Part shown: one piece after another, positions 1 to 64,000 of the stretch
Numbering within the stretch: the stretch's first letter is position 1
How the letters are laid out: every line of letters starts with the position of its first letter
DNA from: a virus
Direction: 5' to 3' (one strand)
DNA length: 64,000 nt
Virus record (IMG/VR): IMGVR_UViG_3300045738_001212
Location: 1 to 64,000 of that record
Notes under the pieces: generated by a model
Database searches by the model: none
Told to the model about the DNA's origin: nothing
The model's input: only the letters and a program-made list of their open reading frames with translations
Made by a program: the position numbers and the translations under genes

Positions 1-149
1 ACTCCTTGCTCGTAAACTTTGACAACCTGAGAGAGGTTCGCCTTGTTGCCGGGGCAGGATACATTGTGGTCCTTTATTTTTCCTTCTAGAGCTTGAGCAA
101 GTCTGATCGAAAATTGGATCACCGGGTCTTGTTCTATGTTCTCTCTCAT
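1..149 (-). CDS. hypothetical protein, 5' part only (MRENIEQDPVIQFSIRLAQALEGK...), runs off window
   Basis: ATG at 149 on minus strand, open frame to window edge. Confidence 0.55.
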   Translation of the reverse strand, partial: MRENIEQDPVIQFSIRLAQALEGKIKDHNVSCPGNKANLSQVVKVYEQG

Positions 150-206
150 TTTTGTTATTATTTTCCGCTTAAAAAAAAGTTTTTCTAAATTTTTTTCGTT
201 ATTTTC

Positions 207-256
207 TTGACTTTTACCCCGAACCGTGGTATTCTTTTATAAGAAAGGAACCCAAT
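207..256 (+). promoter_or_regulatory. sigma70-type promoter (TTGACT-N17-TATTCT) and SD (AAAGGA) for the 257 ORF
   Basis: consensus hexamers with 17-bp spacing. Confidence 0.6.
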
Positions 257-844
257 ATGAAAAAAATAGCCTTATTCCTGCTTGGTATTACACAAATTTT
301 ACCCGTTTATTCAGCAGAAAATTTCAAATTTCGAGATGGCACATCCGTCGATGGACGCATCTATGTAGAAAAGGGTTTTGAGCCTGATGGATATGGGATC
401 ATCTTGAACATAGAAAACAGTGTTTATGTTCACCATTACCCAGCGACGGACAGGTCTCTCTCTTGTCCCTTATTCTACTACGGCGGACCCAACCCATTTG
501 GCCCAACGCCAGTTTGTACTCCCTCTAGGATTTCGTTTTTTCATTTTGAAACGTTCACCTTAGCTGGAATAAAAGAAAGCGTAACTAGCATGGACATTCC
601 TAAAGAGAAGAAAAAGAAAGCTCTCGCTTCTATCGACAAAGCTCTCTCGGGTGAAATACCGGAAGTTATGACTAACCCGAAGTTGACAACTCGCTCTGCA
701 AATCAAAAATGGGAAATGTGGGTTGACATATCTCTAGGGAAAGAGTTTAAAAAGGGGACAATGATCTGGGGGAAAGACCTACATCTTCTCAAGAAGTATA
801 ACCCTGAGTATCGTAGTCTTTCCTATTCCAAAAAACGAAGATAA
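257..844 (+). CDS. hypothetical secreted protein (N-terminal signal peptide)
   Basis: MKKIALFLLGITQILPVYSA leader; own promoter and SD; 3' end overlaps the convergent gene by 66 bp. Confidence 0.7.
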   Translation: MKKIALFLLGITQILPVYSAENFKFRDGTSVDGRIYVEKGFEPDGYGIILNIENSVYVHHYPATDRSLSCPLFYYGGPNPFGPTPVCTPSRISFFHFETFTLAGIKESVTSMDIPKEKKKKALASIDKALSGEIPEVMTNPKLTTRSANQKWEMWVDISLGKEFKKGTMIWGKDLHLLKKYNPEYRSLSYSKKRR

Positions 845-1252
845 ATTCGGAGTTACAGGGAAGCAACCCCAATGATAGTTTAACGTCCCCTTGTCGCGAA
901 CCAGAACAATTGCTGTTTTATCAAAGGTTAATTTCTTCAATGATTCTACGGGGAGAATACTTATTTTAATATTTCGTTTGCTTAAGTAGCTTTTTATTTC
1001 TTCAGGGAACGTAATTCCCTTGGCTCGTTTATCGAACATTGACATCACATCTCTAAAAAGAGAGTAGCATTCATGGTTATCTAAAATCTCGCGACTGATG
1101 CTAAACCTCGAAGCGTCGAAATTCATTCTCTCCATCGCGTCATAAAGAGCCTCTGGACCGCAACTGCTATGATGAGGATACGAGCCTTTTTGAAAAACGC
1201 TACACCCCGTACAAAATAAAAAAATTAAAATACAAGTCCATAAGTGCTTCAT
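779..1252 (-). CDS. lipoprotein with peptidase C39-like (papain-fold) domain
   Basis: lipobox-like FCTGC; SCGPEAL catalytic Cys motif and downstream YHW His. Confidence 0.55.
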   Translation of the reverse strand: MKHLWTCILIFLFCTGCSVFQKGSYPHHSSCGPEALYDAMERMNFDASRFSISREILDNHECYSLFRDVMSMFDKRAKGITFPEEIKSYLSKRNIKISILPVESLKKLTFDKTAIVLVRDKGTLNYHWGCFPVTPNLSSFFGIGKTTILRVILLEKM

Positions 1253-1270
1253 CCCACAAGGGGATTACAC

Positions 1271-2203
1271 TTAAATAGATGTTCCGCAATACTCTCGCTC
1301 TGAAATCCCCATGCTTGCAGAGCTTTCATCGTACATGACGGGCTCAGGGCGACGCAAATTTTTTCCTGAAGACGTTAACGCATCTTCGTGTATTACTTTC
1401 AGTTTATCTTCTGAAAGCCACTCTTTGAAGTGTTCGTAAATTGGGCCGGGGTCTGTTCCGAGTTCTACTGCTCCTAAAAAATAATTTCTTATTTTGTTGT
1501 TCAACGTTAGCGGATATTTTACTCCGTCCGGTCTTCCAAACCTATGCACCCATCTTAAGAAAGGGAGACATAAAGTTTTGTGTCCAGCTTTTCTATACTT
1601 CTCATGGATGTATCCTTCTTCTCCTCCAAACCCCCTGAATAAAGGATTGAAACCTAACCAGTTTTCTTTCTTAGCAGAAAAAACCCCTAGTCCCTGCATG
1701 GGAATTTCGAACGGTTCTGCGTCTGGATTTTTTGCTCTATCATCAGTTGCCCAAGTTCCGTACATCTGAGCCCTCCAAACGGGGTCAAAATGAGAAGAGA
1801 TGGTTTTTAAATCATCGTACAAAAGTGGCCCCTGCAATAAGTCTTTTGAGTCTGGATTTTGTTCGTAGTAGTCTATTAGTTTTTTTATGGACCCCGGAAC
1901 AAATAAAATATGGCAATCCATAGAAACAACATATGGAGCAGATGCATGTTCAAAAATTTTATTCCTGACAACTGTGCTTTGGTATTCTGTAAATGGTATG
2001 TATTTTGTCTTAGCCCAGTGCCCCGCAAGATTCTTGGTAATTTTACCATGTGGACCATCAGGGTTATTATCAACAACTAAAATCTCTATATCATCGATAA
2101 CCTCGGGGTGGTACATCCTCAACGCTTGAATAGAAAAGTATACCCCGTGATAATCATCGAAGGTGGCCATACCGATTGTTAGCTTAGGTCTTCTTGGGCT
2201 CAT
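1271..2203 (-). CDS. GT-A glycosyltransferase (GT2/GT27-like; polypeptide GalNAc-transferase-like motifs)
   Basis: EILVVDN, SMDCH (DxH), PMQGLGVFS, GFGGEE, WVHRF motifs. Confidence 0.85.
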   Translation of the reverse strand: MSPRRPKLTIGMATFDDYHGVYFSIQALRMYHPEVIDDIEILVVDNNPDGPHGKITKNLAGHWAKTKYIPFTEYQSTVVRNKIFEHASAPYVVSMDCHILFVPGSIKKLIDYYEQNPDSKDLLQGPLLYDDLKTISSHFDPVWRAQMYGTWATDDRAKNPDAEPFEIPMQGLGVFSAKKENWLGFNPLFRGFGGEEGYIHEKYRKAGHKTLCLPFLRWVHRFGRPDGVKYPLTLNNKIRNYFLGAVELGTDPGPIYEHFKEWLSEDKLKVIHEDALTSSGKNLRRPEPVMYDESSASMGISEREYCGTSI

Positions 2204-2258
2204 GCTGTAAAATCCTTATCAATCATAATATGCTTAAATAGTCGAGTTCGTCAACTTA

Positions 2259-2642
2259 TTAAGGCGCAGCGGTAGTCGTTGTCGTGGGTTGAGCAGTCGT
2301 TGTCGTCGTGGGTTGAGCAGTCGTTGTCGTCGTGGGTTGAGCAGTCGTTGTTGTCGTAGGTTGAGCAGTCGTCGTTGTTGTTGGATCGGGGGTCGTTGAC
2401 GTTGTTGTTGACGTTATTGTTGTCGTTGTCGTTGTTGGTGTTGGCGTGGTCGTACACTCGCAACTTTGCATATAATCGTGCCACGTTATCCAAGTGCCGT
2501 TTATGTTTTTATTCGCAAAACATATCTGTTCCCAAGTGCCGTCGGCTTTAGCGTATACGTCGGTTACGCATTCCCATGCGCCATTATCCCTTACAAACAA
2601 ACCGGGGATGCACGGGCCGGATGTGGTGGTTGTGGTTGGCAT
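2259..2642 (-). CDS. small Thr-rich mucin-like protein (TTTTTAQP repeats), probably virion-associated
   Basis: ATG 3 nt after the fibre gene stop; Cys/Trp N-terminal domain then poly-Thr repeats. Confidence 0.75.
   Translation of the reverse strand: MPTTTTTSGPCIPGLFVRDNGAWECVTDVYAKADGTWEQICFANKNINGTWITWHDYMQSCECTTTPTPTTTTTTITSTTTSTTPDPTTTTTAQPTTTTTAQPTTTTTAQPTTTTTAQPTTTTTAAP
2268..2380. repeat. 24-bp tandem repeat (about 4 copies) encoding TTTTTAQP
   Basis: gtcgttgtcgtcgtgggttgagca-type units. Confidence 0.9.
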
Positions 2643-2645
2643 GGT

Positions 2646-6551
<3,906 letters not shown>

Positions 6552-6567
6552 TTCATCTCTTCACAGC

Positions 6568-8328
6568 TTATGGGTCTACACAGTCTGTCCACGTCTGAGA
6601 GGCACCTTGACAATTGCCTTTAGTTAGGTACTGGTCATCGTCACAGAAGCCAGCTACCCCTCCGCAAGGGGCACTCCAAGTAAGCTTCCAAGTTATGTCC
6701 AGACCATTTTGATTATCAGGATAAGGGTAGTCTTTGGTTGATTCGGTGAATTTGGGTTTATTGGCTATTGTATTATAAGGCCATGTCCCGGTGTTGAAGG
6801 TGGGTAAAAATTCTCCCCCGGCGGGATGATTAGTTGGGTCGTAAGAACCAAACAAGGCGTCGAAGAATGGATATAAGCTATCCATGTTCTCACCTACACC
6901 GTCACCCTTGGCTCCCCCAAAAACTAATGATTTGTAAGGTATATATGTGCCGGGACTGGATGGGTCTTGCTGGGCGTTAATAGCAGTCCACGATAAAGTT
7001 CTGGTCAGGTGTCTGTCTCTATCTGTATCAATTGCCCCCGTGTAAAAAATATCAGAACTATGATTTAGGCTCGTGACACAAAATGGAGGTACCTGCCCGT
7101 TCTGAGCGGTTATACCTGCAAGTTCAATTTCTCCAACGGCATCATCTGGATTGGGACAAATGGAGCCTATTCTTCTATATTTTTTAAATCTTTCCAGCCT
7201 CTTCACGCCTGTTCGTAATTCGTTTGGCGTAGTAGGAGGGGGTGGCTCCCCACCACCTCCCGCTTCATCGGGCTCCTTCGTCAAGGCGTCGGGTAAATCA
7301 TAATAAAAATCCGGGAAACCTGTCGCGACGTATATGCCAGTCGTATTCCAGTGCAATGTATTATCACTAGCTACTCCCTGCATTTTGCCGTGGGTAAGCC
7401 TATAAATATTTGGCTTTGCTTTACCTCCATAATAATAATCATATAAATATTGAGTATCATCTGTAGAAAAATAAGCCCAAAAATTTCCAGTAGAAGAAGG
7501 CTCCAATGGCTCCCCGTAATCCAACATGACCGCATCGCCCGCTACAACTTTTGAATCTTCTCCACCGCCATAACCTCCCTCTTCTCCTTCTTCAAGCTTT
7601 GTCCCTTCACCAGCGACTACTTGAATTCCGGGATGTAGAATTCTTGCTTGTCCGGTCAAATATTGCCACCTGATTGAGTCAACACCCTGAGCGGTCACTA
7701 AACCAACGAAAGGATCAAAATCCCTGACAGAAGAATCGACGGTGAAGGTGAGCTTGTAGGATATAACTCCATAGTCTCCACTAGGGATAGTAAAGTCTTT
7801 TAGAACCCTGCTAAAAGCCGTAATGCCACTTAAGTCATCAGTAAAATGTGGAGGATAGTCCGTTGTTCTCTCCCCTAGTCCCCCTGTCGTGGCGGGGCTA
7901 GTCATGCACTCCCTAACGTGCATGTCTTCATCCATGTATGTCCCATTTAGTTCCGGTAGTCTCCATGCCCTGTGTAGTTCTACTATTCCTCCGTCCGCAG
8001 TATGGTCTGTCGTAAAACCGCATCCTCCCGGAATAAGTCCCGTCATCCACATAAAATTTTCCTTACGATTGGAATCACTGAATGGAGGCAGGGTATATAT
8101 GTAAGGGAACATTGACTTTTCCAAGCCTGTTGTGAACATCGTATTGGCAAGATTTCCAGAACCGACACTAAGGTACTTAAAACAAGCCGCAAAGGGCATC
8201 GTTAACGGGTAATTTAGCCCCGTCATGGTAATAAAATTACCGAAGTAATCCGACCCACTTAACAGTTCGTCTTGCTGGTTATAAATATCGACCTTAAATT
8301 GGCCGTCCAGAGTAATCATGCTAGGCAT
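6568..8328 (-). CDS. virion structural protein, paralogue of 8332-12033
   Basis: shared N-terminus (GQFKVDIYN...DYF.NFIT.TGL.YPL) and C-terminus (WSAPC.GVAG). Confidence 0.65.
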   Translation of the reverse strand: MPSMITLDGQFKVDIYNQQDELLSGSDYFGNFITMTGLNYPLTMPFAACFKYLSVGSGNLANTMFTTGLEKSMFPYIYTLPPFSDSNRKENFMWMTGLIPGGCGFTTDHTADGGIVELHRAWRLPELNGTYMDEDMHVRECMTSPATTGGLGERTTDYPPHFTDDLSGITAFSRVLKDFTIPSGDYGVISYKLTFTVDSSVRDFDPFVGLVTAQGVDSIRWQYLTGQARILHPGIQVVAGEGTKLEEGEEGGYGGGEDSKVVAGDAVMLDYGEPLEPSSTGNFWAYFSTDDTQYLYDYYYGGKAKPNIYRLTHGKMQGVASDNTLHWNTTGIYVATGFPDFYYDLPDALTKEPDEAGGGGEPPPPTTPNELRTGVKRLERFKKYRRIGSICPNPDDAVGEIELAGITAQNGQVPPFCVTSLNHSSDIFYTGAIDTDRDRHLTRTLSWTAINAQQDPSSPGTYIPYKSLVFGGAKGDGVGENMDSLYPFFDALFGSYDPTNHPAGGEFLPTFNTGTWPYNTIANKPKFTESTKDYPYPDNQNGLDITWKLTWSAPCGGVAGFCDDDQYLTKGNCQGASQTWTDCVDP

Positions 8329-8331
8329 TAC

Positions 8332-11300
8332 TTAAGCCTCCTCTTCTATGCAACCAGCAACCCCAGCGCAGGGGGCCGACCACGCGATGTCCATATAAAC
8401 TTCTAGAGTATTTAAATTACTCATGCCGGGGTATACTCCCCCTTGATCAATCTCTTCTCTCTTGAACGAGTCTGCGGTAGCACTTCCTTTCGCAAAATTC
8501 GGCAAAAGCCTTGGAGATTCATAATGAAGGAAATATCCTTCAGGAGGAAGGAAGTCGGTCATCTTAATTGTTCCTTGGAATTCGGTAGTCGGATTCCAAT
8601 CCATGTCAACGCCAACTTCACCGCGACTGGCTAGTACGTAAACCGCATCAGTTCCGTGTCCGTACCATTCATTGGTTGGTGTCCAAGTTTTTCCTGCGTC
8701 TTGGCAAAGAGTCTTGGTAGCGTGGCCCCCGGCACTACAGCTTCCTTCGGTTTCATAACAATCTACTTCAGTAGTAAATTGAGTGTCTGAACAGGTGGGC
8801 GTTTGCTTTGCTGCCGGAGTCATATCGCAACCAGAGAATATAAAGGCCATCGTATTGCCATCTTGAGCGTCCAATCCGTCTCCTGATCTACGAGCTACCA
8901 TGTTGGTTGCTCTATCGGGATAACTTCCGAAGCCATCAAACATGTTTGTTACTACTCCCACGGGGTGTTCGTTTGAAGCTTGTTGAGCCCCGAAATAAGG
9001 ACTCATGCTTTCACCGAAAACACTTTCAGAGGAATCGGCAACGGTAGGAATCTGAACATAACCTGCTGGCGGGAATACAGAAGGATCAGTATCACCCACC
9101 CAAGTCGTATTGGTTATATTGCCGTTTGTTAAGTGAGCGGCGGGAACCAAGTAGCCCGTGACAGCTTGCACAATCCAAGTCTTACCTGCCGTTGTGCACT
9201 GATCTTTAGTTGCGTACTGGACATCATCACAAACGCCAGCGAAGGTCGTCATATTGTCTCTCAGGATACCCATAGCAACACTGGTATTCAACGAGGTTGA
9301 CAGGGCTTCCAACTCAATACCATCGTAAGGAATCGGGAATGAATCATCCAACTGCTTCCATTTACTGGTATCAGTTAAGCTATCCTCGGTGTTGTCGTCT
9401 ACCTTGGACATGTAGAGCAACGAGCCGTCGTTATCAACGATGTCCCCAATTGAGTAAGTCTTTGCCGTGTCATGCGCCCCTAAAGCTTGAGATTGTTGGT
9501 AACGGTCAACAGCGACATAACCAGTAGCTCTCGAAAGGAAGAATCCTACGTGTTGAGTGTTTGATACGTAATTTTCCGTGATGCTGGTAAGGGGTATTTT
9601 TTGTGTTGGATCAAGGGTTTGATTCACAAACGTATCCAAGTCCGTGTTGAAAGTAAGATCGGCAACCATTTGGTCCTGCGCCGAGAAGTAACCCTTCTCT
9701 GTGCTGGCCCAAGCATTAGTTGCTGTCCACTCTGAGGCAGCACTTTCACAATCTGTTTTGTTTGTGTCCGTGCCGTTAAGACAAGTTCCGTCAGTTTCAA
9801 GACAGGTTGCCTCAGTAGTATATTGAGAGTCAGAACAAGTCCATACGTCGGGGTCAGCGATAATTCCCAGCCCTGCGTCATAATAATGTAGGTCAGCTAC
9901 GCTAAAGTTAAGCTTTCCACCGTCTACATTCGGCCAGTATAAATCGTCGGTTGAGAACCACCGTGAGTATGCACCTTCGTCAGTGATTCCGGCGGCGGTA
10001 GGAGGTTCTTGAATTGCTGTTCTTGCTAGGATACCATCTGGATACCAAGTTTTAATATTAGCTTCACATTCAATCTTGGTCTCGTATTGAGTGTCTTCGC
10101 AAATCGGTCCTGTTTGTATTGCGATTCGATGGTCAGCAATTCCATAGTCTAAACTCGTAGGAAATAAATTCCCTTGAATTGCCCCAACTCCATAATAAAG
10201 CTCACCATCAACTACCACTTTCCCGGCGTTAACGTGATCTGGCGCAAAAGTCCCGGTATCGCCGGGGACGAGATAACCAGCGGTTACGTCATGCTCCCAC
10301 TCAAAGTCGAACTTCGCACCGGGTAGGGTATTTGCGGTTAAGGCGGTTGGTCCAGAAATGCGTACCGCAGTAGGATCAAGATTTATAGTCTCGTATGGCC
10401 ACTCAGTGTTAGTTGTTTGTGAACCTTCATAGAAACCGCTATGCCCAGTGATACGGCTTTCCGCAAGGTTGGGATCATAAACAATTGGTCCATGAATAGT
10501 CTCAAGGTTAAATCCACCATTCGTACTCGGTTGCGTGGTGAGTCTGGATTTAATGATACCCCTACCTCTTTCCGTCAGATAGCATCCATCAAACGCACGA
10601 TAATGCTGCATGACAGACCTTCCAGACGTGTCAAAGAACATGCAATCTACGGCTGGCCAATAGTCGTCACCATTTTTCATGGCGTAAACCAAGGAACCAA
10701 ATCTTGAATTATGTCCCAAGGCATTAATTGGCGTAATAAAAGCCTTTCTGACTATGTTCCTTCTTCGCCCCGTGAAGTCTGCAAGACTGACTCCAAGGTT
10801 GCTCATCATGCTTGAGTAAGCAGCCTTGAATCCTCTATCGAATTGATTTCCCTGCAACCGCTCTTTTCCATATGTAGCCATTGAAATTGCCGCGTCAGCA
10901 TCTGAAATATATCCATAATTGCTATCGTTAAGATCAACGCTTTGAGACGTGGATTGTGTATAATCGATTAAGCGAGGAGGCTTCTCATCATTCGGTGGCT
11001 TAAGCCTTATGCTTGGGTGATGTTCGAATGGACTACTGGTATCATCAGGATAGCTAGAAAAGGCCATCTTTGCGTTTTGTTGCGCGAGGATTTGATTATC
11101 TGGAACATTTGCGTTCTTGGCTAAGTCATGGTTGAAACTTAACGCGCATAAACCGTCAGTGGCATAAGCTTTATACACGTCTGTTTGACCTCCCGCGTGA
11201 CGATTGACATCGAATTGACCATTTTCAGGAGAAAAATAAATCGCAAGGTCTGATAGTCGAACCTGACTTGGTTCCATTGGGTCGCCGTACTTGGGAATAA

Positions 11301-12033
11301 AGGTGCGCCCCTGATTGTCAACGCATCTTAATCCGTGGTAACATTGTCTGTAGTAACCTGATAAGTGTCCGAAACTGTCAACTAGATGCTCTTGTTCTGA
11401 TATCTCTGCGTTGTCAGTTTTGAAGGTTCCATCATAAAAGTAACTAACGCCTGTATGTTTAATTTTTACATTCAACATGTAGGTGATAATAGTTTTCGTG
11501 CCAGAGGGAATAAGTACACTTCTCGGTACCCTGCTAAAAGCCCACTTTCCGGTTTCATCCATGCCCGTGCTAGGCGAAACAACAAACTCAGAGATAGGCA
11601 CGATGTCTTCTGTATAAACATTGTCTCCCGTGGGAAGTTTCCATCCCCTATAGAATGAGGGGCCGTCAGCACCAACAATTGTGCCACAGCTTCCTGCGCT
11701 ACTATTCGATTGCTTGTCTAAATGGGCATCGCCCAGATAATCCCACCATTGGATACCAATAACACCATCATCATAGTCCTTAACTTTGGCTGCGACAGGT
11801 GACCCAACAGGCATAAGCCCCGTAACATCCATCGTATTCGCCGAGCCATTCGAGCCAAGAGATAGGTACCTAAAGCAATCAGCAAAGTTATAATAAAGAG
11901 GGTAATGCAGACCTGTTTGAGTGATGAAATTAGAAAAGTAGTCGGTGGAATCTATCAGTTTGTCTTCTCGATTATAGATATCGACTTTGAACTGCCCTTG
12001 TAATCCATATTCTACTTGTTGTTGAATCTTCAT
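8332..12033 (-). CDS. large virion structural protein with Cys-pair repeats and a CBM-like module
   Basis: several C-x9/10-C-x5/6-W repeats; TYSIGDIVD...YMS module; context among fibre genes. Confidence 0.65.
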   Translation of the reverse strand: MKIQQQVEYGLQGQFKVDIYNREDKLIDSTDYFSNFITQTGLHYPLYYNFADCFRYLSLGSNGSANTMDVTGLMPVGSPVAAKVKDYDDGVIGIQWWDYLGDAHLDKQSNSSAGSCGTIVGADGPSFYRGWKLPTGDNVYTEDIVPISEFVVSPSTGMDETGKWAFSRVPRSVLIPSGTKTIITYMLNVKIKHTGVSYFYDGTFKTDNAEISEQEHLVDSFGHLSGYYRQCYHGLRCVDNQGRTFIPKYGDPMEPSQVRLSDLAIYFSPENGQFDVNRHAGGQTDVYKAYATDGLCALSFNHDLAKNANVPDNQILAQQNAKMAFSSYPDDTSSPFEHHPSIRLKPPNDEKPPRLIDYTQSTSQSVDLNDSNYGYISDADAAISMATYGKERLQGNQFDRGFKAAYSSMMSNLGVSLADFTGRRRNIVRKAFITPINALGHNSRFGSLVYAMKNGDDYWPAVDCMFFDTSGRSVMQHYRAFDGCYLTERGRGIIKSRLTTQPSTNGGFNLETIHGPIVYDPNLAESRITGHSGFYEGSQTTNTEWPYETINLDPTAVRISGPTALTANTLPGAKFDFEWEHDVTAGYLVPGDTGTFAPDHVNAGKVVVDGELYYGVGAIQGNLFPTSLDYGIADHRIAIQTGPICEDTQYETKIECEANIKTWYPDGILARTAIQEPPTAAGITDEGAYSRWFSTDDLYWPNVDGGKLNFSVADLHYYDAGLGIIADPDVWTCSDSQYTTEATCLETDGTCLNGTDTNKTDCESAASEWTATNAWASTEKGYFSAQDQMVADLTFNTDLDTFVNQTLDPTQKIPLTSITENYVSNTQHVGFFLSRATGYVAVDRYQQSQALGAHDTAKTYSIGDIVDNDGSLLYMSKVDDNTEDSLTDTSKWKQLDDSFPIPYDGIELEALSTSLNTSVAMGILRDNMTTFAGVCDDVQYATKDQCTTAGKTWIVQAVTGYLVPAAHLTNGNITNTTWVGDTDPSVFPPAGYVQIPTVADSSESVFGESMSPYFGAQQASNEHPVGVVTNMFDGFGSYPDRATNMVARRSGDGLDAQDGNTMAFIFSGCDMTPAAKQTPTCSDTQFTTEVDCYETEGSCSAGGHATKTLCQDAGKTWTPTNEWYGHGTDAVYVLASRGEVGVDMDWNPTTEFQGTIKMTDFLPPEGYFLHYESPRLLPNFAKGSATADSFKREEIDQGGVYPGMSNLNTLEVYMDIAWSAPCAGVAGCIEEEA

Positions 12034-12095
12034 GTTTTTCCTATTATTTTACAATTTAATTTAAAATTTTCAACCTAAATTAATTTAATTTTTAG

Positions 12096-12734
12096 TTACG
12101 CTATTCCGCCTAAATATCTCCCCGTCTTAAAGAAATATTGCGATTTCAATGTCCCCGGCTCTGCTTTGTCTGCACTCCACTTGAGTCTTCCCTTGAAGAA
12201 TTCTCCTGTTTCAAAAGCCATTGTCCCCCCCATGTTATCTTTCTGTATACCAAGCAGATTCCCCTTGGAGGGGACATGTCCCACCACTAGCGGTTCATCC
12301 CAATCAATACCTTTTTGCTCTACCGCTGGTATCGTCCACCTATAGTATCCGACTTCCCTCATTGAGGGTTCATAGTTTCCGCTAACATACCACATAATAG
12401 ATGGCTCATCCCAATCCATTGAGTTTACCAACCCAGTTGGAGTTATCGACAATGAGGGATAATCTACCGATTCTCCCCTAATGAGCCCGGTCTGTTGGGC
12501 GTTAAAATGGAACCTATCGTGTACTAGCGGGATAAAATCCCCCGACGTAATTAAATTAAAATTTTGAAGTGGATAATCAAAATAAATTACATCACAATGT
12601 CCTGTAAAACCCCACCTTAAAGTCGGCCTATCTATTCCGTAGAAGAAGGTCTTCTGGACATCCGTACCAATGTACCTAGCATTGCTAATGCCTAGATGCT
12701 CAATCTGCTGGAGTTGATTGTACGGATGCCCCAT
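12096..12734 (-). CDS. hypothetical protein
   Basis: 212-aa ORF in operon-like spacing. Confidence 0.65.
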   Translation of the reverse strand: MGHPYNQLQQIEHLGISNARYIGTDVQKTFFYGIDRPTLRWGFTGHCDVIYFDYPLQNFNLITSGDFIPLVHDRFHFNAQQTGLIRGESVDYPSLSITPTGLVNSMDWDEPSIMWYVSGNYEPSMREVGYYRWTIPAVEQKGIDWDEPLVVGHVPSKGNLLGIQKDNMGGTMAFETGEFFKGRLKWSADKAEPGTLKSQYFFKTGRYLGGIA

Positions 12735-12744
12735 ACGTTACCGT

Positions 12745-13908
12745 TTACATATCACCCAACTTAGCAAGCTCCTCCAGTTTAAGGCTTGGCCGAGCAAGTC
12801 CTCCAACTGCTGTGAACACTGTCAGGTTTGGTTTGTTTCCACTATAAATTCCACTATGAACAATATTTCCGGGCTTTAACATTCTGGAAAGTTGTTCGAA
12901 TGCCTGATCTAAATCTCTTTGAGGAATGTTATCTAGCTGCTCTTTCCCACCGATAACAACGGCAGCGGCGCAAGTGCCACTTGATAAGTCCAATCCTCCA
13001 GATAATAGATTGTTTTTTAGATTTTCCCTTACTGCTCTCGAAATGCTTACTGCATCTTTCCAGTCTGCTACGGGAGAAGCTCCAAATACAATACACCCCG
13101 AATCAAGAAGTGTTTCGTAATCCTTTTTATCGAAAGCTGAATAACTGCTATCCTTAGAAGCTGTAAGGTTGAATAAGTTAAATAACCCACACATACTCAT
13201 ATTTGCGGTTTGCCAAAAATTGGAAACAACAAGGTTGGGGTAAAGCTTGGTAATTTTTTCATTATCTAAAATGATAAGAGGAGACACAATCCCCTTGTCA
13301 ACAAGATCGAAAGCTTTCTTTAGCGTGTTGTGAGCGTTGGCGTTAACCTTTTTTCCTTCGGAAGCTTTAGGTAAAGCGAGAATAACTCCAACTTGTTTCG
13401 CGGAAGCTTTCACTGTCTCTTGGAGTTCCTTGGCCGCGTAAGCCAACGGCTCCATCATCCCTGCTCCAGAGCCGCCACCAGCACCAAGGCTAATAATGAT
13501 TCTGTCTAATTCTTCCCCGAAAGAGTACTTCATAAAATCGAGTACATCTTCAGACTTCTTGTTGAAAAGCTCCTCCGCTACCCTCGGGTCTTTTCCTGCT
13601 CCACCATCCCCAATACATAGTTTGTTTTCTATTAACTTGAGGGTGTTGAGGTCTTGCATGGCGGTGTTGATTGCCGCAGTTTTCCTGTATCCAAGTTGGT
13701 GAAATGTTTCCGCAATTCTTGATCCACCTTGTCCGGCACCAATGAAGGCGAATTTAAATGCTACATCAATTTCGTCCTTTATCTCTGTTTTTTTCTCCGG
13801 CTCTGGCTCTGGCATGGGAATGTCAGGCAGTGTAATGTCGATGTCTGCTTCCCCATACACGGCTTTAATTTGCTCGTCGTTTTGTTGCTCTTGATTTTCT
13901 TCGCTCAT
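12745..13908 (-). CDS. tubulin/FtsZ-family GTPase (PhuZ/TubZ-like)
   Basis: IGAGQGGSRIA, AINT, GAGKDP, LGAGGGSGAG signature, LDNEK, T7-loop-like FDKKD; SD TAAGGAG. Confidence 0.9.
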   Translation of the reverse strand: MSEENQEQQNDEQIKAVYGEADIDITLPDIPMPEPEPEKKTEIKDEIDVAFKFAFIGAGQGGSRIAETFHQLGYRKTAAINTAMQDLNTLKLIENKLCIGDGGAGKDPRVAEELFNKKSEDVLDFMKYSFGEELDRIIISLGAGGGSGAGMMEPLAYAAKELQETVKASAKQVGVILALPKASEGKKVNANAHNTLKKAFDLVDKGIVSPLIILDNEKITKLYPNLVVSNFWQTANMSMCGLFNLFNLTASKDSSYSAFDKKDYETLLDSGCIVFGASPVADWKDAVSISRAVRENLKNNLLSGGLDLSSGTCAAAVVIGGKEQLDNIPQRDLDQAFEQLSRMLKPGNIVHSGIYSGNKPNLTVFTAVGGLARPSLKLEELAKLGDM

Positions 13909-13910
13909 AG

Positions 13911-15953
13911 TTACTCCTTAATAATTGATTTTGACATATGCAAGATACTTGCGGCTTCAAGGTCCACATCGTGTTCGCAAGCTATGCTTTCTATTTCCTT
14001 AACTCTTTCTTTGTTTTTGTCTGTGGGGTCATCGCAATAATCTTTAGCTTTCTTGACCCAGTTTTTCGGTTTCTCGTTAGCCATTACGATATGGCTGATT
14101 TGTAGGGCTACTTCCTTTTGTTGTTTTGTTAATCTTTTAACGTCGTGCTTTTCTCTTAACACTTTTGAAACTTCTATTTCTAAATTCTGAGCCAAGACAT
14201 ACCCCTCTTTCACCTTTGACATGCAGTAACCTTCCTTACCTCCGATAGGTGTCATTTTTCTATCCGACTTGTAAGGAGCATTTTTCGTGCTGGATGGTCT
14301 TCCTGCTGGCTTGTTTACTTTTTGTCCACTAGGAGGAGGGGGTCCGGCTGGCCCTTGTGGTGCCTTAAGTTTTTCTCGTCCCATTTTTTCTTGAGACTTG
14401 AGGTTTTTATCCTGTAGGTCTTTTTGAACTTCTCCTTGTTTGTCTGCAAGTTCTTTCTGGGTTTCAGGTCCACCAGTGACAGGCTCGTAAAGACCCTTGT
14501 CTCTAAGTTTTTTAAATTCTTTTTGGGATTCTATAGACTCTTCATTAGTTGGTAGACGGTTGGTCTCAAGAGCCTTGATTGCCTCTTCTGGGGTTAAGAC
14601 CCCCAACTCAACGAGCCTTGTGTATATTCTTGAGGTCTCAGAATCAGTTTTTAACTCGAAGTCCTCGAAGTAAGGCACGGGAAAGTTTTTTAAACTGAGG
14701 CTTCTTGCTATGCGCTTGATTTCGGGTAACAAGAACTGATTAATAAAAGCTTGCCTACCTTGAGCTAGTCGAGAAATAAACACATCAACCTTGGCTGACT
14801 GATTTGCAAATTTTTCCCCTCCGACAAAGATATTGTTTAATCCAATATTAATATCACGATCAATGACTTCGTACTTTTTGGAATCCAATAGTGCTCCTAT
14901 TTGAGGAACAACAAATTCAGCCTTGGTGGTGTAGTCGGCAATCAGGACTCTACCCACGGACTCGTTTGAAAACAAATCCTGCATCTTTTTCAAGTTCTCG
15001 TGGTTTATTCCACCCTTCTCGGGCTCAGTGCCCATCGTGACGAGAAGAATCGCTTGTTGCATCGTTCTTGCAATCGCCATGTCCATTTTTTTCATCTCGT
15101 GTTTGAAGTTGATATCTTCAAGTACGGGATATCCCATTGGTACAGCGAACGGCTCGTAATCTTGCTTCTTGTAAAAAACCGCCGCGAGTTTCTTTGACTC
15201 TAGGGGGATGCTAAGGGAAACAGTTGAAGTTTTTCTCTTTAACAGTTTTTTCGATTCTTCATCTAGCGCATTGTAAACTTCCAAGTCCTCATCCGTCTTA
15301 GGGTTTCTAACTCTTTCAAGTTCGTAATCAGTAAGAACCTTGTAGTACTTTGCTTCTGAAAAATTTAAATTGCCGTGCATCTGAATGTCGGCAGGATTCA
15401 TAATTATGTAACGAGAAGGGATTGTCATTTCTTCCACTTCCATTTTTGGGAGATCGTCTTTCCCAAACGTTTGGGTAATTTTCTTTACGTCGTTCGGGGA
15501 AATCTTTGAATCATACCTATAGACAAAAACGTTTCCGCTCCGATAATACTCCCTGAAAAATCTATCCATCAAATCCCAAATATTAATTTTCTTAAAGTAA
15601 GCACTGAAGAAGTCTCTGGATTTTTTTGACCCTCCACGAAAGTATACGTTATTGACGGAGAACTCCGTCATGGTATCTATGATGTTCCTGAAGATAGCAA
15701 AATTATAATAACACTTTTGGCACAAGACGACAGCTTCCCTAATGGAAATGCTTGATTTCCCATACCCCTTGGTCGTCTTAAAGGGAACTAGCCCGTCGTC
15801 GATATTTTTAAATCTATCCGTTCTTTCTATGACCCCGGCGAGATTCCTTCTGGACGTGGTGACATTAGCGGAACCATACGCCATGAGAGGCTCTGATGGC
15901 AGAGCTTTTTTAGTCCCCCTTCTCGTCGTCGTCTTTTTCTTTTGTGCGGCCAT
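13911..15953 (-). CDS. probable portal protein
   Basis: 680 aa, near terminase; FRNIID..TEF, FREYYRSGNVF, NPADI segments resemble large-phage portals. Confidence 0.65.
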   Translation of the reverse strand: MAAQKKKTTTRRGTKKALPSEPLMAYGSANVTTSRRNLAGVIERTDRFKNIDDGLVPFKTTKGYGKSSISIREAVVLCQKCYYNFAIFRNIIDTMTEFSVNNVYFRGGSKKSRDFFSAYFKKINIWDLMDRFFREYYRSGNVFVYRYDSKISPNDVKKITQTFGKDDLPKMEVEEMTIPSRYIIMNPADIQMHGNLNFSEAKYYKVLTDYELERVRNPKTDEDLEVYNALDEESKKLLKRKTSTVSLSIPLESKKLAAVFYKKQDYEPFAVPMGYPVLEDINFKHEMKKMDMAIARTMQQAILLVTMGTEPEKGGINHENLKKMQDLFSNESVGRVLIADYTTKAEFVVPQIGALLDSKKYEVIDRDINIGLNNIFVGGEKFANQSAKVDVFISRLAQGRQAFINQFLLPEIKRIARSLSLKNFPVPYFEDFELKTDSETSRIYTRLVELGVLTPEEAIKALETNRLPTNEESIESQKEFKKLRDKGLYEPVTGGPETQKELADKQGEVQKDLQDKNLKSQEKMGREKLKAPQGPAGPPPPSGQKVNKPAGRPSSTKNAPYKSDRKMTPIGGKEGYCMSKVKEGYVLAQNLEIEVSKVLREKHDVKRLTKQQKEVALQISHIVMANEKPKNWVKKAKDYCDDPTDKNKERVKEIESIACEHDVDLEAASILHMSKSIIKE

Positions 15954-15959
15954 GATTTT

Positions 15960-19136
<3,177 letters not shown>

Positions 19137-19208
19137 GTCCTTCTACTTGTATTTTAATTTAAATTTGTTTTAAATTACACTTTTTATTTTAAAATGCGAC
19201 TAAATAAT

Positions 19209-21044
19209 TCAATTAATCATTATTGGGGTAAAGGTGCTACTCTCTGATTCTCCCCGTTTTGACATCATATCGAAGTAAAGTTTCGTTGACCAAGTTCCCA
19301 GCATTAGCGTCGTATAATTATCTTTTCTTGCCCTTGTGGACGACGTGCTTTTCTTTAAATGTAACGGTAAATCAAAGGTTTGATTGCCTCTAGCGGTAGT
19401 TTTGACCTCTACCAAGGCACATTGCCTTTTCGTCTGATACATTAGGTCATCCTGTGTTTCCGCTAGTTCTAGGAGGGTTTCAGCGTTTAGCAAATTGGTG
19501 TCTACATAGGTACTTATGGCTTTATCGAAAGCTTGTCCGTGAGCCGTGACCCTTGAAGCGAACCAGACCCTCTTATAGTCGATACACGCCTTTAAGTGTT
19601 CGTTTGCTTTCCTGATGAAATTACTTGTGAAGACCTGTTTGATGCACTTTTTCCCTGATTCTCTGTTGTATTGATATCTAGCCTTTCGGAGGGCTTGTTC
19701 GTAGTCTAGTCCTTCTGCGTCTGAATCGAAATCAAAAAACTCTAATTTAATTTTATCCTTTTTAAAATATTTACTTTCATTAGCACTGTCAATAAATTGA
19801 TAACCAGCGTTGTCTATCATTATTAATTCGAAATTAAAAAATTTATTTAAATAATAAAAATATTTGATATGATCCTTTAAATGTCCTCCCGCTACCGCGT
19901 ATCCATGAACCAAGGTGCATTGCTGTTTTTCTTCATCAAGTTCCATGACTGACATAGCAAAGTAGTCAGAGCTTGGGCTATCGCTAAACGAAGGATCAAT
20001 CGCTAAGACGTATTTTAAACCTCTCCTGCCACTGATCCTAGTCGTAGGCTCCTCGCCATCAGGGATGGTGCATTCGTGCATTTTCTTTGCGCTATAATAG
20101 CTATCGCTTCCATCAGTGAAAAGAGCGCAATACTCCCTCTGAAAACTTGAATGACTTTGCCCACCCTCTTGGGCCTCTTCGATAATTGTTCTATCAATCA
20201 TATGCTTGGGCAACGCTTCGTAACCCATTTGAGAAATAAAATAAGTAGCCCCTGCTTTCCCTATTTTTTCTCCGTAAATTTTATCCATCCACTCTTTGTA
20301 GGTTTTAAACAAGTTTTCGAAGGTGTAACTAGCAGAAGAAAGAGCTATCAATTTACTGTCGTTCTCGAAGACCATTCTGTCTTCTTCCCTCATGTCTCCT
20401 CTGTCGATGAGCTTGTCTTCTATCTCTCTAATCTCCAGCCTCTCCTTGATGTTTTGAGGAGCAACCAAGAACGGCATAAGGACAGTCTTAATTATCTCCT
20501 CTGGAAGCAGTAAGTACTCGTCCAATACAAGAACGTTGGCGCGAAAACCCCTAATCTTTTCACCACTAAGCGGAATGGCCGTAATGGACCCACCGTTGAT
20601 AAGCCATTCATACTGGTCGTTACGTTTGGATTTCGCGCCAAAAGCTTGCATGAGAAGTTCCGCGCCTCTACTGTCATAAATTTTTTCAATATTATTAAAT
20701 ATAAAACGAGCGGTACGGAACGTCGGGCCAGCAACTAAGATTTTTGTGTTGGGTTCGAAAATAGTTTGTAAAATAGAAAAGACAGAAGCGATAAAAGTCT
20801 TACCACAACCACGTCCCCATACGCACATGCTGAAATTTCTATTGAATAAGGCTTTCAAGGTGACTTCTTGGTATGGAGCCAACTTAATCCCGGTGAGAAG
20901 CTCGGTAGTAAAATAAACATTCTTCCTCAAAAATTTAGCCAAGCTAATTTTCGCCTCATTATCTTCTAGTTGCCCCTTCAACTTTAGGAGTTCCTCGTTA
21001 AAGTCCGGGATCGTTTTCTCGTATTTTTTGGGGCAATACCACAT
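19209..21044 (-). CDS. terL: terminase large subunit
   Basis: adenine-binding PYQ, Walker A GRGCGKT, IRGFR, Walker B VLVLDE, RNase H-like LAIDPS and KDNY. Confidence 0.9.
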   Translation of the reverse strand: MWYCPKKYEKTIPDFNEELLKLKGQLEDNEAKISLAKFLRKNVYFTTELLTGIKLAPYQEVTLKALFNRNFSMCVWGRGCGKTFIASVFSILQTIFEPNTKILVAGPTFRTARFIFNNIEKIYDSRGAELLMQAFGAKSKRNDQYEWLINGGSITAIPLSGEKIRGFRANVLVLDEYLLLPEEIIKTVLMPFLVAPQNIKERLEIREIEDKLIDRGDMREEDRMVFENDSKLIALSSASYTFENLFKTYKEWMDKIYGEKIGKAGATYFISQMGYEALPKHMIDRTIIEEAQEGGQSHSSFQREYCALFTDGSDSYYSAKKMHECTIPDGEEPTTRISGRRGLKYVLAIDPSFSDSPSSDYFAMSVMELDEEKQQCTLVHGYAVAGGHLKDHIKYFYYLNKFFNFELIMIDNAGYQFIDSANESKYFKKDKIKLEFFDFDSDAEGLDYEQALRKARYQYNRESGKKCIKQVFTSNFIRKANEHLKACIDYKRVWFASRVTAHGQAFDKAISTYVDTNLLNAETLLELAETQDDLMYQTKRQCALVEVKTTARGNQTFDLPLHLKKSTSSTRARKDNYTTLMLGTWSTKLYFDMMSKRGESESSTFTPIMIN

Positions 21045-21045
21045 G

Positions 21046-21987
21046 CTAAAGTTTCTTTAAGTCGTAAGCTAACTGAAGGTCAATCTTCTCGTGGAGACAA
21101 CCAGAGAAAAAAATCTTCTTAATTATTCTAGATGATTCTTCTCGGTTTTTAACAAATAAAAATTGAACATGAGGATACTTCTGGATAAGAGACCTTACGT
21201 TACGAAAGATAAATTCAGGAGTAACTCGTATCTTTTTTGATATGTAAGGAAGATACTTAAACGAAAGAGCGTTGCTCAACGTGTCTTCTACCAAAACAAC
21301 CAAGTAGATTTCCTCTTCTTTGGCTCTTTGAATTTCCCTTTCGAACCTGTCGAAATTTTTAACGCTCAAAGTAGAAATAAAATCGGATAAAGATTTTCTT
21401 TCTATATGGCAATTGCAAGTAACGCTAGGGTCACTCAGTGCGTAGTCTCCAGCCTTTAACGTTTTGGGCTCGCTAGGCCAATCAAAATCCAAGGGAAGCT
21501 GTTCTCTGGTATCGATATAAATTACGTAGTCATCCTTGTTGTAAGCAGCCCCCGTCATAATTTCTCCAAATTTATTATGCTTACTCTTCAGGCCCAGCTT
21601 TTCACATAGCTCATAGTAATCTCCAAACAATGAATCATAATAATAAACAGGCGGGAACATGAGTGTCCTCAGTTCGACCTGTGATGGAGCGTAAACGAGC
21701 TTCTTAGCGACTTTTCTGGCCTTGAGGAGGTTTATACTGTACTTTTTCGCATCGTCCTCTGGAGCCTCCTTGAGCCACATTTTCAAGTTTGTACGAGAAT
21801 TAAAATCAGTAGCAAAATACTGTTCCTTATTTTTAAATTTTATGAACTTACCATCGTAGAGGTCATGCCTTGGGTGGTATTGCTGATAGTATTCAGCTAT
21901 GCGAAGACTGTGAGCCTTCAGGTGTCTGTGAAGGCTCTTGCTGTCTTGGAATTCTTTTTCACAGACCTTACAAGAAACACTATCCAT
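21046..21987 (-). CDS. ERCC4/XPF-family nuclease with N-terminal C2H2 zinc finger
   Basis: CKVC...HLKAH; IDTREQ, GDY, IERKSLSDF motifs. Confidence 0.85.
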   Translation of the reverse strand: MDSVSCKVCEKEFQDSKSLHRHLKAHSLRIAEYYQQYHPRHDLYDGKFIKFKNKEQYFATDFNSRTNLKMWLKEAPEDDAKKYSINLLKARKVAKKLVYAPSQVELRTLMFPPVYYYDSLFGDYYELCEKLGLKSKHNKFGEIMTGAAYNKDDYVIYIDTREQLPLDFDWPSEPKTLKAGDYALSDPSVTCNCHIERKSLSDFISTLSVKNFDRFEREIQRAKEEEIYLVVLVEDTLSNALSFKYLPYISKKIRVTPEFIFRNVRSLIQKYPHVQFLFVKNREESSRIIKKIFFSGCLHEKIDLQLAYDLKKL

Positions 21988-23095
21988 TTAAAGCCTCGTC
22001 CTTACTCAGTCCTAAAATGCGACTTTTCAATTCATCCATTGAGGTTAGGTTGTCAACCTCTTTCTCTAGAGAAGCTTTTTGTAACTGAGCTAACTTAATC
22101 ATCTTATTCCTAGACTCTTCATCTTTCCAAGCTTCTACTAAATTAAGGATACTTGCGCTCGCGTTAATTTTTTTAGCTAACTTGTCGCTACGTTTTTGCT
22201 TAAGGTCTCCTAATAGCTTATGCTGCCTATTGACGCATTGGTTGTATTCGTTTTGGGCGGTATTGATAGCTTCGACCAAGGACATGGAAATACGTGCGCC
22301 TTCAGGGTTATTCGCAACATCGTCTAGGAGCCTTTGCAGATGTTCTACTCGGCGTTGGATATTAGCTGAAATGACAACCTCTCCAGATAGGACAATATAT
22401 TGATCTATCTCTTCTTGAGCTAGGTCGCTTTTGTTGTAGGTGTAACGGACGAAAGAACTCTCAAATAATTCGCGACTAACCTCGTCATCATAACTGTTGA
22501 TTTGATGATTGAACCTAAACACAGACAGATAACTAATCAGGCAGTTTACTTCGTTCTTTTGTTTGGTTGTGATTTTACTTTTGTCTACGCCGTTGAGTAC
22601 GTACTTGTTGATTCTATACAGGGTTTTGTCGAAGGTCTTAGGCGGTTTATAATCCTCTTGAACAACCCCTTGTTCTTCGTTGTAAGAAGCGTCACTAAAA
22701 TCCAATGTTTTAATGTAGTCGTTAATAGTTCTAGCTTCTTGGCTTACGTGAGATAAGGACGGGTCATCAAAAATGATCCTAGCTATCTCAAAGCCTTTCA
22801 TCATCATTGCGTTATTTTCGATGTACTCTTTGTGATCGTCCGTCAGTTCCAGTTTCTTTTTGGGGACGTAATCATGAAGGCTTCGTGGGACTATATCTCT
22901 AGAAGATAAAAAAGCTCTAACCGCTCTCCCTTCTTTCGTTCGGCCATCTGCATTTTTAATGTCAGGGAAAGCTGCTCTAATTAATTCGTTCAGTGATGGG
23001 GGGTTCTTAGAGCCCTCTTGATTCCATGTGTCTAAAATCAAAGACTGCTGCTCGGGAGTAATCACTACGCCCTTATGCTCGAAAGGTTCTTTCAT
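21980..23095 (-). CDS. coiled-coil protein, candidate terminase small subunit/packaging accessory
   Basis: position upstream of nuclease-terminase; HTH-like N-terminus and helical C-terminus. Confidence 0.4.
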   Translation of the reverse strand: MKEPFEHKGVVITPEQQSLILDTWNQEGSKNPPSLNELIRAAFPDIKNADGRTKEGRAVRAFLSSRDIVPRSLHDYVPKKKLELTDDHKEYIENNAMMMKGFEIARIIFDDPSLSHVSQEARTINDYIKTLDFSDASYNEEQGVVQEDYKPPKTFDKTLYRINKYVLNGVDKSKITTKQKNEVNCLISYLSVFRFNHQINSYDDEVSRELFESSFVRYTYNKSDLAQEEIDQYIVLSGEVVISANIQRRVEHLQRLLDDVANNPEGARISMSLVEAINTAQNEYNQCVNRQHKLLGDLKQKRSDKLAKKINASASILNLVEAWKDEESRNKMIKLAQLQKASLEKEVDNLTSMDELKSRILGLSKDEALNG

Positions 23096-23096
23096 C

Positions 23097-23783
23097 TTAA
23101 AGAAATTCTATATCGCCCTTTTCTATTAATTTCTTAATCTTTTTAACGATGGTTTTTTTAATGTTCTGAATTTGTTTGTATCCCGGACTTCTTTTTTTCT
23201 CAGACGTTTTAAAACCTAATTTCTTCGCTACGGTAAGTTCGTTCTCTTTTTCTATAAATAGGGACTCATAAACCAATAATTCAGTTGGCTTTAGTATTTC
23301 CTTCATCTTCTCCGTAAGTTGTTCTATTTTCGCATCGTAGTCAATGTAATCATCGAATATGGTGTTGACCTCTTGGTGGTGGTTCTCTAAAGAGAGGGGC
23401 ATCTTCAAGTTGTAGGCATTCTGTTTTCTTTTTTCCCAATGAGCATACAAAGGGCATTCGTTACATTGAGTGGTGTAAATGCGGCATCCACCATCTCCTT
23501 CCTCCGCTGCACATCGTAAACAGGGACGAGTGTAGTTGGTGTAGTTATTGCGAATTATGTTTTTAAGCTGATTCGATATGACTCTATTCAGCCAAGGCTG
23601 GATCGGTTTGTCGGAGTCATACTTCTCCCATTTTTCATATATATGGATACGAATGATTTGAGCTACATCTTCAAAGTCAATCCAAGATAGAGAAGTTAGA
23701 TTCCATTTCCCTCTTCTCTTGGCGATCTCTTGATCGATGATCCCAATGCAGTCTTCGAAACTAGGTTTTTTCTTCTTTGCCAA
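23097..23783 (-). CDS. phage RNA polymerase sigma-70-like factor with Cys-rich insert
   Basis: region-2-like DFEDVAQ...KWEKYD...WLNRVISNQLKN; region-4-like VAKKLG. Confidence 0.7.
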   Translation of the reverse strand: MAKKKKPSFEDCIGIIDQEIAKRRGKWNLTSLSWIDFEDVAQIIRIHIYEKWEKYDSDKPIQPWLNRVISNQLKNIIRNNYTNYTRPCLRCAAEEGDGGCRIYTTQCNECPLYAHWEKRKQNAYNLKMPLSLENHHQEVNTIFDDYIDYDAKIEQLTEKMKEILKPTELLVYESLFIEKENELTVAKKLGFKTSEKKRSPGYKQIQNIKKTIVKKIKKLIEKGDIEFL

Positions 23784-24129
23784 CTGACTGGCCTCCTCTA
23801 ATAGGGCCAGCTTCTTTACGGAATTGTTCCATAAACGTTTCTTCGTCTATTGTAGGACCACCTCGCATTGTTTCTAATCCGCCAGAAACTGGTCCTTGTT
23901 GAATTAAGCCCCCTACTGTCTCACTAAAGGAGGGGGTATCCATAATTTCGACATCCAGCTTGGTAGCTTGGATATCGGTGATTTCTTCTGCTTCCTCTTC
24001 CTCTTCTTCTCTTTTAGGCAAAGTAGTTTTCTTGACATTTGAGGCTAAAGTCGTAGCATCCCCACAGTGACAACAGAACTTGGAACCGATAGGATTAGCT
24101 TTTCCACAACTGGGGCAGTACTTTTTCAC
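23761..24129 (-). CDS. zinc-ribbon protein
   Basis: YCPSCG...FCCHCG. Confidence 0.75.
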   Translation of the reverse strand: MKKYCPSCGKANPIGSKFCCHCGDATTLASNVKKTTLPKREEEEEEAEEITDIQATKLDVEIMDTPSFSETVGGLIQQGPVSGGLETMRGGPTIDEETFMEQFRKEAGPIRGGQSVGKEEKT

Positions 24130-24176
24130 GTTAACTATTATACATTTTTTTAGATAAAAAGGCCAACATTTTTAAG

Positions 24177-24377
24177 GTGGAGATGAAAAAGAAGATAAGA
24201 GCCATTGTCCTAGACGATTTCGACAAGGTGCTGAACGTGTCCTTTAAGTATTGCAAATTTGAGGAAAACGAGAGGGTTCGAGATTCGGCTAGAAAAATTA
24301 ACGATATAGCTTACGGCACCATTAAATACATAGACAGGTACGTGAAAAAATCCAAAAAGAAAAAAAAGAAGAAGTGA
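24177..24377 (+). CDS. small basic hypothetical protein
   Basis: GTGA overlap with next gene. Confidence 0.55.
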   Translation: MEMKKKIRAIVLDDFDKVLNVSFKYCKFEENERVRDSARKINDIAYGTIKYIDRYVKKSKKKKKKK

Positions 24378-25264
24378 GAAGCATCGCCATACAAAGACCG
24401 GGAGCAATCGGAGACGTACTGATGATCATGAATTGTCTTCCCAAATTAAGAGAGCAATTCGATAGTATTGATTTTTTTTGTCACGAGTCGATTGCGGATG
24501 TCTTACATAACTTTTGTACAACTAGTGGATTGGTAGACGGAATGGGATCGATGGGGTGCTTCTTTGGCCGAGAATCGAGTTATGACAAAATTGTCAATTG
24601 TGTAGGATACCCACTTCGCGAAGGCTACCCCAACGTGAAAATGAAAAAACACCTAGTTTCTTATTTCTCTGACGAGCTAGGGGTGAGTGATTCATTTGAT
24701 AGCGTATCGTTACCTCCGTGCGCTGTCCCAGACAAGATAACGAAAACCCCTTACGTAACCATACAAAATAAAACGGGCTGGTCCGCGTATAAAGAATGGT
24801 GGGGGTGGCAACAACTCGTAGACAAACTAAAAAACGAAAGATCGGACGTGGGCATCTATCAAATCGGCGGGCCTAATGATCCGAGTCTAGAGAACATAGA
24901 TGATTCATTTCTTGGAGACTCGTTCGACGATAACCTAGCGGCGCAAGCTTGGGCGAAAACTCATGTCGGTCTCGATTCCGTATTTAATCATACGTCTAAT
25001 TATCAATGGCGGGATTCAGGAAAAAAGAATTGTGTTATCTTATGGGGATCAACTCAATATAATGCGTCAGGATATAGGCATAACACAAATATTTCCTTGA
25101 ATCTACCGTGCCAGCCCTGCTTCAGAGAAGACCCAGACATCTCCAAGATGTCTAGGGGTGTATGCCCGAACCCCCCAAACCAGACATATCAAAACCCAAA
25201 ACATGAATGCATGGCAGGGATAACGGTAGACACAGTTTACGATGCGGTAACTAACTTGCTATGA
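24374..25264 (+). CDS. glycosyltransferase family 9 (heptosyltransferase-like)
   Basis: RPGAIGDVL, YKEW, VGLDS...H, LWGST, CQPC/CMAGI motifs. Confidence 0.85.
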   Translation: MRSIAIQRPGAIGDVLMIMNCLPKLREQFDSIDFFCHESIADVLHNFCTTSGLVDGMGSMGCFFGRESSYDKIVNCVGYPLREGYPNVKMKKHLVSYFSDELGVSDSFDSVSLPPCAVPDKITKTPYVTIQNKTGWSAYKEWWGWQQLVDKLKNERSDVGIYQIGGPNDPSLENIDDSFLGDSFDDNLAAQAWAKTHVGLDSVFNHTSNYQWRDSGKKNCVILWGSTQYNASGYRHNTNISLNLPCQPCFREDPDISKMSRGVCPNPPNQTYQNPKHECMAGITVDTVYDAVTNLL

Positions 25265-26406
25265 AGAAGATAACCCTATGCATGATCGTCAAGGATGAGG
25301 CTCACATCATAAAAAGATGTCTTGATAGCGTTAAAGACCTAGTGGACGAGGCCGTGATCATTGACACGGGGAGTTCGGACAACACAATAAAAGTAATAAA
25401 CGATTTCCTGAAAAACGAGAATTTGCCGGGGAAAGTCATCAAGGAGCCGTGGCAAGATTTCGCATACAATAGAACCTTCGCTCTAAAAGAGGCAAAAAAA
25501 ACTAATTGTGATTATTCTCTAATGATTGATGCCGATGAGGTGCTTAACTTTAGTGACGGCTTCTCCCCCCGGAAGTTTAAAGAATCCCTGAAGGAAGATT
25601 GCTACAATGTGCCAACGAAGACATCCAGTTCATTCTATTTCCGCCCGACGCTAACATCCAACAATAAGAAATTCATATACAAGGCACCTGTACATGAGTT
25701 CCTTGAAGCTCCTAATGATTGCTCTCGCGGCGTGGTAGACCATGAAACTGAATTTTTCAATACGCCAATTCAAGACAGCACAAGAAATAAAGACCCCCGC
25801 AAATATGAGAAGGATGTCGAGGTATTAACGAAAGCCTTGAGTGAAGAGACAGATGCCTTTCTTAAGTCGAGATATACGTTCTACCTTGCTCAGAGCCATA
25901 GGGACGCCGACCAACCAGAAAAAGCCCTAGAGCACTATCTGGAGCGCGGTAAAATGGGCTTCTGGGAAGAAGAGTGCTACATGTCCTACTATAAAGCTGG
26001 ACAACTCAGGGAACAACTAGGCCACCCGGAAGACTCCATACTGAACACCCTGCTGAAAGCCCAAGAACATAATGGTGACCGAATGGAAGCTCTTCATTGC
26101 GCTGTAAAATACTGTAGGACACACAACAGAAATCAACTCGGCTATATTTTGGGCAAGGAAGGAGTAAATAAAAAGTTTCAAGATCATTTTTTGTTTGCAG
26201 AATTGTGGATATATGATTATGCCATGCTAGACGAATTCTCCATTGTGGCTTATTGGGCAGGGCAATACAAAGAGGCTTATCGTTATTGCGAAGCACTACT
26301 TAAAAATTCCAAATTCCCGAAGAACCAGTTGCCGCGATTAAATGAAAACCTTAATTTTGCAAAAGAAAAGCTATATTCTGGTTATTCCTCACAAAAAAAA
26401 CTATAA
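25261..26406 (+). CDS. glycosyltransferase family 2 with TPR repeats
   Basis: LCMIVKDE, IDTGSSD, DFAYNR, IDADE, VHE, FYLAQS TPR helices. Confidence 0.9.
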   Translation: MKKITLCMIVKDEAHIIKRCLDSVKDLVDEAVIIDTGSSDNTIKVINDFLKNENLPGKVIKEPWQDFAYNRTFALKEAKKTNCDYSLMIDADEVLNFSDGFSPRKFKESLKEDCYNVPTKTSSSFYFRPTLTSNNKKFIYKAPVHEFLEAPNDCSRGVVDHETEFFNTPIQDSTRNKDPRKYEKDVEVLTKALSEETDAFLKSRYTFYLAQSHRDADQPEKALEHYLERGKMGFWEEECYMSYYKAGQLREQLGHPEDSILNTLLKAQEHNGDRMEALHCAVKYCRTHNRNQLGYILGKEGVNKKFQDHFLFAELWIYDYAMLDEFSIVAYWAGQYKEAYRYCEALLKNSKFPKNQLPRLNENLNFAKEKLYSGYSSQKKL

Positions 26407-26412
26407 TAAATC

Positions 26413-26877
26413 ATGCCTCAAATGAAATTATTCGGATCACTCAGCAGAGAAGAAAAAATGGTCTTCTTTCAAAGATGCCAAGACCTTCTAGTTAAAAACC
26501 AACCGGACAGTCCCTACGTGTTAAGGGCTAATGCTCAACGCAAAAGTTTCTTTTTAGATATGTTTTTGAAATATCAGGGTCTTGCTTATGAATCGGACAA
26601 TGTAGCTGTCTTGTTCAACAAGCATAGTTGCCCCGGTGGTATTGATGAAATCCATAACAGATATAGAGAACAATTATTTTCCCCGCCAGATTCGAATCCA
26701 AACTGTTATTCCATTGACTTTATTACCACCAAGATGAACAGTGCGCTGCTTAAGGAATTGAGCCCGCATTTCAACGACGAAGGGATAAAGTACATTTCAT
26801 TCTTGAGGGGCACGAAACTTAGCGTATTCGATTTTCAACGATTCAAGGAGTCCTTGTACGAAAAGTTCCGAGTGTAA
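26413..26877 (+). CDS. hypothetical protein
   Basis: 154-aa ORF continuing the plus-strand island. Confidence 0.65.
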   Translation: MPQMKLFGSLSREEKMVFFQRCQDLLVKNQPDSPYVLRANAQRKSFFLDMFLKYQGLAYESDNVAVLFNKHSCPGGIDEIHNRYREQLFSPPDSNPNCYSIDFITTKMNSALLKELSPHFNDEGIKYISFLRGTKLSVFDFQRFKESLYEKFRV

Positions 26878-26883
26878 CGTCGA

Positions 26884-27448
26884 TTATTCTTCAAGTACAC
26901 TTTCGACCTCATCAAAGTCCAAGAATCCCTCTTCCTTTAGGTAGATCGATATGTTTGCTGCTTTAGCAAAGTCCTTACTGGAATCGTCCTGCCTATTCGG
27001 AAAGACTAGTTCTTTCTTGTAGTAATCGATGATTACGTCTTCTCCATGCACGGTCATTGATAGAAACATTTTCTTCATTACTAAAACTATAGCAGATATC
27101 TGCTTTGAAGTCAAGTATCTATTGACCTTGAACAACTTCTAAAAGTTGCAAATTTTGTCGCTCCAGACTCCTGTTCTCCATGTACCAAAAAACATTTAAA
27201 GCTAAACTCATACCTAGTGCCGCCGACAAGAGGTACAGCGTTGCTGTTTTGCAAAATTCTTTAATTGATCCTAACGGGAAAGCTCCACAGTTCATTTTTT
27301 TAATCCTTTTCTGGGGTTTTGGTGTGATTTTCTGTTTTTTCTTCTTTTTCGGATGCCAATCTCCGTCATGGTACTCGTAGTCACTCGCATCTTCACGAGC
27401 GTTAAGCTGCCATTTGCCATTTACGTAAACCGCTTTGTCTTGCTTCAT
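26884..27448 (-). other. two small hypothetical genes (26884-27135; 27119-27448 with one TM helix)
   Basis: ORF track, co-oriented with phoH. Confidence 0.55.
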
Positions 27449-27449
27449 T

Positions 27450-28235
27450 TCATTCTACGTTTTTAAGTCTTGTGATTAGAAATTTGACAAGTTTTGACCT
27501 CATAATATCTTCTTCTGTGAAAGAGAATGTGTGGATTCCCATTTCTCGACTTTCTTCGTCGCTAAAGGTCTTTGCCATCTTTTCAAATCCGCCTATTAGT
27601 TGATGGCTCTTAATGTCTGTTTGCATTGGGTCTGCTAGGACAAAACATTTGCTGCCTTTCCCAAGCCTAGTTAGAACGGTGGTGATTTCTTTTATGGTGC
27701 TGTTTTGTGCTTCATCTAAAATTATGCACTTGGCAGTCCAATTCATTCCCCGCGCAAAATTAACAGGGAACATGCTTATTCTTTTTTGTTCTTCTAATTT
27801 TTCTATTCGAGTGTTTAGGAGAAGCTCGTCCAATTTGTCCAGAAAAGGTAAATTATAGAATCTTAGTTTGTCTTCTGCGCTTCCGGGTAAGAAGCCTAAA
27901 CTGTGTGCGCCGCTTTCCACGGCAGAGCGAAGGTACATGATATCAGATATGACTTTCATGTTTAGTAATTGAAGAGAGCAATACACCGAGAGCAGAGTTT
28001 TAGAAGAGCCAGCGGGACCGTCAACAAACATGACCTTTGTGTCGGGATGCAAAGCTATCTTAAAGAACTCCTTTTGCCTTTCGGTCCAAGGGAACTGTTT
28101 AATTTTAATAAGTCTTTTTATTGGGTTGGGATTTTTAAAACTATCCGATAGGGAATCTTCCATTTCTTGAACTTCTTGTTGTAATTCCAATTTTCCCGCC
28201 GCTCTGGACCTTTTGCTAGGCATTTTGTCTTTCAC
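27450..28235 (-). CDS. phoH: PhoH-family ATPase
   Basis: GPAGSSKT, LGFLPG, ARGMNW, ILDEAQN, LTRLG, DPMQTD, DIMRS. Confidence 0.92.
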   Translation of the reverse strand: MKDKMPSKRSRAAGKLELQQEVQEMEDSLSDSFKNPNPIKRLIKIKQFPWTERQKEFFKIALHPDTKVMFVDGPAGSSKTLLSVYCSLQLLNMKVISDIMYLRSAVESGAHSLGFLPGSAEDKLRFYNLPFLDKLDELLLNTRIEKLEEQKRISMFPVNFARGMNWTAKCIILDEAQNSTIKEITTVLTRLGKGSKCFVLADPMQTDIKSHQLIGGFEKMAKTFSDEESREMGIHTFSFTEEDIMRSKLVKFLITRLKNVE

Positions 28236-28511
28236 CTTACATAGATATACACTTAGATAGGTAGTCTACGAAAAGCCTTCTTAGTTATGCGAACCAATTG
28301 AAATGCAAATAAAAATTTTAAAAAAGATACCCCGTCGGGATTTTTCGAACCCTAATGCAACTGAAAGGTTTGGTCTCGGGGAGACTGAAAAATAGCACCC
28401 CCCTACCGCCTGACAATTTCCATTTAGAAAAAATTTGCAATATTGGGGCCGGGGGGAATTGCTTTTTTTATTTTTCTTGACGAGTTCCCGTTTCTGTGTT
28501 ATATTGTACCC

Positions 28512-28718
28512 ATGAGCGAGACCTACAATGACCCTTCTGATTCCACCCGTGTGCGCGAGCGTTGTGAAGACGCGCCGTGCTGCGGCTGCTGCGGCCCCGA
28601 TACCGTGGGCGGCTACGACCCCCAACCCTACGGCGGCTTTGAAGGCCAGTGGGCTGGTGACGGCTCCGGTTTGGATGACCTCGCGGACTTTAACGCGATG
28701 GAGGGCATGGATATGTGA
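28512..28718 (+). CDS. small acidic Cys-rich early protein (RCEDAPCCGCC), leaderless; start corrected
   Basis: TTGACG-N17-TATATT-N6-ATG. Confidence 0.75.
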   Translation: MSETYNDPSDSTRVRERCEDAPCCGCCGPDTVGGYDPQPYGGFEGQWAGDGSGLDDLADFNAMEGMDM

Positions 28719-28766
28719 ATAACTTTACCCTTGACAAGGGGACGTTCGTGTGTTAATATTATACCA

Positions 28767-28943
28767 ATGATGAACGAGACGACATTTGAAGTTAGCTGGG
28801 CCTACGGCGAAACCACCTTTATCAACGCCCGTGACGAGGCGCAAGCCGAGCGTATGGCCGCGCAGATGGGCAGAGCCCACGGGTTGGGCAAGGTCAAGTG
28901 GGTGCGTCACGCATCGCTGGACAAGGCAAACAGCGAGTTTTAA
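28767..28943 (+). CDS. small early protein (x-A-x-D/S-E-x-x-A family), leaderless; start corrected
   Basis: TTGACA-N17-TAATAT-N7-ATG. Confidence 0.7.
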   Translation: MMNETTFEVSWAYGETTFINARDEAQAERMAAQMGRAHGLGKVKWVRHASLDKANSEF

Positions 28944-29095
28944 CGACTTACCCCTTTAACTCGCCGCGAAGCGGTGAGTTAAGGAAGCCCCCGCACTTTT
29001 TTCAACTCAGTGCAACAAAAACATCTCAGGACAGATGCGCTTATTTCGTTCCGATTAAAATTTGCTATTTTCTTAATTTAAATTTGCTGAATTTG

Positions 29096-29557
29096 CTATT
29101 TTCTTAATTTGAAAAACTTATGTTTACCAACGATTTTTATAGGTGTGCTTGTGCGCGTCCAATAGTTGTGAGTGTTAACGTGACAGTAGTGGTCGGCATT
29201 GCCAACGTAGCTATGCTGTAAGTTGTTTATGTTTGTTGCAAGCATCTTTGCATAGGCCGCGTGTTGGTGCGTCTTTAATAGCGTGGGTAGTTTCTTTCTA
29301 TTAGGGTCACGCTCATCCCAACAAGAGAATTGCCATATCCTCTTACCCTTTTGCAAGCAGACTTGCTTTGCTGTTTTGTTTCTATTGATTACACGTTGAG
29401 CGATAACACAGGCCACGCCATACATACCGGCTTCGCCCTCGCCACGCGCTTCGCCTAAGATCGTCATGGCTACCACGTCGCGTTCGGTATACTCTTCGGC
29501 ACACAGCCCCATCAGTATAATAAAAAGCATGACAAAAAATATAAATCTAACGAACAT
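29096..29557 (-). CDS. cell-wall hydrolase (SleB/Hydrolase_2 family) with N-terminal hydrophobic segment
   Basis: TILGEARGE, VIAQR, QFSCW, ADHY, VGKHKF. Confidence 0.88.
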   Translation of the reverse strand: MFVRFIFFVMLFIILMGLCAEEYTERDVVAMTILGEARGEGEAGMYGVACVIAQRVINRNKTAKQVCLQKGKRIWQFSCWDERDPNRKKLPTLLKTHQHAAYAKMLATNINNLQHSYVGNADHYCHVNTHNYWTRTSTPIKIVGKHKFFKLRK

Positions 29558-29580
29558 AAATAATCCTTTTGTTGAATGTT

Positions 29581-29626
29581 AAAAGTAGGGTGACGCAAGG
29601 AGAGACCACTAACCTTGCGCCACCCT
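29581..29626 (-). terminator. terminator-like hairpin with 12-nt loop UUAGUGGUCUCU
   Basis: 14-bp stem with G-U on minus strand followed by ACUUUU. Confidence 0.75.
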
Positions 29627-29635
29627 GTTCTATGA

Positions 29636-30019
29636 CTACCACCAGCACGAGTAAACTATCTTCCACCCGCCAGCTAGTGCCTTCCTAGCCTTCTGGATGA
29701 ATTCGATGTCGTCATCCTTGTAGCCGTATTCACCTTCATAATCCTCATAGGAATCATTGCCGAAGAAGAAGCCTCCTGTCTCTGGTAGTTCCTTGTCTAG
29801 GATAGCTTGCTCTAGGCTGTCCAAATCCTCCTCGTCAATAGTTACATCAACAAGATTGAATTCTCCATCGCCACCCTTGCTGCGCCAAAGCTCTTCCATC
29901 CACCCTTGCAAGCGATTATGCTTGCGCCAGTAGTGAAGCTCCGTCTTGGTGATGGTGTCGGTGCGTGTGTCTGAATCGTAGTCAGACTTAACTTGATATG
30001 CTGTTTGGTCGAGTCCCAT
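29636..30019 (-). CDS. conserved phage protein (MGLD...YWRK.N.L..W...YSCWW type)
   Basis: recognisable motif; SD AGGAGA. Confidence 0.75.
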   Translation of the reverse strand: MGLDQTAYQVKSDYDSDTRTDTITKTELHYWRKHNRLQGWMEELWRSKGGDGEFNLVDVTIDEEDLDSLEQAILDKELPETGGFFFGNDSYEDYEGEYGYKDDDIEFIQKARKALAGGWKIVYSCWW

Positions 30020-30028
30020 AGTAATCTC

Positions 30029-30954
30029 CTAGTTAGTGGTTGCGGTTGGTAGTGGTGGTAGTGCCAGCGGTTTAGGTAGCGGTGGCAACGGTGGGAGGCT
30101 GGCCATGTAAGCCAATCTCTCTACTTCAGCGAATGAAATACTGAATTGCTTCTTTAAGATAGGCAGCGCAGCCTTAATCTTGTAGAGGCGATAGGCTTCA
30201 GCCTTTGCCTCCTCGTGGGTTGCGCCTTCCTTCTTTCGGGCTTTGATGTGGTTGGTTACTTCAGCAGCCTTGACTGCGTTGCGAGCTTGGTAGGTTTTGT
30301 ATGTCTTCATTGGTAAGAGTATGCCTGAATTTGGTGTTGGTGTCAAGTTTATTCCTATATGGTTACCGCTGAGAGGCCGTTGGCTAGGATGGGCCGCTTG
30401 TGCAACGGCGCGAACGAATTGATGCGATGCCAGTTGAATCGGCGGATGACGTTTTCATAACCGTCACGGCATACCGTAGCGACAAAGCCCCCGTTGCCCG
30501 AAAAGAAGAATTCGTCGGGCGTGAGGATGAGATAGTTTTCAGTCTTGCCGTTGGCCTTGGTGTAGTTGAGTTCGAATGCTTTCTTGGTGTATGTCATGGT
30601 TATAATATACCATGAAAGAGCCTCGTTGTCAAGCAGTTTCTCACAGTGTTTCAATGTAAATCCCTGTTGCCAGTATCACCACGAATGACACGATGCCAAT
30701 AATGAGAACAAAATAAATATCTCTGAAATCGTCTTTCATAATCCCTCCTTGATATAATTATGCGTTCCCATCTTTTCAATAAAATGAGTTTCAAGCATAT
30801 CAAATTGATGCATCGCCGTGCCTCTGTTGTTGGCCCATTCTAACGCCCTAAAGAGTGAACAAGCTTTTTGATAAGTCTCACACACTTGAGCCGCTGCTAT
30901 GTTTTGATGCACTGACGTTGGCACTACGTTTTGTTCTTTTCCGTTTTTGGTCAT
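30029..30954 (-). other. small early genes 30029-30310, 30355-30597, 30736-30954 (starts corrected by promoter position)
   Basis: leaderless promoters / translational coupling. Confidence 0.7.
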
Positions 30955-31064
30955 AAAGGTTTCTTGTGTTTAGGTTTCCGAGTGTAAGAGCCTTTGCCCT
31001 TCTTAACGCGATGCTCACGGGACGCGCTGCCCATGTAGCCCTCTTTGTTTTTCCGCGCTTTCAT
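30951..31064 (-). CDS. 37-aa ArfA-like ribosome-rescue peptide (not in ORF track): MKARKNKEGYMGSASREHRVKKGKGSYTRKPKHKKPL
   Basis: KKGKGSYxRKxKH motif as in ArfA; own leaderless promoter; ATGA coupling to next gene. Confidence 0.75.
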   Translation of the reverse strand: MKARKNKEGYMGSASREHRVKKGKGSYTRKPKHKKPL

Positions 31065-31082
31065 AGTGATAATATACCACTG

Positions 31083-31189
31083 AAACGTCTCACTGTCAAG
31101 GATAAACCACCCAACCCGCCGCGTAGCGGTGGGTTGTTTTAGCTTGCACTGAGATAAAAAATCTGCGGGCGTTTTTCTGACTCACTGTC
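31083..31189. repeat. about 107-bp exact direct repeat (second copy about 33151-33257) containing promoter -35 box, hairpin and 35-bp dyad
   Basis: aaacgtctcactgtcaaggataaaccacc...ctgactcactgtc identical in both. Confidence 0.92.
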
Positions 31190-31194
31190 AAGCC

Positions 31195-31617
31195 TTAAAC
31201 TACAGCCCAGCACCGATGCCCCACGAAACAATACGCTGATTTGGCGATGGGACGTTTCTCTTTTACCGTCACAAAAGTCTTATGCTTGTAAGGGTCGTAA
31301 GTCACCTCCACCCACTTGCCATCCACAGCCATCGTCTTCGCTTGCTTTAGCATCTCTTGAGGGGAAATCATATTTACAACAGGGCGATGCCCGGTATACG
31401 TAATCCACTTACCGCGCACGTAGGCGTGTACGTTCTTACGCATCTCATCCCGGACGCGATCATTGCCCTTGGCACCAACGACGAATTCAACATCATGCAA
31501 CAGAATACCTCTCACATGTTTGGCCACTAGGCCATCGTGTCGGGTACGCACCGAGTAAACCCGATCCGTCTTGTCTCCCCTGTGCAGGTTCCTGTAAACG
31601 TCTACCTTGCTTTTCAT
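31195..31617 (-). CDS. conserved phage protein (VYRNLH...KNVHAYV.G...YDPY type)
   Basis: recognisable motif. Confidence 0.7.
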   Translation of the reverse strand: MKSKVDVYRNLHRGDKTDRVYSVRTRHDGLVAKHVRGILLHDVEFVVGAKGNDRVRDEMRKNVHAYVRGKWITYTGHRPVVNMISPQEMLKQAKTMAVDGKWVEVTYDPYKHKTFVTVKEKRPIAKSAYCFVGHRCWAVV

Positions 31618-31997
31618 TAGTCTACGTTCTCCATGTCGTCGTGCATCATATTCTCAAGCTTGCCAATCTTGTCATCGCTTAACCCCGCTCGCCAATCATC
31701 ATCATCATATTCATTCTCCTCCTTCTCCCAGCGGTATCCCTCTGGCGGCATGATGTGCCACAAATCATTCGCCCTTGCCTCGCCTATGATGTAAGGCTTA
31801 ATCTCTTCCATTGAAACGTCGCCCCATTCATTCTCAACACCCATAACGTAGCCGAAGGCTATGCCGTTTTCGTCTGGCTCTCCCAGATAATACTCCCACA
31901 TATTCCGAAGGATGATGTGCTGGTGAACGGTGAACGCGCTGATGGGTAAGGTGCGGTTGTTTATGGGGACTATGTTTCTAGGTTTTGTAGGTTTCAT
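31617..31997 (-). CDS. DUF2958-like protein, leaderless
   Basis: WEYY...FGYVMG.E.EWGDVS.EEI. Confidence 0.55.
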   Translation of the reverse strand: MKPTKPRNIVPINNRTLPISAFTVHQHIILRNMWEYYLGEPDENGIAFGYVMGVENEWGDVSMEEIKPYIIGEARANDLWHIMPPEGYRWEKEENEYDDDDWRAGLSDDKIGKLENMMHDDMENVD

Positions 31998-32861
31998 TAG
32001 GTATAATGTAACACTTTAGAGGCCGCTTGTCAAGCGGTTTTTTGAGTTTCGACGCCGAACATCTTCTCACCGCGACCCACCCACGAAGGGCCGTCAACGA
32101 GCCACGACGCTGTGCCAGTATCCGACAAGCAAGCTACCGTCGGGCTTTCAATTTCCCCTTCCGTTAAGCCACAGGCGGCCTTGAAGCGGTCAACGTCAAA
32201 ACGCGGGTTGTCCTTGGCAAACTGGGTTGCGGCTAGTGTAGCCAGCACAGCGGCGGGTGTGCCGTTGTTGGCTGCGTTGATGAGGGCGGCGACGAATTCG
32301 AAGTGTTCTTTTGTTGTTTTCATTAGGTATAGTCTAACGCTTTAGAGGCCGCTTGTCAAGCTTTTTATCTGCATCGTTCAATGTCCTTTTCTCTTTTTAG
32401 CTCCGCCTCTTCTTCGTGGGTGAAAAGTCTGCCGAGGGTGATTGACTCAATCTCAAGGCCGATCTTGCTACCGAAATACATATCCCGCACGTTAGCGAAT
32501 GAGGTTCCGGTTGCGGCCCAGCGTGTGCCATTGGTTGTGGTTACGATAAAATCGGTTGTTTCTTTTATGTCTTTCATTAGGTATAGTCTAACACTTTAGA
32601 GACCGATTGTCAAGGATAAAGTTGTCCCCCCGCGCAAGCGGGGGGGGGTTAGCCTAGACCCCCCTGTGCGCTTCCACACAGGCCACCTCTTTAGGGAAGC
32701 CCTTGCGGAGTAGTTCAAGATTGTTGCTGTCAGCCTTACGAATAAGGCGCAACAGTTTAGCGGTGAACCAACTACCCTCTCCACAGAGGATGTTGCCGAT
32801 GTTGTTTTTGTCGTAGTTACTCATTGGGTATACTGTAACACTTTAGAGGCCGCCTGTCAAG
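31993..32861 (-). repeat. four near-identical promoter+ATG cassettes (CTTGACA.GCGGCCTCTAAAGTGTTA...TATACCTAATG)
   Basis: upstream of ATGs at 31997, 32323, 32577, 32824. Confidence 0.9.
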
Positions 32862-33431
32862 CACCAAGTGCGTCCCACGGGTCTACGGGTGCGTTGGGTT
32901 CCTCGTTCCGTTTCATCCAAGGGGTGCGAAGTAACTCCTCCCATTCGCTTGAGCCAACAGCGTCATGATACGCAGCGCGTACTAGCGCGTGGTGGCCGCT
33001 CATTCTCCAATCCCAATCGTTCATATCCTTTGACTTGATAGTGCTGGTCTTGCCCTCTGGTGAGACATAGGTGAACACATGGTTGTTGGTCTTGCGGTTA
33101 GAGTAGAGTAGAAACTTTTCTTTACCTTCCATACGTATAATGTACCACGCAAACGTCTCACTGTCAAGGATAAACCACCCAACCCGCCGCGTAGCGGTGG
33201 GTTGTTTTAGCTTGCACTGAGATAAAAAATCTGCGGGCGTTTTTCTGACTCACTGTCGCATGGCCACGCTTACCACGCATGGGGCCACACGCCGACTATT
33301 TCGCTATTTGGGTGATCGCCTAAAGCGTGAGTCTTGGCTACCGTAAGGGTCATGCCCCAGTAAGAGGCTTCGTAATAGCTGCCCGATGTGAAATTCCGGG
33401 TTCTGATTGTCCAGTTAGATGTTTCGCTCAT
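32030..33431 (-). other. single-gene leaderless units: 32030-32323 (DNPRFD motif), 32365-32577, 32654-32824 (56 aa, unlisted), 32857-33132, 33270-33431 (53 aa, unlisted)
   Basis: each has its own promoter immediately before ATG. Confidence 0.75.
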
Positions 33432-33691
33432 GGGTATAATGTAACACGAAAAACGCTACCTGTCAAGGAAAAACAGTGAGGCTCAAAAAATGCTGCCGCT
33501 TTTTCAACTCACAATCAATTAGGTCAATTAATCACGTTTATATAGGGTAATTGTTTCGCAAGGCACCCCAGTAAAACAGATATTTAGATGATAAGAATTT
33601 CCTATTTACCCCTGATTTCTCCGATGAGAAATACCCCCTTTTTAAGAAATTATATGTTGACAGATAGGCTATTTGGTGGTATAGTATTCTT

Positions 33692-33818
33692 GTTGGTGGC
33701 AATGGTAGCCCTCGCTGAATAAGTGAGTGCCCTCGCAGGAAAGCCCCTAGTGGAAGCGCGACGAAGCTAGACGGTGATACGATACTGGAGGGGTGAGGTT
33801 CAATCCCTCGCACCAATA
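33692..33818 (+). ncRNA. tRNA-like (tRNA-mimic) structured RNA, about 125 nt
   Basis: promoter TTGACA(33657)-N17-TATAGT; acceptor stem GTTGGTG/CACCAAT; D-loop-like AATGGTA; T arm TGAGG-TTCAATC-CCTCG. Confidence 0.75.
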
Positions 33819-33825
33819 ACAATTT

Positions 33826-34023
33826 ATGATGAACGACAAATGTAAATGTGGAGGTTGTGGTGCGCCCGTAGCGTGGGAGTACGACGCCCCTTATCAGGAG
33901 TACCCCGGCGCGAAGGTGTGGGGCGGGGAATGGTTCGTCGAGTGCGAGAAATGCGGGTGGAGCGATGCCACCAAACAAGACTTGAGCCATTACTCCATAC
34001 GCGAGAACACGCGGGGGTGGTGA
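33826..34023 (+). CDS. small zinc-finger protein
   Basis: CGGC...CEKC; stop codon is the first triplet of a 35-bp dyad. Confidence 0.65.
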   Translation: MMNDKCKCGGCGAPVAWEYDAPYQEYPGAKVWGGEWFVECEKCGWSDATKQDLSHYSIRENTRGW

Positions 34024-34148
34024 GTTAAGAAAGCCCCCGCATTTTTTTCAACTCAGTGCAAGCCTTTTCTTTTGTCGATCACGAGTGATCGTCTAAATAG
34101 TTTGTCAATCATATTTCCACTATTTTGATCGTCTAAATTTGCTAAACG

Positions 34149-34179
34149 AAAAGCCCCCCCGCTTGCGCGGGAGGGCTTT
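34149..34179. terminator. intrinsic terminator after DUF932 gene, possibly bidirectional
   Basis: GC stem with GCAA loop flanked by A/T runs. Confidence 0.8.
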
Positions 34180-34199
34180 GGTTCTTCACCCCTTGGCTT

Positions 34200-35093
34200 T
34201 TAGTTCAGAGCCAGCTTGACCACTTCAGAGGGAACGGCCTTGACCAGCTTGTCAAGCTTGGCGGATTGCTCCGCAGCACCCCGCAGCTTCCGCAGCACCT
34301 TGGTGCTAACGGTGTTGGCGTACTCGAAACGCTCCCTGCTCACGTCATGGGTGAGGTGTTGGGTGGCTGCGTTGTAGAGTGTCCACAGATTGCGGGCTTC
34401 GTCTTCCTCGCGGGCGGGATTCTCCCACACCTTGAGGATGCCGTCCTTGACCACGTTAGACAGCACCTTCGAGCGGTTCAACTGGTCGAGGATGTTGCGC
34501 CCCTGCTCTTGCGTGATGTCACGCTCGCCCAAGATGCTGAAGCCTTGCGCGGCTTCGTTGAAGCTTCCGGTGGCTCTGTCGAGAGCGTCCCCGATAAAGC
34601 TAATCTCTACCGCTGCGGTATGACGGCGATTCATGCCGAACTCATTCTCCAAGGTGGTCATGCCGTTGAGGCAAACCAGCCGCACCATGCCAAGCGCGAA
34701 GGATACGCGCAGGGAACGGTCAAAGGAGTTTTGCAGGGTGAGGCGCATTCCTAATTCCATGCCCTTCACTCTGTCCTCGCGCCGTGTGGCGATGGCCGTC
34801 TCATTCGCGAAGTCGTACTGCGCGAACATCTTCTCGCCGCGACCAGTCACGACAATGTGGCGGCTTGTGGGAACCATCCCGCGAGACTCAAAAGCCTCTT
34901 CGGCATTGGCAATCAAATCACCGTTTTGCACAAAGCCGTACTGCTCCGTGCCCCAACCTAATTCCTCGCCCGTATCGGTACGGACGTGCGCGTATACGCG
35001 GGAGCGGTTGCTGTTGGGAAGGGTAAGGGGGACACGCTCCACGGTGTAATCGAAAGCGGTGGGGTCGGAGGTTTGAATAGTGTTTCTGGCCAT
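34200..35093 (-). CDS. DUF932/DUF945-family protein
   Basis: VRTDT...Y..VQN, NSFD.S, RLVCLNGM, RHT, NLWTLYNAAT. Confidence 0.85.
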   Translation of the reverse strand: MARNTIQTSDPTAFDYTVERVPLTLPNSNRSRVYAHVRTDTGEELGWGTEQYGFVQNGDLIANAEEAFESRGMVPTSRHIVVTGRGEKMFAQYDFANETAIATRREDRVKGMELGMRLTLQNSFDRSLRVSFALGMVRLVCLNGMTTLENEFGMNRRHTAAVEISFIGDALDRATGSFNEAAQGFSILGERDITQEQGRNILDQLNRSKVLSNVVKDGILKVWENPAREEDEARNLWTLYNAATQHLTHDVSRERFEYANTVSTKVLRKLRGAAEQSAKLDKLVKAVPSEVVKLALN

Positions 35094-35315
35094 GATTTGT
35101 AGGTCTTTCTTGGTTAAGGGTTATCTCTCACTCACTACAAAGAGTGTATCACCAATCCACTATCCTGTCAAACCTTTTTTTCTGTCATTGGATACAAACC
35201 CGCCGCGCAGCGGTGGGTTTGGGCTTGCACTGAGTTAAAAAATGTGCGGGCGTTTTTACGACTCATTCCCTCCGTTAACCCATCCCTCCGGGCTGGGTTT
35301 ATATTTACACGCTAT

Positions 35316-37603
35316 TTAACTCTCATTCTTTTGCTTATTGCTAAACGGCGAAATCGACTCGGCTCCGCGCAAGTGATGCCGGATACCTAGTTCCACCTTA
35401 TGTTCAGCAGTATAGTCCCAATCGTCTTGGTCAAGGCTATACTCTGATTGGTATGCTGCCTCCATGTTGAAATTGAAATCACATAGAGTCGTGTCGTCAG
35501 TAAGGTTATGCTTCTGCACATACTCACTCAATGCCTCTGCGATAATCTTTATACGCAAGGGGTCGCCTTCAAGTATCATCTCATGCTCTTGTATCTTCAT
35601 TTATCCTCCAATCTCTCGTGTTCTAAAACATCATACTTATTAGCGTCGTCGAGGGTATAACCGTATTCCAGTTGACAGTCGTCTCCATAGTCTCCCTCCC
35701 CACTCATTGCCGTCTTGATAGCGTCGGCCTCATCCTCTGCCTCTACCACGATGTAGCAGTAGTGAACCTCTGGAACCTTAACTGTGAATGTTTTCATTTA
35801 TCCTCCAATCTCTTAAACTTGTCTACTATGATATCACAAACATCTTCCGTAATGGATTGCTTCTCTTCGTCTGTGAACGTGAATGGTGGGGTGTAGCCCT
35901 CCATGTATGTAATCACATCTTCCTGTAGCTGCTCCTTCACCTCTTTAATGACAAGGGATTGCGTGTGCTGAAATGGTTTGCGTAATGTTCTCATGCTTAA
36001 TCCTCCACTCCGTAAATTTCTTCGTAGTGTTCAATAATCTCATGGTCGTCTATGTTATCCATGCCAACGCAACCTTCCCAAAGGACTTGTTTCAAATCCT
36101 CGTCTGAAAAGCCCTCCCATTCAGATTCAAAAAGACGCTCGCGCATCGCTTGAATTTCTTTATCTGTATATTCTTTTACTGTGTCAGTCATAATTTAATC
36201 CTCCAGTAGATGGTCTTTGGCTGCTTCAATTACCTCTTGGTAATACTCGTTGTCCATTGGCTTAAAGCCTTCGAGACAATCTGAAATGGCGCATAGGCCA
36301 TCGACTATTCTGCTTCTGTCCACCATTCTCCCATTGTGGCTAATTGGGCCTTCATCTTGTTTCATGCTGTGATGTACTCTCCTTCCTCATTGAATACGAG
36401 TTCGAGATGTTTCAACTCCCAAGCGTTAGGTGCGTCCTTGAACCATTGGGTGTCCATGAACTTAATCCATGCGCGAGCGTTAGCGTGGGTGTAGGAAATG
36501 CCATCTGCAAACATCACATAGCTCTCATCCCATGTGTTGTAGAAGGTGGCCGTGTAGGCTTTCATTGTAGGTTTCATTACAAGTAATATACCACACCGGA
36601 GCGTGGTTGTCAAGGACTATTCGCTTAACGAGATTTGGTGGTCGCTCTCGGGAATGTTTACCTTTGAGATGTTTTCCTCCCACCTTTGATTCTCAAACAT
36701 GTTGGCGACGGCTTTTGCTACATCTTCTTTTGAAACGTCAGAGAAATCCCTTTTAGGTGTGCTGCCTAATACCTCACCCCAAGGGACATTGATTCTCCAC
36801 CCGACTGCTAAACACTCATGCCATACACCCTTCACGCAAACGTAATCACCCACCATCATTGAGCGAACTTCGAGCTTCTTAAAGAGGGTACACTCCCGAC
36901 CACTCCCGTTGTTCCAATCCTCCCACACCGCGTCAAGGATGTCTGGGTCTGTGTACTCACGCCCCTTGCTGTCCTCTACTGGGTAGTCCAACCAGAACTT
37001 CTTACATTGCTTCTCGGTCATGTCCCGATATTGAATTTTAACTCTTATCATAATCGTTTGCTCCGTGGGTGTAGGTTTCGCTCATAGATATAATGTAACA
37101 CACAAGGTACTACTTGTCAAGAGGTTTCTTCTTAATCATATCCAGTAACTTCTTATCGCACACGCGGGGGTGCTTTCCCCACTTCTCAACTACGTCTGCC
37201 ACCTGCTCACCCTTCTCATAGTCGGGTAGCTTAACAACGTACATGGAGTCACGGTCTCTTAACGTCTCATTGTATACCACGATCATCGGGTCGTCTGAAA
37301 GACGAGCCGATTGAATAGCCTCCTCCTCGGAGTTGGCATCTACGATATAGGTAGCCGAGTGCATTTCAGTTGTTATGACTTTATACTTCATGCCCAGTCC
37401 CCCTGTGAGTCTCCATCTATACCGTGCCTTTGGCATAGCTCATCCCATTCTGTCTCCTCGTAGCGTGACTGCCTTGATTGAGTGTCAAGTGCTACTTCTT
37501 TTAAGTGATTGGTAAGTTCTCCTACATCCTCGAATTGGATGCGAACGATCTTCTCCATTGCCTTGTCTAGTGCTGCTCCATGTAGGTTTCTTGTAGGTTT
37601 CAT
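35316..37603 (-). other. run of small acidic early genes: 35316-35600, 35597-35797, 35794-35994, 35997-36191, 36362-36577, 36617-37051 (RSMMVGD, YodL-like motif), 37110-37391, 37388-37603
   Basis: coupled stops/starts with GGAGGA embedded in ...ED(K)* C-termini. Confidence 0.7.
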
Positions 37604-37705
37604 TACAAAGACTATACCCTACTTCTACCCCCGTGTCAATATCAAAGTTTTTTAAAGTTTTTAATTGCACTGAGTTAAGAAATGTGCCCCCGCTTTTTTA
37701 ACTCA

Positions 37706-38242
37706 CTACCTTGTGATGGGTTTGCTGCACTGTTGACATCGATATTTGCGCCCACGCCTAATCCTATTATGTATTGTCGTGGATATCATATGAGGTCTAT
37801 CAATACAGCCACAGGTGTATTTCCACCGTCTCTGTTTCTTAGTGGATGAGTTCGTGGTATCATAGTTGTGACACCTATCAGGACGTAAGCCAAGCTTACG
37901 CATTACGTTCTTCCATTCGCGCCCGTGCGCCGTGCCACCGAATAGGCAATCTTTAATTAGGTGCGCGTACTCATGGCCAAGCGTTTGCTTTATAAAATGC
38001 TCGGTGTTTTCTTTTAAGAGAATGTAGTTTATTCGTATTTCGTTTTTATTAGAGTTTGCCGTTCCGGCCACCCTGCCTTTCAAGTTAAAGCGCAGCCTTG
38101 TCTCTGGCATACTATGCTTAAACTTTTTCTCTGTGTACTCGTGCAACTCCCTTATTCTATCCTCACACAAACGCACAAGGTCAGCCGTCCTTGGCGCGGC
38201 CAGCCCTGATTCCGTCTCTGTGAAATGTTCTATGATGATCAT
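37706..38242 (-). CDS. SprT-family zinc metalloprotease
   Basis: AGTA, HEYAH, HGREWK, YTCGC, YRCQQC. Confidence 0.9.
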   Translation of the reverse strand: MIIIEHFTETESGLAAPRTADLVRLCEDRIRELHEYTEKKFKHSMPETRLRFNLKGRVAGTANSNKNEIRINYILLKENTEHFIKQTLGHEYAHLIKDCLFGGTAHGREWKNVMRKLGLRPDRCHNYDTTNSSTKKQRRWKYTCGCIDRPHMISTTIHNRIRRGRKYRCQQCSKPITR

Positions 38243-38300
38243 TGTTTTCTAGATATCCAAATGTAGCCGAGCCAAAGTATAACCGCTATGAGTACCCACA

Positions 38301-39098
38301 TTATACAGCCTCCATTTGTTTGCGCTTGCTGTAGCCGTTCCACCCACGCCGTTTCAGTTCCTGTAGTGCTTGGCTTGCTGCGCTACCCTTTGGCTGTGTG
38401 CCGTGAATGAGTAAGGCAAAGCTCTTTGTGCCGAATGCTGCGTGGTAATCATCGTGGTCAATTTCAAAGTCCATTGCATCAGCTTGTTCCTCGCTGTAAA
38501 CTACCTCCGCGTACTTTAGGCCATGCTCGACAATCAGCGCGTCATGCTTGCCACCGTAGGAGGCGGTAAGCGCAAAGTTTGAAGGGATTGAATCAATACG
38601 CGCCACCCAATACTTTAGGCTTTTCGTGTATGCGTAAAAATGTTTGTCAGGCATACGCCGCGCAACTTCAAGCCATGCGTCAAAATACGCTTGATTGAAA
38701 AAGTCACCGCCAACATGGACACGCATGATATCAAATTTTTTGGGAAGCATCGATTCCAGCAAATCAGCAATGGCTTTCACTTGGTCTTTGTCATAACGCC
38801 ATGCGTCCATCATCACTTCTTTAATTGCCTCAAAATTACGCCACACCATTGCGCGAGTGTTTTTGTACTGTGATTCAGAGCTTGCGGCGAAGCAACGAAA
38901 TTCCGTGTCAGGCCCATCCGTGATTTTACCCGTTTCCCTGTTGGCCTTGGATAAGCATTCTTTGGCGGCGGGACAAGTCCACCCACTAGGCAAAGTGAAG
39001 GATTTAATAGTTTTGCCGAGCCGGTTTGCCATCGCGATAAGCTTGGCGTTGGCTTGTGAGAATGTGAGAGTCAAAGGTTTAGTCGTAGTAGGTTTCAT
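38301..39098 (-). CDS. Gp88-like protein (Cys motif, RVHVGGDF)
   Basis: LPSGWTCP..C...CFA, RVHVGGDFF, FYAYTKS. Confidence 0.8.
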   Translation of the reverse strand: MKPTTTKPLTLTFSQANAKLIAMANRLGKTIKSFTLPSGWTCPAAKECLSKANRETGKITDGPDTEFRCFAASSESQYKNTRAMVWRNFEAIKEVMMDAWRYDKDQVKAIADLLESMLPKKFDIMRVHVGGDFFNQAYFDAWLEVARRMPDKHFYAYTKSLKYWVARIDSIPSNFALTASYGGKHDALIVEHGLKYAEVVYSEEQADAMDFEIDHDDYHAAFGTKSFALLIHGTQPKGSAASQALQELKRRGWNGYSKRKQMEAV

Positions 39099-39135
39099 GG
39101 TTATAATATAGCAGGTTTCGCTGTGTCTGTCAAGG

Positions 39136-40403
39136 TTAAACGCCTATAAAATGCGCTGCGGTTTTCTTCGTCCAAAAGCCGTCGGCATCTATATTCCCAC
39201 CGTTACTCGCTCGCCCACCATTGCCCACGGGAATGGGAGCAACACTATACTCGCCCATGTTTGAATGTTTAATGAAGGGTTCGGAAACTAAACTGTTGAA
39301 CCTTAAACGCGCAAGTAGTCGAGCGTATCGCCTAATCTTTTCCTTGAGCTTGTTTCCGAATTTGCCTAGTAGGTAGGCGAGGGATGAGTTGTAAAGATAC
39401 TTCTTATAGCTTTCCTCTGTCGTCCAGATGTAAGCGAACCTCTCAGACATATGAATCAACTCGCCGTTGTAGGCTCCGTGGTTGTACCAACTGAAATCTT
39501 GTGATTCGATTTCCTTGGGGTCATTAGATTGGATACCAACGGCCCAGCTTGAGCCTTGGGGACAATAGAACAGTGAGGGTTTCTTTCTAGGTTTCATATG
39601 TATAATGTAGCATAAAAAAGTCCCCCTGTCAAGGGGGACTTTCAGTGTTAGGCCGAGGCTAAACCTTTGCCGTAGTCGATTAAGTCGAGGTCGTGCGTTG
39701 CCGCAGCAGTCGCGTCAGTGATGTCCGAGAATTCGAATATCTCAATCGCTGGCAAGTTGTTGCCGTACTTTCCCTCTGGGAGGTCTGAATACTTTGGCAC
39801 TACGGCCTCGCGGAGAAGGGCGATCTTCTTTAGGTCATCTCTGATGAGTTGGGCCTCCATTCCGTCATTGCCGAGATTATGCTCGTCGATTCTTGTCTGT
39901 GCTTCTGCGACATCTTTTTCAAGTCGCACGATATGTTTGCCGAAGGCAATCTCTAGTTTGTTATTCATCTAGAACAATGTACCATCGATTACCCTGTTTG
40001 TCAATTAAAATCGATTAAAACTTTTTAAAATTTTCCGCTTGTAGTGAGTGAAAAAATGTGCCGCCGTTTTCTAAACTCATTGCAAGAAAAAAAGCCCCCC
40101 CGAAGGGGAGCCTCTCATGAACGGTTATTTAACCTTTATTTATTTGCTTATTATTTACGGCTTATTTATTTGCCAATTATTTAATTAATATTTATTTGCT
40201 AATTATTTAATCATTTCATCGCTTACATCGTCCTCTACTATTGCCCAGTCTACTTCCCATGAGCCTTCTACATATGTTCCATTGTCTGGTAAGCCTATGC
40301 CCATGTCCGACTCTGCTATCTCAGCAGCGTGTTGGCGCGTGTCCGACTTAACAGTTACCCAACCATACATCTGCCAAGCTACTGGTACTTTGTATTCTTT
40401 CAT
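39136..40403 (-). other. hypothetical early genes 39136-39597, 39648-39968, 40203-40403
   Basis: ORFs with leaderless promoters or coupling. Confidence 0.7.
40087..40113 (-). terminator. intrinsic terminator (UUCG loop, U7)
   Basis: ggctcccc-ttcg-gggggc-ttttttt on minus strand. Confidence 0.75.
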
Positions 40404-41372
40404 TTAACGCTCCTCCTTTCCGAACATTGCTTCTAGGTATTGCTTGCCTTGCGGCGTGATGTTGCGACCCGCAGTCGTGATTTCCATGAGGTCATTCTTT
40501 TGCAAGTACAACTCATAGTCACGGCGCAGCGATTCAGGCGTCATGCCTGTCTTGGAGCCGAGGCGGGTAAGGGACACGTCCCGACTCACCTGAAGTATCC
40601 GAAGCACTTCAACTTCTTTCGGACGCAACCCAAGAGGACGGATGCCAAGGGTATGGGTGAGGCTATTCCAATCAGCGAAACCGAATGCCTTTCCATTACC
40701 GTTGGCGTCCAAATACATTTGAATCTTTATTGCCATTTTTTGTGCGGCGCGAGCATTGCCACGAAGCACGGATGCGACTTCAGCTACCAAGCCATCCTCG
40801 AACTTAAGGTCAGGAAGATTGATTTGCACGATAGTACCCAATTCAGTATAGGTGTACTCTTCTAGGTCAACCCTATCCAGCCTGTCCATGAGCGCATGAA
40901 ACACTTTGTGTGGTTCACTGGTGGCGAACAGGAAGGTCTGACGACGGAAATCGAAGTCTACCGTGTAGTCATCATAGCTAAAAGAGTTACGATTGCGTGG
41001 GTTGGGATTAAGGATAGTCAGCAATGCCATCTCCACGTCTTGAGGAATCTCGCTTGCTTCATCAAACAAGATAGTGACATCACGGTCATTGAGGTGAGGA
41101 ATAATTAACTCATCAAAGAATTTTTTAACATTTTTAAGAGTAGAACAATTTACTTCTATGTATCTTTTAGGCCCATCATCTCCATCCTTCACCAACTCTT
41201 TTGCGAGAGCAGTTGCCAACATGGTCTTGCCACACCCCTTTGGCGCGGTGAACATTAAGTTGGGGATGAGTCCTGCTTTCTCGTAGGAATCAATGTAGAA
41301 GTTGAGTTTGCGTTTTGCGGTGTCTTGTCCGATGACACCATTGAATCTTGGAAGCTTGTAGGTTTCGCTCAT
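40404..41372 (-). CDS. ruvB: RuvB-like AAA+ ATPase (Holliday-junction branch-migration motor homologue)
   Basis: IGQ, Walker A APKGCGKT, FDE, ALMDR, RGNARAA, E.YL...TTAGR winged-helix C-terminus. Confidence 0.8.
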   Translation of the reverse strand: MSETYKLPRFNGVIGQDTAKRKLNFYIDSYEKAGLIPNLMFTAPKGCGKTMLATALAKELVKDGDDGPKRYIEVNCSTLKNVKKFFDELIIPHLNDRDVTILFDEASEIPQDVEMALLTILNPNPRNRNSFSYDDYTVDFDFRRQTFLFATSEPHKVFHALMDRLDRVDLEEYTYTELGTIVQINLPDLKFEDGLVAEVASVLRGNARAAQKMAIKIQMYLDANGNGKAFGFADWNSLTHTLGIRPLGLRPKEVEVLRILQVSRDVSLTRLGSKTGMTPESLRRDYELYLQKNDLMEITTAGRNITPQGKQYLEAMFGKEER

Positions 41373-41410
41373 GTATAAAGCATACCATTAATCTAGTATG
41401 CTGTCAAGGA

Positions 41411-41915
41411 CTAATTTCCTTTCTCGGCTCGACGAATAACCTCTTCCATAACGTCTCTCATTACGCGCTGGTCGGCTTTACTGTGATAAACGTGATGACC
41501 ACTAACGACATCAAAATTATTAATAATAATATTCTTCTTCCACGGATTGCATTCATCTACCACTTCATTCCATGCGGTTTCATATCTTGCCGCCATGCCT
41601 GTTGGTGGTGGGGGTGGGAGTTTCATCTTATCTTTTATTACACTCATTTTACCACTTCTCCTCTACTTCTACGTGAGTCTTATCGTTCTCTTCGAAGTCG
41701 GTGACTTTCACGTTTACGTTTTCTTTGGTGTTATCTGAAACAGCAGTTATATCAGGAGTGACAACCCCGAGGTCTACGGCCCACTTGCGTGAGACTTTAA
41801 CCACCATGCTGGGGCGAAGAAGCTCGTTCAACTGAGCAAGAGTGATATTGCAAAATGAGTAGGAACCTTTTTTGCGTCCACTACCAACTTTCCTCTTTTT
41901 CTTTTTATCGGCCAT
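41411..41915 (-). other. two small hypothetical genes (41411-41647, 41649-41915)
   Basis: ORF track; leaderless promoter at 41915. Confidence 0.65.
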
Positions 41916-42056
41916 ATAAGAATAATAACCGAAATCTACTCCCCTGTCAAGATTTTTTTAAAGAAAAGAACAAGCATAAAAACAATAATACTAATAAATA
42001 AAAATGAGATGTATGCTATTGTCAACACCCCTATATAGCAGCCCACCACTATCTCT

Positions 42057-42395
42057 TTAAGCGTCCTCATCGAATCTGTATTTCAAGTCATTGTATAGTA
42101 TGCGCGAAAGTGTATTGCCGAACGCTAATACTTGCGTCTCGGTAAGCTCTGGGAAGTAAGCGTGAGCAGTCTCATGGATGACCGTGTTAAGTATCACTTG
42201 ATTGGAGCGATGAGGGTTTATCAAGATGGTCGTAGGCTCTTTTCCTATCACAGGATAGAAGCAGACACCATCGCAATCCTCTCCCCACCTGCGCTTGTCC
42301 GGCTTCCTGAAGACGAATTCATAGGGAACGCCTTTGCAATTTTTAAATTTTAAATAATTTTTCAATTCCACCCCTAAGCTAAAATAGTCTAACAC
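42057..42395 (-). CDS. small HExxH metallopeptidase-like protein
   Basis: NTVIHETAH. Confidence 0.7.
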   Translation of the reverse strand: MLDYFSLGVELKNYLKFKNCKGVPYEFVFRKPDKRRWGEDCDGVCFYPVIGKEPTTILINPHRSNQVILNTVIHETAHAYFPELTETQVLAFGNTLSRILYNDLKYRFDEDA

Positions 42396-42538
42396 GATAC
42401 AGGATAATCCTGAATAAGTCTAATAAGATAGGATATTCCTAAATAACCCCAAAAAAGACTAAAAGAACACGTCTATATTTTACCATATATTTCGCCTTTT
42501 TGCAAGCATTATTTCAGGCGTTTAGAAAAACTTGGAGC

Positions 42539-42659
42539 AAAGAAAGACCCCCCGCTACAAGAACTTAAGCAGCGGGGGGTCGGGATATCCCCCTGAATCC
42601 CGCTGTGAGGCAGGACTCCAACCAGTTGGGTCAGGAGGTGGTCCGGTGAACCAACTGTA
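42539..42659 (-). ncRNA. candidate small RNA B with anti-SD CACCUCC(U) hairpin and terminator
   Basis: TTAGAA-N17-TATAAT promoter; three hairpins; U-tract. Confidence 0.7.
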
Positions 42660-42695
42660 TAAGTATTATACGATAGGAGGTGTTTTGTTCTAATG

Positions 42696-42760
42696 AAAAA
42701 AGCCCCTGACCGAAGTCAGAGGCAGGTGAGATGAATGTCCTAGACTGGAAGTCTTCGGAG
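42696..42760 (-). ncRNA. candidate small RNA A with unpaired CAUUCAUCUCACCU and UUCG terminator
   Basis: TTAGAA-N17-TATAAT promoter; hairpin, linker, terminator. Confidence 0.7.
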
Positions 42761-42834
42761 CGATATTATAATTTTAAATTAAATTTATTCTAATTTTTTT
42801 TACTGCTTGATAGCAGCGGTGAATGAATTAAAGA

Positions 42835-43189
42835 AGTTGTTGTAATCCTTTTAATTAGTCAGCACACCAGTGATGTTTTAATCCTCTATATTTGGAATCA
42901 ATAAATTTGCTATTTTTTCTCCCTTTCAGACCGTGTTTTAATCCTCTAATACTTAAATGGAGTCATGTTGTTGTAATCCTCTCACCCTATTACTCTCTGT
43001 GTTTTAATCCTCTATATTTGGAGTCAATAAATTTGCTGTTTTTTTATCGGCGTTTGGTTATGTGTTTTAATCCTCTAATACTTAAATTAAATGGCTTTCA
43101 GGGCGATGTTTTAATCCTCACAAAATACATTCCCGAGCTTCATGTGTTTTAATCCTCGTGCTTAAAGCGGCGAATGTTGTAATCCACTA
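42835..43189 (-). repeat. array of nine GAGGATTAMAACA-type repeats downstream of a sigma70 promoter (candidate ncRNA)
   Basis: TTGACT(43223)-N17-TATACT; no long ORF on the transcribed strand; internal ~85-bp duplication. Confidence 0.8.
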
Positions 43190-43314
43190 CAAGAAGTATA
43201 CCACCAGCCTTATTTCGAGTCAAGAAGATTTATGGGGAAAAATTAATTAATATATTTAAACTTTTTAAAATTTGCGGGGGCCAGATTTGTTTTGACTTTG
43301 TATCAGATTTATGA

Positions 43315-43569
43315 TTACCTTTTCATACGTCGATAGTTCTTCGCCCAAATGACATTGCACATTTCAGTTGCAGTTTGATCTATTCTGGTTTCAGGCCAAG
43401 CAGGATTATAGATGTGGAGCATTTCATGAATAAGAGTATTTAAATATTGTTTAGATTTTAATCTGCCATCTATTTCAATTTTATTTTCTCCTACCCACGC
43501 TAAACCTAGAGCCTTCTCCCTACCGAGAGGCCGCTCTACTACTTCAATTTTAGTCTTTCTTCTAGGCAT
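43315..43569 (-). CDS. small HExxH metallopeptidase-like protein, related to 42057-42395
   Basis: NTLIHEMLH; GTGTAAT motif upstream. Confidence 0.75.
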   Translation of the reverse strand: MPRRKTKIEVVERPLGREKALGLAWVGENKIEIDGRLKSKQYLNTLIHEMLHIYNPAWPETRIDQTATEMCNVIWAKNYRRMKR

Positions 43570-43993
43570 ATGGGTAATTACACAATGCTACCAACTTTAT
43601 TATAGGTATATTTTGGAGAATATATAAAAAGCGGTCACCCATTTTTTTAAATTTTAATAAACAAATTAACCACTCTCTTCTTTGTATACTATGCCCTTTA
43701 GACCTCTTTTACTAGGTTTTCGGGGGGAAAGTGGGGCAAAGGTGTAGGTTTCTGTGGAGTAGGGGGATTGTAGGCAAGTAGTAGGACAGCGTAAACCAAA
43801 CAAAAGCCTTTTGCAATGCAAATAAACAAAAAAATGCGTTGGACGAAACAATTACAGGCAATGTTGTCTAAATCATCCCTCCTGCTTAACCCCTATCAAG
43901 ACGAGAAGCATCTCAATAGTAACAGGCATTGTTTCTGAGTCCGATGCCAACGCTCACCGTCGATTAGTTAGGGATAATAGTTGCGACAAAAAG

Positions 43994-46900
43994 TTATTTA
44001 ACCAACAAGGCTACTTCCCCCCAATTTACCTTACAAGAACCCTGCACCATCTCATCGACAATGGTATGGCAGTCTCCTATCCCTTCGCATTCACAACCGC
44101 TTTGCTGGACTAGCTCCGCTGCGTATTCGATGTTATTAGCCTTCACGGCTATCGTGCCTTTCACGACCCAAGTAACAGGTACTTCGTATTTCATTTCGTT
44201 TGGCCTAATGTCTTTTATCCTTATCATTAATCTATATGTGGCGCACCTAGTAACGCCCAGCATATTCTAAACCCAAGGAAGCATATCACTATTATAACTA
44301 TATCACCAATCATGTTTATCCTTTCTTTTGTTGTTGTCTTCGTCCGTACTGATGCCATAAATCTCCGATTTTGCGTTTTGCCCATTCGCTCTTGCCAACT
44401 AGTTGTGTTGTAGTCCTCTTAGTCCTCTTTCGCTCGATAAACTCTTTAAACTCTTTAAGGCGTAGCCGCGATGGTACATTAGCATCACCGTTCTTGACGA
44501 TGTTAGCCATGCGATTGTACAGTTCGTCTAGTATCTCTTTATCAGTCATTTCATTATAGGAAGCATTGTTGTAATCCTCATTTTACCGTTTTTTTTGCTG
44601 AGTCCTTCTTTGTTGAGTGCTATGTTCCAAAATGGAACTAACCTCTTCCTCGGCAAGTTGTTTGGGTATGTGTTAGGTGTCGTAATCCTCTTGTCGTGTG
44701 TTGTGCGTGTCAGTGTCTTTTCTTGTTGTAATCCTCTCAAATCCATCGGGTTGGTATGTGCCGCAATCCTCATGTACTCAGGGAGCTTTTTTGTTGTAGT
44801 CCTCTCCCTTGTAATCTTCGGCGGTAACGCTCTTGTACGCAAGGTTATTCGCCTCTTCCCTGTGCAACAGGTCATACATCTTTGGACTCTCACTGGTGGC
44901 GCAGCCGCCAGCAAACAATAATATCAATATAATAATAACTTTCATTTTAATTTAGCTCGGCCTATGGCCTGAATCTGTCTCTTTAAGGTGTTTTCCCCAA
45001 GCTTCCATTTGCTGCTCTTCAGTTAATTCAAAGACGGCGGCGATCATTCGCCTCTCGTCACTCAAGCTCGACTTATCTTTAAAATACTCTTCTCTCCATT
45101 TTAGCCACTCTTCGTAGTTCATTTTCTCACTTGTGCTTTTGTTTTCCACCTGCGGTGAATTCATTTTTCCCCTCCACAATGTCTGGCCTCTCCCTTTCAA
45201 TCATGTCTATGATGTCTTGGCAACGGTCAAAGTATTGGTCTATGCTAAAAGTCGATGACCTTGGCGAATTGGGGCATCTATCGTAGATTGCTTGCAATAG
45301 TTCGTAATTTCTCATCGCTCTATCCTTTCAAAGTGCTTGTCTACAATGTCGAGTAAATCAACCTCTATTCCCCTGACGTACTCAAAATCAGCCATCGGCA
45401 AGTCGCTCAAAAGAGTAGCGAAATACTTTTCAACATCTTCGTGAATGTCTGCCTTAACGTCTAGTATTTTGTATCCCATTATGCGTCCTCCCCGTAAAAG
45501 ACTTTCCATTCGCTGTCGAATACCTCATTGTCGTAGTGGGCTAGACCCTCTTCTATCTTGTCCACCGCGAACTCGTACAGGTCTTTGTCGTCCCATGAGT
45601 CAACCATGTCTCGCGCCAACTTCTCCCTGTTCTCATCATTGTTGGTGATGAGTTGGCCTCCGTTTGGTAATTGTAGTTTCCACATATTGTTATCCTTTCT
45701 TAATTTAGTTCGTGTTGAAAACATTCTAGTTCCCCGCCATTTTTCATCTTGAGTACATAGATTCGGTGCTTACCCCTCCTGCCATGCTTATCAATTACCG
45801 TCCCGTATCCTGAGCATATGCCTTCGTCGGGGTCTTTCCAGTACACTTCGTCTCCAATTTCAAATACCATTAGTCTTCCTCCCTCATTACGTCATTCCTG
45901 TAATCTTGCATTTGGAAAACTGCCTCCATGACTGCATCATGGCATTTTTCATCGTCAGCTTCTAGTGCTTCAGCAGAATAATTTCTCGCTGTTTCCAATA
46001 GTATGCCCATTGCTTCTCTATTAGTCATAATTTTACCTTTCTTTTTTAAATAATTTTTTAATGCTGCTTCCGCCTCATAGAAGGTGGAACTATCCGTGTT
46101 GTTGTGCTTCATTCCTCCCTCATTAGATCATTTGAGTAGTCTTGCAGTTGATCAATCGCTTCGAGAATTTCTTCTTCTTCTTCGTAATCGTCTGCGTGAC
46201 GATTCGCTATCTTCAATACCAACTCCATTGCTTCTTTGTCGCTCATGCTTTTACCTTTCTTTTTGCGCTTCATTCTTCTCGCGCTTTTTTATATCTCTTT
46301 GGTTATATCTTGTCTGCGCTTCGGATGGCATATCTTTTTTGACTGCCGCGACTGCCGCTTCGCCTTCCTCATCTGTCGGCCAAGGGTAACCGCGCCCAAT
46401 TTTTCTTTTACTTTTTTTCTCCACCAAGGCGGGACTTTTGACAGGCGGCAAATCTCCCTCTTCGTAGGTATCAAAGCCCGATATGGCCTCCATATACTCC
46501 TGCTCCGTAAAAAGCTCTCTAATGCGCTTCTGGAGGGCATTAATGACCATCTGCTTCTCGTTCTTAAGGCAGTCGTACCAATCCTCGTACTCACTATTGG
46601 GAACTGCGAACGCTATATCCATTGCGTGATTGTATTTCTTTTCTTTCACTGTTTACCTTTCTTGTTGTTGTCTCCTAGTGTTTTAATCCTCTTATACTTA
46701 TGATCTGCTGTTATGTTTTAATCCTCTGTCTTCGCCTGTTAAAACCCATCGTATGTACTCATACATTAGCTTGCTAAAGCTGATGCCGTTACAACTTACT
46801 CGGCTTACTCGATTTTTAAAAAATTTAAATTCACCGTGCTTCATTATACATCCCACTCATTCATTGCCTCTTCCAACACTTGCTCAAAGCTTTTACTATG

Positions 46901-49104
46901 CGCGTTTGCTTCTGCTGCTGCGTTTAGCGCACTCCACATCACCTCCGCTTCAAGCCCCCAAGGACGAGCCGCTGCAAGAGCCTGTTCGACTAATTGAATC
47001 TTTGATGGCCTTGGGTTGGTTGAGTCTATGTCTTTGAGTTTCATGTTTATTCTGCCGCCCATCCTGCGAAAAGATAAAGGTCATCTCCATCTATGTCGCC
47101 GCATTTAGCGGCCCAAACTTTTTCCCACTTCTCGGTATTGTCCCACGCTTCTTCTTCCCAATCCGCGACACATTTTTTACACCATTCGTCCTCAGTCATA
47201 TCCTTAAAGTGCTTATCAATTTGCTTGAAACCGAAACCATTCCCTACGTTGACTGTAAACTTGACAGACCCTTCGCGCTCGCGAGCAAGAAGTCCCTCAA
47301 GCTCTTTAGTCCTATCCAAATAGCCGCTGGTAGTTGAAATGGTTCCGTTATAGCCATTACTCCCGTGCTGGCTCGTAGCGTAAGTTACAGCGGTGTCATA
47401 AGCTTCTCTCATCGTTTCTCCTACTGCTCTGTCTGATAGGTTATGCGCTCCCATTTTATTCTCTTTCTTCTAAGGGTTGACTGTTTTTAATTCTCTCCGC
47501 TTGTAGTTGTAGCCACAACTTTGCTTCTTCACCGGACTTGAAAGGCCCGAAATCATCTATGTACCAAGTGGTGTTGTCTTCAGCACTAGTGAACTTACTA
47601 AATGTAAGGTCGTCGGTACTCATTCTTTTGGTTCCAGCATCATTGCCATATCCTTAATCCACTTCATCGCTTCGTCTCTTGACTCGAAATTGGCAGGAAA
47701 GATATATTGTACCTCATTATCTCCCCACACCCATTGGCCCACCACCCACTTCTCTTTGCCATTGGGCCACTTGCCAAACTTGAATGCTTTAACATATTTT
47801 TCTAATACTTCCATAATGCTCCCTCCTTTAATCCTTCCATTAGGTGATCTTCCTTTACCCGCATCTGTTCAGTTGAATCATACTCATTCTCAAAATCATC
47901 TGACTCATTGACAACTTCCCAACTGTCCTTGTCCTTCTCATAGTAGATTGCTATGTTCTGGTGAAGGAATCCTCGTTGAAGGTAGCCCTCGAAATGTTCC
48001 ATGCCATCTGACCCAATATCGGCTAACTCTTTTAAGTGTTCGATAGATTTTACTTTTAATCCTCTCATAATTTATCCTTGCGCTAATAATACCATTGATT
48101 TAATCCATACCAGTCCAAACAATGAGGTAATGAGATATTGTGTGCGTAGTTTCATTTAATCCTCCTAGCTTTCACTTCAAGGATTTCGTACCCCATTGCC
48201 GCCGCTTGGTGTTTATAAGCCTCGTAGACTGCCTCTACGCTCCTAAACGCCCCCTTCGTTAACGTCCACAAGGGGTTGTCACACCTTACGGGTTCGCTAT
48301 ACTTAATGTGCATCCAATACTGTTTCATAATCTAATCCTCCATTTGTGATTTTGTTTTCCATTTTAGGAGAGGACAACAATTTTAATCTGCGGTTCGGAC
48401 AGGCCAACTTTCTTTTCTAGTTTGGCAAGACCCTTGCGATACTGTTCTTCGTCCATCCATGTGAAATGTGTAAACTCGGTCGGAATTTTTGATTTTGTTT
48501 TGTTTTCTAGTTTTGCTTTCATTTTGCACCTCCTATGACTACTGGAGGTCTTTCCCGAAATTCATCTATGTAAACGTCGAGTCCTTCTGAACAAAATTCG
48601 TGGACGTAACTCCAATCCATCTTGTCGTTTATGCGCCGTGCAGCCCACTCCCACTCTTCGTCTGTCCATTCAGACTTGCCAGTGTCCTCGTTAGGTTGAC
48701 CGTGGCCAAACATATCCTTTGTCCACCAAGCAATGACTATGCTTTCTTCTGGGTCTAGGTCGCTGAGATATTTAATTGCTTCTTTCGCTGTCACGCGGAT
48801 TTACCTTTCTTCTCTTGGGATTAAAAAAATTACCTTTCTTATCCCTGTGGGTTTATTACCTTGTTCGCCAAACCCGACTAGTCTCATCATTTACCTTGCG
48901 GATGGTGACGCCGAACTCGTCTAAGGTTTTGGACTGTTGATACTTTGCAGCGGAGTAACAGTTCCCTCTTAACTCCGAGTCAAACTCAAACGATTCTCCG
49001 ACTTGTAAAGCCGAAACCGCTTTCGCTATGCTGCTAGTATGTGTTTCTGGCATTGGTATGCCCCTCTGTACTTGGTACTTGTCTAGTTGTTTCATAACAT
49101 TCAT
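43994..49104 (-). other. long run of small hypothetical genes (43994-44194, 44316-44549, 44778-44945 lipoprotein unlisted, 45127-45315, 45312-45479, 45479-45724, 45870-46112, 46251-46649, 46844-47062, 47047-47454, 47620-47814, 47802-48068, 48519-48794, 48856-49104)
   Basis: tightly packed co-oriented ORFs with SD-like leaders. Confidence 0.65.
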
Positions 49105-49130
49105 AATAATTTTTTAAAATTTTAAGTTGT

Positions 49131-49174
49131 AGAGGACACCGAGAGAAGGAGGTAGAAGACTCTCGATGTCCTCT
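49131..49174 (-). terminator. 3' hairpin of rIIB-like gene with anti-SD loop UCUUCUACCUCCUU
   Basis: 15-bp stem with G-U on minus strand. Confidence 0.75.
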
Positions 49175-49185
49175 GTTGGGCAACC

Positions 49186-49971
49186 CTATTCTTGGGCTGA
49201 AATCTCTCCCGTCTCGTAATCGTACTCGCCTTCAAAGTAGGTATCTACCACTGGCTCATCCAAAGCCCTTGAGAACACTCCTACGACCTTGTAAGTAGTT
49301 GTCCTGAGTTTCTGACAATCGCAATCCTTCGGGACGCTCACAACGTCAGCGGGATCAATCTCAACTATCACAACATTACTTTGATCGCCACCGAAACTTT
49401 GTGCGTACTCCAAGCTACCCGCATGGAATCCATAAGAACAACCAATGTCGGAATCATCGCAAACAGCGTTGCGAGTCATGGAGTTTACGTCTCCGACCTT
49501 GTTGGAGAATTTACCAGAGTAATGGTCAGTCCAACTACGATTAACGCTCTTGTAGGCAAGGAACTTGCCGTCTGGCGTGAAGGGCATATTCTTGTGCTTC
49601 AAGAATGTGTACAACTCGTTTACCGAGCGGCGTGATGGGTTCACCATCAGACGGTCAAGGAAACGCATGAGTGGTTTGAAATTGCCCTGTATTTGAACGA
49701 GGTCAAGAATACGCTTTGCAATCACGTTGTCGATTTTCTCATCCTTATAACGTAGGATACCAGCGATAAAGTGAATGTTTCCTTCGGAGTGTTTGAGAAT
49801 TGTTGCGGGTATGTCCATAGCCCTGCGAACATTCTCCCAATCTTCCGCCGCAATCGCAGCGCGAGCGGCTTTCCAGTTTGGGTGGTCACTGTTTATCACA
49901 AACATACGATCATCTAGATGTACCGTGAGTGAGTCAGGGGTAAGCACATATTGTTTATCGGCCATTAACAT
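49186..49971 (-). CDS. rIIB: rIIB-like protein
   Basis: NPS...ELY.FL, TPDGKFLAYK, CSYGFH, IDPADVVSVP.D. Confidence 0.88.
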   Translation of the reverse strand: MLMADKQYVLTPDSLTVHLDDRMFVINSDHPNWKAARAAIAAEDWENVRRAMDIPATILKHSEGNIHFIAGILRYKDEKIDNVIAKRILDLVQIQGNFKPLMRFLDRLMVNPSRRSVNELYTFLKHKNMPFTPDGKFLAYKSVNRSWTDHYSGKFSNKVGDVNSMTRNAVCDDSDIGCSYGFHAGSLEYAQSFGGDQSNVVIVEIDPADVVSVPKDCDCQKLRTTTYKVVGVFSRALDEPVVDTYFEGEYDYETGEISAQE

Positions 49972-49974
49972 AAT

Positions 49975-50238
49975 TTAATCCTCCTTGATTTCCCAATTTT
50001 TGAGTTCTGGTTTTAGTTTAATATCGGTTCCAACTTTGCCGTCAAAACTGTCATACACGACCCAACCGATATGCTTTCTGTTTATCTCAGTTCCGTGAGC
50101 GAGAACCTCGCCAAAACTTTCGATATCAAAGTCGCTTGAATCCTTTTCGTTATTCCCCCATGCGAGTCCCACTAGAGTGCAATCATCTCCGATTGGCTTA
50201 GTGAAGCAAATCTCAGCGGTTGGGGGTTTAACTTTCAT
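49975..50238 (-). CDS. hypothetical protein, leaderless, co-transcribed with rIIB
   Basis: TTGACT-N17-TATACT-N8-ATG. Confidence 0.7.
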   Translation of the reverse strand: MKVKPPTAEICFTKPIGDDCTLVGLAWGNNEKDSSDFDIESFGEVLAHGTEINRKHIGWVVYDSFDGKVGTDIKLKPELKNWEIKED

Positions 50239-50308
50239 CTATAAGAAGTATAACTCTAATCCATTCTGAAGTCAAGGATTTTTTTTAACTTTCTGAGAGT
50301 CGTACTCG

Positions 50309-51085
50309 TCAGAACCCCAAGACGCTGAAGAACCCCTCACAATATGGATTTCTCTTCTTCTCTTCTTCCACGTACAACTTGGACAGATCATTGACAGAAA
50401 CCGAACTCTCTCCCCCGCATTGGAAAAGTGTTAGATTTTTATATCGCCGCATAAAATCTAAGATTCTTTCAAAGCCCCCTCTCTTTTGAGAAAGCCAAGG
50501 CGTATGAATCTCTACGTAGATTGGAACCTGCAAGTCTCCAGCGTTCTCGATGATGACATCCTCCATGCCTTCCACGTCAATTTTTAAAAAATTTAAATCG
50601 TTAATTCTTTCGCTCTCGATAAGGGAAGGTAAGGAAATTGATTCGGCCTCGAAAGAGTTTGCTTCGTCAGCGAAAAAAGCAGCAGTCCTACTTGAACCCA
50701 AGGCTGGACAAGTGTTCGGGCAACCTAGTTTAATGCTCTCAGAATCGCCTCCTAGAGCCTTTGGTAGCAGCTTGACATTTGATATGCCATTTATGTGGAT
50801 GTTCTTGCCTGTGATCCTCAGAGCTTCTGAATCCGGCTCAACTGCGTAAACTGTCTTCGCAAGTTCCGCTCCGTACAAAACAGTCTGCCCCAAGTGGACA
50901 CCCGCATCTATGTAAGAGTGATCCTTATCCAGAAAAGACTCTAACACTTTATAAGTATGGCTCTCCCAATCATCCCAAGCCCAGAAGTTTGGGATAGATG
51001 GAGTCTCGTTCTCGTAAACAAAAAAACGAACGCCCCTGCGTTTTACTTCTGTCAGGGAGTTCGTTCTGTATGGGTCTTCACTCAC
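50309..51085 (-). CDS. FkbM-family SAM methyltransferase (likely GTG start at 51085)
   Basis: IDAGVHLG, VYAVEP, LKIDVEG.E, VEIH. Confidence 0.88.
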   Translation of the reverse strand: MSEDPYRTNSLTEVKRRGVRFFVYENETPSIPNFWAWDDWESHTYKVLESFLDKDHSYIDAGVHLGQTVLYGAELAKTVYAVEPDSEALRITGKNIHINGISNVKLLPKALGGDSESIKLGCPNTCPALGSSRTAAFFADEANSFEAESISLPSLIESERINDLNFLKIDVEGMEDVIIENAGDLQVPIYVEIHTPWLSQKRGGFERILDFMRRYKNLTLFQCGGESSVSVNDLSKLYVEEEKKRNPYCEGFFSVLGF

Positions 51086-51617
51086 TTTTTCTTTTTGGTT
51101 TTCTTCGCCTCCTTGGCGGCTGTTTCGTACTTTATATTCTCTCGCAGTTCTGACTTGGGGCAGTATGCCCAACCATCGCTAAGTAAATTTCTTAATTGCT
51201 TAAATGATTCTTGGTACTTGCCTTCTGAGTCTGCCTCTTTGGCGATTTCTCTCATGGTGAACCATTGGTTTGGCAGCGGTGATATTTTGGTATACTTTTT
51301 TCCTTTTTTTAGTGTTTTCATAAAGCCTCTAAATACTCTAACTCCTTTTCTACGTCTTCTGGTTTAAGCCATCCCTTCACTTGGTCATGCCAAGCTTCAA
51401 TTTCCATCATCTTTTCACCGCCAGCATAGAACGCCCCCATTTCAAACAACCCTTTTTCGTGACCATAAGATGATCCATGCCTCACCACTGATACTTCAAT
51501 CCCATTGGAAAGAGCCGTGTACGCTTGGCAGGGATCAGCAAGCCATCCACCCTCTACCTTGTAGGACTTCCCGTATGCCTCGTCCATCGCTTCAAATTCT
51601 AGATTGTCAAATTTCAT
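51082..51617 (-). other. two small hypothetical genes (51082-51321, 51318-51617)
   Basis: coupled ORFs; SVVRH..SYG...GLFE motif in the second. Confidence 0.65.
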
Positions 51618-51651
51618 ATTTTTTTTAAAATTTTAATTGCGTCATCCAACT

Positions 51652-51733
51652 AAAAGAAGGAGACGGGGGAAGCAACCTACTCGCTCCCCCCGCCTCTAGA
51701 ATGCCCCACCGGAAACCTACTAACGATGAGGCA
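51652..51733 (-). terminator. tandem 3' hairpins of rIIA-like gene with AGUAGGUU loops; second is a terminator
   Basis: 10- and 14-bp stems with G-U pairs on minus strand, U-rich tail. Confidence 0.8.
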
Positions 51734-51739
51734 GATTGT

Positions 51740-53923
51740 TTACTCATCGCACTCATCCAACTTTTTCATATAGTCGCAGAGCGCATTTAAAGCGTCTTTC
51801 CCTTTGTCTTGACGCGCATTGTAGCTGCTAGTGTCAACATGAATTACCAGAGGATAATCCTTTTCCACTTCGTCTGCAAGCTTTTTTAAGGACGTATCCT
51901 GCTTGCCCTTTGCTTTAGGAATTTCAAATCCCCAATCTCTAGCGTTCATTCTGATCTGCTCCACCTTTGTACGAATCTCTTGAGATTCGCCGTACTGTCG
52001 CTGAACAGAAACGTAAGGATGCTCACTTCCGAGAAGTTTTTCAGCCAAATCTAACTCTTCAATTCTGTGATTCCATTCGTGGAGGAACCAGTCTCTTTTC
52101 CCTTCGCTAGATTGGGATGAAATACGATCCAGTTCGGAAAGATTTTCTTCTTCGACAACCTCCGAAAGGTTATCAGCTACCCACTCATGCAACTCCACCC
52201 AATTAGGATTGTCCTTGAGCTTCTTGGATTCTGCTTTTGTGAAACCGTGCAAGGTGTCGGGCATTTCGATTTTATGCTCTTTCAAATACTTTTCGACTCT
52301 CTCGTAAGGCTCGTCAAATTTAACAGGCTCGTCGTAGGGGTAGTCCTGTTCTGGACGCTGAACCTTGTAGCGGTTAATCACCACGTACACGCCTTCATCC
52401 TCATCCACGTCAACCTCTGCCGCCACCCAACGATCACGCCACTTGCCCCATCTGTATCCAGATTTATCCCAAGTGAATGTCTTGTGAGTAGTCCGACCAT
52501 ACGATACTCCGTTGCCAACCCTCTTCGGAGGTTTCGGTAAACCGTCCAAAGAAATCGTTTCCACGTCGAAACCCATCTCTTTGCAAATTTGCTTTTCGGT
52601 TTTGGGTTTGTCGCCGCCGTTAGTCACGCTGAGTACCTTGTCAAAAGTGACGAGGTAAACTTTACGCCCCTCTTCCTCCTGTTGCAGGGTAACGATCTTA
52701 CCCAACGCAAGACGGAAATGTCCAACGTCATTCTTTACCACTACAACTTTGTCGCGGCATTCTATATTGGTTGTCTCCCTAAAGCGTAAATTACCAGCGC
52801 GAGTTTTCTTTAGACAACGAATGTTTACGTTGTTGTACTTGTAGAAGTTGTACTTACCATCATCAATCTTCTTACCGTTGAACGTGATGTTCTCCCGCGC
52901 CCAAGTTGACAACTCGTAGAGACTGCTACCATAGTCGCAAATCTCACCGAGCAAACTCTTGGCGTCAAACATGGTGTTGCAACCGTTGAATTTTTTCTCG
53001 ACTTCATCCTTCAACTCCTTGCTCACTTTTTTGATTTTAGTGATGAGAGCTTTCTTGGTGATGTCGGTAAGTTCAAGAGCTTCACGACTTGCCGTGATGT
53101 TCAACTCACCAATTTCAAACTCTAGAATAAGATGATCGTTTACGATTGACCTTGCTGGATCATCCCTGTCCAAATCCAAGTCATAAGCATCCCACTCGTA
53201 AGGAATCCCGCCCATGACCGCAACAGGATTGTTACCGCTCTCTTTAAGATACTTCCAATCGCTACCCTCAAACAGCGTCTCAACCTTAAGCCCATCAAGT
53301 TCGTGGTCTTCAAGACCATGAATAACTGGCTTCACCTTGAAATGTTTGAACAGGTTAATCGACTTACTGATAAACTTATCTATGTCTGCCTCTCTGACGG
53401 GAATGATAATCTCCAAACCGTCCTTCTCATCAGTTGGGCTTGCGACGAGCTTGGCAATCTGTCCGATTTTGGTTTCATCAATATAAGCGGTGTAACTATG
53501 CCTCTCACCGTCAATGTAAGAATTGATTACAAAACTGTCACCGTAAGCAAATCCTGACTTGGAACCGAGTCCGAGCATACCAATCTGTGCATTGGAATTG
53601 CGCTTCGTTGACTCCCCATACATCGCGTAAACTTCCGCAATCTCTTCCTCGTTAAGTGCGGGGCCAAAATCACGGACAATAAAAGACGGATCAAAAACGC
53701 TAGGCATGGTGACTTCAATCGGTAAGTCTTCTTTCCCTACTTCCCTGTTAGCGTCGATGGCGTTCGCCGTGTACTCTCTAACTACTGCTAAGATTTTGTC
53801 AGAGTAAAGTTGGTTGCGGAGAACATTTAGAATGTGAGCGAGTCCAGTTTGTTTGATTCCAAAGGAGACGGCCTTGGTTATGCCTTGGCTCTGGATTTCG
53901 ATGGGGTCTTCAAGAATTTTCAT
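51740..53923 (-). CDS. rIIA: rIIA-like protein (GHKL ATPase N-terminal domain)
   Basis: LYSDKILAVVREY..NA.DA, VRDFG, YGESTK, GMLGLGSKS.FAY. Confidence 0.9.
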   Translation of the reverse strand: MKILEDPIEIQSQGITKAVSFGIKQTGLAHILNVLRNQLYSDKILAVVREYTANAIDANREVGKEDLPIEVTMPSVFDPSFIVRDFGPALNEEEIAEVYAMYGESTKRNSNAQIGMLGLGSKSGFAYGDSFVINSYIDGERHSYTAYIDETKIGQIAKLVASPTDEKDGLEIIIPVREADIDKFISKSINLFKHFKVKPVIHGLEDHELDGLKVETLFEGSDWKYLKESGNNPVAVMGGIPYEWDAYDLDLDRDDPARSIVNDHLILEFEIGELNITASREALELTDITKKALITKIKKVSKELKDEVEKKFNGCNTMFDAKSLLGEICDYGSSLYELSTWARENITFNGKKIDDGKYNFYKYNNVNIRCLKKTRAGNLRFRETTNIECRDKVVVVKNDVGHFRLALGKIVTLQQEEEGRKVYLVTFDKVLSVTNGGDKPKTEKQICKEMGFDVETISLDGLPKPPKRVGNGVSYGRTTHKTFTWDKSGYRWGKWRDRWVAAEVDVDEDEGVYVVINRYKVQRPEQDYPYDEPVKFDEPYERVEKYLKEHKIEMPDTLHGFTKAESKKLKDNPNWVELHEWVADNLSEVVEEENLSELDRISSQSSEGKRDWFLHEWNHRIEELDLAEKLLGSEHPYVSVQRQYGESQEIRTKVEQIRMNARDWGFEIPKAKGKQDTSLKKLADEVEKDYPLVIHVDTSSYNARQDKGKDALNALCDYMKKLDECDE

Positions 53924-54053
53924 AGGTTTCAGTTTCTTTTGTTGGTAGGTTAATCTCTAATGCTATTAAGAGTATACTCTCGTTCTCTTTTCGAGTCAAG
54001 AGTTTTTTTTCATTTTAAAGTTTTTATGAGTGTTCATAAGTGTAATTCTTTGT

Positions 54054-54383
54054 ATGCACACCATTGAAGACCTTCATTTGCTACTGCAAAGCCTACGAGA
54101 GGAAGCGATGGAGAACGGGTTTGAGTTGAATGTAGAACATACAGCAGACGATAATCTATTCGTGATTGCTAACCTTAAAACCGAAAAGGTTGCTTGCCTT
54201 GCCCTCACTGAAATTAGTGGTACGGATGTAATAGTATCTTATATGATTTCCCTGCGTAAATGGAAATGGTATGATGATGAAGGCTTTAGTAGGGAACAAG
54301 TAGTCGATAAAAGGGACATCAGAGAAGACATCTTTAATTTCATCCCCGCTGATAAAATTATAAAACACCTAAAAGAAAAATGA
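54054..54383 (+). CDS. hypothetical protein (start corrected)
   Basis: AAGTGTAAT motif 7 nt upstream. Confidence 0.65.
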   Translation: MHTIEDLHLLLQSLREEAMENGFELNVEHTADDNLFVIANLKTEKVACLALTEISGTDVIVSYMISLRKWKWYDDEGFSREQVVDKRDIREDIFNFIPADKIIKHLKEK

Positions 54384-54889
54384 TCGAGGCGAAAAATATC
54401 AAAACCAGAACCAACCTAGCTCAATTTGTAGGGAAAATAGGTGCTGAACTGGGAGTCCAAACAGGCAACTTTTCCCGACACCTCATTCGACACTCAAGCT
54501 GCGATAAGTTTTACTCGATAGATAAATGGAGCGGAGACAGAGGTCATGACGGAACAGAGTACGCAGCGACAGTAAGTAACCTCAAAAAGTTCGGAGGGAG
54601 AAGCAAAATTATAAGATCATCTTTTTCTGACGCTCTCCCCATGTTTAAAAACGAATACTTCGATTTTGTCTACATAGATGGATATGCTCACACAGGGCAA
54701 GAGGGAGGAGAAACAATAAACTCATGGTGGAGGAAGGTGAAGTCAGGAGGTTGCTTCGCGGGGCATGACTACCACCCTCAATTTCCATTAACCTGCAAGC
54801 ACGTTGATGAATTTGTAAAAAATCATTCTCTTGAACTTCACCTTACTAAAGAAAAATACTATCCTTCTTGGTTCGTCTTCAAGCCCTGA
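54380..54889 (+). CDS. class I SAM methyltransferase (Methyltransf_24-like)
   Basis: AELGVQTG, IDKW, DFVYIDG, VKSGG.FAGHDY. Confidence 0.88.
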   Translation: MIEAKNIKTRTNLAQFVGKIGAELGVQTGNFSRHLIRHSSCDKFYSIDKWSGDRGHDGTEYAATVSNLKKFGGRSKIIRSSFSDALPMFKNEYFDFVYIDGYAHTGQEGGETINSWWRKVKSGGCFAGHDYHPQFPLTCKHVDEFVKNHSLELHLTKEKYYPSWFVFKP

Positions 54890-55005
54890 GCCAAATTTTT
54901 TAAAATTTTTATAAGACTGAAAAGGCTAAAGAAGCTAAAGTCTAAGACTTATTCATTGATGCCGCCGCGCACCCACCCGTAATTAAAGTTCGCGTGTACG
55001 CTATA

Positions 55006-55196
55006 TTTATTTGGCGATTTTGAAATTTGCGTGGACTTTTCGAGTTCGCTCTCGCGTGATATACGTTTATTTGGCGATTTTGAAATTTGCGTGGACTTTT
55101 CGAGTTCACTCTCGCGTGATATACGTTTATTTGGCGATTTTGAAATTTGCGTAGACTTCTTACGTATACGTTTATTTGGATTTTTTATTATTTGCG
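55006..55196. repeat. 60-bp tandem repeat (about 2.5 copies plus degenerate partial)
   Basis: tttatttggcgattttgaaatttgcgtggacttttcgagttc.ctctcgcgtgatatacg. Confidence 0.92.
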
Positions 55197-55199
55197 GGG

Positions 55200-56880
55200 T
55201 CATTTATAGACCTTCTTTGTCCTCTTGGGCATGGGAACACCGTTCTTGGTCTTCTCCTTTTTGCTCCATTTTATTTTCTTGTAATTTGCACTAAACTTTG
55301 CGCCGACACTTCTCGGCCAATCACCTTTCCCTGCGTCTCTGTATTGTCCTCTTCTCACTCTTTGAACTTCCTTATAATCGTAACCACACGCTGGCCCTTC
55401 GAGTTCGTAATGATTTTTTACGTAATGTCCACCGGAGGTTACGTCTTCGCACATTCTTGAGGTCTTCACGACCCCTTTGCCTTTGGTTTTATCTATCGTC
55501 TTCTTTTCCTGCAAGACCTTGTACTTGCCCTCTAGAAGCTTAGTCTTATTTTTTTTCCTTTTTCTTGCCATGCTTATTATAAATAAATCACAGGAAAAAT
55601 TCCAGAATTTGATCGTCTTTTACTTTAAAGCTAAAAAATTTGATTATCTCTGATGTTGAGGGCACTGATCCGTCTTGAATTTCCCCTACAGCCATCATTT
55701 CCCCATATTTTGCCTCAAACTCTGTTTCTCCTTTGCTTATGTACAGGGTACATTTTTCATATATTATTAATAATATGTGGTTTTTGGAGTGGCATTCCCA
55801 TCTAGCTTTCCCCTCGGGAGAGAAAGAGCCCGTTATACACTCAATCTTCCGGTTACCGTATTCCCAAAGGTCTATCTTGGGAACTGTACGTTGAAGACTA
55901 ATTGCTTCACTAAGGTCCATCTTTCTCTTGGTATTTTTCCGCCCAAAGAAACAGCTTATAGCCAGCTAGGGTGGCTTCTTTATTGTCTGGCGAATCAACA
56001 TGTTGCAGAAACAGCAAAATGTTATCCGACAACTCCCTTTCGTCCATTTGGGCTACGACCTGTTTGACCCAGAGTTTTTCGTGAGGTTCCACCACATCTA
56101 ATCTTTCCAAAAATAACTTGAGCCGAGTATAAGCTCAAACTCTTCAATAAGCGTGTCCTCTTCCATGTTTTTATATCCGTCACTTCCCGCATATAGAAGC
56201 TCACACAACTGTGCGCCAGCTAAATTTTCAGCCCAATGCTCCGCTAACGCAGTACGCATCTGTTCTATTTGGTCACTCGCGTAGGCGGTTTTCATGCTTA
56301 GTAAGCTCTCGCGATGTCTAGCCTTGCCGCTTCATCTTGAGCGTGTTTCATGGTTGCCCACACGTCATGATAGGCGACCAACCTGCTCGTGTCCTTAACT
56401 GAATTTTTATAATTGCTATAGTTTAATTCAGACTCAAGATATTTTTGGAGCCGCACGGCTACCACTTCTTTTGGAAGATATGTTCGATACTTGTAATCAG
56501 TACCCGCGTCCACCTCTATGTCCGCATCGGGAAAATGGGCTTCTATATCGCCTTTATATCGCCCACGGACAAGAAACTCACTCTTTTCGTGAAAATTCTC
56601 CACTACGCTAAGAAAACCCTTGTTTGTGTATAACCACATGTTGTTACCCTTTCTTTTTTTTTGGTTTAGTTGGTTTAGTTGGTTTAGTTGATTCACCGAG
56701 AATCTTTTTTTCTTCTCGACGTTGTTTGTCTTGCTTGGTCTTTTTATTTGGCCAAAAGTTCTTTGCTCCGTGAGCTTTGCATAGGTCATCCCACCAATCT
56801 TTATCCGATTTCACTTCTGGATTATCTATGGCTACGGGTGTTCTATGTACGATTTTTCCTGTGCTGTGTGTAGAATTCAT
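55200..56880 (-). other. small genes 55200-55571 (basic, GKGD.PR motif), 55588-55920, 55910-56110, 56098-56295, 56298-56639, 56644-56880 (TKP x3 from a 9-bp repeat)
   Basis: ORF track with corrected start at 56639; promoter TTGACC-N17-TAAACT near 56900. Confidence 0.65.
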
Positions 56881-57003
56881 AACTTTACTAAAAAAAGTTT
56901 AACATACTCCTGCTTTAAGGTCAAGAAGAAAAGCCTTTATTTTTTAAAAAAAATTAAAAAAAACTCAATTAGGATTTTCCCCTTTATAAGTGTAATTACT
57001 AAC

Positions 57004-57438
57004 GTGCCTATCGAACTAATAACAATGATCGGCGGCGGCGTTACGGGCTTCATCTTTCGCTATATGGCTGAAAGGGCAAAGGAAAGATCAAGGCTCTGGG
57101 AAATGGCTCTCGGCAATAAGGAAGCTGAAGATACTAGCGCAGACAAAGCCGCCAAGAGAGTACCCGTAGACGTTGGGAAATGGGTCAGAAGACTGATCGT
57201 TGTTTGTGTTTTATTTGGCGTGATACTCGCTCCGTTTATTCTAACCCTCTTAGGATACTCTACAATCGTAGAAATAGAAGAGACTGACCCTACTTGGTTT
57301 TTTGGGCTGTTCGGTGGTGGAACTGAAATCTCGTTCATCGAGCTTCCCGCCTATTTAATGGTGAATGAAGTAAGACAAACGCTAACCGCAATCATAGGTT
57401 TCTATTTTGGAAACGCAACAGCAGCATGTAAAACATAA
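57004..57438 (+). CDS. membrane protein, holin-like (GTG start)
   Basis: hydrophobic helices, WVRRLI and IIGFYFG motifs; AAGTGTAAT upstream. Confidence 0.6.
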   Translation: MPIELITMIGGGVTGFIFRYMAERAKERSRLWEMALGNKEAEDTSADKAAKRVPVDVGKWVRRLIVVCVLFGVILAPFILTLLGYSTIVEIEETDPTWFFGLFGGGTEISFIELPAYLMVNEVRQTLTAIIGFYFGNATAACKT

Positions 57439-57584
57439 TGGCAGTAAGAAAAAAAGCGTTCACATACGAACATAAAAAAGTTAAGAAGAAAACTCGTCAA
57501 GGCTGTGGCCAATACAGCAAGGGTATGAAAAAATACAGAGGCCAAGGTGGGCCACGTAAAAGATGTAAACTACAAAAGAAATGA
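57438..57584 (+). CDS. 48-aa basic protein (KKTRQG...KKYRGQG), unlisted
   Basis: TAATG coupling; motif common in small phage proteins. Confidence 0.65.
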   Translation: MAVRKKAFTYEHKKVKKKTRQGCGQYSKGMKKYRGQGGPRKRCKLQKK

Positions 57585-57763
57585 GCTCGTGGTACTTAAC
57601 GTTATTGTGGCTGCCGTTTTTTTGCTTAATGCTTTGGCTATTGCACATAACTAAAAAGAAAAAGTGAAAGACTCTTACCCCAGATTAATTCCCATGTGGG
57701 CTTTGCCCATACCTATACTGATAGCCCTTTGGGCGTCTACATGTCAGTAACCAAGGATAAAAA

Positions 57764-58540
57764 ATGAAATTTAAACAGAAATCTAAATGCTCTAGCAACA
57801 AGGTTAATAAAACCCTACTTCTTCAACTCTTTGTTGTTATTGGCGTGGGTATGCTCATTACCTGCGCTTCTGGATGTAAAACAGGAGGGAAACGGTTGAA
57901 CCCAAATTCTGCCGGAACGATTATTCGGACAAGTGATCCTCGCTCCAACTTTCAACCTCTACCACCAATACCCATTACTCCGCCAAAATCAACACCAGCA
58001 ACGACAAGTGACGCCGTAAGGTCTAGACCCGTCTTACCAGAGCCCAAGTCTGCCGAAGCTAATCCCGTCGTAATTACCCCAGAACCAGCGGGAGAAACAG
58101 AACCATTTACGCCAACGATTAGCACTCCACCAGTAAAACTTCCGCCAGTAAAACTTCCGCCAGTAAAACTTCCGCCAGTAAAACTTCCGCCAATAAAAGC
58201 AGAAGTTAAGTTGCCCGCAAAGCTAATCAAAGGCGACAGTGGGAGCGTTGTTATCACCGATGACGATGGAGCAGCGGGTAAAGACCCACAAATCGCTGGC
58301 TCACATGAGGCTGCTCCAGTAAAAGAATCAACGAATAACTGGCTAGGATTATTTAGTTTTTATATAATTTGCCTTCTTGGCTTAATCATTCTCTGGGTTG
58401 TGTATGACATCATTAAGGATGCCATCCAAATGAAAAAACAAGGCTCCCCAATCAATGACCACCTAGAGAATCTAAAAAAGCCAGCTAAAGGCACAAGAAA
58501 AAGTAGAAAAAAAGCAATCACAAGGAAAAATAAAAAATGA
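57764..58540 (+). CDS. Pro-rich lipoprotein-like protein with C-terminal TM helix and PPVKL repeats
   Basis: ASGC lipobox-like; 15-bp repeat ccgccagtaaaactt at about 58127-58196. Confidence 0.7.
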   Translation: MKFKQKSKCSSNKVNKTLLLQLFVVIGVGMLITCASGCKTGGKRLNPNSAGTIIRTSDPRSNFQPLPPIPITPPKSTPATTSDAVRSRPVLPEPKSAEANPVVITPEPAGETEPFTPTISTPPVKLPPVKLPPVKLPPVKLPPIKAEVKLPAKLIKGDSGSVVITDDDGAAGKDPQIAGSHEAAPVKESTNNWLGLFSFYIICLLGLIILWVVYDIIKDAIQMKKQGSPINDHLENLKKPAKGTRKSRKKAITRKNKK

Positions 58541-58803
58541 AAAAAAGACTCAAGAAAATCTGGAACAAATTCGTACACTGGTGTTGTAAAGTGGGTCTAT
58601 GTAACTTAGACAAGTGCGCTTGCGACTGTCACGGACACCCCAAGGGGCGTAGCAAGGCTTTCTATCCCACCACTCTAAAAGAAGCGAAAGTCACAGTGAA
58701 AGCTGATACGACTGAACTCAAAAAGGTAGTCGAAAAACATAACGCACCCAGCATTGAAAAAGAAAAAACAACATCAAGAGGCAACATGTCCTTTGGCGAT
58801 TAA
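58537..58803 (+). CDS. small Cys-rich protein
   Basis: WCC...C...CACDCH. Confidence 0.65.
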   Translation: MKKRLKKIWNKFVHWCCKVGLCNLDKCACDCHGHPKGRSKAFYPTTLKEAKVTVKADTTELKKVVEKHNAPSIEKEKTTSRGNMSFGD

Positions 58804-58810
58804 GCCCCAG

Positions 58811-59485
58811 TCACGGGCGATAACTGTTTTTATTACAGTGAGGAAACTTTGACGAAGGGGAAGGTACATTTAAGAACGGGCATAGCTTTTCGTATCCATC
58901 ACCCTTGGTGATGTCCATTTCAAGAATATTTTCAAGTGGATTATCAAACTTATAGTTTTCGACTCTCTCGTAAAAATTTAAATAAATTTTTATAAAAGCC
59001 TCTCTCTCAAAAAAAAGTCGCCCGAATCTATATTTTCTATTCACAACCATTCGGTCCGATAAATTTCTTCTTCCACCTTTCGGGCCAAACTCTCCGAACT
59101 GTCTCGCGCATGACATTAGCCACGGCTCTAAGTCTCTTTTAGTCCAGACCAGCCTAGCGTTAGGATACTGTTCTTTTATTTTTTCAAAATCAATCAACCC
59201 ATAAATCTCGGCAATGGAATCCTTTCTTTCCAGAACCTTGTACCAATAGTCTTCATCAAACCAGTCGCAAGGGAAGCTGAAAGTGGAGGCACCTTCTCGG
59301 CATTGCCGGACGAGCAGTTCCCGAAATAATTCGTCTTTCTTTCTAGAGCTTGCCAGTAGTCTCCGATGACGTTGCTCTTTGACCACTAAAGAGTGGCGAG
59401 CAGAGAAACCTAATTTTCTAAGAGCTTTGCAAAAGCTTACCGTACCAGTTTTTGGTAAACCTATGCATATGATCTTTTGTTTCAC
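58811..59485 (-). CDS. sulfotransferase-family protein
   Basis: IGLPKTGT.S (5'-PSB loop), YPNA.L..T.R...W..S, GDGYEKLCPFL...FPH.N. Confidence 0.85.
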   Translation of the reverse strand: MKQKIICIGLPKTGTVSFCKALRKLGFSARHSLVVKEQRHRRLLASSRKKDELFRELLVRQCREGASTFSFPCDWFDEDYWYKVLERKDSIAEIYGLIDFEKIKEQYPNARLVWTKRDLEPWLMSCARQFGEFGPKGGRRNLSDRMVVNRKYRFGRLFFEREAFIKIYLNFYERVENYKFDNPLENILEMDITKGDGYEKLCPFLNVPSPSSKFPHCNKNSYRP

Positions 59486-60609
59486 TAAGCCTCGATCCCA
59501 AGCCGACTCAATCTCTTACCGAACTTGCCGTAAGGGACATGATTGTAAGACAAGTTTCTAGGGAAAGGCTCCCAATAGCCTCTGCGCTGCGCCATGTCCT
59601 TGTCAAAAAACCCTTCCGCCATCAAACTCGCCACACTTGCGGCGGGAAACGCGGTAGCTTTTTGCATTGCTGAAAACTCACTTAAGCCGCCAAAGACTGC
59701 CAATTCCTTTTTCCATTCAACGTCACCTCCATCCACAAATACCTTCATCAAGACGACATCTCCTACTCCCCCCTCGTCCCTGCACCCCCTCTCAAAAGCT
59801 TCTCTCACGCAATCTTCACTCTGATATTCCATTAAGAAGCGAACTACGTCTCGGTGTCCTTTATATCTAAGAGTTTTATAAACGCAGTTTTTAACGCCTT
59901 TTTCTTTCATAGAATGCACCGTATGAGACGCTCCCCCGCTTGTATAAAACGCCTCTAGGTTGCCTAATATCCCACAATCTACGCTCTCCAAACCGTCCAT
60001 CCCCTTCACTAACTTTATTTTGCCATCTTGCAGTATTTCGCAATTATCTTTATACTCGTTTATAAGCCCATCTATAGACCACGTAACGATATAATCTAGG
60101 GGGTGATTTACTTTTACTGTCGGTAAACCACCAACCAGCATCTTAACGGAGTCCACCTGCGTATGAATTTGTTTACACCCATGCTCCGCTAGAATATTCA
60201 CCCATCCCGGAGCTAAACCAAGGTCAGTAAACACTGGCTTGGACGCTTTCTCTTTGGCGTATTCATTAATCCTATGTGATACATCAATTCTGCCCCCCAA
60301 ATCACAGTAACGAAATCCTTTATCAATACACCACGACGCAAGCTTTTCGGTTTGGTGATACGGCAAACTGCTGATTACAACATCAGGTTTTTCAAAAGAC
60401 AGAGCCCTGTCCCAACCTTTCTTTTCATCCGTAAGGTAAAACACCCCGCCAATTCCATCTACGTATTTCCTAAAAGGCTCTACCGCGTCCTTGTTGGAGT
60501 CTACACCAATCACATAGAAACCAAGCTTATTCATGGCGTAACATATTGCTTGGCCCATTCTTCCTACGCCAAGAACTGCTGCTTTTTTACCATCAATGAG
60601 GGCTTTCAT
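59485..60609 (-). CDS. saccharopine dehydrogenase-family NAD(P) oxidoreductase
   Basis: VLGVGRMG, SSLPY, YCDLGG, DLGLAPG, VGGLP, TWSIDGLINEY, EAFYTSGG, YKTLRY.GH. Confidence 0.88.
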   Translation of the reverse strand: MKALIDGKKAAVLGVGRMGQAICYAMNKLGFYVIGVDSNKDAVEPFRKYVDGIGGVFYLTDEKKGWDRALSFEKPDVVISSLPYHQTEKLASWCIDKGFRYCDLGGRIDVSHRINEYAKEKASKPVFTDLGLAPGWVNILAEHGCKQIHTQVDSVKMLVGGLPTVKVNHPLDYIVTWSIDGLINEYKDNCEILQDGKIKLVKGMDGLESVDCGILGNLEAFYTSGGASHTVHSMKEKGVKNCVYKTLRYKGHRDVVRFLMEYQSEDCVREAFERGCRDEGGVGDVVLMKVFVDGGDVEWKKELAVFGGLSEFSAMQKATAFPAASVASLMAEGFFDKDMAQRRGYWEPFPRNLSYNHVPYGKFGKRLSRLGIEA

Positions 60610-60963
60610 CTACTCTCTCCAAGATAACTTTATCAAATTGTCGCCTAAGAACTCTTGCGTGTACCTAACTGCATCCATAGGATCAAAAGCCTTACAGGTA
60701 TAAATATCGACAGAAAAGAACTTAGGAATCCTGTCGTCCCAAGTATAAATGTGCATCCCGCTTTCTTTCCAATGGACAAAGGCGCACCATCCATATTTGG
60801 GTTCATGATTCAAAACGGGAGAAGTAATTGGCTCCATGTCTAATACCGCACTGATTTCCTTGGCGTATTGAGTCATAGCCTCGGGCAAGAAGAGATTATG
60901 CAGCGTCCCTTCTATAATCAAACGCTGCCTACAGATATCAGGAGCTAAGTCTTCCCAAGGCAT
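60610..60963 (-). CDS. speD: S-adenosylmethionine decarboxylase-like pyruvoyl enzyme
   Basis: KES cleavage site, HIYTW, SVDIYTC. Confidence 0.8.
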   Translation of the reverse strand: MPWEDLAPDICRQRLIIEGTLHNLFLPEAMTQYAKEISAVLDMEPITSPVLNHEPKYGWCAFVHWKESGMHIYTWDDRIPKFFSVDIYTCKAFDPMDAVRYTQEFLGDNLIKLSWRE

Positions 60964-60987
60964 TACGTTTATTATATGGCCTTATGC

Positions 60988-61356
60988 TCATTTCTTCCAC
61001 CCTTCCTCGGGCTGGCCAACTTCTTTGTGTTTTCTATAGTCCACCAGTAGTTCTTCGCCCCTCTTTATGTCCTTAGATGAATATAAATAATTAAAATTAT
61101 CAACATAGACGATCTTACAGTTGGGAGATTCTGAATGGTTGAATAAGTGATTCGGCTTTATGTTGACCCACCCGTGGTCGGGATGTAATACGTGAATCTG
61201 CTGGAGGTCAAAGTCCTCCTCAATGTCGTATTTGGCAAATAAACCTTTGCCATGTATCTCACTGGGTTTAAGCTCAATCATGTCCCCCAGACAACCATCC
61301 ACCGATTTGGTAAGCACAATGGGAATCTCTTTGTCTAGTTTCATATCTTCGTCCAT
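60988..61356 (-). CDS. SET-domain protein
   Basis: SEIHGKGLFA..DI, FNHSESPNC, DIKRGEELLVDY. Confidence 0.88.
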   Translation of the reverse strand: MDEDMKLDKEIPIVLTKSVDGCLGDMIELKPSEIHGKGLFAKYDIEEDFDLQQIHVLHPDHGWVNIKPNHLFNHSESPNCKIVYVDNFNYLYSSKDIKRGEELLVDYRKHKEVGQPEEGWKK

Positions 61357-61496
61357 CCTTCAACTGAGTAACCACCATAAGGTCATTACTCCTATAAAAA
61401 TGCCTATTTCAATTGTGTACATGGCGTTAAACCACAAGCACATAGACGCCACAATCATAGATATCCCTATCAACAAATCTCTCCAACTCCTCTGAT

Positions 61497-62075
61497 TCAT
61501 CTCTCTGGTTTCCTGTGTATTTCTGAGGGAAGCAGTTCGTGAAAGTGCCATTCTTGATTTTGGGATTCGCTTCCGTCGCCCTTACCTGACGACTTTCCTA
61601 CGCTAAAGCCAAGCCTTGGTAGACCCTTGCCTTTAGCCAACCTTCCAACCACTGGCTGCCCACTCTTGAGCCTTGGCATGATTCCTTTTTGCAATTGCTC
61701 ATGAAGCCCCCTACTGTATTCTAACCCATATAGGCGTGGCTCAATCTTTTCTTTCCTGTAACCAAAAAACCTCGCAAAGAGATTAGACTCAGGTTCGCCT
61801 ACTGATTCCAATAAGACATAGATTCTGCCCTTGGATTTTGTAAATTTATTTGGCTCCTTAATAATGACCCAATGAATTAACACTTTTTCAGGCACATCAT
61901 CTTCTAGTGCTGGCCACCCCAAGAATGAGCTAATAGACGACCAAAAAATGATAGTAAAGACGCAAAACGCAGAAATACAAGCAGTTTTAAAATACCACCT
62001 CAACTTCGACTCTGTTAGCACCCAAAAAGTTAAGCCTCCGAATACTAGCAATAAAATTGGTAACGCTACATTCAT
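61497..62075 (-). CDS. membrane-anchored hypothetical protein
   Basis: two N-terminal TM helices then GWP motif. Confidence 0.7.
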   Translation of the reverse strand: MNVALPILLLVFGGLTFWVLTESKLRWYFKTACISAFCVFTIIFWSSISSFLGWPALEDDVPEKVLIHWVIIKEPNKFTKSKGRIYVLLESVGEPESNLFARFFGYRKEKIEPRLYGLEYSRGLHEQLQKGIMPRLKSGQPVVGRLAKGKGLPRLGFSVGKSSGKGDGSESQNQEWHFHELLPSEIHRKPER

Positions 62076-63984
62076 GGTATCAAGTCATCTTTCAGGTACA
62101 TTTCATAAAATTTTTCCAACTCATTTTCTATATCAAAGTCCAGTTCCCTGTCCATGCCCGTCTCGGCAAAATAAATATTACACTCGTCTTCGTTCAGATC
62201 AAGCCACTCTTCAAAAGTCATTTTTGTTTTTTGCTCAATTTGCTTTTTGGAGGGCATTTTAATAATATTTTTCATTACACGTTTATCTCATCGACATATT
62301 ACTTGGACATGTCCTTTAAGGCTTTAAAAAGGTACTTGTCTTATCCATTTTGCATCCTTCCATTATCTTTTCGATAAGCCATTTTTCCATGCCCCTTTTT
62401 GTGGCCCTCTTTTTGCCCGTCGCCTTCTTGTAGGCTTGCTTCCACTCTTCATCGAACTCACATTCAAGGAGTAAGCTCCCATCTTTTTGCGGTTTTTCTG
62501 ATAATATTTTGAACATCATATTAAAATGTTATTTTGCGCTCCAGCTTCCACAAGCTACCGGAAATTTTGCGTGTCCAGTTAAGTGATCTAGTTAAAAGCC
62601 TAAACTTAAATCTTACTAGCTTATTCCAATACTTGAAGCAATATTTGTATCTCCATTTCTCTTCATATTCTTTTCGGTCTTTTGCTTCTTCTTTCCATTT
62701 TATCTGATTGGCTTTGATCTCTGTGTTGTCATCAAGCCTGTATTGTGCTAGTTCCACGTCTCCTTGCACTTCTCCACTCTTTACATGGACGCGGTAATCT
62801 ATCCAAGCATCATGCGTACTGTCTACATCATGAAGAATATCGTAGAACGTAATATAGCCTGTAAAGTTGTCCCTTACCCACTCATGGCTCTTTTCTTCCA
62901 TAGACCACATAGGACTCCAAAACCCCCCGCTATCTCTATCCTTCTTCTCCTTTTCAGTTAGCTCCCTGTCCTCGTACTCCACCTTCTTCTCGTAAAGAAT
63001 TTTATCTTTGCCAATCTTGTACTCCATGAGGCAGTTAGCCAAATCCTTGGTTTGGAATACGTGGTCGTACCTAAAAGTAGGGACAGTATTCGCCCCGCCT
63101 CGTGGTAGCGGCATTTCGCAACTTATATTATCAAACATCCCCATAATTAATATCCATTCTGTCTTGTTATTGTCGTCCCAAATCCTAAAATTCTCAAAGT
63201 AAAATACCAATAAAACTCATCTTCTCTATGCAAAAAACACTCAGTAGGAAAACTAAAGCCATATGCGTAATACGGCTCATCGGGAGCCACCCAGCCCAAT
63301 TTCTTTCTTCTCCCTACCCACGGGAAATTGACATCGACTTCCCAATAGTCGCTCCAGTGTTTTTCTTTTCTATAAAGTTTCATTTTTTTAAAATTCTAAT
63401 TAGCAAAAGAACAGCTATCACCATTAAAGTCCATTTAATCCAAAGCAAAGCGTCGGTTATTTCCGGTGGCGTTACTATTTGTATGTCTGGGTTAACCTCT
63501 ATATTTATAGGGGGGCCAAGGATACCGTCAATTATTCCTTTCTTGTTCACAATAAAGCTTCTTCTATATTAATTTTATTTTTATTTTCACCCAAGGTGTG
63601 TGAGAAAAGGTCGTCGTATCTTTCTTGATAATAATTTAAATACTTGAGCATACCGTATTTCCTGATTTTGTCTTGAAAATTGGTGTCAAATTCTGGAAAG
63701 TCGGCAGTGTAATAATCTTCATTGTCTTTTATTTTTTCGTATTCTTCTTTGTATAGGTCTACATGATCCAAAAGGCCAATTATCCTATAGAGGTCTTTTA
63801 GCACTTTTACAATAATGACACCAAGCTCCTTGCTCGTCTCCTCGAAAGTTTTATTTAATTTCTCCGCTTCTTCAGGGTCTTCGAGGAACAAAACAAGTTC
63901 TTCGTTGGATATTCTATGATGCTCCTTAAGGTAAAACCCCAAAGAGTCATAGTTCATCATGTAATCATCAAAAAAATCTTTCAT
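62072..63984 (-). other. hypothetical genes 62072-62275, 62316-62519, 62521-63210 (likely start MGMFD), 63147-63383, 63547-63984
   Basis: co-oriented ORFs. Confidence 0.6.
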
Positions 63985-64000
63985 AATTTAAATTTAGAGG

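What the first reader, a model, noticed from the sequence alone, without database searches (positions are those of the whole stretch)
28512..53950. Frame-independent (G)AAACCUAC tag at 5' ends of early mRNAs
Seen: unrelated genes begin ATG-AAA-CCT-AC (MKPT: 31997, 36577, 37603 with two copies, 39098; MKPR variant 39597) or ATG-AGC-GAA-ACC-TAC (MSETY: 41372, 37085; GAG variant 28512). The motif also occurs at codons 5-7 of 30310 and untranslated in the leaders of DUF932 (AGACCTAC) and rIIA (AACCTAC, GAAACCTATG). Conservation in two reading frames and in UTRs indicates a nucleic-acid signal rather than a peptide. Inference: a shared handle for co-regulating the early regulon (initiation enhancer, protein operator or sRNA seed target).
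Basis: partly seen in the sequence, partly recalled or inferred. Interest (0 to 1): 0.75.

Follow-up and report, generated by a model that had tools for sequence, protein, structure and literature searches.

The report
Shared mRNA tag matching rIIA hairpin loops
About ten early genes of this marine phage start with the same 9-base tag, which exactly complements loops of two conserved RNA hairpins after the rIIA gene, suggesting one RNA controls the whole gene set.

Summary
AAACCTAC (true unit GAAACCUAC) is the most enriched 8-mer in the first 30 nt of the phage's early transcripts: 8 copies in 7 of 24, against 0.03 expected. It occurs in all three reading frames and in untranslated leaders, so it is a nucleic-acid signal.

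Two points go beyond the finding. Tagged genes sit behind near-consensus sigma-70 promoters with ATG 6-7 nt after the -10 box, so most are predicted leaderless mRNAs. The tag's exact complement lies in the loops of two hairpins just after the rIIA stop codon.

A relative with 87% identical rIIA keeps both loops although 7 of 10 hairpin-1 stem pairs changed. In phages with ~40% identical rIIA, the sequence at rIIA's start codon and the loop changed together (AAAUCCUAC/GUAGGAUUU; AGUCCAUUA/UAAUGGACU).

Best reading: an old rIIA 5'-3' RNA pairing was extended to about ten early genes here, probably blocking their start codons. Pairing and its effect are inferred; no RNA data exist.

Earlier AI notes of this scan describe similar tag-plus-antisense-loop layouts in two unrelated phage groups, with other sequences.

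`look-up of encoding contigs` was closed, so the 57-83% rIIA relatives could not be fetched.

The parts
41358..41366 (-). Tag GAAACCTAC at +7..+15 of the predicted leaderless RuvB-like AAA-ATPase mRNA (ATG at 41372)
   Evidence: The tag is conserved in orthologs G004, G005, L091 and L100 while codon 2 varies (AGC, AGT, ACT). G003 has the variant AAATCCTAC.
39086..39096 (-). Tag GAAACCTACTA at the 5' end of the GP88-family gene (ATG at 39098); 11 contiguous complements to the hairpin-1 loop
   Evidence: duplex -14.8 kcal/mol, the best of all 5' ends. The tag lies in an N-terminal extension that is absent from orthologs L009 and L010.
37582..37601 (-). Two tandem tags 11 nt apart at the 5' end of a 71-aa gene (ATG at 37603); the second copy is in a third reading frame
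37071..37079 (-). Tag in the leader of the gene starting at 37051 (15-codon mini-ORF from 37085, then GGAG and the real ATG)
   Evidence: The ortholog in G005 (L004:7755) has no ATG before the tag, so there it lies in a true 5'UTR about 5 nt after the predicted TSS.
36554..36575 (-). Tag plus a degenerate second copy (GAAAGCCTAC) at the 5' end of a 71-aa gene (ATG at 36577)
   Evidence: The ortholog in L003 keeps the tag although the promoter is absent there.
31978..31995 (-). Tag plus a second near-copy (AAACCTAG) at the 5' end of a 126-aa gene (ATG at 31997)
   Evidence: Its promoter spacer is nearly identical to those of three untagged neighbours (32323, 32577, 32824), so the tag is not simply inherited with the promoter cassette.
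30290..30307 (-). AAGACATAC followed by AAAACCTAC at the 5' end of a 93-aa gene (ATG at 30310)
   Evidence: The ortholog in G004 has two perfect tandem AAAACCTAC units, and G002 and G003 also carry the tag.
28518..28526 (+). One-mismatch tag GAGACCTAC at the 5' end of a divergently transcribed predicted leaderless gene (ATG at 28512)
   Evidence: duplex -13.1. Paralogs in G005 read ATGAGTGAAACCTAC three times.
43744..43752 (-). Tag inside a conserved C-rich non-coding element; a second near-copy (AAAACCTAG) lies about 30 nt downstream
   Evidence: The element is conserved in G004 (two perfect tags) and G005. A weak promoter-like site lies at 43795-43767. Its function is unknown.
53921..53951 (-). 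rIIA start region: AACCTAC at 53951-53945 and GAAACCTA at 53930-53923, which runs into the ATG (53923-53921); no Shine-Dalgarno
   Evidence: Its 8-nt complement lies in the hairpin-1 loop. None of 64 rIIA start regions in the clade has an SD-like 4-mer.
51740..53923 (-). rIIA gene (727 aa), with its promoter at 53999-53971
51702..51733 (-). Anti-tag hairpin 1: 10-bp stem with three G-U pairs and a 12-nt loop UUAGUAGGUUUC (loop at 51723-51712)
   Evidence: (z = -4.1 for the region). In L050, 7 of 10 pairs changed (3 compensatory) while the loop is identical. The same large-loop hairpin occurs after rIIA in L084, L091, L093, L100, L101 and L157.
51660..51696 (-). Anti-tag hairpin 2: 16-bp terminator-like stem, GUAGG in the loop (GAGUAGGUU including the closing pairs), followed by a U-rich tail
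   Evidence: In L050 the loop is UCGUAGGUUU.
27078..41950 (-). Cluster of about 22 TTGACA-N17-TAnAnT promoters, each with ATG 6-7 nt after the -10 box (predicted leaderless early mRNAs); two more lie on the + strand at 28477 and 28731
   Evidence: The same layout is found in G001-G005.
35099..35106 (-). One-mismatch tag AGACCTAC in the leader of the DUF932 gene (ATG at 35093)
   Evidence: duplex -10.6. This is a weak member.

Best explanation
GAAACCUAC is an RNA-level address placed at or next to the start codon of a set of early mRNAs. Most of these mRNAs are predicted to be leaderless, so the tag begins at the third base of the transcript. Its partner is the rIIA 3' untranslated region, which folds into two hairpins whose loops (UUAGUAGGUUUC and GAGUAGGUU) are the tag's complement. 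The second hairpin also looks like the transcription terminator.

Loop-to-tag pairing, by the full rIIA mRNA or by a stable 3' fragment of it, would cover or abut the AUG. It most likely lowers translation of rIIA itself and of the tagged early genes as rIIA transcripts accumulate. That would be an RNA-based early shut-off or dosage control.

The pairing is ancient for rIIA, as self-regulation, and for the AAA-ATPase. In this phage's lineage the tag spread to about ten genes.

Shown: the enrichment, the frame independence, the complementarity, the hairpin covariation, and the co-variation of tag and loop between phages.

Inferred: physical pairing, action in trans, and the sign of the effect. 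I put repression over stabilisation at roughly 2:1.
For: 1. Position and frame. There are 8 copies in 24 leaderless 5' ends against 0.03 expected. The tag occurs in all three frames and in true leaders. Codons are fixed although CCT and ACC each make up only 27% of their synonymous sets (p about 6e-4 and 3e-4).

2. Partner. Both plus-strand AACCTAC copies at 51674 and 51714 fall in loops of two hairpins just after the rIIA stop. The fold scores z = -4.1 and hairpin 2 scores as a terminator.

3. Hairpin covariation. In L050 (rIIA 87% identical), 7 of 10 hairpin-1 pairs changed, 3 on both sides, and the loop is identical. Ten such hairpins from eight phages (the window, L050 and six viral-contig loci) have perfect 10-bp stems that are 42% identical pairwise, with an invariant loop core.

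4. Tag and loop co-vary.
- G003: loop GUAGGAUUU(CUU) against rIIA leader AAGAAAUCCUAC (12 nt; 1 of 300 shuffles) and the AAA-ATPase +10 AAAUCCUAC. These are the only three copies of that 9-mer in 68 kb.
- G001, L089, L090: UAAUGGACUG against CAGUCCAUUA abutting the AUG.
- L086 and L159 show further classes.
- 16 of 68 rIIA loci reach shuffle p <= 0.05 and 8 reach p <= 0.01.
- Tag and anti-tag co-occur (Fisher p = 8e-5), and the orientation controls are nearly empty.

5. Specificity. On the rIIA-sense strand of 80 loci, 14 of 16 anti-tag 9-mers lie within 110 nt after the rIIA stop. Seven early 5' ends pair with loop 1 at <= -12.7 kcal/mol, the top 0.1% of the genomic background.

6. Start-codon accessibility is a main determinant of leaderless initiation (PMC8459731). 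3'UTR pairing to an mRNA's own start region represses icaR (PMC3868564).
Against: - There is no transcript data. TSSs, the 3' end and any processed fragment are all predictions.
- The host is unknown, so Hfq or RNase involvement cannot be assessed.
- The contigs of the tag-rich relatives G002, G004 and G005 do not reach rIIA. L050 has the loops but not the early region. Co-occurrence of an expanded tag set with the loops is therefore seen in one genome only.
- G003 carries AAACCUAC copies as well as AAAUCCUAC, so its co-variation is partial.
- In G000 the rIIA self-match is only 8 nt (42 of 300 shuffles).
- The co-occurrence and shuffle statistics are not corrected for shared ancestry.
- 7 of 17 tagged rIIA starts lack a detected anti-tag within 85 nt of the stop.
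- A 9-bp loop-to-linear duplex is short, and its effect could be activation or protection rather than repression.
Confidence: 0.6

Rival explanations
1. The tag is mainly a cis-acting translation or stability element for mRNAs without a Shine-Dalgarno. It would be bound by the ribosome, protein S1 or another host or phage factor. The rIIA loops would matter only for rIIA itself, or would act as a competitor or decoy for that factor.
For: The tag always lies within about 15 nt of an AUG. In several genes it occupies the SD position (rIIA; G005 9998 and 15566; L085 13733). None of 64 rIIA start regions has an SD-like 4-mer. SD use in the phage is weak overall, 26% against a 13% background. The sequence is G-free and CA-rich, which favours an unstructured 5' end.
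Against: A composition effect does not need an exact 9-mer. Other phages use quite different sequences at the same place (AGUCCAUUA, GAACUGAA), and each is matched by its own loop, which argues for complementarity rather than one fixed protein or rRNA site. At +3..+11 of a leaderless mRNA the tag would sit inside the ribosome's mRNA channel, where rRNA pairing is unlikely (general knowledge; not tested). Most leaderless genes here (17 of 24) lack the tag.
Confidence: 0.2
2. The tag is a DNA-level signal: an operator for a DNA-binding protein just downstream of the TSS, or an initial-transcribed sequence that tunes promoter escape from very strong promoters.
For: The distance from the -10 box is fixed (+4 or +8). 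Tandem copies are spaced 9-11 bp apart, about one helical turn (37603, 31997, L003:10186). The CCTAC cluster at 43.75 kb has 11-bp spacing.
Against: In L003:5356 the tag is kept where the promoter is absent. It also occurs just upstream of ATGs far from any promoter. The complementary copies sit in RNA hairpin loops whose stems need G-U pairs and co-vary. In G003 a one-base insertion appears in both tag and loop, which is natural for pairing and awkward for a protein site. Strand bias is 13 to 3.
Confidence: 0.07
3. The tag is a passenger. It would be copied together with promoter cassettes during module shuffling, or be a short shared N-terminal peptide, with no function of its own.
For: Promoter-plus-ATG cassettes are duplicated in this region: four nearly identical spacers lie at 31997-32824. 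Promoters come and go between relatives.
Against: Tagged promoters have unrelated spacers, and only one of the four near-identical cassettes is tagged. The tag occurs in three frames and in non-coding sequence. It is retained in orthologs across deep divergence while adjacent codons change. The complementary loops are conserved.
Confidence: 0.05
4. The 5' and 3' copies are short inverted DNA repeats flanking rIIA, acting as ends of a mobile or invertible DNA segment, so they co-vary because one recombinase reads both.
For: Inverted repeats at both ends of one gene that change together between phages are also what transposon ends look like.
Against: The 5' copy lies between the promoter and the ATG, so the promoter would be left outside the element. 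The 3' copy is always in a loop of a co-varying RNA hairpin. rIIA is syntenic. Extra tags at other genes have no inverted partner.
Confidence: 0.03

Closest known systems
icaR mRNA 5'/3'-UTR pairing in Staphylococcus aureus (PMC3868564); also the hbs 5'/3'-UTR interaction in B. subtilis (PMC5737220)
   Same: A short motif in the 3'UTR of an mRNA is complementary to that mRNA's own translation start region. In icaR the pairing blocks initiation and creates an RNase III substrate.
   Different: Here the target is not a Shine-Dalgarno but a private tag next to, or just after, the AUG. The 3' motif is presented in hairpin loops, often twice. The same loops match about ten other mRNAs, most of them predicted leaderless. 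None of this has been tested experimentally.
3'UTR-derived trans-acting small RNAs of bacteria (review PMC7821165)
   Same: An accessible seed lies upstream of the mRNA's own terminator hairpin and U-tail, and several mRNA targets are paired at their start regions.
   Different: The element is phage-encoded and the targets are the phage's own early genes. The seed sits in a large hairpin loop rather than a linear 5' seed. Processing and chaperone dependence are unknown.
P1/P7 c4 antisense RNA (Citron & Schuster 1990, cited in PMC8198154)
   Same: A phage RNA made from the same transcription unit as its target. From my own knowledge, not checked here, c4 is reported to use two exposed regions that pair with two sites around a start region to block expression.
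   Different: c4 is an immunity function of a temperate phage with one target operon and lies upstream of its target. Here the element lies at the 3' end of rIIA in a large lytic-type phage and addresses many unlinked genes.
Start-associated sequences (SAS) of Cluster K mycobacteriophages (PMC3203893)
   Same: A phage-private, asymmetric short motif in one orientation, attached to the starts of a subset of non-structural genes from unrelated families. The authors left open whether an RNA or a protein reads it.
   Different: SAS is a 13-mer that contains the SD core and lies 3-7 bp upstream of the start. The tag here has no SD, mostly lies just after a 5'-terminal AUG, and has an identified complementary partner.
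T4 RegA and RegB post-transcriptional control of early mRNAs (review PMC3014915)
   Same: Proposed outcome: coordinated post-transcriptional down-regulation of many early mRNAs through a short element at the start region.
   Different: RegA and RegB are proteins. No RegA-family match was found in this genome, although the control search was uninformative. Here the proposed effector is RNA.

Membership tests
mRNA 5'/3'-UTR self-pairing (icaR type) | The 3'UTR motif is complementary to the start region of the same mRNA | tested here: met
   G000 8 nt, G003 12 nt, G001 10 nt. In each case the match abuts the AUG at one end and lies in a hairpin loop after the stop at the other.
mRNA 5'/3'-UTR self-pairing (icaR type) | The complementarity is maintained by co-variation among relatives | tested here: met
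   At least five sequence classes keep the complementarity. 16 of 68 loci reach shuffle p <= 0.05. Tag and anti-tag co-occur, Fisher p = 8e-5.
mRNA 5'/3'-UTR self-pairing (icaR type) | Pairing inhibits initiation or triggers RNase cleavage | not testable with these tools
   This needs toeprinting, reporter assays or RNase assays.
3'UTR-derived trans-acting sRNA | Accessible seed plus an intrinsic terminator with a U-tail at the 3' end of an mRNA | tested here: met
   12-nt loop in hairpin 1. Hairpin 2 scores as a terminator, with the tail CUUCUUUU.
3'UTR-derived trans-acting sRNA | Several mRNA targets are complementary at their start regions | tested here: met
   Nine 5' ends reach <= -10 kcal/mol and seven reach <= -12.7, the top 0.1% of the background. 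All sites of 9 nt or more that match the GAAACCTAC core on the early strand lie at 5' ends or in the intergenic element; one 10-nt site at 30980 that includes stem bases is internal.
3'UTR-derived trans-acting sRNA | A stable processed 3' fragment exists in cells | not testable with these tools
   There is no transcriptome for this uncultured phage.
Leaderless mRNA | The TSS coincides with the A of the start codon, or lies within 1-2 nt of it | tested here: inconclusive
   Predicted only. About 24 promoters have ATG exactly 6-7 nt after a TAnAnT -10 box. The layout is conserved in relatives. No TSS mapping exists.
Start-associated sequences (Cluster K) | The 13-mer GGGATAGGAGCCC, containing the SD core, lies 3-7 bp upstream of the start | tested here: not met
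   The sequence is different and has no SD core, and most copies lie downstream of the AUG (PMC3203893).
PeSL promoter-early stem-loop cassettes of T4-type phages | The motif is part of a mobile promoter plus stem-loop cassette | tested here: not met
   The tag is independent of the promoter-spacer family: one of four identical cassettes is tagged. It persists where the promoter is missing. It is not part of a stem-loop.
Rfam RNA families | A match to a curated covariance model | tested here: not met
   No hit in the whole window at gathering threshold, and none at E <= 1 on 51500-51900.
T4 RegA translational operator | The phage encodes a RegA-family protein (PF01818) | tested here: inconclusive
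   No match in G000, but the control genomes gave no signal either.

The most novel reading that the evidence does not exclude
A whole clade of marine rIIA-bearing large phages uses the rIIA 3'UTR as a twin-loop regulatory RNA. It began as rIIA self-control. In some lineages it became a master post-transcriptional switch for a private regulon of leaderless early mRNAs, each addressed by a 9-nt tag that starts at the third base of the transcript. This would be an RNA counterpart of the T4 RegA/RegB early shut-off. Together with the analogous layouts noted in two unrelated phage groups, it would point to a general phage strategy of 'private tags read by an antisense loop'.
Probability: 0.35. Interest if true: 0.85.

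Novelty: new variant of a known kind. Interest (0 to 1): 0.75.

Why it matters
- It would be the first case I could find of a phage controlling a set of its own early, leaderless mRNAs through loops in the 3'UTR of another early gene. The held literature showed nothing similar.
- It gives a simple, testable rule: tag plus complementary loop, with natural compensatory variants already supplied by related phages.
- It suggests a role for the unusually conserved non-coding sequence after rIIA.
- It shows that a T4-like marine phage can express most of its early genes without leaders or Shine-Dalgarno sites.
- It also offers a compact orthogonal tag-and-antitag pair for controlling leaderless translation.

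Tried and rejected
- Megablast of the early region against cultured phages found nothing. The nearest cultured rIIA is only 27-30% identical, in Phaeobacter and Aeromonas phages, so the host stays unknown.
- The twin anti-tag pattern scan of viral contigs returned 12 hits, all chance or low-complexity. L056, L060 and L065 looked promising but are unrelated, with no leaderless promoters.
- The promoter-plus-tag scan of 185,579 bacterial genomes returned 8 scattered singletons with no taxon standing out. The tag is therefore not a cellular signal and gives no host clue.
- L002, L005 and L006 from the viral scan are single hits. L005 and L006 have 55-62% GC and are probably chance.
- The cross-pair null (5' region of one phage against the 3' region of another) was contaminated because relatives share tags. 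I replaced it with tight windows and shuffles.
- MAFFT put the hairpin stems in shifted registers, so `count of structure pairs` was not used. I counted pairs outward from each loop in a script instead.
- The idea of a 16S rRNA 'downstream box' could not be tested without a host.
- The RegA family search was uninformative.

Full report
**1. Observation**

AAACCTAC occurs 12 times in the window against 2.25 expected, and no shuffle reached 12. Eleven of the copies are on the minus strand.

In the whole 157,997-bp genome there are 16 copies on both strands. Eight of them lie within +4..+33 of 24 predicted leaderless starts, where 0.03 are expected (Poisson P about 1e-17). An unbiased k-mer count makes it the top 8-mer there, about 250-fold enriched. 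The remaining copies lie inside long ORFs at the chance rate.

**2.

Each tagged gene sits behind a near-consensus promoter, TTGACA-N17-TAnAnT, usually with TG before the -10 box. The ATG follows exactly 6-7 nt after the -10 box. About 22 such promoters lie on the minus strand between 27 and 42 kb, and two more lie on the plus strand near 28.5 kb. These mRNAs should therefore start at or one base before the AUG. The same layout is seen in relatives G001-G005. This is a prediction, because no TSS data exist.

**3. Nucleic acid, not peptide**

- The tag is read as K-P-T, as (E/K)-T-Y, and, for the second copy in the gene at 37603, as R-N-L-H. That covers all three frames.
- At 37085 the 'MSETY' ORF has only 15 codons and overlaps the real start at 37051, which has GGAG upstream. 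In the G005 ortholog there is no ATG before the tag at all. There the tag lies about 5 nt after the predicted TSS in a true leader.
- In other genes the tag lies directly upstream of the ATG in the Shine-Dalgarno position: rIIA, and G005 9998 and 15566.
- Codons are fixed although CCT and ACC each make up only 27% of their synonymous sets (p about 6e-4 and 3e-4).
- In the AAA-ATPase the codon before the tag drifts (AGC, AGT, ACT) while GAAACCTAC stays, even in phages whose rIIA is about 35% identical.
- In GP88 the tag forms an N-terminal extension that orthologs L009 and L010 lack.
- The tag is not inherited with the promoter cassette. Four promoters share a nearly identical spacer and only one is tagged, and tagged promoters have unrelated spacers. 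In L003 the tag persists where the promoter is missing.

**4. The partner**

An earlier unchecked note (e1-5731302) said the rIIA 3' hairpins carry the antisense of the tag, and I tested this. The two plus-strand AACCTAC copies at 51674 and 51714 lie, on the mRNA strand, in two hairpins directly after the rIIA stop.

- Hairpin 1 has a 10-bp stem with three G-U pairs and a 12-nt loop, UUAGUAGGUUUC.
- Hairpin 2 has a 16-bp stem with GUAGG in the loop and a U-rich tail, and it scores as an intrinsic terminator.
- The region folds better than all 200 shuffles (z = -4.1).

The true tag is the 9-mer GAAACCUAC. Its leading G is the last base of AUG in the MKPT class and the G of GAA in the MSETY class, which explains why both frames share it. 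Loop 1 pairs with seven early 5' ends at <= -12.7 kcal/mol, the top 0.1% of the genomic background. It pairs with nine at <= -10 kcal/mol, out of 38 promoter-proximal segments. At rIIA itself the match GAAACCUA runs into the AUG.

**5. The hairpins are selected RNA structures with a selected loop**

In L050 (rIIA 87% identical), 7 of 10 pairs of hairpin 1 differ, three of them on both sides. The loop is identical, and hairpin 2 keeps GUAGGUUU in its loop.

After the rIIA genes of more distant phages (34-44% identity), strong GC hairpins present UUAGUAGGUUU in 12-14-nt loops. Ten such hairpins all have perfect 10-bp stems that are only 42% identical pairwise, with 3-5 pair types at each position, around an invariant loop core. 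On the rIIA-sense strand of 80 loci, 14 of 16 anti-tag 9-mers lie within 110 nt after the rIIA stop, where 0.1 are expected. Rfam has no matching family.

**6. Tag and loop change together**

| Phage(s) | Loop after rIIA | Matching sequence | Notes |
|---|---|---|---|
| G003 (rIIA 39%) | UUUGUAGGAUUU | AAATCCTAC | Three copies in 68 kb (0.5 expected): the loop, the rIIA leader (12-nt match; 1 of 300 shuffles) and the AAA-ATPase 5' end |
| G001, L089, L090 | UAAUGGACUG, overlapping the stop codon | CAGUCCAUUA abutting the rIIA AUG | |
| L086, L159 | other sequences | other sequences | Complementarity kept |

With tight windows, 16 of 68 loci reach shuffle p <= 0.05 and 8 reach p <= 0.01. A tag at the start and an anti-tag after the stop co-occur: 10 loci have both, 7 the tag only, 4 the anti-tag only and 43 neither (Fisher p = 8e-5). 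The reversed-orientation controls are nearly empty. These statistics are not corrected for shared ancestry.

Relatives without the hairpins show no complementarity (L001, L051, L054). Many phages have two anti-tags and two tags flanking the AUG.

**7. Evolutionary picture**

rIIA self-complementarity is widespread in the clade. The AAA-ATPase is a second old target. G001 has only the rIIA site. The window's lineage (G000, G004, G005, G002) has many tagged genes: 16, 8, 14 and 3 copies against 4.8, 0.8, 0.9 and 1.0 expected. Nearly all are at 5' ends on the transcribed strand. A conserved C-rich non-coding element at about 43.75 kb also carries tags, and its role is unknown.

**8. Mechanism**

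The best-supported reading is RNA-RNA pairing between the rIIA 3'UTR loops and the tags. For a leaderless mRNA the duplex would begin at the third nucleotide. For rIIA it covers the A and U of the AUG. Start-codon accessibility is a main determinant of leaderless initiation (PMC8459731), and 3'UTR pairing to an mRNA's own start region represses icaR (PMC3868564). On that basis I favour repression, meaning self-limitation of rIIA and a delayed shut-off of the tagged early genes. Protection of 5' ends, as described for hbs (PMC5737220), remains possible. Whether the full mRNA or a processed 3' fragment acts is unknown.

**9. Rivals**

- A cis-acting enhancer for mRNAs without SD fits the position next to the AUG and the weak SD use: 0 of 64 rIIA starts have an SD-like 4-mer, and 26% of the phage's ORFs do against a 13% background. 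It does not explain why other phages use different sequences, each matched by its own loop.
- A DNA operator or initial-transcribed-sequence effect is disfavoured by tags that are kept without promoters, by the G-U-dependent co-varying hairpins, and by the shared one-base insertion in G003.
- Hitch-hiking with promoter cassettes and a shared peptide are disfavoured by section 3.
- Inverted DNA repeats acting as recombination ends are disfavoured by their placement and by the unpaired extra tags.

**10. Comparison with known systems**

The mechanism resembles icaR-type 5'/3' pairing and 3'UTR-derived sRNAs (PMC7821165). It resembles the P1 c4 antisense RNA in being made from the same transcription unit as its target (PMC8198154). 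The gene-start motif resembles the start-associated sequences (SAS) of Cluster K mycobacteriophages, whose reader is still unknown (PMC3203893). It is not a member of SAS or of PeSL cassettes, because their defining features were tested here and not met.

Literature searches found no phage case of a 3'UTR loop addressing leaderless early mRNAs. Earlier AI notes of this scan report analogous tag-plus-antisense-loop layouts in two other phage groups (e1-5906018, e1-5855669). I did not check those.

**11. Limits**

- The phage is uncultured, the host is unknown and there is no RNA data.
- The tag-rich relatives lack the rIIA region, and L050 lacks the early region.

Noticed in passing
window 27078-41950 (-) and 28477-28770 (+): About 24 near-consensus sigma-70 promoters have ATG exactly 6-7 nt after the -10 box. 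Most early genes of this T4-like marine phage are therefore predicted to be leaderless. The layout is shared by relatives G001-G005.
   Followed up: partly
window 31997-32860 (-): Four unrelated one-gene units share a nearly identical promoter spacer (agcggcctctaaagtgt). Only one of them is tagged.
   Followed up: partly
L003:5330-5360 versus window 36577-36625: The ortholog of the gene at 36577 lacks the whole promoter. The junction falls right after 'agcgaatagt', yet ATGAAACCTAC is kept. This is a clean promoter-cassette insertion or deletion between close relatives.
   Followed up: no
window 43700-43830 (-): A conserved non-coding C-rich element (CCACAGAAACCTACACCTTT..CCCCACTTTTCCCC) has CCTAC repeats at 11-, 11- and 15-nt spacing and two tags. 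It is conserved in G004 and G005. It could be a decoy or sponge for the anti-tag loops, or a leader.
   Followed up: partly
window 42860-43170 (-): An array of GAGGATTA(A/C)AACA repeats lies downstream of a TTGACT/TATACT promoter. Other notes of this scan discuss it. I found no link to the tag.
   Followed up: no
64 rIIA loci (L084-L163, G000): None of the 64 rIIA start regions has an SD-like 4-mer at -18..-5. SD use in G000 as a whole is weak (26% of ORFs against a 13% background).
   Followed up: partly
one search hit list (P0032, P0099): Some 38-40% rIIA homologs come from bins named Bacteroidetes or Crocinitomicaceae. This could be a host hint for part of the clade or a binning artefact. 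The TTGACA/TATAAT promoters here do not look like Bacteroidetes promoters.
   Followed up: no
L093:8290-8345: Four tandem AAACCTA-like units surround the ATG of a gene 6 kb downstream of rIIA in a distant relative (rIIA 35% identical). Multi-copy tags therefore exist outside the window's lineage.
   Followed up: no
L112, L121, L122, L145 (rIIA 3' regions): A CA-rich class: the rIIA starts read CACAACACC..CACACCATG. UGUUGUG follows the stop and UGGUGUG lies in the terminator loop. Each match is short (7 nt, p about 0.13) but the pattern recurs.
   Followed up: partly
window 51604-51631 (+): A promoter-like site (TTGTCA-N16-TAAAAT) points antisense into the rIIA 3' hairpins. A plus-strand RNA from it would carry sense tags, but hairpin 1 would lose its G-U pairs on that strand.
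   Followed up: no

Follow-up and report, generated by a model that had tools for sequence, protein, structure and literature searches.

A polar, fixed-length 35-bp dyad at early block ends in an uncultured marine phage

Layout of the early region

The genome of this uncultured marine phage (157,997 bp) carries eight copies of a 35-bp dyad, all of them in the early region. Coordinates refer to the window, the 64-kb stretch of DNA that was analysed. Between 28 and 42 kb lie about 30 small open reading frames, nearly all without a match in Pfam or PHROGs; the matches obtained from these collections were SprT-like, GP88, DUF932, L5 gp82-like, cell-wall hydrolase and PhoH. The region carries about 22 host-type, leaderless promoters of the sigma70 type. 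Searches of catalogued phages with megablast and tblastn found no near relatives, and the terminase is at best ~24% identical to those of catalogued phages (Bacillus Tsamsa-like phages). The relevant features are:

28975-29009, plus strand: dyad copy 1, after the leaderless open reading frame 28767-28943 (plus), with a GTGCAA flank at 29010-29015; convergent junction with 29096-29557 (minus)
31150-31184, minus strand: dyad copy 2, 10 nt past the stop of 31195-31617 (minus); past it on the sense strand come GTGCAAGC, a GC hairpin and promoter 31099
33218-33252, minus strand: dyad copy 3, identical to copy 2; closes the one-gene cassette 33270-33431, which is absent from the relative
33477-33511, minus strand: dyad copy 4, with the -35 of promoter 33466 lying 10 nt downstream and the divergent plus-strand promoter 33657 at 145 nt; the GTGCAA flank is missing, as is a coding-like gene immediately upstream
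34021-34055, plus strand: dyad copy 5, which opens with three bases, TGA, that are the stop of open reading frame 33826-34023 (plus); convergent with 34200-35093 (minus)
35231-35265, minus strand: dyad copy 6, 50 nt past the stop of 35316-35600 (minus); a GC hairpin and promoter 35171 come next
37671-37705, minus strand: dyad copy 7, adjoining the stop of the SprT-like gene 37706-38242 (minus); 31 nt upstream of promoter 37639
40045-40079, minus strand: dyad copy 8, between a canonical intrinsic terminator (40096-40110 and U run) and promoter 40004
31071-31099, minus strand: promoter, one of six sigma70-type early promoters co-oriented with a dyad and 10-59 nt downstream of it; the other five start at 33167, 33466, 35171, 37639 and 40004
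31112-31136, plus strand: GC hairpin with a GCGNAGC centre; siblings at 28958-28980, 33180-33204 and 35196-35220
28477-28943, plus strand: inverted two-cassette module with promoters 28477 and 28731 and open reading frames 28512-28718 and 28767-28943, ending in dyad copy 1
33657-34023, plus strand: inverted unit with promoter 33657 and open reading frame 33826-34023, ending in dyad copy 5

An earlier note made from the bare sequence had listed these eight sites, each of exactly 35 bp, and all were borne out. The pattern of invariant positions, with two mismatches at most, occurs at eight places in the window, where 0.01 are expected (100 shuffles). The impression that no copies lie outside these 11 kb also held: in a weight-matrix scan of all 157,997 bp the eight sites scored 43-51 bits and everything else 8 bits or less. 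Copies 2 and 3 are included in a 132-bp repeat (31058-31189 and 33126-33257, 95%).

The dyads split the early region (28.4-42 kb) into nine blocks, seven on the minus and two on the plus strand, each ending at a copy, which supports the proposal that the sites mark gene-module boundaries. Copy 4, having no coding-like gene before it, runs counter to this block-end reading. Open reading frame 33826-34023, which precedes copy 5, scores as coding and the minus-strand frame overlapping it does not. Only 8 of the about 22 early promoters have a dyad, and two dyads are without a downstream promoter. At most dyad-linked promoters the ATG follows the -10 by 6-7 nt, so the mRNA should be leaderless. 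The distances from dyad to -35 are 10, 31, 40, 50, 50 and 59 nt (46 nt in one orthologue); they show no convincing phase, and helical phasing was rejected. In all four GC hairpins the motif reads on the plus strand, and each hairpin occupies the side of its dyad with the lower coordinates, regardless of dyad orientation. The composite of dyad, GC hairpin and promoter is present at three sites in the window and three in the relative, while three sites combine dyad and promoter without the hairpin.

Sequence, polarity and conservation of the dyad

The two-fold symmetric parts that do not vary are the outer half-sites TGAGT/CTCA and the AA(A)/TTT tracts, whereas arm positions 6-9 and 27-31 are free to vary. 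The length is exactly 35 bp in all 14 copies of window and relative. The core is asymmetric, as the earlier note had it; it is not free, however, since C14, C20 and A21 are invariant in 13 of 13 distinct copies (window and relative), and G19 is fixed among the eight window copies. For the rest it is heterogeneous, 9-11 bp long (9 bp if the arms are taken as 13 bp) and different between most copies. The central 7-mer is identical within two classes, 31150/33218/35231 and 28975/34021, and unique in the remaining three copies; recent duplication explains the sharing as well as a partnership of recombination sites would.

C14, C20-A21 and the GTGCAA flank give the dyad its polarity marks. The flank (TTGCAC/GTGCAA) was confirmed at six of the eight sites, and its side switches with the orientation of the asymmetric core. 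Six copies are minus-oriented and two plus-oriented; wherever a copy follows a gene (seven cases, the two plus-strand units among them), dyad and gene have the same orientation. This orientation rule could also stem from shared descent of whole cassettes instead of function. Contact with a stop codon, noted earlier for two sites, was found again at 37671 and 34021.

The flanks of the dyad resemble inward-pointing -35 hexamers, and in 8 of the 13 copies TTGCAC-N12-TGTG on the antisense strand imitates the layout of local promoters as far as the extended -10, an unproven likeness. The dyad was rejected as a promoter, since neither strand offers a usable -10, whatever the spacing.

A single relative (~80% identical) retains six copies, each with its place and orientation unchanged. 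Its four-forward, two-reverse pattern is kept, and reversed promoters and genes precede the reversed copies. Place and orientation are retained while the flanking DNA has been replaced. In the six orthologous copies the 18 columns that are invariant in the window show 2 changes in 108 positions, against 30 in 102 for the remaining columns (Fisher p = 7e-9). Three further relatives possess palindromes unrelated to the dyad in the same kind of slot. One sister lineage has a 37-bp palindrome in about 20 copies, likewise without covariation, another a palindrome of 47 bp, and another a perfect 20-bp palindrome adjoining a G/C hairpin. Unrelated palindromes in the same slot fit a co-evolving, phage-encoded binder. 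Pattern scans of metagenomes and of GTDB genomes gave 14 and 15 single matches respectively, none resembling the dyad family or the phage, so that neither a host-genome counterpart nor further carriers are indicated. Multi-copy matches in viral, metagenome and genome collections were absent beyond one contig.

Confinement to one narrow lineage might suggest a repeat that is selfish or a relic, either REP/MITE-like or a palindrome left by a decayed promoter, which travels with cassettes and has no present function, and the promoter-like flanks and antisense mimic described above would suit such an origin. Like REP/BIME elements, which are known to bind proteins, the dyads are imperfect palindromes of ~35 bp, intergenic after genes and in either orientation. 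Against this, purifying selection is strong and position-specific between phages differing by about 20%, place and orientation outlast replacement of the flanks, no transposase is encoded, and the mere eight copies all lie within one functional region. REP/BIME elements moreover occur in hundreds of copies genome-wide and have GC-rich arms, while the dyad has AT-rich arms without compensatory changes and no accompanying RAYT transposase. We give a functionless repeat very little credence.

Pairing, folding and protein docking

Most dyads lie 0-50 nt past a stop codon and share the sense orientation of the gene before them, and several arm positions form G-U pairs in the sense RNA. It might thus be thought that the dyad acts as a stem-loop of RNA or of extruded single-stranded DNA, as the stem-loop half of a PeSL element, serving to terminate transcripts, stabilise their 3' ends or mark them for processing. 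PeSL stem-loops are likewise lineage-specific and precede early promoters (PMC2839356, PMC4122927). The pairing itself argues otherwise. With the dyad taken as 13 pairs, 81% of the paired cells match, compared with 83% in shuffles, and the covariation score lies below that of 496 of 500 shuffles; this test covers 13 distinct copies from two related genomes and is of limited power. Alone, the dyad folds weakly, at -2 to -9 kcal/mol, much as shuffles do, and two orthologues no longer form the hairpin. On covariation and folding together, a hairpin under selection was rejected. Pairing of the core GCAC with the flank GTGC was discarded as well, by eye, because variants lack compensating changes. 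Rfam and ARAGORN returned nothing at the dyads. The length, too, is rigidly fixed though the sequence of the would-be loop varies.

Rho-independent terminators consist of a GC-rich stem-loop directly before a U tract. The stem of the dyad is AU-rich, its U run lies inside the 3' arm, its tail is GUGCAA and no U tract follows it; in three instances the 5' arm pairs preferentially with upstream sequence. A terminator scan listed none of the eight dyads. Only copy 5 forms a terminator-like hairpin, and it does so with outside sequence: an upstream GCGGGGG is able to pair with the core ahead of a U7 run, which may allow some role at the RNA level. In both phages a canonical terminator precedes copy 8, making an RNA role unlikely there; placed between terminator and promoter, it is probably little transcribed. 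Overall we regard a stem-loop function as unlikely, if still worth considering.

The conservation pattern best fits the alternative raised in the earlier note, a protein-binding site. As in an operator, the invariant half-sites are symmetric, the spacing is fixed and it is sequence rather than pairing that is conserved. On the other side, the distance to the promoter is not fixed and no candidate cognate protein was found; as the -35 lies anywhere from 10 to 59 nt away and two copies lack a promoter, a simple operator role does not suit some copies. On balance we favour the view that the dyad is a cis-acting boundary element, a docking site for a putative dimeric protein at block ends. Judged from sequence, it would be read as double-stranded DNA by a two-fold-symmetric protein, most likely encoded by the phage. 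Such a protein would contact the two outer half-sites (TGAGT and CTCA), separated by roughly three helical turns, and the A/T tracts, and the asymmetric core (C14, C20, A21) would confer polarity on the site. The dyad would end each early transcription block and, usually joined to a GC hairpin and the next sigma70-type promoter, may form a composite terminator/promoter cassette of the PeSL kind. Its likely role would be to insulate or regulate adjacent blocks, acting as a roadblock, as a help to termination or as the site of a regulator of the neighbouring promoter.

Among the early open reading frames no recognisable DNA-binding regulator was found with Pfam and PHROGs, and HU/IHF and HTH_3 genes are absent from the genome. 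An IHF site was rejected, the best WATCAANNNNTTR matches having 1-3 mismatches as in random 59-nt windows of the genome.

The genome also has a gene of the tubulin/FtsZ family, and sites that look protein-binding could in principle serve it as a centromere, or else pause DNA entry or act as an array of anti-defence decoys. The copies, however, are spread over 11 kb at the ends of transcription units, their orientation follows the local genes, and nothing was found to indicate an entry or decoy function. They are no iteron array adjoining a tubulin partition operon as in TubZ/TubR systems. The idea of a tubulin centromere is further contradicted by the position of the gene (12745-13908), 15 kb from the nearest dyad. 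We find these roles barely credible.

Cassette mosaicism and related systems

The blocks show a mosaic structure. Homology to the relative breaks 0-24 nt from a dyad edge at 6 of 16 edges; junctions of cassette gain, loss or replacement lie at the edges of five copies, and also at promoters and gene junctions, and one clean cassette indel has a dyad at both ends. In a third phage gene order and orientation are scrambled. Comparison with the relative thus agrees with the suggestion that breakpoints map to the sites, except that promoters and gene junctions are hit as often, as homologous recombination between any repeated regulatory DNA would explain. We claim no enrichment over intergenic DNA as a whole, about a third of which is taken up by dyads and their 25-nt margins; in a rough tally they account for a quarter of homology-block ends.

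Fixed geometry, the asymmetric core, the classes of identical 7-mers, an indel bounded exactly by two copies, several breaks 0-8 nt from an edge and two cassettes inverted along with their dyad would together suit dedicated lox- or attC-like sites, at which an enzyme excises, inserts or inverts cassettes. Tyrosine-recombinase sites have inverted arms of ~13 bp around an asymmetric spacer of 6-8 bp. The dyad resembles loxP and FRT in its size (~34-35 bp), inverted arms and polar centre, but this centre is variable and 9-11 bp long, outside the 6-8 bp range even at the 9 bp left by 13-bp arms. Most cores differ, the arms are conserved only in their outer 5 bp and A/T tracts, with 81% pairing of arm cells, and the inner arm positions drift by ~30%. 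The earlier note saw no recombinase in the window, and this holds for the whole genome: a six-frame search of the 158 kb (estimated 91% complete; controls positive) found no tyrosine recombinase (PF00589), serine recombinase (PF00239) or Y1 transposase (PF01797). Its lox-like geometry and mechanism are therefore not upheld, and a lox-like system at the dyads is unlikely. With attC the dyad shares an imperfect, gene-oriented palindrome at the cassette 3' end with variable inner and conserved outer parts. It differs in its fixed 35 bp (57-141 bp in attC), in its TGAGT...CTCA ends, which lack RYYYAAC/GTTRRRY, in the absence of IntI, attI and Pc from the phage and in that each phage cassette has its own promoter. 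A homologous crossover inside the shared patch yields exactly such edge breaks, other junctions lie at promoters and between genes, and sister phages with different dyads carry the same shuffled genes. Nor was there a guide-like match to the phage TnpB arrays, a search for targets of these arrays giving no shared 14-mers or longer outside the region. Dedicated sites of this kind are, in our opinion, highly improbable.

The repeated patch of 40-130 bp (dyad and flanks) and the repeated promoters can instead serve as ordinary substrates for homologous recombination, by which cassettes would be added, deleted, replaced or inverted. A more far-reaching reading is that dyads and sister palindromes are the docking joints of a protein-guided cassette exchange, a counterpart of the integron whose enzyme would lie outside the known recombinase families. 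Each lineage would own its site/protein pair, and the polar core would fix the orientation of the cassette. Taken as a whole, we consider this a rather remote prospect.

The dyad system is best seen as a form of the PeSL cassettes peculiar to this lineage, not as recombination of the lox type. PeSL cassettes were described for the T4-type phages RB49/phi1, PST/T4 and nt-1/KVP40; homologous recombination was proposed for them and a specific binding protein speculated upon (PMC2839356, PMC4122927). Excised mini-circles, formed when neighbouring cassettes recombine, count among the marks of PeSL. As in those phages, what appear to be short repeated composite cassettes with a lineage-specific motif are joined to near-consensus sigma70 early promoters; the hyperplastic region of small ORFans differs in gene content and order between relatives; and cassettes delimit the insertions, deletions and replacements that set close relatives apart. 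Unlike in PeSL, the dyad is not the terminator stem-loop, a part predicted to fall to the separate GC hairpin at four sites. It is AT-armed, rigidly 35 bp long, polar and without hairpin covariation. Only some early promoters carry it, two copies being promoterless, the mRNAs are leaderless, and the present phage is only remotely related to T4.

In the early regions of large uncultured phages the fastest-evolving genes, for host take-over and counter-defence, are held as tiny self-expressed cassettes, and knowledge of how these are insulated and exchanged comes so far solely from PeSL studies of a few T4-type phages. The present locus offers a cleaner dissection, since a polar, conserved dyad of fixed length stands physically apart from terminator hairpin and promoter. 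This separation, together with the unrelated palindromes of close relatives, leads one to expect a DNA-binding protein, particular to each lineage, by which cassette borders are marked. If there is no such protein, the dyad is one more PeSL-type regulatory repeat, of local interest only. If it exists, it would be an insulator of phage transcription, or a guide of recombination, of a new type, and the site/protein pairs could become orthogonal parts for synthetic biology.

Early blocks and the dyads that close them

The genome record (157,997 bp, 43% G+C, estimated completeness 91%), whose first 64 kb make up the window, had no close relatives among the catalogued phages searched, and its large terminase shares about 24% identity with the terminases of Bacillus Tsamsa-like phages. 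An ERCC4/XPF-family nuclease gene (21046..21987, minus strand) directly adjoins the large terminase gene. Between about 28 and 42 kb lies an early region, with 22 of the 30 exact matches in the whole genome to the early-promoter pattern (TTGACA, 16-18 nt, TAnnnT) and about 30 small ORFs, nearly all of them ORFans. Most promoter matches in this region have an extended -10, and in at least 17 an ATG follows only 6-7 nt past the -10, so the early mRNAs are predicted to be leaderless. About 20 near-identical promoters lie between 27000 and 42000 (TTGACA, a 17-nt spacer with TG, TAyAnT, and ATG after 6-7 nt), and many of the ORFs behind them open with a shared AAACCTAC-type motif.

An earlier note on this DNA had described eight dyads of fixed length. 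All eight were found, each exactly 35 bp long. The pattern of invariant positions matches eight times in the window, always at a dyad, where 0.01 matches are expected. A PWM scan of the whole genome scored the dyads at 43-51 bits and nothing further above 8 bits; the copies are thus confined to the early region, within the 11 kb to which the note had assigned them. Read in one orientation, the invariant positions are T1-G2-A3-G4-T5, A11-A12, C14, C20-A21, T24-T26 and C32-T33-C34-A35, and a GTGCAA flank lies on the 3' side in 10 of 13 distinct copies. Because both the invariant positions and the flank are asymmetric, the dyad is polar; C14 and C20-A21 belong to the core, whose asymmetry the note had recognised.

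Dyads and example early promoters
28975, 34021 (+): 35-bp dyads
31150, 33218, 33477, 35231, 37671, 40045 (-): 35-bp dyads
28477, 28731 (+): early promoters
30632, 32033, 33466, 39133, 41407 (-): early promoters

Overlapping ORFs were sorted into real and spurious by a codon-usage score. The short plus-strand cassettes with promoters of their own appear to be real units, forming two inverted modules in a minus-strand region.

ORFs distinguished by codon usage
28512..28718 (+): coding-like, own promoter at 28477 (+)
28767..28943 (+): coding-like, own promoter at 28731 (+)
33826..34023 (+): coding-like, own promoter at 33657 (+)
28281..28625, 28725..28910, 33538..33990 (-): long ORFs overlapping these, non-coding by score

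The dyads divide the region into seven minus and two plus blocks of 1-10 genes, and all nine end at a copy. The copies that follow a gene are co-oriented with it without exception (7/7), with 0-123 nt from stop to dyad; at 34021 contact with a stop codon is complete, the TGA of the dyad itself being the stop of the upstream gene. Dyad 33477 has no gene directly upstream and stands 10 nt ahead of a co-oriented promoter. Downstream of six dyads the next co-oriented promoter lies at 10-59 nt, while the two plus-oriented copies occupy convergent junctions without a promoter.

The exact pattern occurs in IMG/VR in one contig, 3300035204_000621 (hereafter the relative), which is syntenic and about 80% identical. 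Its six dyads, four forward and two reverse, are all at orthologous places, and reversed promoters and genes precede the reversed copies. Pattern scans across metagenome collections and GTDB genomes yielded single matches only, none resembling the dyad family or the phage.

In the sense direction, sites 31150, 33218 and 35231 show the order dyad, GTGCAAGC, GC hairpin, promoter. This composite of 110-130 bp is also present at three sites of the relative, and dyads 31150 and 33218 lie within a 132-bp repeat of 95% identity. In all four hairpins GCGNAGC reads on the plus strand, and each hairpin is placed at lower coordinates than its dyad, irrespective of dyad orientation; the relative has the same bias. 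Phased A/T tracts (TTATTTA-type units, period 11-15 nt) stand between gene end and boundary element; AAATAA arrays of like kind precede the 47-bp dyads of L022, a related-phage sequence (11328-11424, 14328, 17080).

Elements beside the dyads
28958-28980, 31112-31136, 33180-33204, 35196-35220 (motif on +): GC hairpins with GCGNAGC centre
29074-29106, 35312-35344, 40125-40209: TTATTTA-type runs

Hairpin or duplex site

A dyad at the end of a transcription block might act as an RNA hairpin. Alone it folds at -2 to -9 kcal/mol (shuffles about -3). The fold is lost in two orthologues, and the 5' arm of three copies favours an upstream partner. Across the 13 pairs, 81% of cells pair, against 83% with shuffled partners; the covariation score is lower than in 496 of 500 shuffles, and reliable complementarity is limited to the invariant outer pairs and A:T pairs. 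A canonical terminator precedes dyad 40045 in both phages, which argues against an RNA role at that copy. The weak, inconstant fold and the lack of covariation count against an RNA hairpin. No Rfam family matches the dyad; a sub-threshold match to the BjrC68 sRNA at the 3' end of the DUF932 gene (34143-34209, minus strand; 24 bits, E = 0.014) is probably due to chance.

Over six orthologous pairs, columns invariant in the window changed at 2 of 108 positions, the other columns at 30 of 102 (p = 7e-9). Selection thus preserves both the sequence at set positions and the overall length, the mark of duplex DNA recognised by a protein. The evidence favours such a double-stranded site over a hairpin; its outer half-sites would be about 31 bp, or three helical turns, apart. 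Matches to the IHF consensus were no better than chance, and no candidate binder can be named. Of the readings suggested previously, protein binding fits the conservation pattern best; a centromere for the tubulin, offered with it, is very unlikely, the nearest dyad lying 15 kb from the tubulin gene. This tubulin/FtsZ-family gene (12745..13908, minus strand) sits amid large collagen-repeat (tail-fibre-like) genes.

Rearrangement at the dyads and in sister phages

The proposal that the dyads are recombination sites for cassette shuffling has breakpoints in its favour. Homology with the relative ends 0-24 nt from the dyad edge at 6 of 16 edges; the other ends of homology blocks fall at a promoter, a start codon or a gene junction. 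The clearest case is a cassette indel: in the window a 53-codon gene behind promoter 33466 lies between dyads 33477 and 33218, where the relative has one 33477-type dyad joined straight to the downstream flank of 33218. At 28975 and 34021 the adjacent genes are replaced and the dyad is kept. Against a dedicated recombinase system stand the heterogeneous centre of 9-11 bp, the drifting inner arm positions, and the lack of tyrosine recombinase, serine recombinase and Y1 transposase genes, which extends from the window to the whole genome (about 91% complete). Such a system is unlikely; nor was any link found between the dyads and the TnpB arrays of the phage. A crossover within a shared patch leaves homology breaking off at the margin of that patch, and such breaks, together with the promoter junctions, point to general homologous recombination among repeated regulatory sequences.

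Sister contigs, located by protein-anchored searches, lack the 35-bp dyad but have other palindromes in comparable slots.

Palindromes of sister contigs
3300009370_000127: 37-bp dyad, rigid in length, about 20 copies; G-rich/C-rich arms, GC(A/T)GC centre
3300030329_004107: 47-bp dyad, six copies; a GC hairpin flanked by TTGACA/TGTCAA arms
3300030329_005612: perfect 20-bp palindrome beside a G-run/C-run hairpin

The 37-bp dyad frequently abuts a -35 and behaves like the 35-bp dyad in pairing and covariation; its phage carries the same genes reordered and partly inverted. Related phages also have promoters in which a GGACA-N5-TGTCC-type dyad replaces the -35, followed by an extended -10 and a leaderless ATG (L027 13341-15521; L028 14186-17600; L022 17549-19360), which suggests activator dependence (middle promoters?). 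In L022 (14468-20567) ten sigma54-like -24/-12 motifs (TGGCACGCATCCTGCT) precede small genes; the genome of the window has none.

The dyad is a real and polar cis element, under selection and located where early transcription blocks end. We lean slightly towards regarding it as a putative protein docking site within a composite cassette like the PeSLs (promoter-early stem-loop cassettes) of T4-type phages. For PeSLs, homologous recombination between repeated regulatory DNA has been proposed (PMC2839356), and cassette exchange in the window is read in the same way; the evidence points to shuffling as a by-product of such recombination.

Follow-up and report, generated by a model that had tools for sequence, protein, structure and literature searches.

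Downstream of three minus-strand genes of an uncultured marine phage, hairpins are found whose loops are complementary to sequences at the start of the same gene. The stretch analysed, hereafter the window, comprises 64,000 nt (positions 1 to 64,000) of a 158-kb genome. This arrangement raises the question of whether 3' hairpin loops in this phage generally recognise the initiation region of their own message. An earlier note had proposed that they do: many full-length transcripts would fold back, the loop would pair with the gene's own initiation region and the mRNA would be silenced or circularised, so that only nascent or processed RNA would be translated. Such a generalisation from three hairpins is tempting, but it fails genome-wide and comparative tests. 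It is probable (about 0.7) that no general rule exists and that three different things had been grouped together, namely a chance match behind a 127-aa gene at 29587, the display of an anti-Shine-Dalgarno (anti-SD) sequence at rIIB and a true pairing potential at rIIA only. Two conserved phage RNA elements are isolated by the analysis, a tandem-hairpin module behind rIIA and an anti-SD-displaying hairpin behind rIIB, and both adjoin rII, a classic yet poorly understood phage locus.

The contrast in loop size to which the earlier note drew attention is real. The large loops of the studied hairpins measure 9-16 nt, whereas UUCG, UGAC or GCAA tetraloops close the terminators at 40096-40110, 42702-42723, 39622-39636 and 34144-34184. 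Neither the 29587 hairpin nor that of rIIB, with loops of 12-14 nt, was returned as an intrinsic terminator (GC-rich stem, 3-8-nt loop, direct U-tract) by a scan that covers loops of 3-8 nt only and therefore leaves hairpins with 12-14-nt loops outside its listing. Rfam gave no relevant match in positions 29000-54500 of the window or in the relative L042, and ARAGORN found no tRNA at the hairpins. No nucleotide relatives were found in the phage collection, where matches at the protein level reach at most 41% identity.

Cognate complementarity was ranked in two ways. Genome-wide, a cognate rank p-value was obtained for each of the 111 genes whose 3' intergenic sequence measures 35 nt or more; in a loop-restricted test, the loops of 23 hairpins were each ranked against 225 initiation regions by Watson-Crick run. 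RNA duplex folding on long windows gave over-extended, uninformative structures and was replaced by gapless helix scores for loop/start pairing. The cognate ranks of the 111 genes were uniform (KS p=0.23), in a test whose power is lowered by the home-made caller that supplied the gene starts, some start regions being wrong. Three of the 111 genes had p<0.05, compared with 5.5 expected. The note itself had staked the rule on a cognate complementarity better than chance; since cognate complementarity is no better than non-cognate complementarity genome-wide, the general rule fails. The top match of the scan (89093-89380, 10 nt) was discarded, as the matching sequence, AAAUUUAGCU, is nearly palindromic, the gene call is doubtful and no hairpin loop is involved.

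The three genes from which the rule was drawn do have the lowest rank p-values among the 23 hairpins (0.004; 0.022/0.031 for rIIA; 0.076 for rIIB), which is what the fold-back of full-length transcripts would predict. As a property of many messages, this behaviour is nonetheless very improbable, given the uniform genome-wide distribution and five other large-loop hairpins, including those at 95455-95500, 108674-108721, 67921-67962 and 78775-78809, for which the loop-restricted test found no cognate match.

The hairpin behind the 127-aa gene

The 127-aa gene, of unknown function (29636-30019, minus strand; phrog_7971), is followed by a hairpin at 29587-29626 (minus strand) that adjoins a Hydrolase_2 (cell-wall hydrolase) gene and is placed before it. 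This hairpin has a 13-bp stem, a 12-nt loop UUAGUGGUCUCU and a folding energy of -28.8 kcal/mol, and its tail, ACUUUUAAC, is a partial U-tract that is conserved in relatives. The 9-nt pairing that had been described is indeed present: GUUAGUGGU (29613-29605) and ACCACUAAC (30040-30032, minus strand) can form 9 Watson-Crick pairs, and the latter sequence makes up the final codons of the upstream ORF, shortly before the SD motif AGGAG (30030-30026). In the loop-restricted test, this match is the best of the 225 initiation regions (rank p=0.004). In the unbiased scan of 111 genes it comes second (p=0.013), and about 1.4 such hits are expected.

The hairpin is kept in ten related phages (L002, L004, L068, L070, L071, L074 and L079 among them). 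Its stem covaries, with compensatory changes at pairs 5, 6 and 10; the loop is hypervariable and completely different among seven relatives with the hairpin. At its longest, complementarity to the start spans 9 nt in the window, 7 nt at a different site in L004, 7 nt within the stem rather than the loop in L079 and at most 6 nt in the others. Although L004 could be cited in favour of a general fold-back, its loop being different and matching 7 nt elsewhere in its own start region, in eight of the ten relatives the loop does not match the gene's own start, and the 127-aa gene no longer serves as an example of the rule. The L004 match was also considered as a compensatory change. It was treated as chance, the nearly identical loop of L070, with two central bases changed (GGGACAUCCC vs. 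GGGAUGUCCC), having no match.

Because the stem is under selection while the loop evolves freely, and because the match occurs in the window and one relative only, the 9-nt complementarity is most likely a chance match, made easier where the upstream ORF ends in repetitive, CCA/ACC-rich sequence. The element itself is a conserved terminator-like intergenic stem-loop. Alternatively, the pairing is possibly an innovation specific to the window: against the chance reading, the match is still the best of 225 start regions, and the loop resembles the rIIA loop minus one base, just as its target resembles the rIIA site minus the matching base.

Tandem hairpins behind rIIA

The rIIA gene (727 aa, 51740-53923, minus strand; phrog_612, E=5.5e-113) is followed on the same strand by two hairpins in tandem. 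Hairpin 1 (51702-51733) carries the loop UUAGUAGGUUUC, which is identical in clade A relatives having changed stems. Hairpin 2 (51660-51696) has GAGUAGGUU at its apex and is followed by a U-rich tail conserved in relatives. The rIIA leader (53923-53951, minus strand) has no SD motif and contains two loop complements, AACCUAC (53951-53945) and GAAACCUA (53930-53923), the latter abutting the AUG.

At this gene, the claim that a hairpin loop complements its own start is borne out by comparison among phages. Fifteen of 64 distinct rIIA loci have p<0.05, where 3.2 are expected (KS p=2e-9), and the mean helix score of own pairs is 19.7, vs. 17.1±0.36 for permuted pairs (p≤0.0002). The complementarity thus exceeds chance, and the partners co-change across many lineages: the motif pair GAAACCUAC/GUAGGUUUC becomes ACCUACUACUACA/UGUAGUGGUGGGU in the L060 group, and matched insertions are seen in L058 (GAAACCCUAC/GUAGGGUUUC) and L161 (GAAAUCCUAC/GUAGGAUUUC). 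The consensus structure of the tandem hairpins combines compensatory pairs with invariant loops.

It could be argued that all these hairpins, including those of rIIA, are mere terminators or 3' stabilisers, and that complementarity is a by-product of composition, G/U-rich post-stop sequences facing A/C-rich leaders. Leaders are indeed A/C-rich, and large U/C- or G/U-rich loops recur in many lineages after rIIB and the 127-aa gene. This explanation is hardly credible for rIIA, however, where the signal remains strong despite composition-keeping shuffles and cross-locus permutations, where single-base insertions are matched in both partners (L058, L161) and where stems change while loops stay invariant.

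The family-wide cognate complementarity of rIIA also speaks for the general rule; yet rIIA alone shows a true potential to pair with its start, its partners changing together across lineages. The loops that its tandem 3' hairpins expose are G/U-rich (UAGUAGGUUUC) and complementary to A/C-rich sites, which span about -13 to +3 relative to the start without SD. We infer that the loops base-pair with the start region, and that this would limit initiation or alter mRNA stability. The co-change of the loops with an SD-less start region extends over dozens of marine phage lineages.

The rIIB loop and the early mRNAs

The rIIB-like gene (261 aa, 49186-49971, minus strand; phrog_609, E=4e-65) starts with an ATG at 49971, 8 nt after the SD motif AAGGAGG (49980-49986, minus strand), one of 20 sense-strand AAGGAGG sites in the genome. 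Its 3' hairpin (49131-49174, minus strand; -25.9 kcal/mol) begins 12 nt past the stop codon and consists of a 15-bp stem and a 14-nt loop UCUUCUACCUCCUU (49146-49159), with a tail, ACAACUUAAAAU, that has no U-tract. In alignment A1, 98% of the cells are paired and 6 of the 15 pairs show compensatory changes; none of 500 shuffles did as well. As had been noticed, the CCUCCUU that ends the loop is complementary to the gene's own AAGGAGG (49986-49980). This heptamer, carried in a loop of 12-14 nt, does not vary among 7 clade members whose aa identity is 67-84%, and CCTCCTT occurs in only 3 copies on the sense strands of the whole genome. It has the same letters as the 3' tail of 16S rRNA.

The further claim, that the loop pairs with the SD of its own gene as a cognate partner, does not survive comparison. 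The loop matches 20 initiation regions over at least 7 nt (shuffled-loop mean 15.6), all equally, and the cognate match ranks at p=0.076 among 225 initiation regions in the loop-restricted test; the loop is a generic SD complement. Among 87 distinct rIIB loci, 6 have p<0.05 vs. 4.4 expected, so that the family, which gives no cognate signal, also speaks against the general fold-back rule; the cross-locus permutation gives p=0.17. Nor is an SD at the start associated with an anti-SD in the 3'UTR at these 87 loci (6/19/13/49, odds ratio about 1.2). Clade B is the exception that the rule could claim: its rIIB 3'UTR has a different complement of 8-9 nt, directed to +4 to +12 of its own ORF.

The rIIB hairpin is a genuinely conserved structured 3' element whose open loop displays an invariant anti-SD that could pair with any strong SD. 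The invariance of CCUCCUU calls for some function, and the gene's own strong SD is its nearest partner. It is plausible, if tentative, that in the window's clade the loop pairs with this SD in the manner of icaR, lowering initiation and perhaps creating an RNase III substrate, by an interaction that would not be specific to the gene. In all clade members, GGAGG(A) at the start is accompanied, some 800 nt further on, by CCUCCUU within an open loop of 12-14 nt, and the heptamer's rarity on sense strands fits the same reading. Moreover, the icaR 3'UTR motif UCCCCUG acts in this way in cis (PMC3868564), and distant anti-SD-like 8-mers pair with the ribosome-binding site and destabilise mRNA (PMC12697547). 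It should, however, be noted that covariation is absent outside the SD core and that the invariant UU pairs with AA in the window only, relatives having UUGGAGG or AUCGGAGG. In addition to the lack of association at the 87 loci, the L058/L001 lineage retains a CUCCUU loop although its rIIB start is not preceded by an SD; L102, likewise devoid of a rIIB SD, carries an anti-SD-like run of which part falls within the loop. Occasional cognate pairing at rIIB is possible, since CCUCCUU is invariant, the own SD is nearest and clade B has a different complement to its own ORF.

Other origins of the motif were considered and rejected. A tRNA remnant or T-arm mimic was suggested by the loops of L042 and L046, which read GGUUCGAUUCC; ARAGORN and Rfam were negative, and the window's loop lacks this motif. 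The opposite-strand AAGGAGG could serve as the SD of a plus-strand ORF, but this short ORF is not conserved, and L039 has no ATG there. A protein site on the DNA (GAAACCTAC, in either orientation) leaves the exact placement of the motif in the loops of covarying stems unexplained. Finally, loops could mimic 16S rRNA, either its anti-SD tail or, in the hairpin at genome positions 76497-76541, a candidate helix-17-like segment GUUAAUACCUUU; however, with a genome of 158 kb and an rRNA of 1.5 kb, chance alone is expected to yield shared 12-mers.

Further early mRNAs have 5' ends that the loops match as well, which makes action in trans possible. The rIIA 3'UTR, possibly processed to a stable two-hairpin RNA, would pair with early, mostly leaderless AUG(AGC)GAAACCUAC mRNAs, while the rIIB loop could titrate starts preceded by an SD. 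On this view, a gene's own start region would be only one target in a regulon. The loop of rIIA hairpin 1 has complements of 8-11 nt at +2 to +14 of five genes, in addition to the rIIA start itself, and these five genes sit behind TTGACA-N17-TAnnnT-N6-7-ATG promoters. Also consistent with such a role, a divergent 79-aa gene of clade B starts with AUGGAACCUACUC, 12-13 nt of which are matched by that clade's loop variant CGAGUAGGUUCCAU, and the L058 hairpin 2 loop GUUUGGUU matches both rIIA at +5 and the rIIB leader AACCAAAC. The shared tag could, however, partly reflect duplicated promoter and start cassettes, and the conservation of two rIIA leader sites across lineages would fit action in cis as well.

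The AUGAAACCUAC-tagged mRNAs are candidate partners of the loops, and the AAACCUAC tag marks the SD-less leader of rIIA as well as about ten early mRNAs, which are leaderless and carry it at their 5' ends. An A/T-rich element, UUAAAAUUUUAAAAAA, lies directly after the rIIB hairpin (49110-49125, minus strand), with a second copy after the rIIA hairpins (51621-51636); it occurs in 12 copies in the window (at most 2 mismatches; 0.45 expected) and is conserved in relatives after both the rIIA and the rIIB hairpins. One could imagine that the rII transcripts end in "anti-initiation" modules, the rIIA loops being antisense to the AAACCUAC tag and the rIIB loop being an anti-SD, and that together they form an RNA system gating early translation in cis and/or in trans. 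On the sequence evidence this joint system is unlikely; if it were true, a phage RNA system would gate both classes of early message as the rII transcripts accumulate.

Comparison with known systems

In the OxyS-fhlA system, one RNA uses two of its hairpin loops to pair with two short sites, on either side of the start codon. The two rIIA loops could likewise pair with two sites in the rIIA leader. The difference is that OxyS is a separate, trans-acting sRNA, whereas the rIIA loops belong to the 3'UTR of the same transcript. The hok/sok system is closest to the model of the earlier note. The 3' end of full-length hok mRNA pairs with its 5' region (fbi/tac), and the message is translationally inert until 3' processing; the paired segments are linear 5' and 3' termini, and 3' exonucleolytic trimming is required for activation. 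The common trait is the proposed 3'-to-5' fold-back, and the difference is that neither such a processing signal nor a toxin context is seen here. With intrinsic terminators, the hairpins share a GC-rich stem past the stop codon, and conserved U-rich tails are present at 29587 and at rIIA hairpin 2. They differ in their loops (9-16 nt vs. 3-5 nt), and the rIIB hairpin has an A/U-rich element instead of a U-tract.

In the icaR mRNA of Staphylococcus aureus, the anti-SD-like 3'UTR motif UCCCCUG pairs with the mRNA's own SD, prevents initiation and gives rise to an RNase III substrate (PMC3868564). The layout of rIIB is the same, with a pyrimidine-rich 3'UTR motif complementary to the mRNA's own SD (CCUCCUU/AAGGAGG). 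In the phage, however, the motif occupies the apical loop of a hairpin that is long and conserved, 12 nt past the stop codon, and the pairing is a candidate one; moreover, the motif is not gene-specific, and one lineage has the loop without the SD. In a massively parallel reporter assay in Bacillus subtilis, exposed anti-SD-like 8-mers several hundred nt downstream were found to pair with the ribosome-binding site; such 8-mers destabilise mRNA and are depleted from genes (PMC12697547). CCTCCTT is also rare on sense strands here. That assay, however, used synthetic substitutions in one host, whereas the natural anti-SD of the phage has been conserved instead of depleted, which implies a use for it.

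Large-loop hairpins and own-start pairing across the genome

The phage genome is a single contig of 157,997 bp (43% G+C), the window being its first 64 kb. No close nucleotide relative was found among deposited phages; relatives are present in marine metagenomes and in IMG/VR. The genes of the region are carried by the minus strand and include rIIA (51740-53923; phrog_612, E=5.5e-113), a gene for an rIIB-like protein (49186-49971; phrog_609, E=4e-65) and a gene for a 127-aa protein of unknown function (29636-30019).

Directly 3' of the 127-aa gene, the 29587 hairpin (29587-29626, minus strand; -28.8 kcal/mol fold) has the loop UUAGUGGUCUCU, and its GUUAGUGGU is complementary over 9 nt to ACCACUAAC (30040-30032). 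The rIIB hairpin (49131-49174, minus strand; -25.9 kcal/mol fold) has the loop UCUUCUACCUCCUU, whose CCUCCUU is complementary to the Shine-Dalgarno (SD) motif AAGGAGG of rIIB (49986-49980). Two hairpins follow rIIA (51702-51733 and 51660-51696, minus strand) and display UUAGUAGGUUUC and GAGUAGGUU. Sequence and folding checks of the 29587 and rIIB hairpins place them, and their complementary segments, exactly where the earlier note had reported them. The contrast in loop size with ordinary terminators is also real, since the canonical terminators of this region have UUCG, UGAC or GCAA loops and U-tracts. A 25-nt terminator hairpin (11-bp stem, GUA loop, UUUU tail) occurs in two identical copies 2 kb apart, at 31112-31136 and 33180-33204, on the plus strand, opposite the genes; this suggests duplicated cassettes or bidirectional terminators.

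From these cases it had been proposed, as a general rule, that 3' hairpin loops are complementary to the initiation region of the same gene. After gene calling, all strong intergenic hairpins were searched for, and the best Watson-Crick run of each loop with its own start region was ranked among 224 other start regions. The cited cases ranked high (p=0.004 for 29587, 0.076 for rIIB, 0.031 and 0.022 for rIIA); for the other large-loop hairpins (95455, 108674, 34011, 67921, 78775), the own start region was not high-ranking. An unbiased test took in all 111 genes followed by 35 nt or more of intergenic sequence. Their cognate ranks were uniformly distributed (KS p=0.23), with three genes below 0.05 versus 5.5 expected. 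Genome-wide cognate complementarity is thus no better than chance, the outcome named in the earlier note as refuting the rule, which is therefore not general. The observation was correct and its generalisation wrong. Of the two newly cited examples, one is probably chance (29587) and the other is generic SD complementarity (rIIB); rIIA alone supports own-start pairing.

Conserved hairpins 3' of the 127-aa gene and of rIIB

Relatives of the 127-aa gene were compared at 61-89% amino acid identity. The hairpin is kept at the same position, before a Hydrolase_2 gene, in seven of the relatives shown. Its top, AAGG/CCUU, is invariant, lower stem positions show compensatory changes, and the YUUUUAA tail is conserved. 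The loops are mutually unrelated (UUAGUGGUCUCU, GCUUGGCGGCU, GCUAGGGACAUC, UCACCAAGGAAGUA, UUUUUCUUUGUUUC, UUCGGGGAUGUC and others). The longest run between loop and start region is 9 nt for the window; L004 has one of 7 nt at a different site, the 7-nt run of L079 is in the stem, not in the loop, and the remaining relatives have at most 6 nt. Because the stem shows compensatory changes, the loops are unrelated and no loop/start match is kept, it is the structure that is selected, not the loop sequence. The 9-nt match is present in the window and not retained among hypervariable loops; its target (30032-30040) is within the repetitive, CCA/ACC-rich end of an ORF. We read this match as chance, leaving about 10-15% for a window-specific innovation. 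Large U/C- or U/G-rich loops (12-16 nt), such as UUUUUCUUUGUUUC and UCUUUGGUUGUUUCG, are a recurring feature of 3' hairpins at several genes of these marine phages (L074, L079, L002, L112, L115, L057-L063). They may mark a terminator or stabiliser class of their own, or a site for a single-stranded-pyrimidine-binding protein.

Seven members of the rIIB clade (67-84% amino acid identity) show covariation in the 15-bp stem, and all have an unchanged CCUCCUU as the 3' part of the loop. Within their alignment, 98% of the cells are paired and 6 of the 15 pairs show changes on both sides, which none of 500 shuffles reaches. The CCTCCTT heptamer has only three sense-strand copies in the whole genome. 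As judged from these comparisons, the rIIB hairpin is a real conserved RNA element displaying an anti-SD sequence. Its complementarity to AAGGAGG is real, but specificity for rIIB is not borne out: for 20 start regions the match to the loop is as good as for that of rIIB itself, and the complementarity is confined to the SD core, with no co-change outside it. In the L058/L001 lineage, a CUCCUU loop is retained and the rIIB leader lacks an SD. Across 87 distinct rIIB loci, no excess of cognate complementarity was found (6 at p<0.05 versus 4.4 expected), the presence of a start SD was not associated with that of a 3'UTR anti-SD pentamer (6/19/13/49), and cross-locus permutation gave p=0.17. The comparative evidence does not, then, tie the anti-SD loop to the start of rIIB. 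Exposed anti-SD-like sequences are able to pair with a ribosome-binding site across hundreds of nucleotides (PMC12697547), and 5'/3'-UTR self-pairing is known in icaR (PMC3868564). By analogy, icaR-type self-pairing is plausible in the rIIB clade of the window, though it would not be rIIB-specific.

Other features were observed around rIIB. In L048, L049, L050 and L054, the sequence that directly follows its stop codon (GUAGGGAAU) has an 8-9-nt complement at positions +4 to +12 of the same ORF (AUUCCCUAC), possibly a cognate pairing unrelated to the SD. The hairpin loop of L042 (5750-5770) and L046 is GGGGGUUCGAUUCCUCC, which resembles a tRNA T-arm; a tRNA-like identity was rejected, as no tRNA or Rfam model matched. 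In the more distant relatives L051 and L053, tRNA genes are directly 3' of rIIB. An A/T-rich element, TTAAAATTTTAAAAAA, is located 3' of both the rIIA and rIIB hairpins, where it is conserved among relatives, and sometimes directly 5' of the next ATG. It has 12 copies with at most two mismatches, versus 0.45 expected (in the window, 49110-49125, 51621-51636, 54896-54911, 28310-28325 and others), and may act as an UP element, bind ribosomal protein S1 or represent another promoter class. Outside the window, the leader of gene 98837-99109 (around 99110-99140, minus strand) contains one of the three CCTCCTT copies; there, CCUCCUU is paired in a local hairpin with GGGAGG just 5' of the ATG, by its sequence a classic SD-sequestering arrangement.

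rIIA loops, their own start and other targets

At rIIA, the claimed complementarity of 3' loops to the gene's own start holds beyond chance. Fifteen of 64 distinct loci were at p<0.05, versus 3.2 expected (KS p=2e-9), and own pairs scored 19.7, as compared with 17.1±0.36 after permutation (p≤0.0002). The matched sites are concentrated at -13 to +3, the ribosome-binding zone. In clade A, the group of rII-locus relatives whose loop type the window shares, both loops are identical between phages and the stems differ; the leader has no SD and contains two copies of the loop complement, e.g., AAACCUACUAA and GAAACCUAUG. The two-hairpin layout extends to more distant lineages, in which loop and start-region partners change together: GAAACCCUAC with GUAGGGUUUC in L058, GAAAUCCUAC with GUAGGAUUUC in L161, ACCUACUACUACA with UGUAGUGGUGGGU in the L060 group, and several further pairs. 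These comparisons provide strong evidence for an RNA-RNA interaction.

The rIIA loops are also complementary, over 8-11 nt, to the extreme 5' ends of early genes directly behind TTGACA-N17-TAnnnT promoters, apparently leaderless genes that start with AUG(AGC)GAAACCUAC. In clade B, a second group of relatives, a loop variant has a 12-13-nt match where a divergent 79-aa gene begins, and in L058 the second loop matches the rIIB leader too. Since the same loops match 5' ends of other genes, a trans-acting, 3'UTR-derived regulator is a serious rival to cis self-silencing, with the sequence alone compatible with either. In L048, of clade B, the loop of rIIA hairpin 1 (CGAGUAGGUUCCAU; 1884-1896, minus strand) has a 13-nt complement in AUGGAACCUACUC (4815-4838), where the 79-aa ORF begins; this ORF is divergently transcribed and is situated some 700 nt upstream of rIIA.

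Between 30600 and 42000 of the window (minus strand), about twenty near-consensus TTGACA-N17-TAnnnT promoters stand only 6-7 nt before an ATG (e.g., 41407, 40004, 39632, 39133, 37639, 37120, 36613, 33466, 33167, 32860, 32613, 32359, 32033, 31099 and 30632), so that the early genes appear leaderless. About one-third of these promoter-proximal genes have the AUG(AGC)GAAACCUAC start; as the GAAACCUAC motif occurs in different reading frames, it is a tag at the nucleotide level. Several of the promoter and start cassettes appear to be tandem duplicates. At 42840-43160 (minus strand), a GAGGAUUAAAACA repeat array with unique spacers follows a TTGACT/TATACT promoter and terminates at a large-loop hairpin with a U-tract (42546-42581).

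Relation to known systems

No Rfam family or tRNA model matched these hairpins. Fold-back inhibition in hok and two-loop kissing complexes, e.g., OxyS-fhlA, are among the closest known mechanisms, together with the 5'/3'-UTR pairing of icaR and hbs (PMC3868564; PMC5737220). Compared with these mechanisms, the features that are new here are the phage context, the presentation of loops by tandem hairpins and a putative target that is A/C-rich and not an SD motif.

Follow-up and report, generated by a model that had tools for sequence, protein, structure and literature searches.

Described rescue factors and phage homologs of ArfA

The ribosome rescue factor ArfA of beta- and gammaproteobacteria (YhdL, PF03889; PDB entries 5MDV, 5MGP, 5H5U, and 5U4I), was the closest described relative of the peptide considered here. 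In E. coli, arfA is expressed from a non-stop mRNA that results from RNase III cleavage of a hairpin, and its level is kept low by tmRNA. Cryo-EM places the tail region of ArfA in the mRNA tunnel, and residues 2 to approximately 20 form a hydrophobic minidomain (A18, L19, L24, and F25) that binds W319 of RF2 and opens RF2 (PMC5378476). The tunnel is contacted by the KGKGS and KH residues of the tail (PMC5378476, PMC8012679). ArfT of Francisella tularensis is a proven release-factor-dependent rescue factor of 40 aa that ends at an ordinary stop codon and acts together with RF1 or RF2 (PMC6299226), and the structure of Bacillus BrfA on the ribosome has been solved (PMC8012679).

Several phage proteins carry the name ArfA. 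Protein ATN93434 of Pseudoalteromonas phage J2-1 is so named in GenBank, and the same name has been given to g10 of Citromicrobium phage RXM (PMC8953757) and to gp30 of pelagiphage HTVC027P, which is transcribed early in infection (PMC12753301). Two further phage sequences were observed under another label or under none: gp99c of Salmonella phage Arash (L038:1498-1638), labeled ribosomal protein L2, was a homolog of the canonical type, with 63% identity across residues 4-41 of ArfA, and an unannotated ArfA-like ORF of Pseudomonas phage pf16 (L039:1495-1635) was located on the strand opposite pf16_199. These canonical-type phage ArfAs (J2-1, RXM g10, Arash gp99c, and pf16) were 47-60 aa long, were found among small early genes, and could be aligned to E. 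coli ArfA starting at its residue 4 or 14. All four ended at real stops, and the non-stop mRNA may be a feature of cellular arfA only. No experimental test of any phage ArfA was found in the literature searched, where the mentions were annotations in genome and transcriptome papers and database names.

The peptide analyzed here is 37 aa long, and some members of its own family are named ArfA by JGI. Like ArfA, it is small, disordered, and basic; its KGKGS core, an aromatic residue, an arginine, and the KH pair align residue-for-residue with ArfA 28-45, and its end corresponds approximately to the end of the visible, active part of ArfA. Unlike ArfA, it has an N-terminus that, depending on the alignment, is approximately 9-12 residues shorter than in the E. 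coli protein and that includes nothing detectably equivalent to the RF2-opening hydrophobic minidomain. Its gene has a true stop after residue 37 and no RNase III hairpin, and its family is encoded almost only by viruses. Because of the true stop codon and the lack of an RNase III hairpin, expression in the phage is presumably not gated by tmRNA.

The peptide shares with the canonical-type phage ArfAs that it is phage-borne and that a real stop follows soon after the tail. However, those proteins keep an N-terminal A..L..P.F followed by R.RV or a close variant, whereas the peptide family has an invariant block of its own. ArfT can be likened to the peptide by description only (approximately 40 aa, a normal stop, and a basic C-terminal tail resembling KGKGS), but its tail motif differs and has been placed in another, broadly distributed family (PMC6514570). 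The profile search of the PDB, with E values up to 10 accepted, gave no match to BrfA, the PDB being assumed to include a BrfA chain. HTVC027P gp30 is likewise a small marine-phage protein with an ArfA-like tail, but it is 58 aa long, its N-terminal two-thirds are unrelated, and an R replaces the second K in the tail. Its gene (L040:15768-15944, minus strand) adjoins the small terminase gene, and only a variant of the tail is common with ArfA. Phage ArfA was thus already known as an annotation, and the present family is a virus-restricted variant in which an ArfA tail is combined with a different front module.

The 37-codon gene and its conservation

The window (the whole stretch of DNA analyzed, 64,000 nt) is part of an IMG/VR viral genome of 158 kb, estimated to be 91% complete, that carries tail fibres, a terminase, a clamp loader, and a rIIA-like gene. 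An earlier note, made from the letters of the window alone, had described a 37-aa ORF with an ArfA motif; the ORF was present, with the quoted motif in its rear part (Table 1). The peptide matched 11 of the 13 residues of the E. coli ArfA motif, which was read from arfA in NC_000913 and was the same as the motif quoted in that note. The best match in 40 trinucleotide shuffles of the window was 8/13, and the ArfA-type motif occurred a single time in the whole 158-kb genome. Two other details of the earlier description were also found: fewer residues precede the motif than in ArfA, and a real stop (TGA) follows just after it and overlaps the ATG of the next ORF.

Table 1 Features of the peptide gene and its surroundings (window coordinates)
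Feature	Position	Strand	Remarks
CDS of the 37-aa peptide with ArfA tail	30951..31064	-	37 codons, ATG start, TGA stop; coding part without stop codon, 30954-31064
Family-specific N-terminal block, residues 3-18	31011..31058	-	Invariant or nearly so at most positions; without ArfA counterpart
ArfA-homologous tail, residues 16-34	30963..31019	-	Basic; KKGKGSY core and KH pair; predicted location, the 30S mRNA entry channel
ATGA stop/start overlap of the peptide ORF and the next ORF	30951..30954	-	Typical of translational coupling
Sigma-70-type promoter	31071..31099	-	-35 TTGACA, 31099..31094; 17-nt spacer ending in TG (extended -10); -10 TATATT, 31076..31071
Promoter and start	31062..31099	-	TTGACA, 17 nt, TG-extended TATATT, 6 nt, ATG
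Downstream 72-aa ORF	30736..30954	-	Same transcription unit as the peptide gene
32-aa hydrophobic ORF	30641..30739	-	4-nt overlap with the stop of the 72-aa ORF; last gene before the promoter at 30632
GC-rich hairpin	31112..31136		11 pairs, 3-nt loop; flanked by the upstream gene (31195..31617) and the promoter; cassette boundary

The peptide gene was carried by 33 viral loci in a scan of IMG/VR. A profile search of 1.84 billion representative proteins gave 79 clusters (53 of them at E below 1e-10), and 39 small proteins with the same core were recovered by a word-index search, the query of which needs 40 aa and was therefore made by adding three upstream window codons to the 37-aa peptide. 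Over 31 core codons in 27 distinct nucleotide versions, pN/pS was 0.245 (mean pS 0.74, mean pN 0.18). Third codon positions had an entropy of 1.27 bits, compared with 0.44 and 0.45 bits at first and second positions, and the two other forward frames were closed in most of the 27 versions. Among 23 aligned family members (alignment A1), 17 residues were invariant. The 37-codon ORF is thus a real gene under selection.

It could be argued that the ORF is a chance frame behind a promoter, since it is very short and had no homolog among 50,697 deposited phage records. That search gave nothing useful either by megablast with the region or by tblastn with the peptide and a 105-aa relative, and as a test it was limited by the low-complexity filter and the short query. 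A chance frame is extremely improbable, given the low pN/pS, the frame kept in all 27 nucleotide versions with the other forward frames mostly closed, and a promoter and start that are kept in frame in 18 of the 28 distinct upstream regions (the -35/-10 pair ending 5-8 nt ahead of the in-frame start). For practical purposes, the 33 IMG/VR loci and the selection on codons refute it.

Homology to ArfA in the tail

The only Pfam family matched by the peptide was PF03889 (E = 1.3e-4, model positions 26-44 of 44), with a score of 21.8 bits that is below the curated gathering cut-off of 25.5 bits; an HMM search of this kind had been proposed in the earlier note, and its outcome was thus a significant E value with a subthreshold score. 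Model positions 1-25 were unmatched in the Pfam search of the peptide and the family members. All 23 aligned family members matched PF03889, again as the sole Pfam family (best E = 2.5e-5), and the precomputed Pfam data list it for one relative, P0006. When the peptide was compared with E. coli ArfA by BLASTP, residues 16-33 aligned on ArfA 28-45 with 12/18 identical. Alignment of the family with canonical ArfA by hhalign (probability 94%, E = 1.5e-7) extended over 24 columns from ArfA Q27 onward; the canonical profile (A2) was thin (10 sequences, 5 of them nearly identical), because a search with E. coli ArfA as query gave close enterobacterial copies only.

Searches of wider databases showed the same trend. 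The family profile had six distinct matches in the whole PDB (177,635 distinct sequences), all of them ArfA, with E about 0.01. The nearest ESM Atlas clusters were 40-43-aa proteins, with PF03889 in 33-78%. The peptide had no match in NCBIfam, and in PHROGs it matched, over the tail, only three families without an assigned function (phrog_37108, phrog_2701, and phrog_18092). Within the family (alignment A1), the KGKGS and KH residues were invariant or at least 90% conserved. Judged from these comparisons, the homology to ArfA is statistically significant and limited to the C-terminal mRNA-channel tail, the similarity covering approximately 19-24 residues of a lysine/glycine-rich segment. The likeness to ArfA that had been noticed at the outset was therefore borne out for the tail, by PF03889, BLASTP, hhalign, and the PDB search alike, but ArfA's N-terminal minidomain had no detectable counterpart.

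The front half of the peptide

Approximately 15-18 residues precede the tail; most of them are polar or charged, and they include only one conserved aromatic/Leu-Met pair. Neither the Pfam model nor hhalign aligned this front half to ArfA. Within the family (alignment A1), the front block was conserved as strongly as the tail, and because it is as invariant as the tail, we conclude from within-family conservation that the front half does something specific. A gapless alignment of the front half that starts from a shared R-V pair and sets the aromatic/Leu-Met pair opposite ArfA L19-L20 was considered and rejected, being without support from profile methods. The earlier description of the peptide as ArfA-like was accordingly sustained for the homologous channel tail, whereas RF2 recruitment by the peptide remains an inference, since the RF2-activating minidomain has no detectable counterpart.

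Proposed function and alternative explanations

A release-factor-dependent, constitutively made rescue factor for stalled ribosomes is, in our opinion, the best explanation of the peptide, and we give it an even chance. A small, disordered early peptide would bind host ribosomes with an empty mRNA entry channel, that is, ribosomes that have reached the 3′ end of a cut or truncated mRNA and stalled there. The basic rear half of the peptide (approximately residues 16-34) would thread into the channel, as the ArfA tail does, and the conserved front half would occupy the A site and the decoding centre and aid a host class-I release factor. The release factor would then cut the peptidyl-tRNA without a stop codon, and the ribosome would go back to the pool. 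A strong, probably leaderless early promoter would lead to constitutive expression, with no check by tmRNA, and the phage could benefit from ribosomes freed after host mRNA decay or an RNA-cutting defence. We infer ribosome binding, release-factor recruitment, and phage benefit; that the peptide binds the ribosomal mRNA tunnel is the part we consider likely.

The constitutive rescue factor proposed in the earlier note is plausible as to its expression, because the gene has a true stop and, unlike E. coli arfA, no regulatory hairpin was found in the peptide mRNA (fold z 0.09, no significant structure). Since the phage encodes no release-factor domain, rescue would depend on the fit of a host release factor: RF-1 domains and tmRNA were absent from the 158-kb genome, which has 6 tRNAs only. 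Against rescue stand the PF03889 score below the cut-off, the silence of NCBIfam, the short span of the lysine/glycine-rich match, and the RF2-opening hydrophobic minidomain without an aligned counterpart. In its favor, the precedent of ArfT indicates that a peptide of this size and layout suffices for rescue.

The restriction of ArfA homology to the tail, together with the missing RF2-activating minidomain, would also suit a peptide that binds the empty mRNA tunnel and leaves the release factor inactive. Such a plug would compete with tmRNA-SmpB or host ArfA, or would park vacant ribosomes, and during takeover would thereby shift the rescue route or reduce host translation. Binding without release is possible, as the A18T mutant of ArfA indicates (PMC5378476), and trans-translation is inhibited by a peptide that corresponds to the tail of SmpB (PMC8012679). 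However, the front half, which a plain plug would not need, is conserved as strongly as the tail. A plug would moreover block the mRNAs of the phage itself, leaderless ones included, because all mRNAs use the same tunnel, and the phage has no obvious gain from ribosomes trapped on dead mRNA. We consider a plug without release unlikely. The tail might alternatively be a generic basic arm, in which a KKGKGSY-type segment is a portable RNA- or DNA-binding module and the peptide is a chaperone, a packaging aid, or a regulator of leaderless early mRNAs; in that case, common chemistry or an exchange of modules, and not a common target, would account for the likeness to ArfA. The region is indeed short, compositionally biased, and below the Pfam cut-off, and the segment alone is common to unrelated small phage families (the three PHROGs named above and HTVC027P gp30). 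This reading is also unlikely, as the match goes further than composition: across 18 residues, K, G, S, Y, R, and KH follow one another in the same order, the trinucleotide shuffles stayed at or below 8/13 (11/13 observed), and ArfA was the sole match among all PDB sequences searched. An AlphaFold2 prediction of the peptide alone gave no autonomous fold (pLDDT 62, pTM 0.22). The lack of a predicted fold is as expected, and free ArfA is likewise disordered; the model is uninformative on the ribosome-bound state and would be compatible with rescue, with a plug, and with a basic arm.

It is possible, although we hold it only tentatively, that the virus-restricted family is a further class of small rescue factors, made of an ArfA tail and a different invariant 16-residue front module. 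If so, it would represent a new way of activating release factors, perhaps RF1 as well as RF2 (as for ArfT) or across many hosts, or alternatively would work on stalled ribosomes with no release factor involved. Phages would deploy it constitutively at the start of infection and so keep ribosomes free while mRNA is destroyed, either by the phage itself or by RNA-cutting host defences.

The peptide family is short enough for chemical synthesis, strongly conserved, and almost confined to viruses, and it separates the channel-sensing tail of ArfA from the part that activates RF2. At stake are the possible control by phages of the stalled-ribosome pool in the course of takeover, and the possibility that a minimal module unlike those of ArfA, BrfA, and ArfT is enough to activate a release factor. 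There may also be a bearing on how phages evade defences that cleave mRNA or tRNA. Should the peptide prove to be a plain ArfA, little would be gained beyond a useful annotation of numerous viral contigs from marine sources.

Distribution of the family

Only 2 of 185,579 species-representative genomes contained the peptide gene. One of them was a 20.9-kb contig (L042, CAZYHH010000017.1) of a metagenome-assembled genome (MAG) labeled Pseudomonadales, and this contig was syntenic with the early region of the window (clamp loader, DUF932, GP88, and ArfA-like gene). Its gene order indicates a phage fragment inside a bacterial bin, and its Pseudomonadales label reflects an artefact of binning or is, at most, a weak hint at the host. 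The second MAG contig, of 11.7 kb, had the peptide gene alone in common with this genome. Because so few species genomes carry the gene, one of them on a phage fragment, and because no deposited phage matched at BLAST sensitivity, the family appears, as far as sequence databases indicate, to be encoded almost exclusively by viruses that are uncultured and for the most part marine (Tara and JGI sources).

The neighbors of the gene in relatives were a DUF932 protein, a 143-156-aa protein, a GP88 protein, and an L5 gp82-like protein, all of them early genes. In many relatives, the 143-156-aa protein (no family match; 24 loci) and then the GP88 (PF17338) protein (17 loci) were located downstream of the peptide gene. 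The pair was directly downstream of the ArfA-like gene in most relatives (for example, L004:4143-5322 and L007:4146-5409), and the window copies of the pair were at 39136-39597 and 38301-39098 (minus strand), 8 kb from the peptide gene. The pair was considered as a functional partner and rejected in view of this distance, which leaves cassette order only; since neighbor order differs in this genome, no functional partner emerges.

Promoter and flanking genes

The promoter of the peptide gene matched 11 of 12 consensus positions, plus the TG, and no Shine-Dalgarno sequence was found ahead of the peptide ATG. Because the -10 element ends 6 nt before the ATG, the mRNA is probably leaderless, and promoter geometry points to a start at or within one base of the A of the ATG. 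In several database relatives, the gene had been over-called upstream, so that the promoter itself was translated. The earlier note had given the peptide "its own leaderless promoter"; a near-consensus promoter is in place, but it is not special to this gene, since approximately 20 early genes are alike in this respect. These genes, on both strands of 27000-43300, were located behind TTGACA-N17-TAnnnT with the -10 ending 5-8 nt before the start (for example, the promoters at 30595-30632, 36575-36613, and 39096-39133). The genome contained 26 promoter-abutting cassettes, 21 of them between 27 and 43 kb. Perfect promoters of the TTGACA/-10 type numbered four in the window (0.06 expected), all four abutted an ATG, and one such ATG opens a 265-codon gene. 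Large-scale use of leaderless translation is suggested by this arrangement.

The 72-aa ORF downstream of the peptide gene had no Pfam or PHROG match. It was conserved in some relatives (57-67% identity by tblastn in L002, L025/26, and L031-33), where it was located elsewhere than the peptide gene and is thus unlinked to it. The 32-codon ORF that follows is probably a real membrane micro-protein with a single hydrophobic helix, since it was 69-88% identical in five related viral contigs (L002, L003, and L012-L014). Position 30632 marks the next promoter of the same type as that of the peptide gene. On the other side of the peptide gene, the GC-rich hairpin had a terminator score on the plus strand only, although the flanking genes are all on the minus strand.

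Follow-up and report, generated by a model that had tools for sequence, protein, structure and literature searches.

Why might a phage place two short transcription units without a reading frame among its early genes, and are the RNAs themselves the products that matter? The units in question come from a 158-kb IMG/VR record with a completeness of about 91%; they lie in its first 64,000 nucleotides, a stretch referred to here as the window. The phage belongs to a clade of uncultured marine phages, and its rIIA is only distantly related to the rIIA of roseophages MD18 and DSS3_MAL1 and of T4-like phages. The best reading, to be held at about even confidence, is that the units would encode a pair of early, trans-acting sRNAs of the phage, named RNA A and RNA B, which represent new families and act independently of one another. 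In the window sequence both promoters and both RNAs are on the minus strand, and the elements of the locus, in the order of transcription, are the following.

43315-43569, minus strand: gene for an 84-aa HExxH protein, upstream of the array.
42838-43188, minus strand: repeat array, nine 14-nt repeats just upstream of promoter A.
42765-42801, minus strand: promoter A, with an A-tract (A8) at 42801-42794, the -35 box TTAGAA at 42793-42788, a 17-nt AT-rich spacer and the -10 box TATAAT at 42770-42765.
About 42695-42761, minus strand: RNA A, ~67 nt, with a 5' hairpin (42759-42738), a single-stranded stretch (42737-42724), a terminator hairpin (42723-42702) and a U-tract (42701-42696).
42665-42693, minus strand: promoter B, with the -35 box TTAGAA at 42693-42688, a 17-nt spacer and the -10 box TATAAT at 42670-42665.
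42543-42693, minus strand: the mobile unit, i.e. the RNA B cassette, 151 bp from the -35 box to the end of the terminator.
About 42536-42658, minus strand: RNA B, ~123 nt, with hairpins H1 (42657-42623), H2 (42618-42595) and H3 (42593-42582), a terminator (42581-42546) and a U-rich tail (42545-42536).
42477-42505, minus strand: next promoter downstream, TTGCAA-17-TG-TAAAAT, which drives a 112-aa HExxH gene at 42395-42057.

The two promoters are the most distinctive feature. Promoter B directly adjoins the U-tract of the RNA A terminator and stands exactly 100 bp downstream of promoter A, in agreement with an earlier note on this DNA, which had reported two TTAGAA-N17-TATAAT promoters at that distance and had called the type unusual. 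Unusual it is: the window holds two such sites where shuffles predict 0.02, the whole 158-kb genome has only promoters A and B, and the extended, conserved box ATTAGAAYAAA is likewise present in the 158 kb only at these two places. In all related loci examined the TTAGAA promoter type occurs only before RNA A or RNA B, and promoter A is kept in every relative that has RNA A. The exact 100-bp spacing is incidental, however, because the distance from A to B is about 106-110 bp in relatives and 100 bp in this genome only. TTAGAA would be the weak -35 box of a sigma70-type promoter whose -10 box is near-perfect. An apparent full-length sigma70-family sigma factor of 317 aa, recognized by eye from region 2-4-like sequence in the translation, is encoded at G000 73524-74477 on the minus strand (the same as L032:1025-1978); the promoters of both RNAs are one candidate for the promoters that this factor might serve. 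A second CACCTCCT is present within the promoter B spacer, at 42675-42682 on the plus strand (42682-42675 on the minus strand), in this genome only. It is conserved neither in relatives nor in the relocated RNA B cassette described below, and is thus probably there by chance.

The locus is within the early region of the phage, where protein genes are single-promoter leaderless units. The leaderless form, TTGAC-N17-TAnnnT-N5-8-ATG, has 22 sites genome-wide, which bears out the earlier description of the surrounding early genes as leaderless; these 22 promoter-ATG units were found by pattern, as against 14 of ~208 ORFs in a rough count of the strict leaderless class. As both RNA genes lie among the leaderless early genes and on the same strand, they would probably be transcribed early by the host RNA polymerase. 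Between 28477 and 50275 of the window, on both strands, many leaderless units begin with ATGAAACCTAC or ATGAGCGAAACCTAC, a common tag placed right behind the start codon; no complementarity to it exists in either of the two RNAs.

Do the two units encode peptides or RNAs? The leaderless genes of this phage have an ATG at +1; RNA A and RNA B have no ATG at that position, no SD-led start and no credible open reading frame. RNA B carries only a 7-codon UUG frame, which is shifted by a 1-nt insertion in L008 and L023, and across the relatives no conserved open reading frame is found in either RNA on either strand. Both units thus show what is expected of sRNA genes, i.e. a promoter of their own, an intrinsic terminator with a U-tail and no reading frame. 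The prediction that each promoter heads a short ORF-less RNA with an intrinsic terminator was well founded, with expected lengths of ~67 nt for RNA A and ~123 nt for RNA B and conservation of both in relatives.

Known families offer no counterpart. With Rfam 15 the window gives no match at the gathering threshold, the region 42300-43300 gives only chance-level matches far below threshold when E is allowed up to 10, and relatives L010, L005 and L031 give nothing on either RNA. No tRNA or tmRNA genes were found. A BLAST search of the locus against 50,697 phage records yields no match, there are no further copies of RNA A or RNA B in the genome, and the RNA B hairpin H1 has no match in 185,579 species genomes; in IMG/VR it matches only the L002 contig, and a 19-mer from the RNA A core finds there two chance matches inside unrelated coding DNA. 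A resemblance to 5S rRNA (CCACCUGACCC-like) is window-specific, comes without a 5S model match and was rejected. RNA A and RNA B can be taken with high confidence to be genes, and they look like two new RNA families, without an Rfam match.

Might the plus strand be the functional one instead? Opposite H1 there is AGGAGG, a perfect SD, together with a GTG, which would start a 15-codon peptide that ends in TTCTAA, the complement of the -35 box, and a 15-aa frame with similar residues is found in eight of ten main-type sequences. The residue similarity, however, follows from the conservation of the promoter hexamers. In addition, L026 has lost the start codon, only 8 aa of the frame are left in L023, no equivalent exists in the second RNA B type, no convincing plus-strand promoter is present, and a terminator scan shows terminators that work only on the minus strand. 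The frame was therefore rejected, and a plus-strand function is extremely improbable. A plus-strand frame opposite RNA A was also set aside, as it is not conserved in relatives.

How widespread is the pair? Related loci were collected by IMG/VR searches with the neighbouring proteins and by DNA pattern searches, which returned the same contigs again; a metagenome scan with the 84-aa protein alignment gave 23 marine loci. About 15 distinct relatives, which come from marine metagenomes and viromes, have the tandem pair together with its promoter type. These are fairly close, with 81-93% identity of the flanking 84-aa protein in most of the marine relatives. The order is kept: array, A-tract with TTAGAA-N17-TA(A/T)(T/A)AT, RNA A, U-tract with TTAGAA-N17-TATAAT, RNA B, next promoter and 112-aa gene. 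The cassettes are absent from the more distant L030, where the 84-aa flanking protein is 60% identical, and probably from L003, where a neighbouring AAA protein is 58% identical and there is one weak match to the RNA B model. The two flanking proteins of 84 and 112 aa are themselves paralogues with a common LNT(L/V)IHE..H.Y.P HExxH segment (BLASTP E = 4e-6); no Pfam family was found for them, and only weak PHROG matches of unknown function.

The closest relative, L002, with about 80% nucleotide identity, is of particular interest. There the RNA A terminator is joined directly to what in the window is the sequence downstream of RNA B, and the 151-bp unit is missing. The L002 contig does have an RNA B cassette, but at a distance of 14.7 kb, at L031:1688-1836. 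This copy has 85% identity to window 42693-42543, retains its promoter and terminator and comes directly behind the homologue of the window gene 27119-27448. The breakpoints are the -35 box and the terminator. The occurrence of the cassette at two places in phages that are ~80% identical implies that RNA B is independent of RNA A and of the array, and on this comparison RNA B is an autonomous, movable promoter-RNA-terminator cassette. Beside the relocated copy, a ~220-bp segment with a leaderless mini-gene unit is inverted (L031:1849-2068 versus window 26899-27118), which is a further sign of cassette-level shuffling.

Movement of this type raises the question of whether the units act at the level of DNA or transcription, with the RNAs as by-products. 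They might be insulating or recombining cassettes similar to the PeSLs of T4-type phages, or strong units that activate an origin close by, marked by the repeat array. The junctions in which a terminator is followed at once by a promoter do resemble PeSLs (PMC2839356), the RNA B indel breakpoints fall at the terminator and promoter edges, and an iteron-like array adjoins. A pure insulator, however, needs no invariant 35-nt H1, no invariant single-stranded core in RNA A and no covarying H2 and H3, and the RNA B sequence is kept when it is moved away from the array. As to an origin, the cumulative GC skew falls steadily over the whole window with no turn near 42-43 kb. Action at the level of DNA or transcription alone seems unlikely.

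The array deserves attention in its own right. Its repeat is AGAGGATTA[A/C]AACA on the minus strand, with an irregular spacing of 30-63 nt and an internal duplication of roughly 126 bp. A TG-extended, sigma70-like promoter precedes it at 43223-43195 on the minus strand, and there is no terminator between it and that of RNA A, so that array transcripts should end at the RNA A terminator. The layout of array plus RNA A is the same in L002 and L005. Could RNA A, RNA B or both be a tracr- or anti-repeat-like partner of these 13-14-nt repeats? In every case RNA A comes after the array on that strand without an intervening terminator, as such a partner might, yet on inspection the pairing of the repeat with RNA A or with RNA B does not exceed 5-7 bp, wobbles included, which is not a tracrRNA-like anti-repeat complementarity, and this pairing is not conserved between RNA A subtypes. 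RNA B, moreover, can lie far from any array. A role as array partner must be regarded as very unlikely.

If the RNAs themselves act, which parts would do so? In the predicted fold of RNA A (z = -3.8), a hairpin at the 5' end is separated by 14 single-stranded nucleotides, ACAUUCAUCUCACC(U), from a 9-bp terminator with a U6 tail. Three subtypes can be distinguished. In the window and L002 a 23-nt stretch around the single-stranded region is identical, the 5' hairpins differ and the terminators show compensatory changes. In the main type the single-stranded AUAUCUCUAUCA is invariant in nine sequences, as is the 5' end ACUUUGUUCUU, and the terminator is variable and covarying. The L005 type carries GGGUAUCAUCUCU. 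AUCUC is the sole core common to all three. RNA A therefore has what is expected of an sRNA, a conserved single-stranded seed between variable structured parts. The earlier note had described RNA A as antisense to an SD plus AUG. This is true of the window stretch, which is complementary to AGGUGAGAUGAAUG, but that stretch is common only to the window and L002; the complement of the family core, AUAUCUCUAUCA or AUCUC(UAUCA), is not an SD plus AUG. The complementarity to AGGUGAGAUGAAUG is accordingly a lineage-specific version and not a family-wide anti-(SD+AUG) property. Pairing between the two RNAs was also considered and rejected on inspection: RNA A AUAUCUCU could form 8 bp, two wobbles among them, with H3 GGGGAUAU of RNA B in main-type sequences, but the window allows just 5 bp, and H3 does not exist in the second RNA B type.

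The predicted fold of RNA B has four hairpins, the last of which is a 13-bp terminator (z = -5.3). A covariance model (R1) built from ten main-type sequences recovers eleven distinct copies with E of 1e-26 or better. In the alignment (A7) there are 33 pairs, 97.8% paired, with 10 pairs changed on both sides; none of 500 column shuffles is as good, and when the partners are slid, pairing falls to 47-62%. The alignment was fitted to the covariance model and so favours the structure somewhat, but an independent MAFFT/RNAalifold run gave the same helices. Covariation is found entirely in H2, H3 and the terminator. The main-type H1, which includes GGACCACCUCCU, is invariant in stem and loop in 11 sequences apart from U-A/U-G switches, and with covariation only elsewhere, H1 stands out as the sequence-specific part of RNA B. 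Thus the conserved part is a whole hairpin in RNA B, as against a single-stranded core in RNA A.

Four relatives (L005, L016, L018 and L020) have a second RNA B type with the same position, size and H1 architecture. Its H1 has an internal loop between an outer stem, in which L016 shows compensatory changes, and an apical stem of 3 bp, and the apical loop is ACCACC; CUG replaces UCCU (ACCACC-CUG). The CCUCC motif is therefore present in the 11 main-type sequences and missing from these four. CCACC is predicted to be 0.9-1.0 unpaired everywhere and is the sole element that is always unpaired across both types, and UCCU is predicted to be unpaired at 0.13-0.17 in the window and about 0.5 in most relatives. 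The weak model match in L003 (L003:4075-4162, 23 bits, rough E about 1e-6) has a terminator preceded by a 6-bp stem whose 20-nt loop contains ACCGGAUCACCU, with the GGAUCACCU of 16S rRNA, and it overlaps possible 25- and 33-codon open reading frames. Its homology to RNA B is uncertain.

The earlier note had drawn attention to a motif in an RNA B hairpin that is close in sequence to the 16S 3' end, here GACCACCUCCU at 42643-42633 within H1, and had built on it a model of general anti-SD decoys, in which both RNAs cover the SD-led starts of host or late mRNAs and leaderless early mRNAs are preferred. How does the model fare? The part CACCUCCU of main-type RNA B is identical to the 16S tail and invariant in the 11 sequences, the 22 leaderless units would provide the messages that escape, and both RNAs have strong-looking promoters and stable terminators. 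In four relatives, however, RNA B is without CCUCC, UCCU is partly paired in predictions, and the anti-(SD+AUG) stretch of RNA A has the narrow distribution noted above. A rough count also gives SD-like upstream sequence for ~117 of ~208 phage ORFs, so that a general SD blocker would hit the phage itself. Furthermore, a loop contact of 5-8 bp would need to out-compete tens of thousands of ribosomes. What stands of the idea that SD occlusion favours leaderless mRNAs is the discrete RNA genes, the invariant 16S-like CACCUCCU of main-type RNA B and the leaderless early genes; the RNA A motif, the second RNA B type, the pairing and the phage's own SDs weaken it. General blocking of ribosome-binding sites by both RNAs is weakly supported, and the full model appears improbable.

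Nor do target searches lend it help. In the 158-kb genome, both strands included, the best duplex with the single-stranded stretch of RNA A reaches -32.7 kcal/mol, as compared with -32.6 and -29.7 for the best shuffles, and the best duplex with the H1 loop of RNA B reaches -30.6 compared with up to -30.0 for shuffles. Target prediction in the phage genome, which had been put forward as a check, thus found no site for either RNA above shuffled controls. A 10-nt perfect match to the RNA A stretch at G000 73763 seemed to be a start site; it is internal to the gene for the 317-aa sigma factor and hence a chance match.

Alternatively, RNA B might be a protein decoy, with H1 as a mimic of the 16S 3' tail (GAYCACC...) that sequesters a factor or nuclease recognizing the tail. 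Candidates would be Era, bS21, IF3, an RNase of 3'-end maturation or an anti-SD-removing toxin. The entire H1, stem and loop, is invariant, as expected of a protein-binding shape, and the piece common to all RNA B types is GAYCACC-like and not CCUCC. The KH domain of Era binds GAUCACCUCC, which also fits such a decoy. MazF-type toxins that remove the anti-SD exist (PMC12274833). On the other hand, the RNA B motif differs from 16S rRNA at one base (C for U), a search for phage-encoded S21 or Hfq found none, and the resemblance, a short one, was spotted post hoc. A decoy of this kind is doubtful. A narrower proposal confined to RNA B would have it imitate the 16S 3' tail and, by occupying SDs or an anti-SD-recognizing factor or nuclease, tilt initiation towards leaderless early mRNAs while spreading as a 151-bp cassette; this is quite improbable.

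Two independently acting early sRNAs therefore remain the preferred reading. In this scheme the clade carries two separate small non-coding RNA genes, each of which would be transcribed from a dedicated sigma70-type promoter, with an A/T-tract upstream, to an intrinsic terminator, to give stable RNAs of ~67 and ~123 nt. RNA A has the look of a classical base-pairing sRNA, with a variable 5' hairpin, a single-stranded stretch of 12-23 nt that is fixed within each subtype and a compensating terminator, and it would act through its single-stranded core. RNA B would act via H1, in which stem and loop are fixed, as opposed to H2, H3 and the terminator, where pairing alone is kept; at its tip H1 has a C-rich loop CCACC, followed by UCCU in the main type, which resembles the 16S rRNA 3' tail. 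The most likely action would be pairing with a small selection of mRNAs, in all likelihood those of the host, at their G-rich ribosome-binding regions, and the two RNAs need not work together. With the H1 stem as invariant as its loop, recognition by a protein or at the DNA level would fit equally well.

Characterized small RNAs from lytic or environmental phages are very few. The locus adds two candidate RNA families, which conservation and covariation support and whose promoter type is confined to them within the genome, in a phage with leaderless early genes. If it is true that the 16S-like H1 acts on translation initiation, this would be a new viral way to separate a phage's own messages from those of its host.

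How do these RNAs compare with known systems? Lambda OOP, DicF and P1/P7 c4 are phage or prophage trans-acting sRNAs. RNA A and RNA B are like them in being short and ORF-less, with a promoter and intrinsic terminator of their own and a conserved exposed stretch between variable hairpins. Phage and prophage trans-acting sRNAs are reviewed in PMC12197685, a 2025 article that mentions neither 16S rRNA nor leaderless mRNA, and a lytic-cycle example is given in bioRxiv 10.1101/2024.10.31.621285; in the case of c4 RNA, loop sequences serve to block a ribosome-binding site (PMC12197685). Unlike the known phage sRNAs, RNA A and RNA B have no sequence or Rfam relation, form two cassettes on one dedicated promoter type and occur in an uncultured marine phage of lytic type with leaderless early genes.

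Among cellular RNAs, RsaE/RoxS and RNAIII of Firmicutes are C-rich-loop sRNAs that pair with SD regions. RNA B similarly has a C-rich motif at a hairpin tip, complementary to G-rich ribosome-binding sites, but it is phage-borne, has one copy of the motif and not several, and carries CCACC(UCCU) rather than UCCC, with CCUCC missing in one subtype. The 16S rRNA 3' tail is GAUCACCUCCUUA, the anti-Shine-Dalgarno. Main-type RNA B GGACCACCUCCU matches GAUCACCUCCU at 10 of 11 bases, the CACCUCCU part being identical, yet the motif lies inside a hairpin and not at a free 3' end, is one base off and is partly paired in predictions, and only GACCACC is left of it in the second subtype. T4 RegB may be set beside the SD-occlusion idea as a functional analogue, being a phage early function that acts on the SD sequences (GGAG) of the phage's own early mRNAs and so shifts translation between gene classes; RegB is a protein endoribonuclease, whereas RNA A and RNA B are putative RNAs.

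The PeSL cassettes of T4-type phages also invite comparison. They consist of a strong sigma70-like promoter with AT-rich sequence upstream and a G/C-rich stem-loop terminator (PMC2839356, PMC4122927), and border modules whose gain, loss or movement sets close relatives apart (PMC2839356). In the examples of PMC2839356 the last part is the SD and start codon of the gene that follows, in most cases an ORFan. The cargo of the RNA A and RNA B units is instead a conserved, structured, ORF-less RNA, and their -35 box is TTAGAA and not the consensus. The association of promoter and stem-loop terminator is the same, in that the RNA A terminator abuts promoter B and the RNA B terminator precedes the next promoter, and so is the behaviour at breakpoints, with the RNA B cassette gone from beside RNA A in L002 and inserted 14.7 kb away. 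A mobile RNA cassette would thus extend the shuffling of promoter-terminator modules from ORFan genes to RNA genes.

Follow-up and report, generated by a model that had tools for sequence, protein, structure and literature searches.

Nine short direct repeats near 43 kb in the genome of a marine phage recorded in IMG/VR may, at about even confidence, be a CRISPR-like array that is transcribed from its own promoter and supplies many guides to a TnpB whose guide RNA is split, much as in the transposon-CRISPR intermediates (TranC). The phage record is 157,997 bp long and ~91% complete; the window analyzed is its first 64 kb, and window and genome share one numbering. The phage encodes rIIA, rIIB, a clamp loader, a large terminase, and long tail fibres. 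It has no nucleotide similarity to cultured phages, the nearest cultured TerL is ~24% identical, and the nearest cultured-phage TnpB is less than 31% identical.

Repeat finding and pattern search place nine tags of the form GAGGATTA[A/C]AACA in the same orientation on the minus strand, between 42838 and 43187 (Table 1). Seven of the nine match GAGGATTAMAACA exactly; the first (GTGGATTACAACA, GTGG...) and the last (AAGGATTACAACA, AAGG...) each carry one mismatch to it. Successive tag starts lie 30, 38, 44, 63, 31, 35, 60, and 36 nt apart, close to the ~30-60 nt given in the initial annotation, and the 16 tag matches in the window (one mismatch at most) compare with 0.33 ± 0.60 in shuffled sequence, confirming the nine repeats that had been reported. 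The σ70 promoter that had been proposed to start at the first repeat is likewise found; it ends 7 nt before that tag, and the predicted RNA start (~43188/43187) falls at the first tag or 1 nt before it. Promoter and GTGGATTACAACA first tag are kept in the relatives G001, G002, L042, L045, and L050. As also noted initially, the repeat strand holds only very short ORFs. They are not conserved, and the features of the array suggest a non-coding RNA with its own promoter rather than a gene.

Table 1. Tag modules and neighbouring features of the phage genome.
Feature	Position	Strand	Remarks
43-kb array, nine modules (13-nt tag + 17 unique nt + optional A/T-rich linker)	42821..43187	minus	
Module 1	tag 43175-43187; candidate guide 43158-43174	minus	
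Module 2	tag 43145-43157; candidate guide 43128-43144	minus	
Module 3	tag 43107-43119; candidate guide 43090-43106	minus	
Module 4	tag 43063-43075; candidate guide 43046-43062	minus	
Module 5	tag 43000-43012; candidate guide 42983-42999	minus	
Module 6	tag 42969-42981; candidate guide 42952-42968	minus	
Module 7	tag 42934-42946; candidate guide 42917-42933	minus	
Module 8	tag 42874-42886; candidate guide 42857-42873	minus	
Module 9	tag 42838-42850; candidate guide 42821-42837	minus	
Sigma-70-type promoter, TTGACT-17-TATACT	43195..43223	minus	consensus scan, 10/12 positions
Array end	42794..42820	minus	19-nt non-tag stub 42802-42820; A-run 42794-42801
First intrinsic terminator 3' of array, GCCTCTGAC-TTCG-GTCAGGGGC + T-run	42695..42723	minus	terminator scan
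Linker element GCAAATTTATTGACTCCAAATATA in long linker	43013..43045	minus	second copy 42887-42916; 45-nt repeat D5
84-aa gene preceding array	43315-43569	minus	HEMLH (HExxH) motif
Two short ORF-less transcription units 3' of array	42536-42770	minus	intrinsic terminators 42723-42695 and ~42581-42536
Satellite modules	44406..44804	minus	tags 44792, 44724, 44678, 44567, 44406
Two-module mini-array	46679..46726	minus	ahead of 132-aa gene 46251-46649
Tag clusters	42.8-43.2 kb (9), 44.4-44.8 kb (5), 46.7 kb (2)	minus	
Tag clusters	75.8-78.5 kb (~12), 80.27-81.06 kb (~19, largest)	minus	
Single tag, ribosome-binding site of gene	genome 87782	minus	tag then TG starts gene
tnpB	genome 81130-82608	minus	one copy, 492 aa
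Scaffold RNA	genome 82631-82788		~158 nt, upstream of tnpB
Tag module in frame inside 80-83-aa ORF	genome 81046-81058 (L009 ~7047-7059)	minus	ORF overlaps tnpB end
Sigma-70-family genes	L018 14986-15618, 18763-19713; L023 7846-8481, 10819-11775; genome ~78.3 kb		

The post-tag sequence of one module in the array is CATGAAGCTCGGGAATG. Beyond the last module and a non-tag stub, an A-run opens the flank AAAAAAAATTAGAATAAAT; it is conserved in relatives whose contig reaches the array end, and variant contigs return to the reference sequence exactly at 42801. There is no terminator between the array and the one given in Table 1, where the array transcript and small RNA A probably both end. Long linkers contain, immediately ahead of a tag, a 24-30-nt element with the consensus GCAAATTTATTGA[C/T]TC[C/T]AAATA[C/T]A, found also at genome 76174-76200 (before tag 76161), in G001, and in L045; with its TTGACT/TTGATT hexamer it may be an internal promoter. 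Other relatives carry a different conserved linker element, CCCTATTTTTTGTGATATGGCCGAAATAACGTG.

The 84-aa protein encoded ahead of the array has no Pfam match, and its sole PHROG match is a family of unknown function; it may be a tiny metallopeptidase-like protein. Each of the two ORF-less units on the other side has a good -10 (TATAAT) and a weak -35 (TTAGAA), and both small RNAs display a CCUCC-type anti-Shine-Dalgarno (anti-SD) sequence, without the complement of the tag. The flank of the first unit's promoter is conserved behind the array in relatives, and RNA B, from the second unit, has a further copy elsewhere in G001 (85% identical). No Rfam family passed the gathering threshold, relaxing the cutoff to E < 5 added nothing but noise, and no tRNAs were found within the 64-kb window. 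A search for RNA data sets that contain this stretch found none.

The initial annotation missed both the genome-wide spread of the motif and the unique segment of fixed length that follows each copy. The 158-kb genome holds 44 tags on the minus strand and none on the plus strand, distributed over six or more loci. Tag 44567 stands directly ahead of a 77-aa gene (44316-44549), and the site homologous to the two-module mini-array holds five different modules in G002. The earlier equation of the repeat core with the phage's own ribosome-binding site is upheld: GGAGGATTAAAnnATG stands ahead of the genes at 36191, 48152, and 49971, and the tag at 87782 starts a gene. Single modules precede many ordinary genes, with the start codon 17-22 nt past the tag, and the 17-mers of gene-proximal modules are conserved across phages whose TnpBs are 65% identical; TTCGCCGTAGCTTAAGA, for example, lies ahead of an ECF-like sigma gene and travels with it across divergent phages. 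Modules 77159 and 77125, adjacent here, have an 87-aa gene between them in L018, which is the behaviour expected of a leader or recombination cassette.

Two proteins of the sigma-70 family occur in the phage group: one is ECF-like, the other has regions 2-4. The gene of the former, with its conserved tag module ahead, has no SD sequence within 10 nt of its start. The small ORF that overlaps the tnpB end contains a tag module in frame, and its counterpart in L023 contains two tandem 33-nt in-frame module copies (4181-4246); that of L018 contains none. Insertion into coding sequence and translation of modules (...LGLQ...) are thus possible.

The anatomy of the module was derived from 260 modules in 171 sequence families, taken from the source genome, two IMG/VR relatives, eight TnpB-bearing contigs, and 23 metagenome contigs chosen by a homologue of the 84-aa gene just upstream of the array. 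Tag-to-tag spacing has a floor of 30 in ~200 spacings, with one exception. In 86% of families the tag is followed by T or C, and in 1% by G; over bases 2-17 the composition is ordinary (G+C ~47%), and from base 18 onward C is down to ~10% and A+T dominates. This switch between bases 17 and 18 defines the unit as a 13-nt tag, 17 nt of free sequence, and an optional A/T filler. Tag plus 17 nt is less folded than shuffled sequence (-1.67 versus -2.05 kcal/mol, p = 2e-4).

Several other readings of the module were tried and rejected. Translation of mini-ORFs was set aside because an ATG lies directly at the tag end in only 19 of the 171 families, no other start codon is positioned, and the mini-ORFs are unconserved. 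Stubs of gene leaders are at odds with the array 17-mers, in which SD 4-mers are not enriched (15 observed, 13.9 expected), and a hairpin bringing GAGGA near a distant start codon, as in T4 gene 38, with modules that are less structured than shuffles. If the tag were a -35 element, with a 17-nt spacer and the -10 in the A/T linker, a TAnnnT should recur at a fixed place in the linkers; it does not, at least six modules lack a linker altogether, and an ATG occupies the -10 place in gene-proximal modules.

The repeats are conserved in relatives, a point on which the initial annotation had let its case depend: the locus is kept in 22 of the 23 metagenome contigs as the 84-aa gene followed by 1-11 modules of differing content. 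The modules run into the flank AAAAAAATTAGAATAAAT wherever a metagenome contig reaches the array end, and no tags were found on the opposite strand in these 23 contigs. Most families (126 of 171) were seen once only. Some recur in other arrays and other genomes, such as CGCACCTCATGTAAC[C/T]G, which occurs in the 80-kb array of the source genome and in the 43-kb-type array of seven other contigs. One strain with ~99% identical flanks has 42802-42872 swapped for 66 other bases and 42954-43166 for 119; other variant contigs have a single new 17-18-nt segment between tag 42934 and flank 42801. No consistent polarity of change within arrays was seen. As these alignments indicate, array diversity is turned over by whole modules, and the module families common to several loci make recombination at tags a sufficient source of that diversity.

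The candidate nuclease partner is the phage TnpB, which has the Pfam domains OrfB_IS605, Cas12f1-like_TNB, and HTH_OrfB_IS605. Its RuvC D/E/D triad is intact: the motifs GIDVG, VEDLN, and NDRD align with D191, E278, and D361 of ISDra2 TnpB (8H1J). TnpA was not found in the phage by a search that gave matches in control genomes, and peptide patterns found no close TnpB relatives in IMG/VR. The order at 80-83 kb is scaffold, TnpB, small ORF, and 19-module array. The scaffold RNA has its own sigma-70-type promoter, is a single-copy gene in the source genome, and is conserved beside every close TnpB relative examined. Ten pairs of its consensus fold show compensatory changes (covariation), and AAAAUCCUC is invariant and single-stranded just before the G+C-rich terminal hairpin. 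A covariance model built from the phage scaffolds alone has a full-length match at the 3' end of a Chloroflexus tnpB (34.7 bits, E = 3e-8); the matched gene has a TnpB Pfam domain, and the match spans the tnpB 3' end and downstream sequence, the canonical omegaRNA position. Judged by this match, the phage scaffold is homologous to the canonical TnpB omegaRNA. The same omegaRNA type lies at the 3' end of tnpB in several Chloroflexus sequences (L071 1538-1646, L073, L074, and L078), and its core CUCUACCGU...GGAAAGUUACG.CUGUCAGAUACGA, to which no Rfam family matched, is nearly identical across phylum and virus.

These Chloroflexus sequences also bear on the role of the tag. In the four copies (L071, L073, L074, and L078) a conserved tail, (G)GAAUAGCAG, comes right after the terminal hairpin, and beyond it the flanks diverge, where the guide begins. 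At five of the seven phage TnpB loci examined, the order after the terminal hairpin is a U/A-rich, terminator-like stretch, a AAGGATTA-type tag, and 17 variable bases. Compared side by side, the two layouts place the tag at the junction of omegaRNA tail and guide. The anti-tag segment of the phage scaffold, AUCCUCUA, is an 8-nt insertion relative to the bacterial scaffold and can pair with GAGGAUU of the tag; tag and anti-tag are both invariant. The scaffold exposes AAUCCUC twice: GAGGAUU can form 7 bp with one copy in an unpaired linker, and GAGGAUUA can form 8 bp with UAAUCCUC in a hairpin loop, pairings that are equalled in 3.6-13.6% of shuffled scaffolds. The initial annotation had offered the repeats as decoys of the adjacent anti-SD RNAs; the complementarity of the GAGGAUU core to an anti-SD-like small RNA holds, but the complementary RNA is the TnpB scaffold 39 kb away and not the RNAs at 42.5-42.8 kb.

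In the proposed mechanism, the 43-kb array is an early-promoter-driven, non-coding multi-guide RNA gene for the phage's own TnpB. The omegaRNA would be split, with the scaffold made separately and each tag plus 17 nt supplied in trans as a tail-plus-guide piece. Pairing of GAGGAUU with the unpaired, invariant AAUCCUC beside the terminal hairpin would anchor the piece, and the A/T-rich linkers would be trimmed off. Together with the 19 modules behind tnpB and the smaller arrays, these nine would bring the number of guides expressed from the start of infection to ~44. These guides might direct DNA cutting, with rival phages, other mobile elements, or the host as possible targets, and guide sets would be renewed by recombination at tags, with no adaptation genes.

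The guide reading draws on the fixed spacing floor of 30, the 17-nt limit, and the composition switch at base 18, and on a tag plus 17 nt that is unstructured and, with no positioned ATG or SD excess, unlike a coding leader. It draws as well on the intact TnpB, the layout of scaffold, TnpB, and array, the covarying scaffold with its omegaRNA homology, the tail position of the tag, the 8-nt anti-tag insertion, the conservation of the locus with differing modules, and the turnover among strains. Counted against it are the distance of 38 kb between the array and tnpB, the quality of the tag as a ribosome-binding site, the shortness of a 7-8-bp duplex that 4-14% of shuffled scaffolds match, and the gene-proximal modules, whose conserved 17-mers look regulatory. 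The occurrence of the same modules in different arrays, which indicates shuffling rather than demonstrated acquisition, also counts against it, as do the TnpB relatives L054 and L056, which have the scaffold and no tags within the 4-8 kb examined.

Also against it, no target was found, although the searches have low power and a 17-mer is too short for database-wide use. In the phage's own genome the 17-mers had 26 matches with up to three mismatches, against 15-31 for shuffled guides, and in the relatives' sequences examined only noise was found at two mismatches. Two conserved guide families had 7 and 3 unrelated matches in IMG/VR, as chance predicts. In an extension of the guide reading, which we consider unlikely, TnpB with its scaffold would capture any tagged transcript, early-gene leaders included, and cut tag-less alleles of the same loci in co-infecting relatives, and repair would copy the tag with its neighbouring genes. 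Shuffling of the early region would then be driven by marker exclusion or homing guided by RNA, with the gene-less arrays as guide stockpiles.

The main rival to a guide array, which we hold to be somewhat unlikely, regards the modules as leader or recombination cassettes of a hyperplastic early region, like the PeSL motifs of T4-type phages, with an incidental link to TnpB. The tag would be a conserved element of the 5'-UTR that signals RNA processing or gives ribosomes a standby site, tags would serve as short identical sites for the swap, insertion, and loss of genes, and arrays would be stacked cassettes whose genes have been deleted. This suits the single modules at 17-22 nt from start codons, the 17-mers that travel with a gene, the two modules parted by a gene in L018, the recurrence of module families in different arrays, and the standing of the tag as the phage's best ribosome-binding site. 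It leaves unexplained the fixed 17-nt segment and sharp composition switch in gene-less modules, whose 17-mers have neither an SD excess nor a positioned start codon. An array locus with its own promoter, kept in nearly all relatives, is moreover unlike debris; the tag lacks both promoter and stem-loop, the defining parts of PeSL; and GAGGA lies ~26 nt from start codons, beyond normal SD reach.

The other two rivals take in the readings of the initial annotation, and both the sponge and the iteron readings are poorly supported. It is very unlikely that the repeated GAGGAUUA sites make the transcript a sponge or decoy for an RNA-binding factor, be it a CsrA-like protein, 30S subunits, or some small RNA with an anti-SD sequence, the TnpB scaffold for instance. 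With nine to nineteen strong SD-like sites behind an early promoter, each transcript would suit such a purpose, the 30-nt minimum spacing would, we infer, equal one 30S footprint, and the scaffold presents AAUCCUC twice; yet the motif alone would do for a sponge, which has no need for the ACA-ending half of the tag or for 17 unique, unstructured bases of fixed length that recur elsewhere and are conserved across genomes. A CsrA-type decoy in particular disagrees with modules that avoid structure, sites not shown in hairpin loops, and spacers that are conserved with a fixed minimum length. No CsrA homologue was found in the phage by a search that gave matches in control genomes, and no RegA or RegB homologue by searches run without a positive control. 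For an anti-SD target, one scaffold gene to 44 tags is an odd ratio, and the adjacent small RNAs lack the tag's complement. The suggested likeness to type III antitoxins (ToxI-like), whose tandem repeats are nearly identical and about 34-36 nt long, is contradicted by a repeated part of only 13 nt, with the rest unique and spaced at 30-63. Highly improbable, too, is a role of the tags as DNA, either as sites recognized by TnpB-omegaRNA or another phage protein, where breaks drive recombination, homing, or packaging and arrays are hot spots, or as iterons or centromere sites. Strains that differ exactly at module boundaries, modules that shuffle among loci, and tag modules inserted in frame in the small ORF behind tnpB speak for DNA sites. 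They would hardly be expected in 44 copies that all lie on the transcribed strand, at six or more loci, with single copies at fixed distances from start codons and a dedicated promoter for the array, and the avoidance of RNA structure and the 17-nt limit have no reason at the DNA level. An origin, whose protein-binding repeats cluster at one locus regardless of transcription direction, is further disfavoured by a cumulative GC skew that falls steadily through 43 kb with no turn, and by the lack of the A/T-rich unwinding element typical of origins.

If the guide reading is true, this would be the most reduced natural guide array known to us: 13 bases would suffice as the handle by which a 17-base guide is joined to a TnpB scaffold, and ~44 guides across a phage genome would be renewed by recombination without adaptation genes. 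It would show one way in which a transposon nuclease with one guide becomes a multi-guide system invisible to CRISPR finders, would suggest very compact multiplexing for TnpB editors, and would represent an RNA-guided weapon of marine phages whose targets are readable from metagenomes. If instead the cassette reading is true, the modules would be a new kind of recombination or leader motif shaping phage early regions.

Among known systems, CsrB/RsmZ resemble the array as non-coding RNAs in which GGA-containing repeats are numerous. CsrA binds short A(N)GGA motifs that mostly lie in hairpin loops, and the spacers between them are irrelevant; the phage motif is 13 nt long, lies in unstructured RNA, and is followed by conserved spacers of fixed length. 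The guide of ISDra2 TnpB is ~16 nt, to which the 17-nt phage segment is close. In the IS200/IS605 TnpB-omegaRNA systems (ISDra2, PDB 8H1J/8EXA; Chloroflexus) the nuclease is homologous, with the same D/E/D triad, the scaffold is homologous, and the guide likewise follows a short tail after the terminal hairpin. In the phage, by contrast, the scaffold is placed upstream of tnpB, has a promoter of its own, and ends in terminator-like sequence, there are no TnpA and no transposon ends, and there are many candidate guides instead of one fixed guide.

Formal CRISPR arrays have regular repeats of ~23-50 bp and similar spacers, a definition that excludes an array with 13-14 nt repeated at a spacing of 30-63; the sole Rfam CRISPR-DR match reached 18.8 bits, where the threshold is 48. 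L012 (IMGVR_UViG_3300028920_000027), an unrelated viral contig that is G+C-rich and 182 kb long, has at 612-1872 seven copies of a ~37-nt repeat, a small hairpin (AGGGGC...CCCCT) ending in GAGGATTTCAACA, spaced at least 46 nt apart; three spacings are 46-73 and the others reach up to 579. The record yielded no close TnpB, and its repeats may form an independent guide array, or one that is CRISPR-like, with a similar handle.

TIGR units have a fixed period. The TIGR-Tas systems are non-CRISPR tandem interspaced guide RNA arrays of phages and share with the present array very short conserved elements; their partner protein family is Tas, here TnpB (PMC12045711). PeSL (promoter-early stem-loop) is a composite terminator/promoter motif of T4-type phages (PMC4122927); such short conserved motifs flank small early genes in hyperplastic regions, and the indels and replacements of close relatives end there (PMC2839356, PMC4122927). 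The one trait shared by the tags is that indels between relatives also end at them. Tag plus 17-mer differs in having no promoter or stem-loop, a unique segment of fixed length, and long gene-less arrays.

A close counterpart is TranC (Jin et al., Cell 2025, via PMC13565253). The 3' end of prokaryotic omegaRNA pairs with the scaffold, and the splitting of omegaRNA into tracrRNA and crRNA is the step that defines TranC (review, PMC13565253). TranC and compact type V systems consist of a TnpB-like nuclease, a tracrRNA, and a crRNA array (PMC13565253; bioRxiv 10.64898/2026.03.27.714800). The phage system has matching parts in a TnpB-sized RuvC nuclease, a separate omegaRNA-derived scaffold, and units of putative handle and guide that would be transcribed as an array; like TranC it has no cas1/cas2 nearby, and phage examples of TranC exist (CauTranC9). 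TranC arrays are regular CRISPR arrays with 32-38-bp repeats, whereas the phage array repeats 13-14 nt, has an irregular spacing of 30-63 nt owing to A/T linkers of any length after the fixed 17 nt, occurs at six or more separate loci, as far as 38 kb from the nuclease, and places single units in the 5' leaders of genes. A TnpB with a split guide has been known since TranC was published in 2025; new here are the 13-nt handle, the irregular, dispersed architecture including the stand-alone 43-kb array, the replacement of modules at strain level, and the comparative evidence that the tag is the omegaRNA tail.
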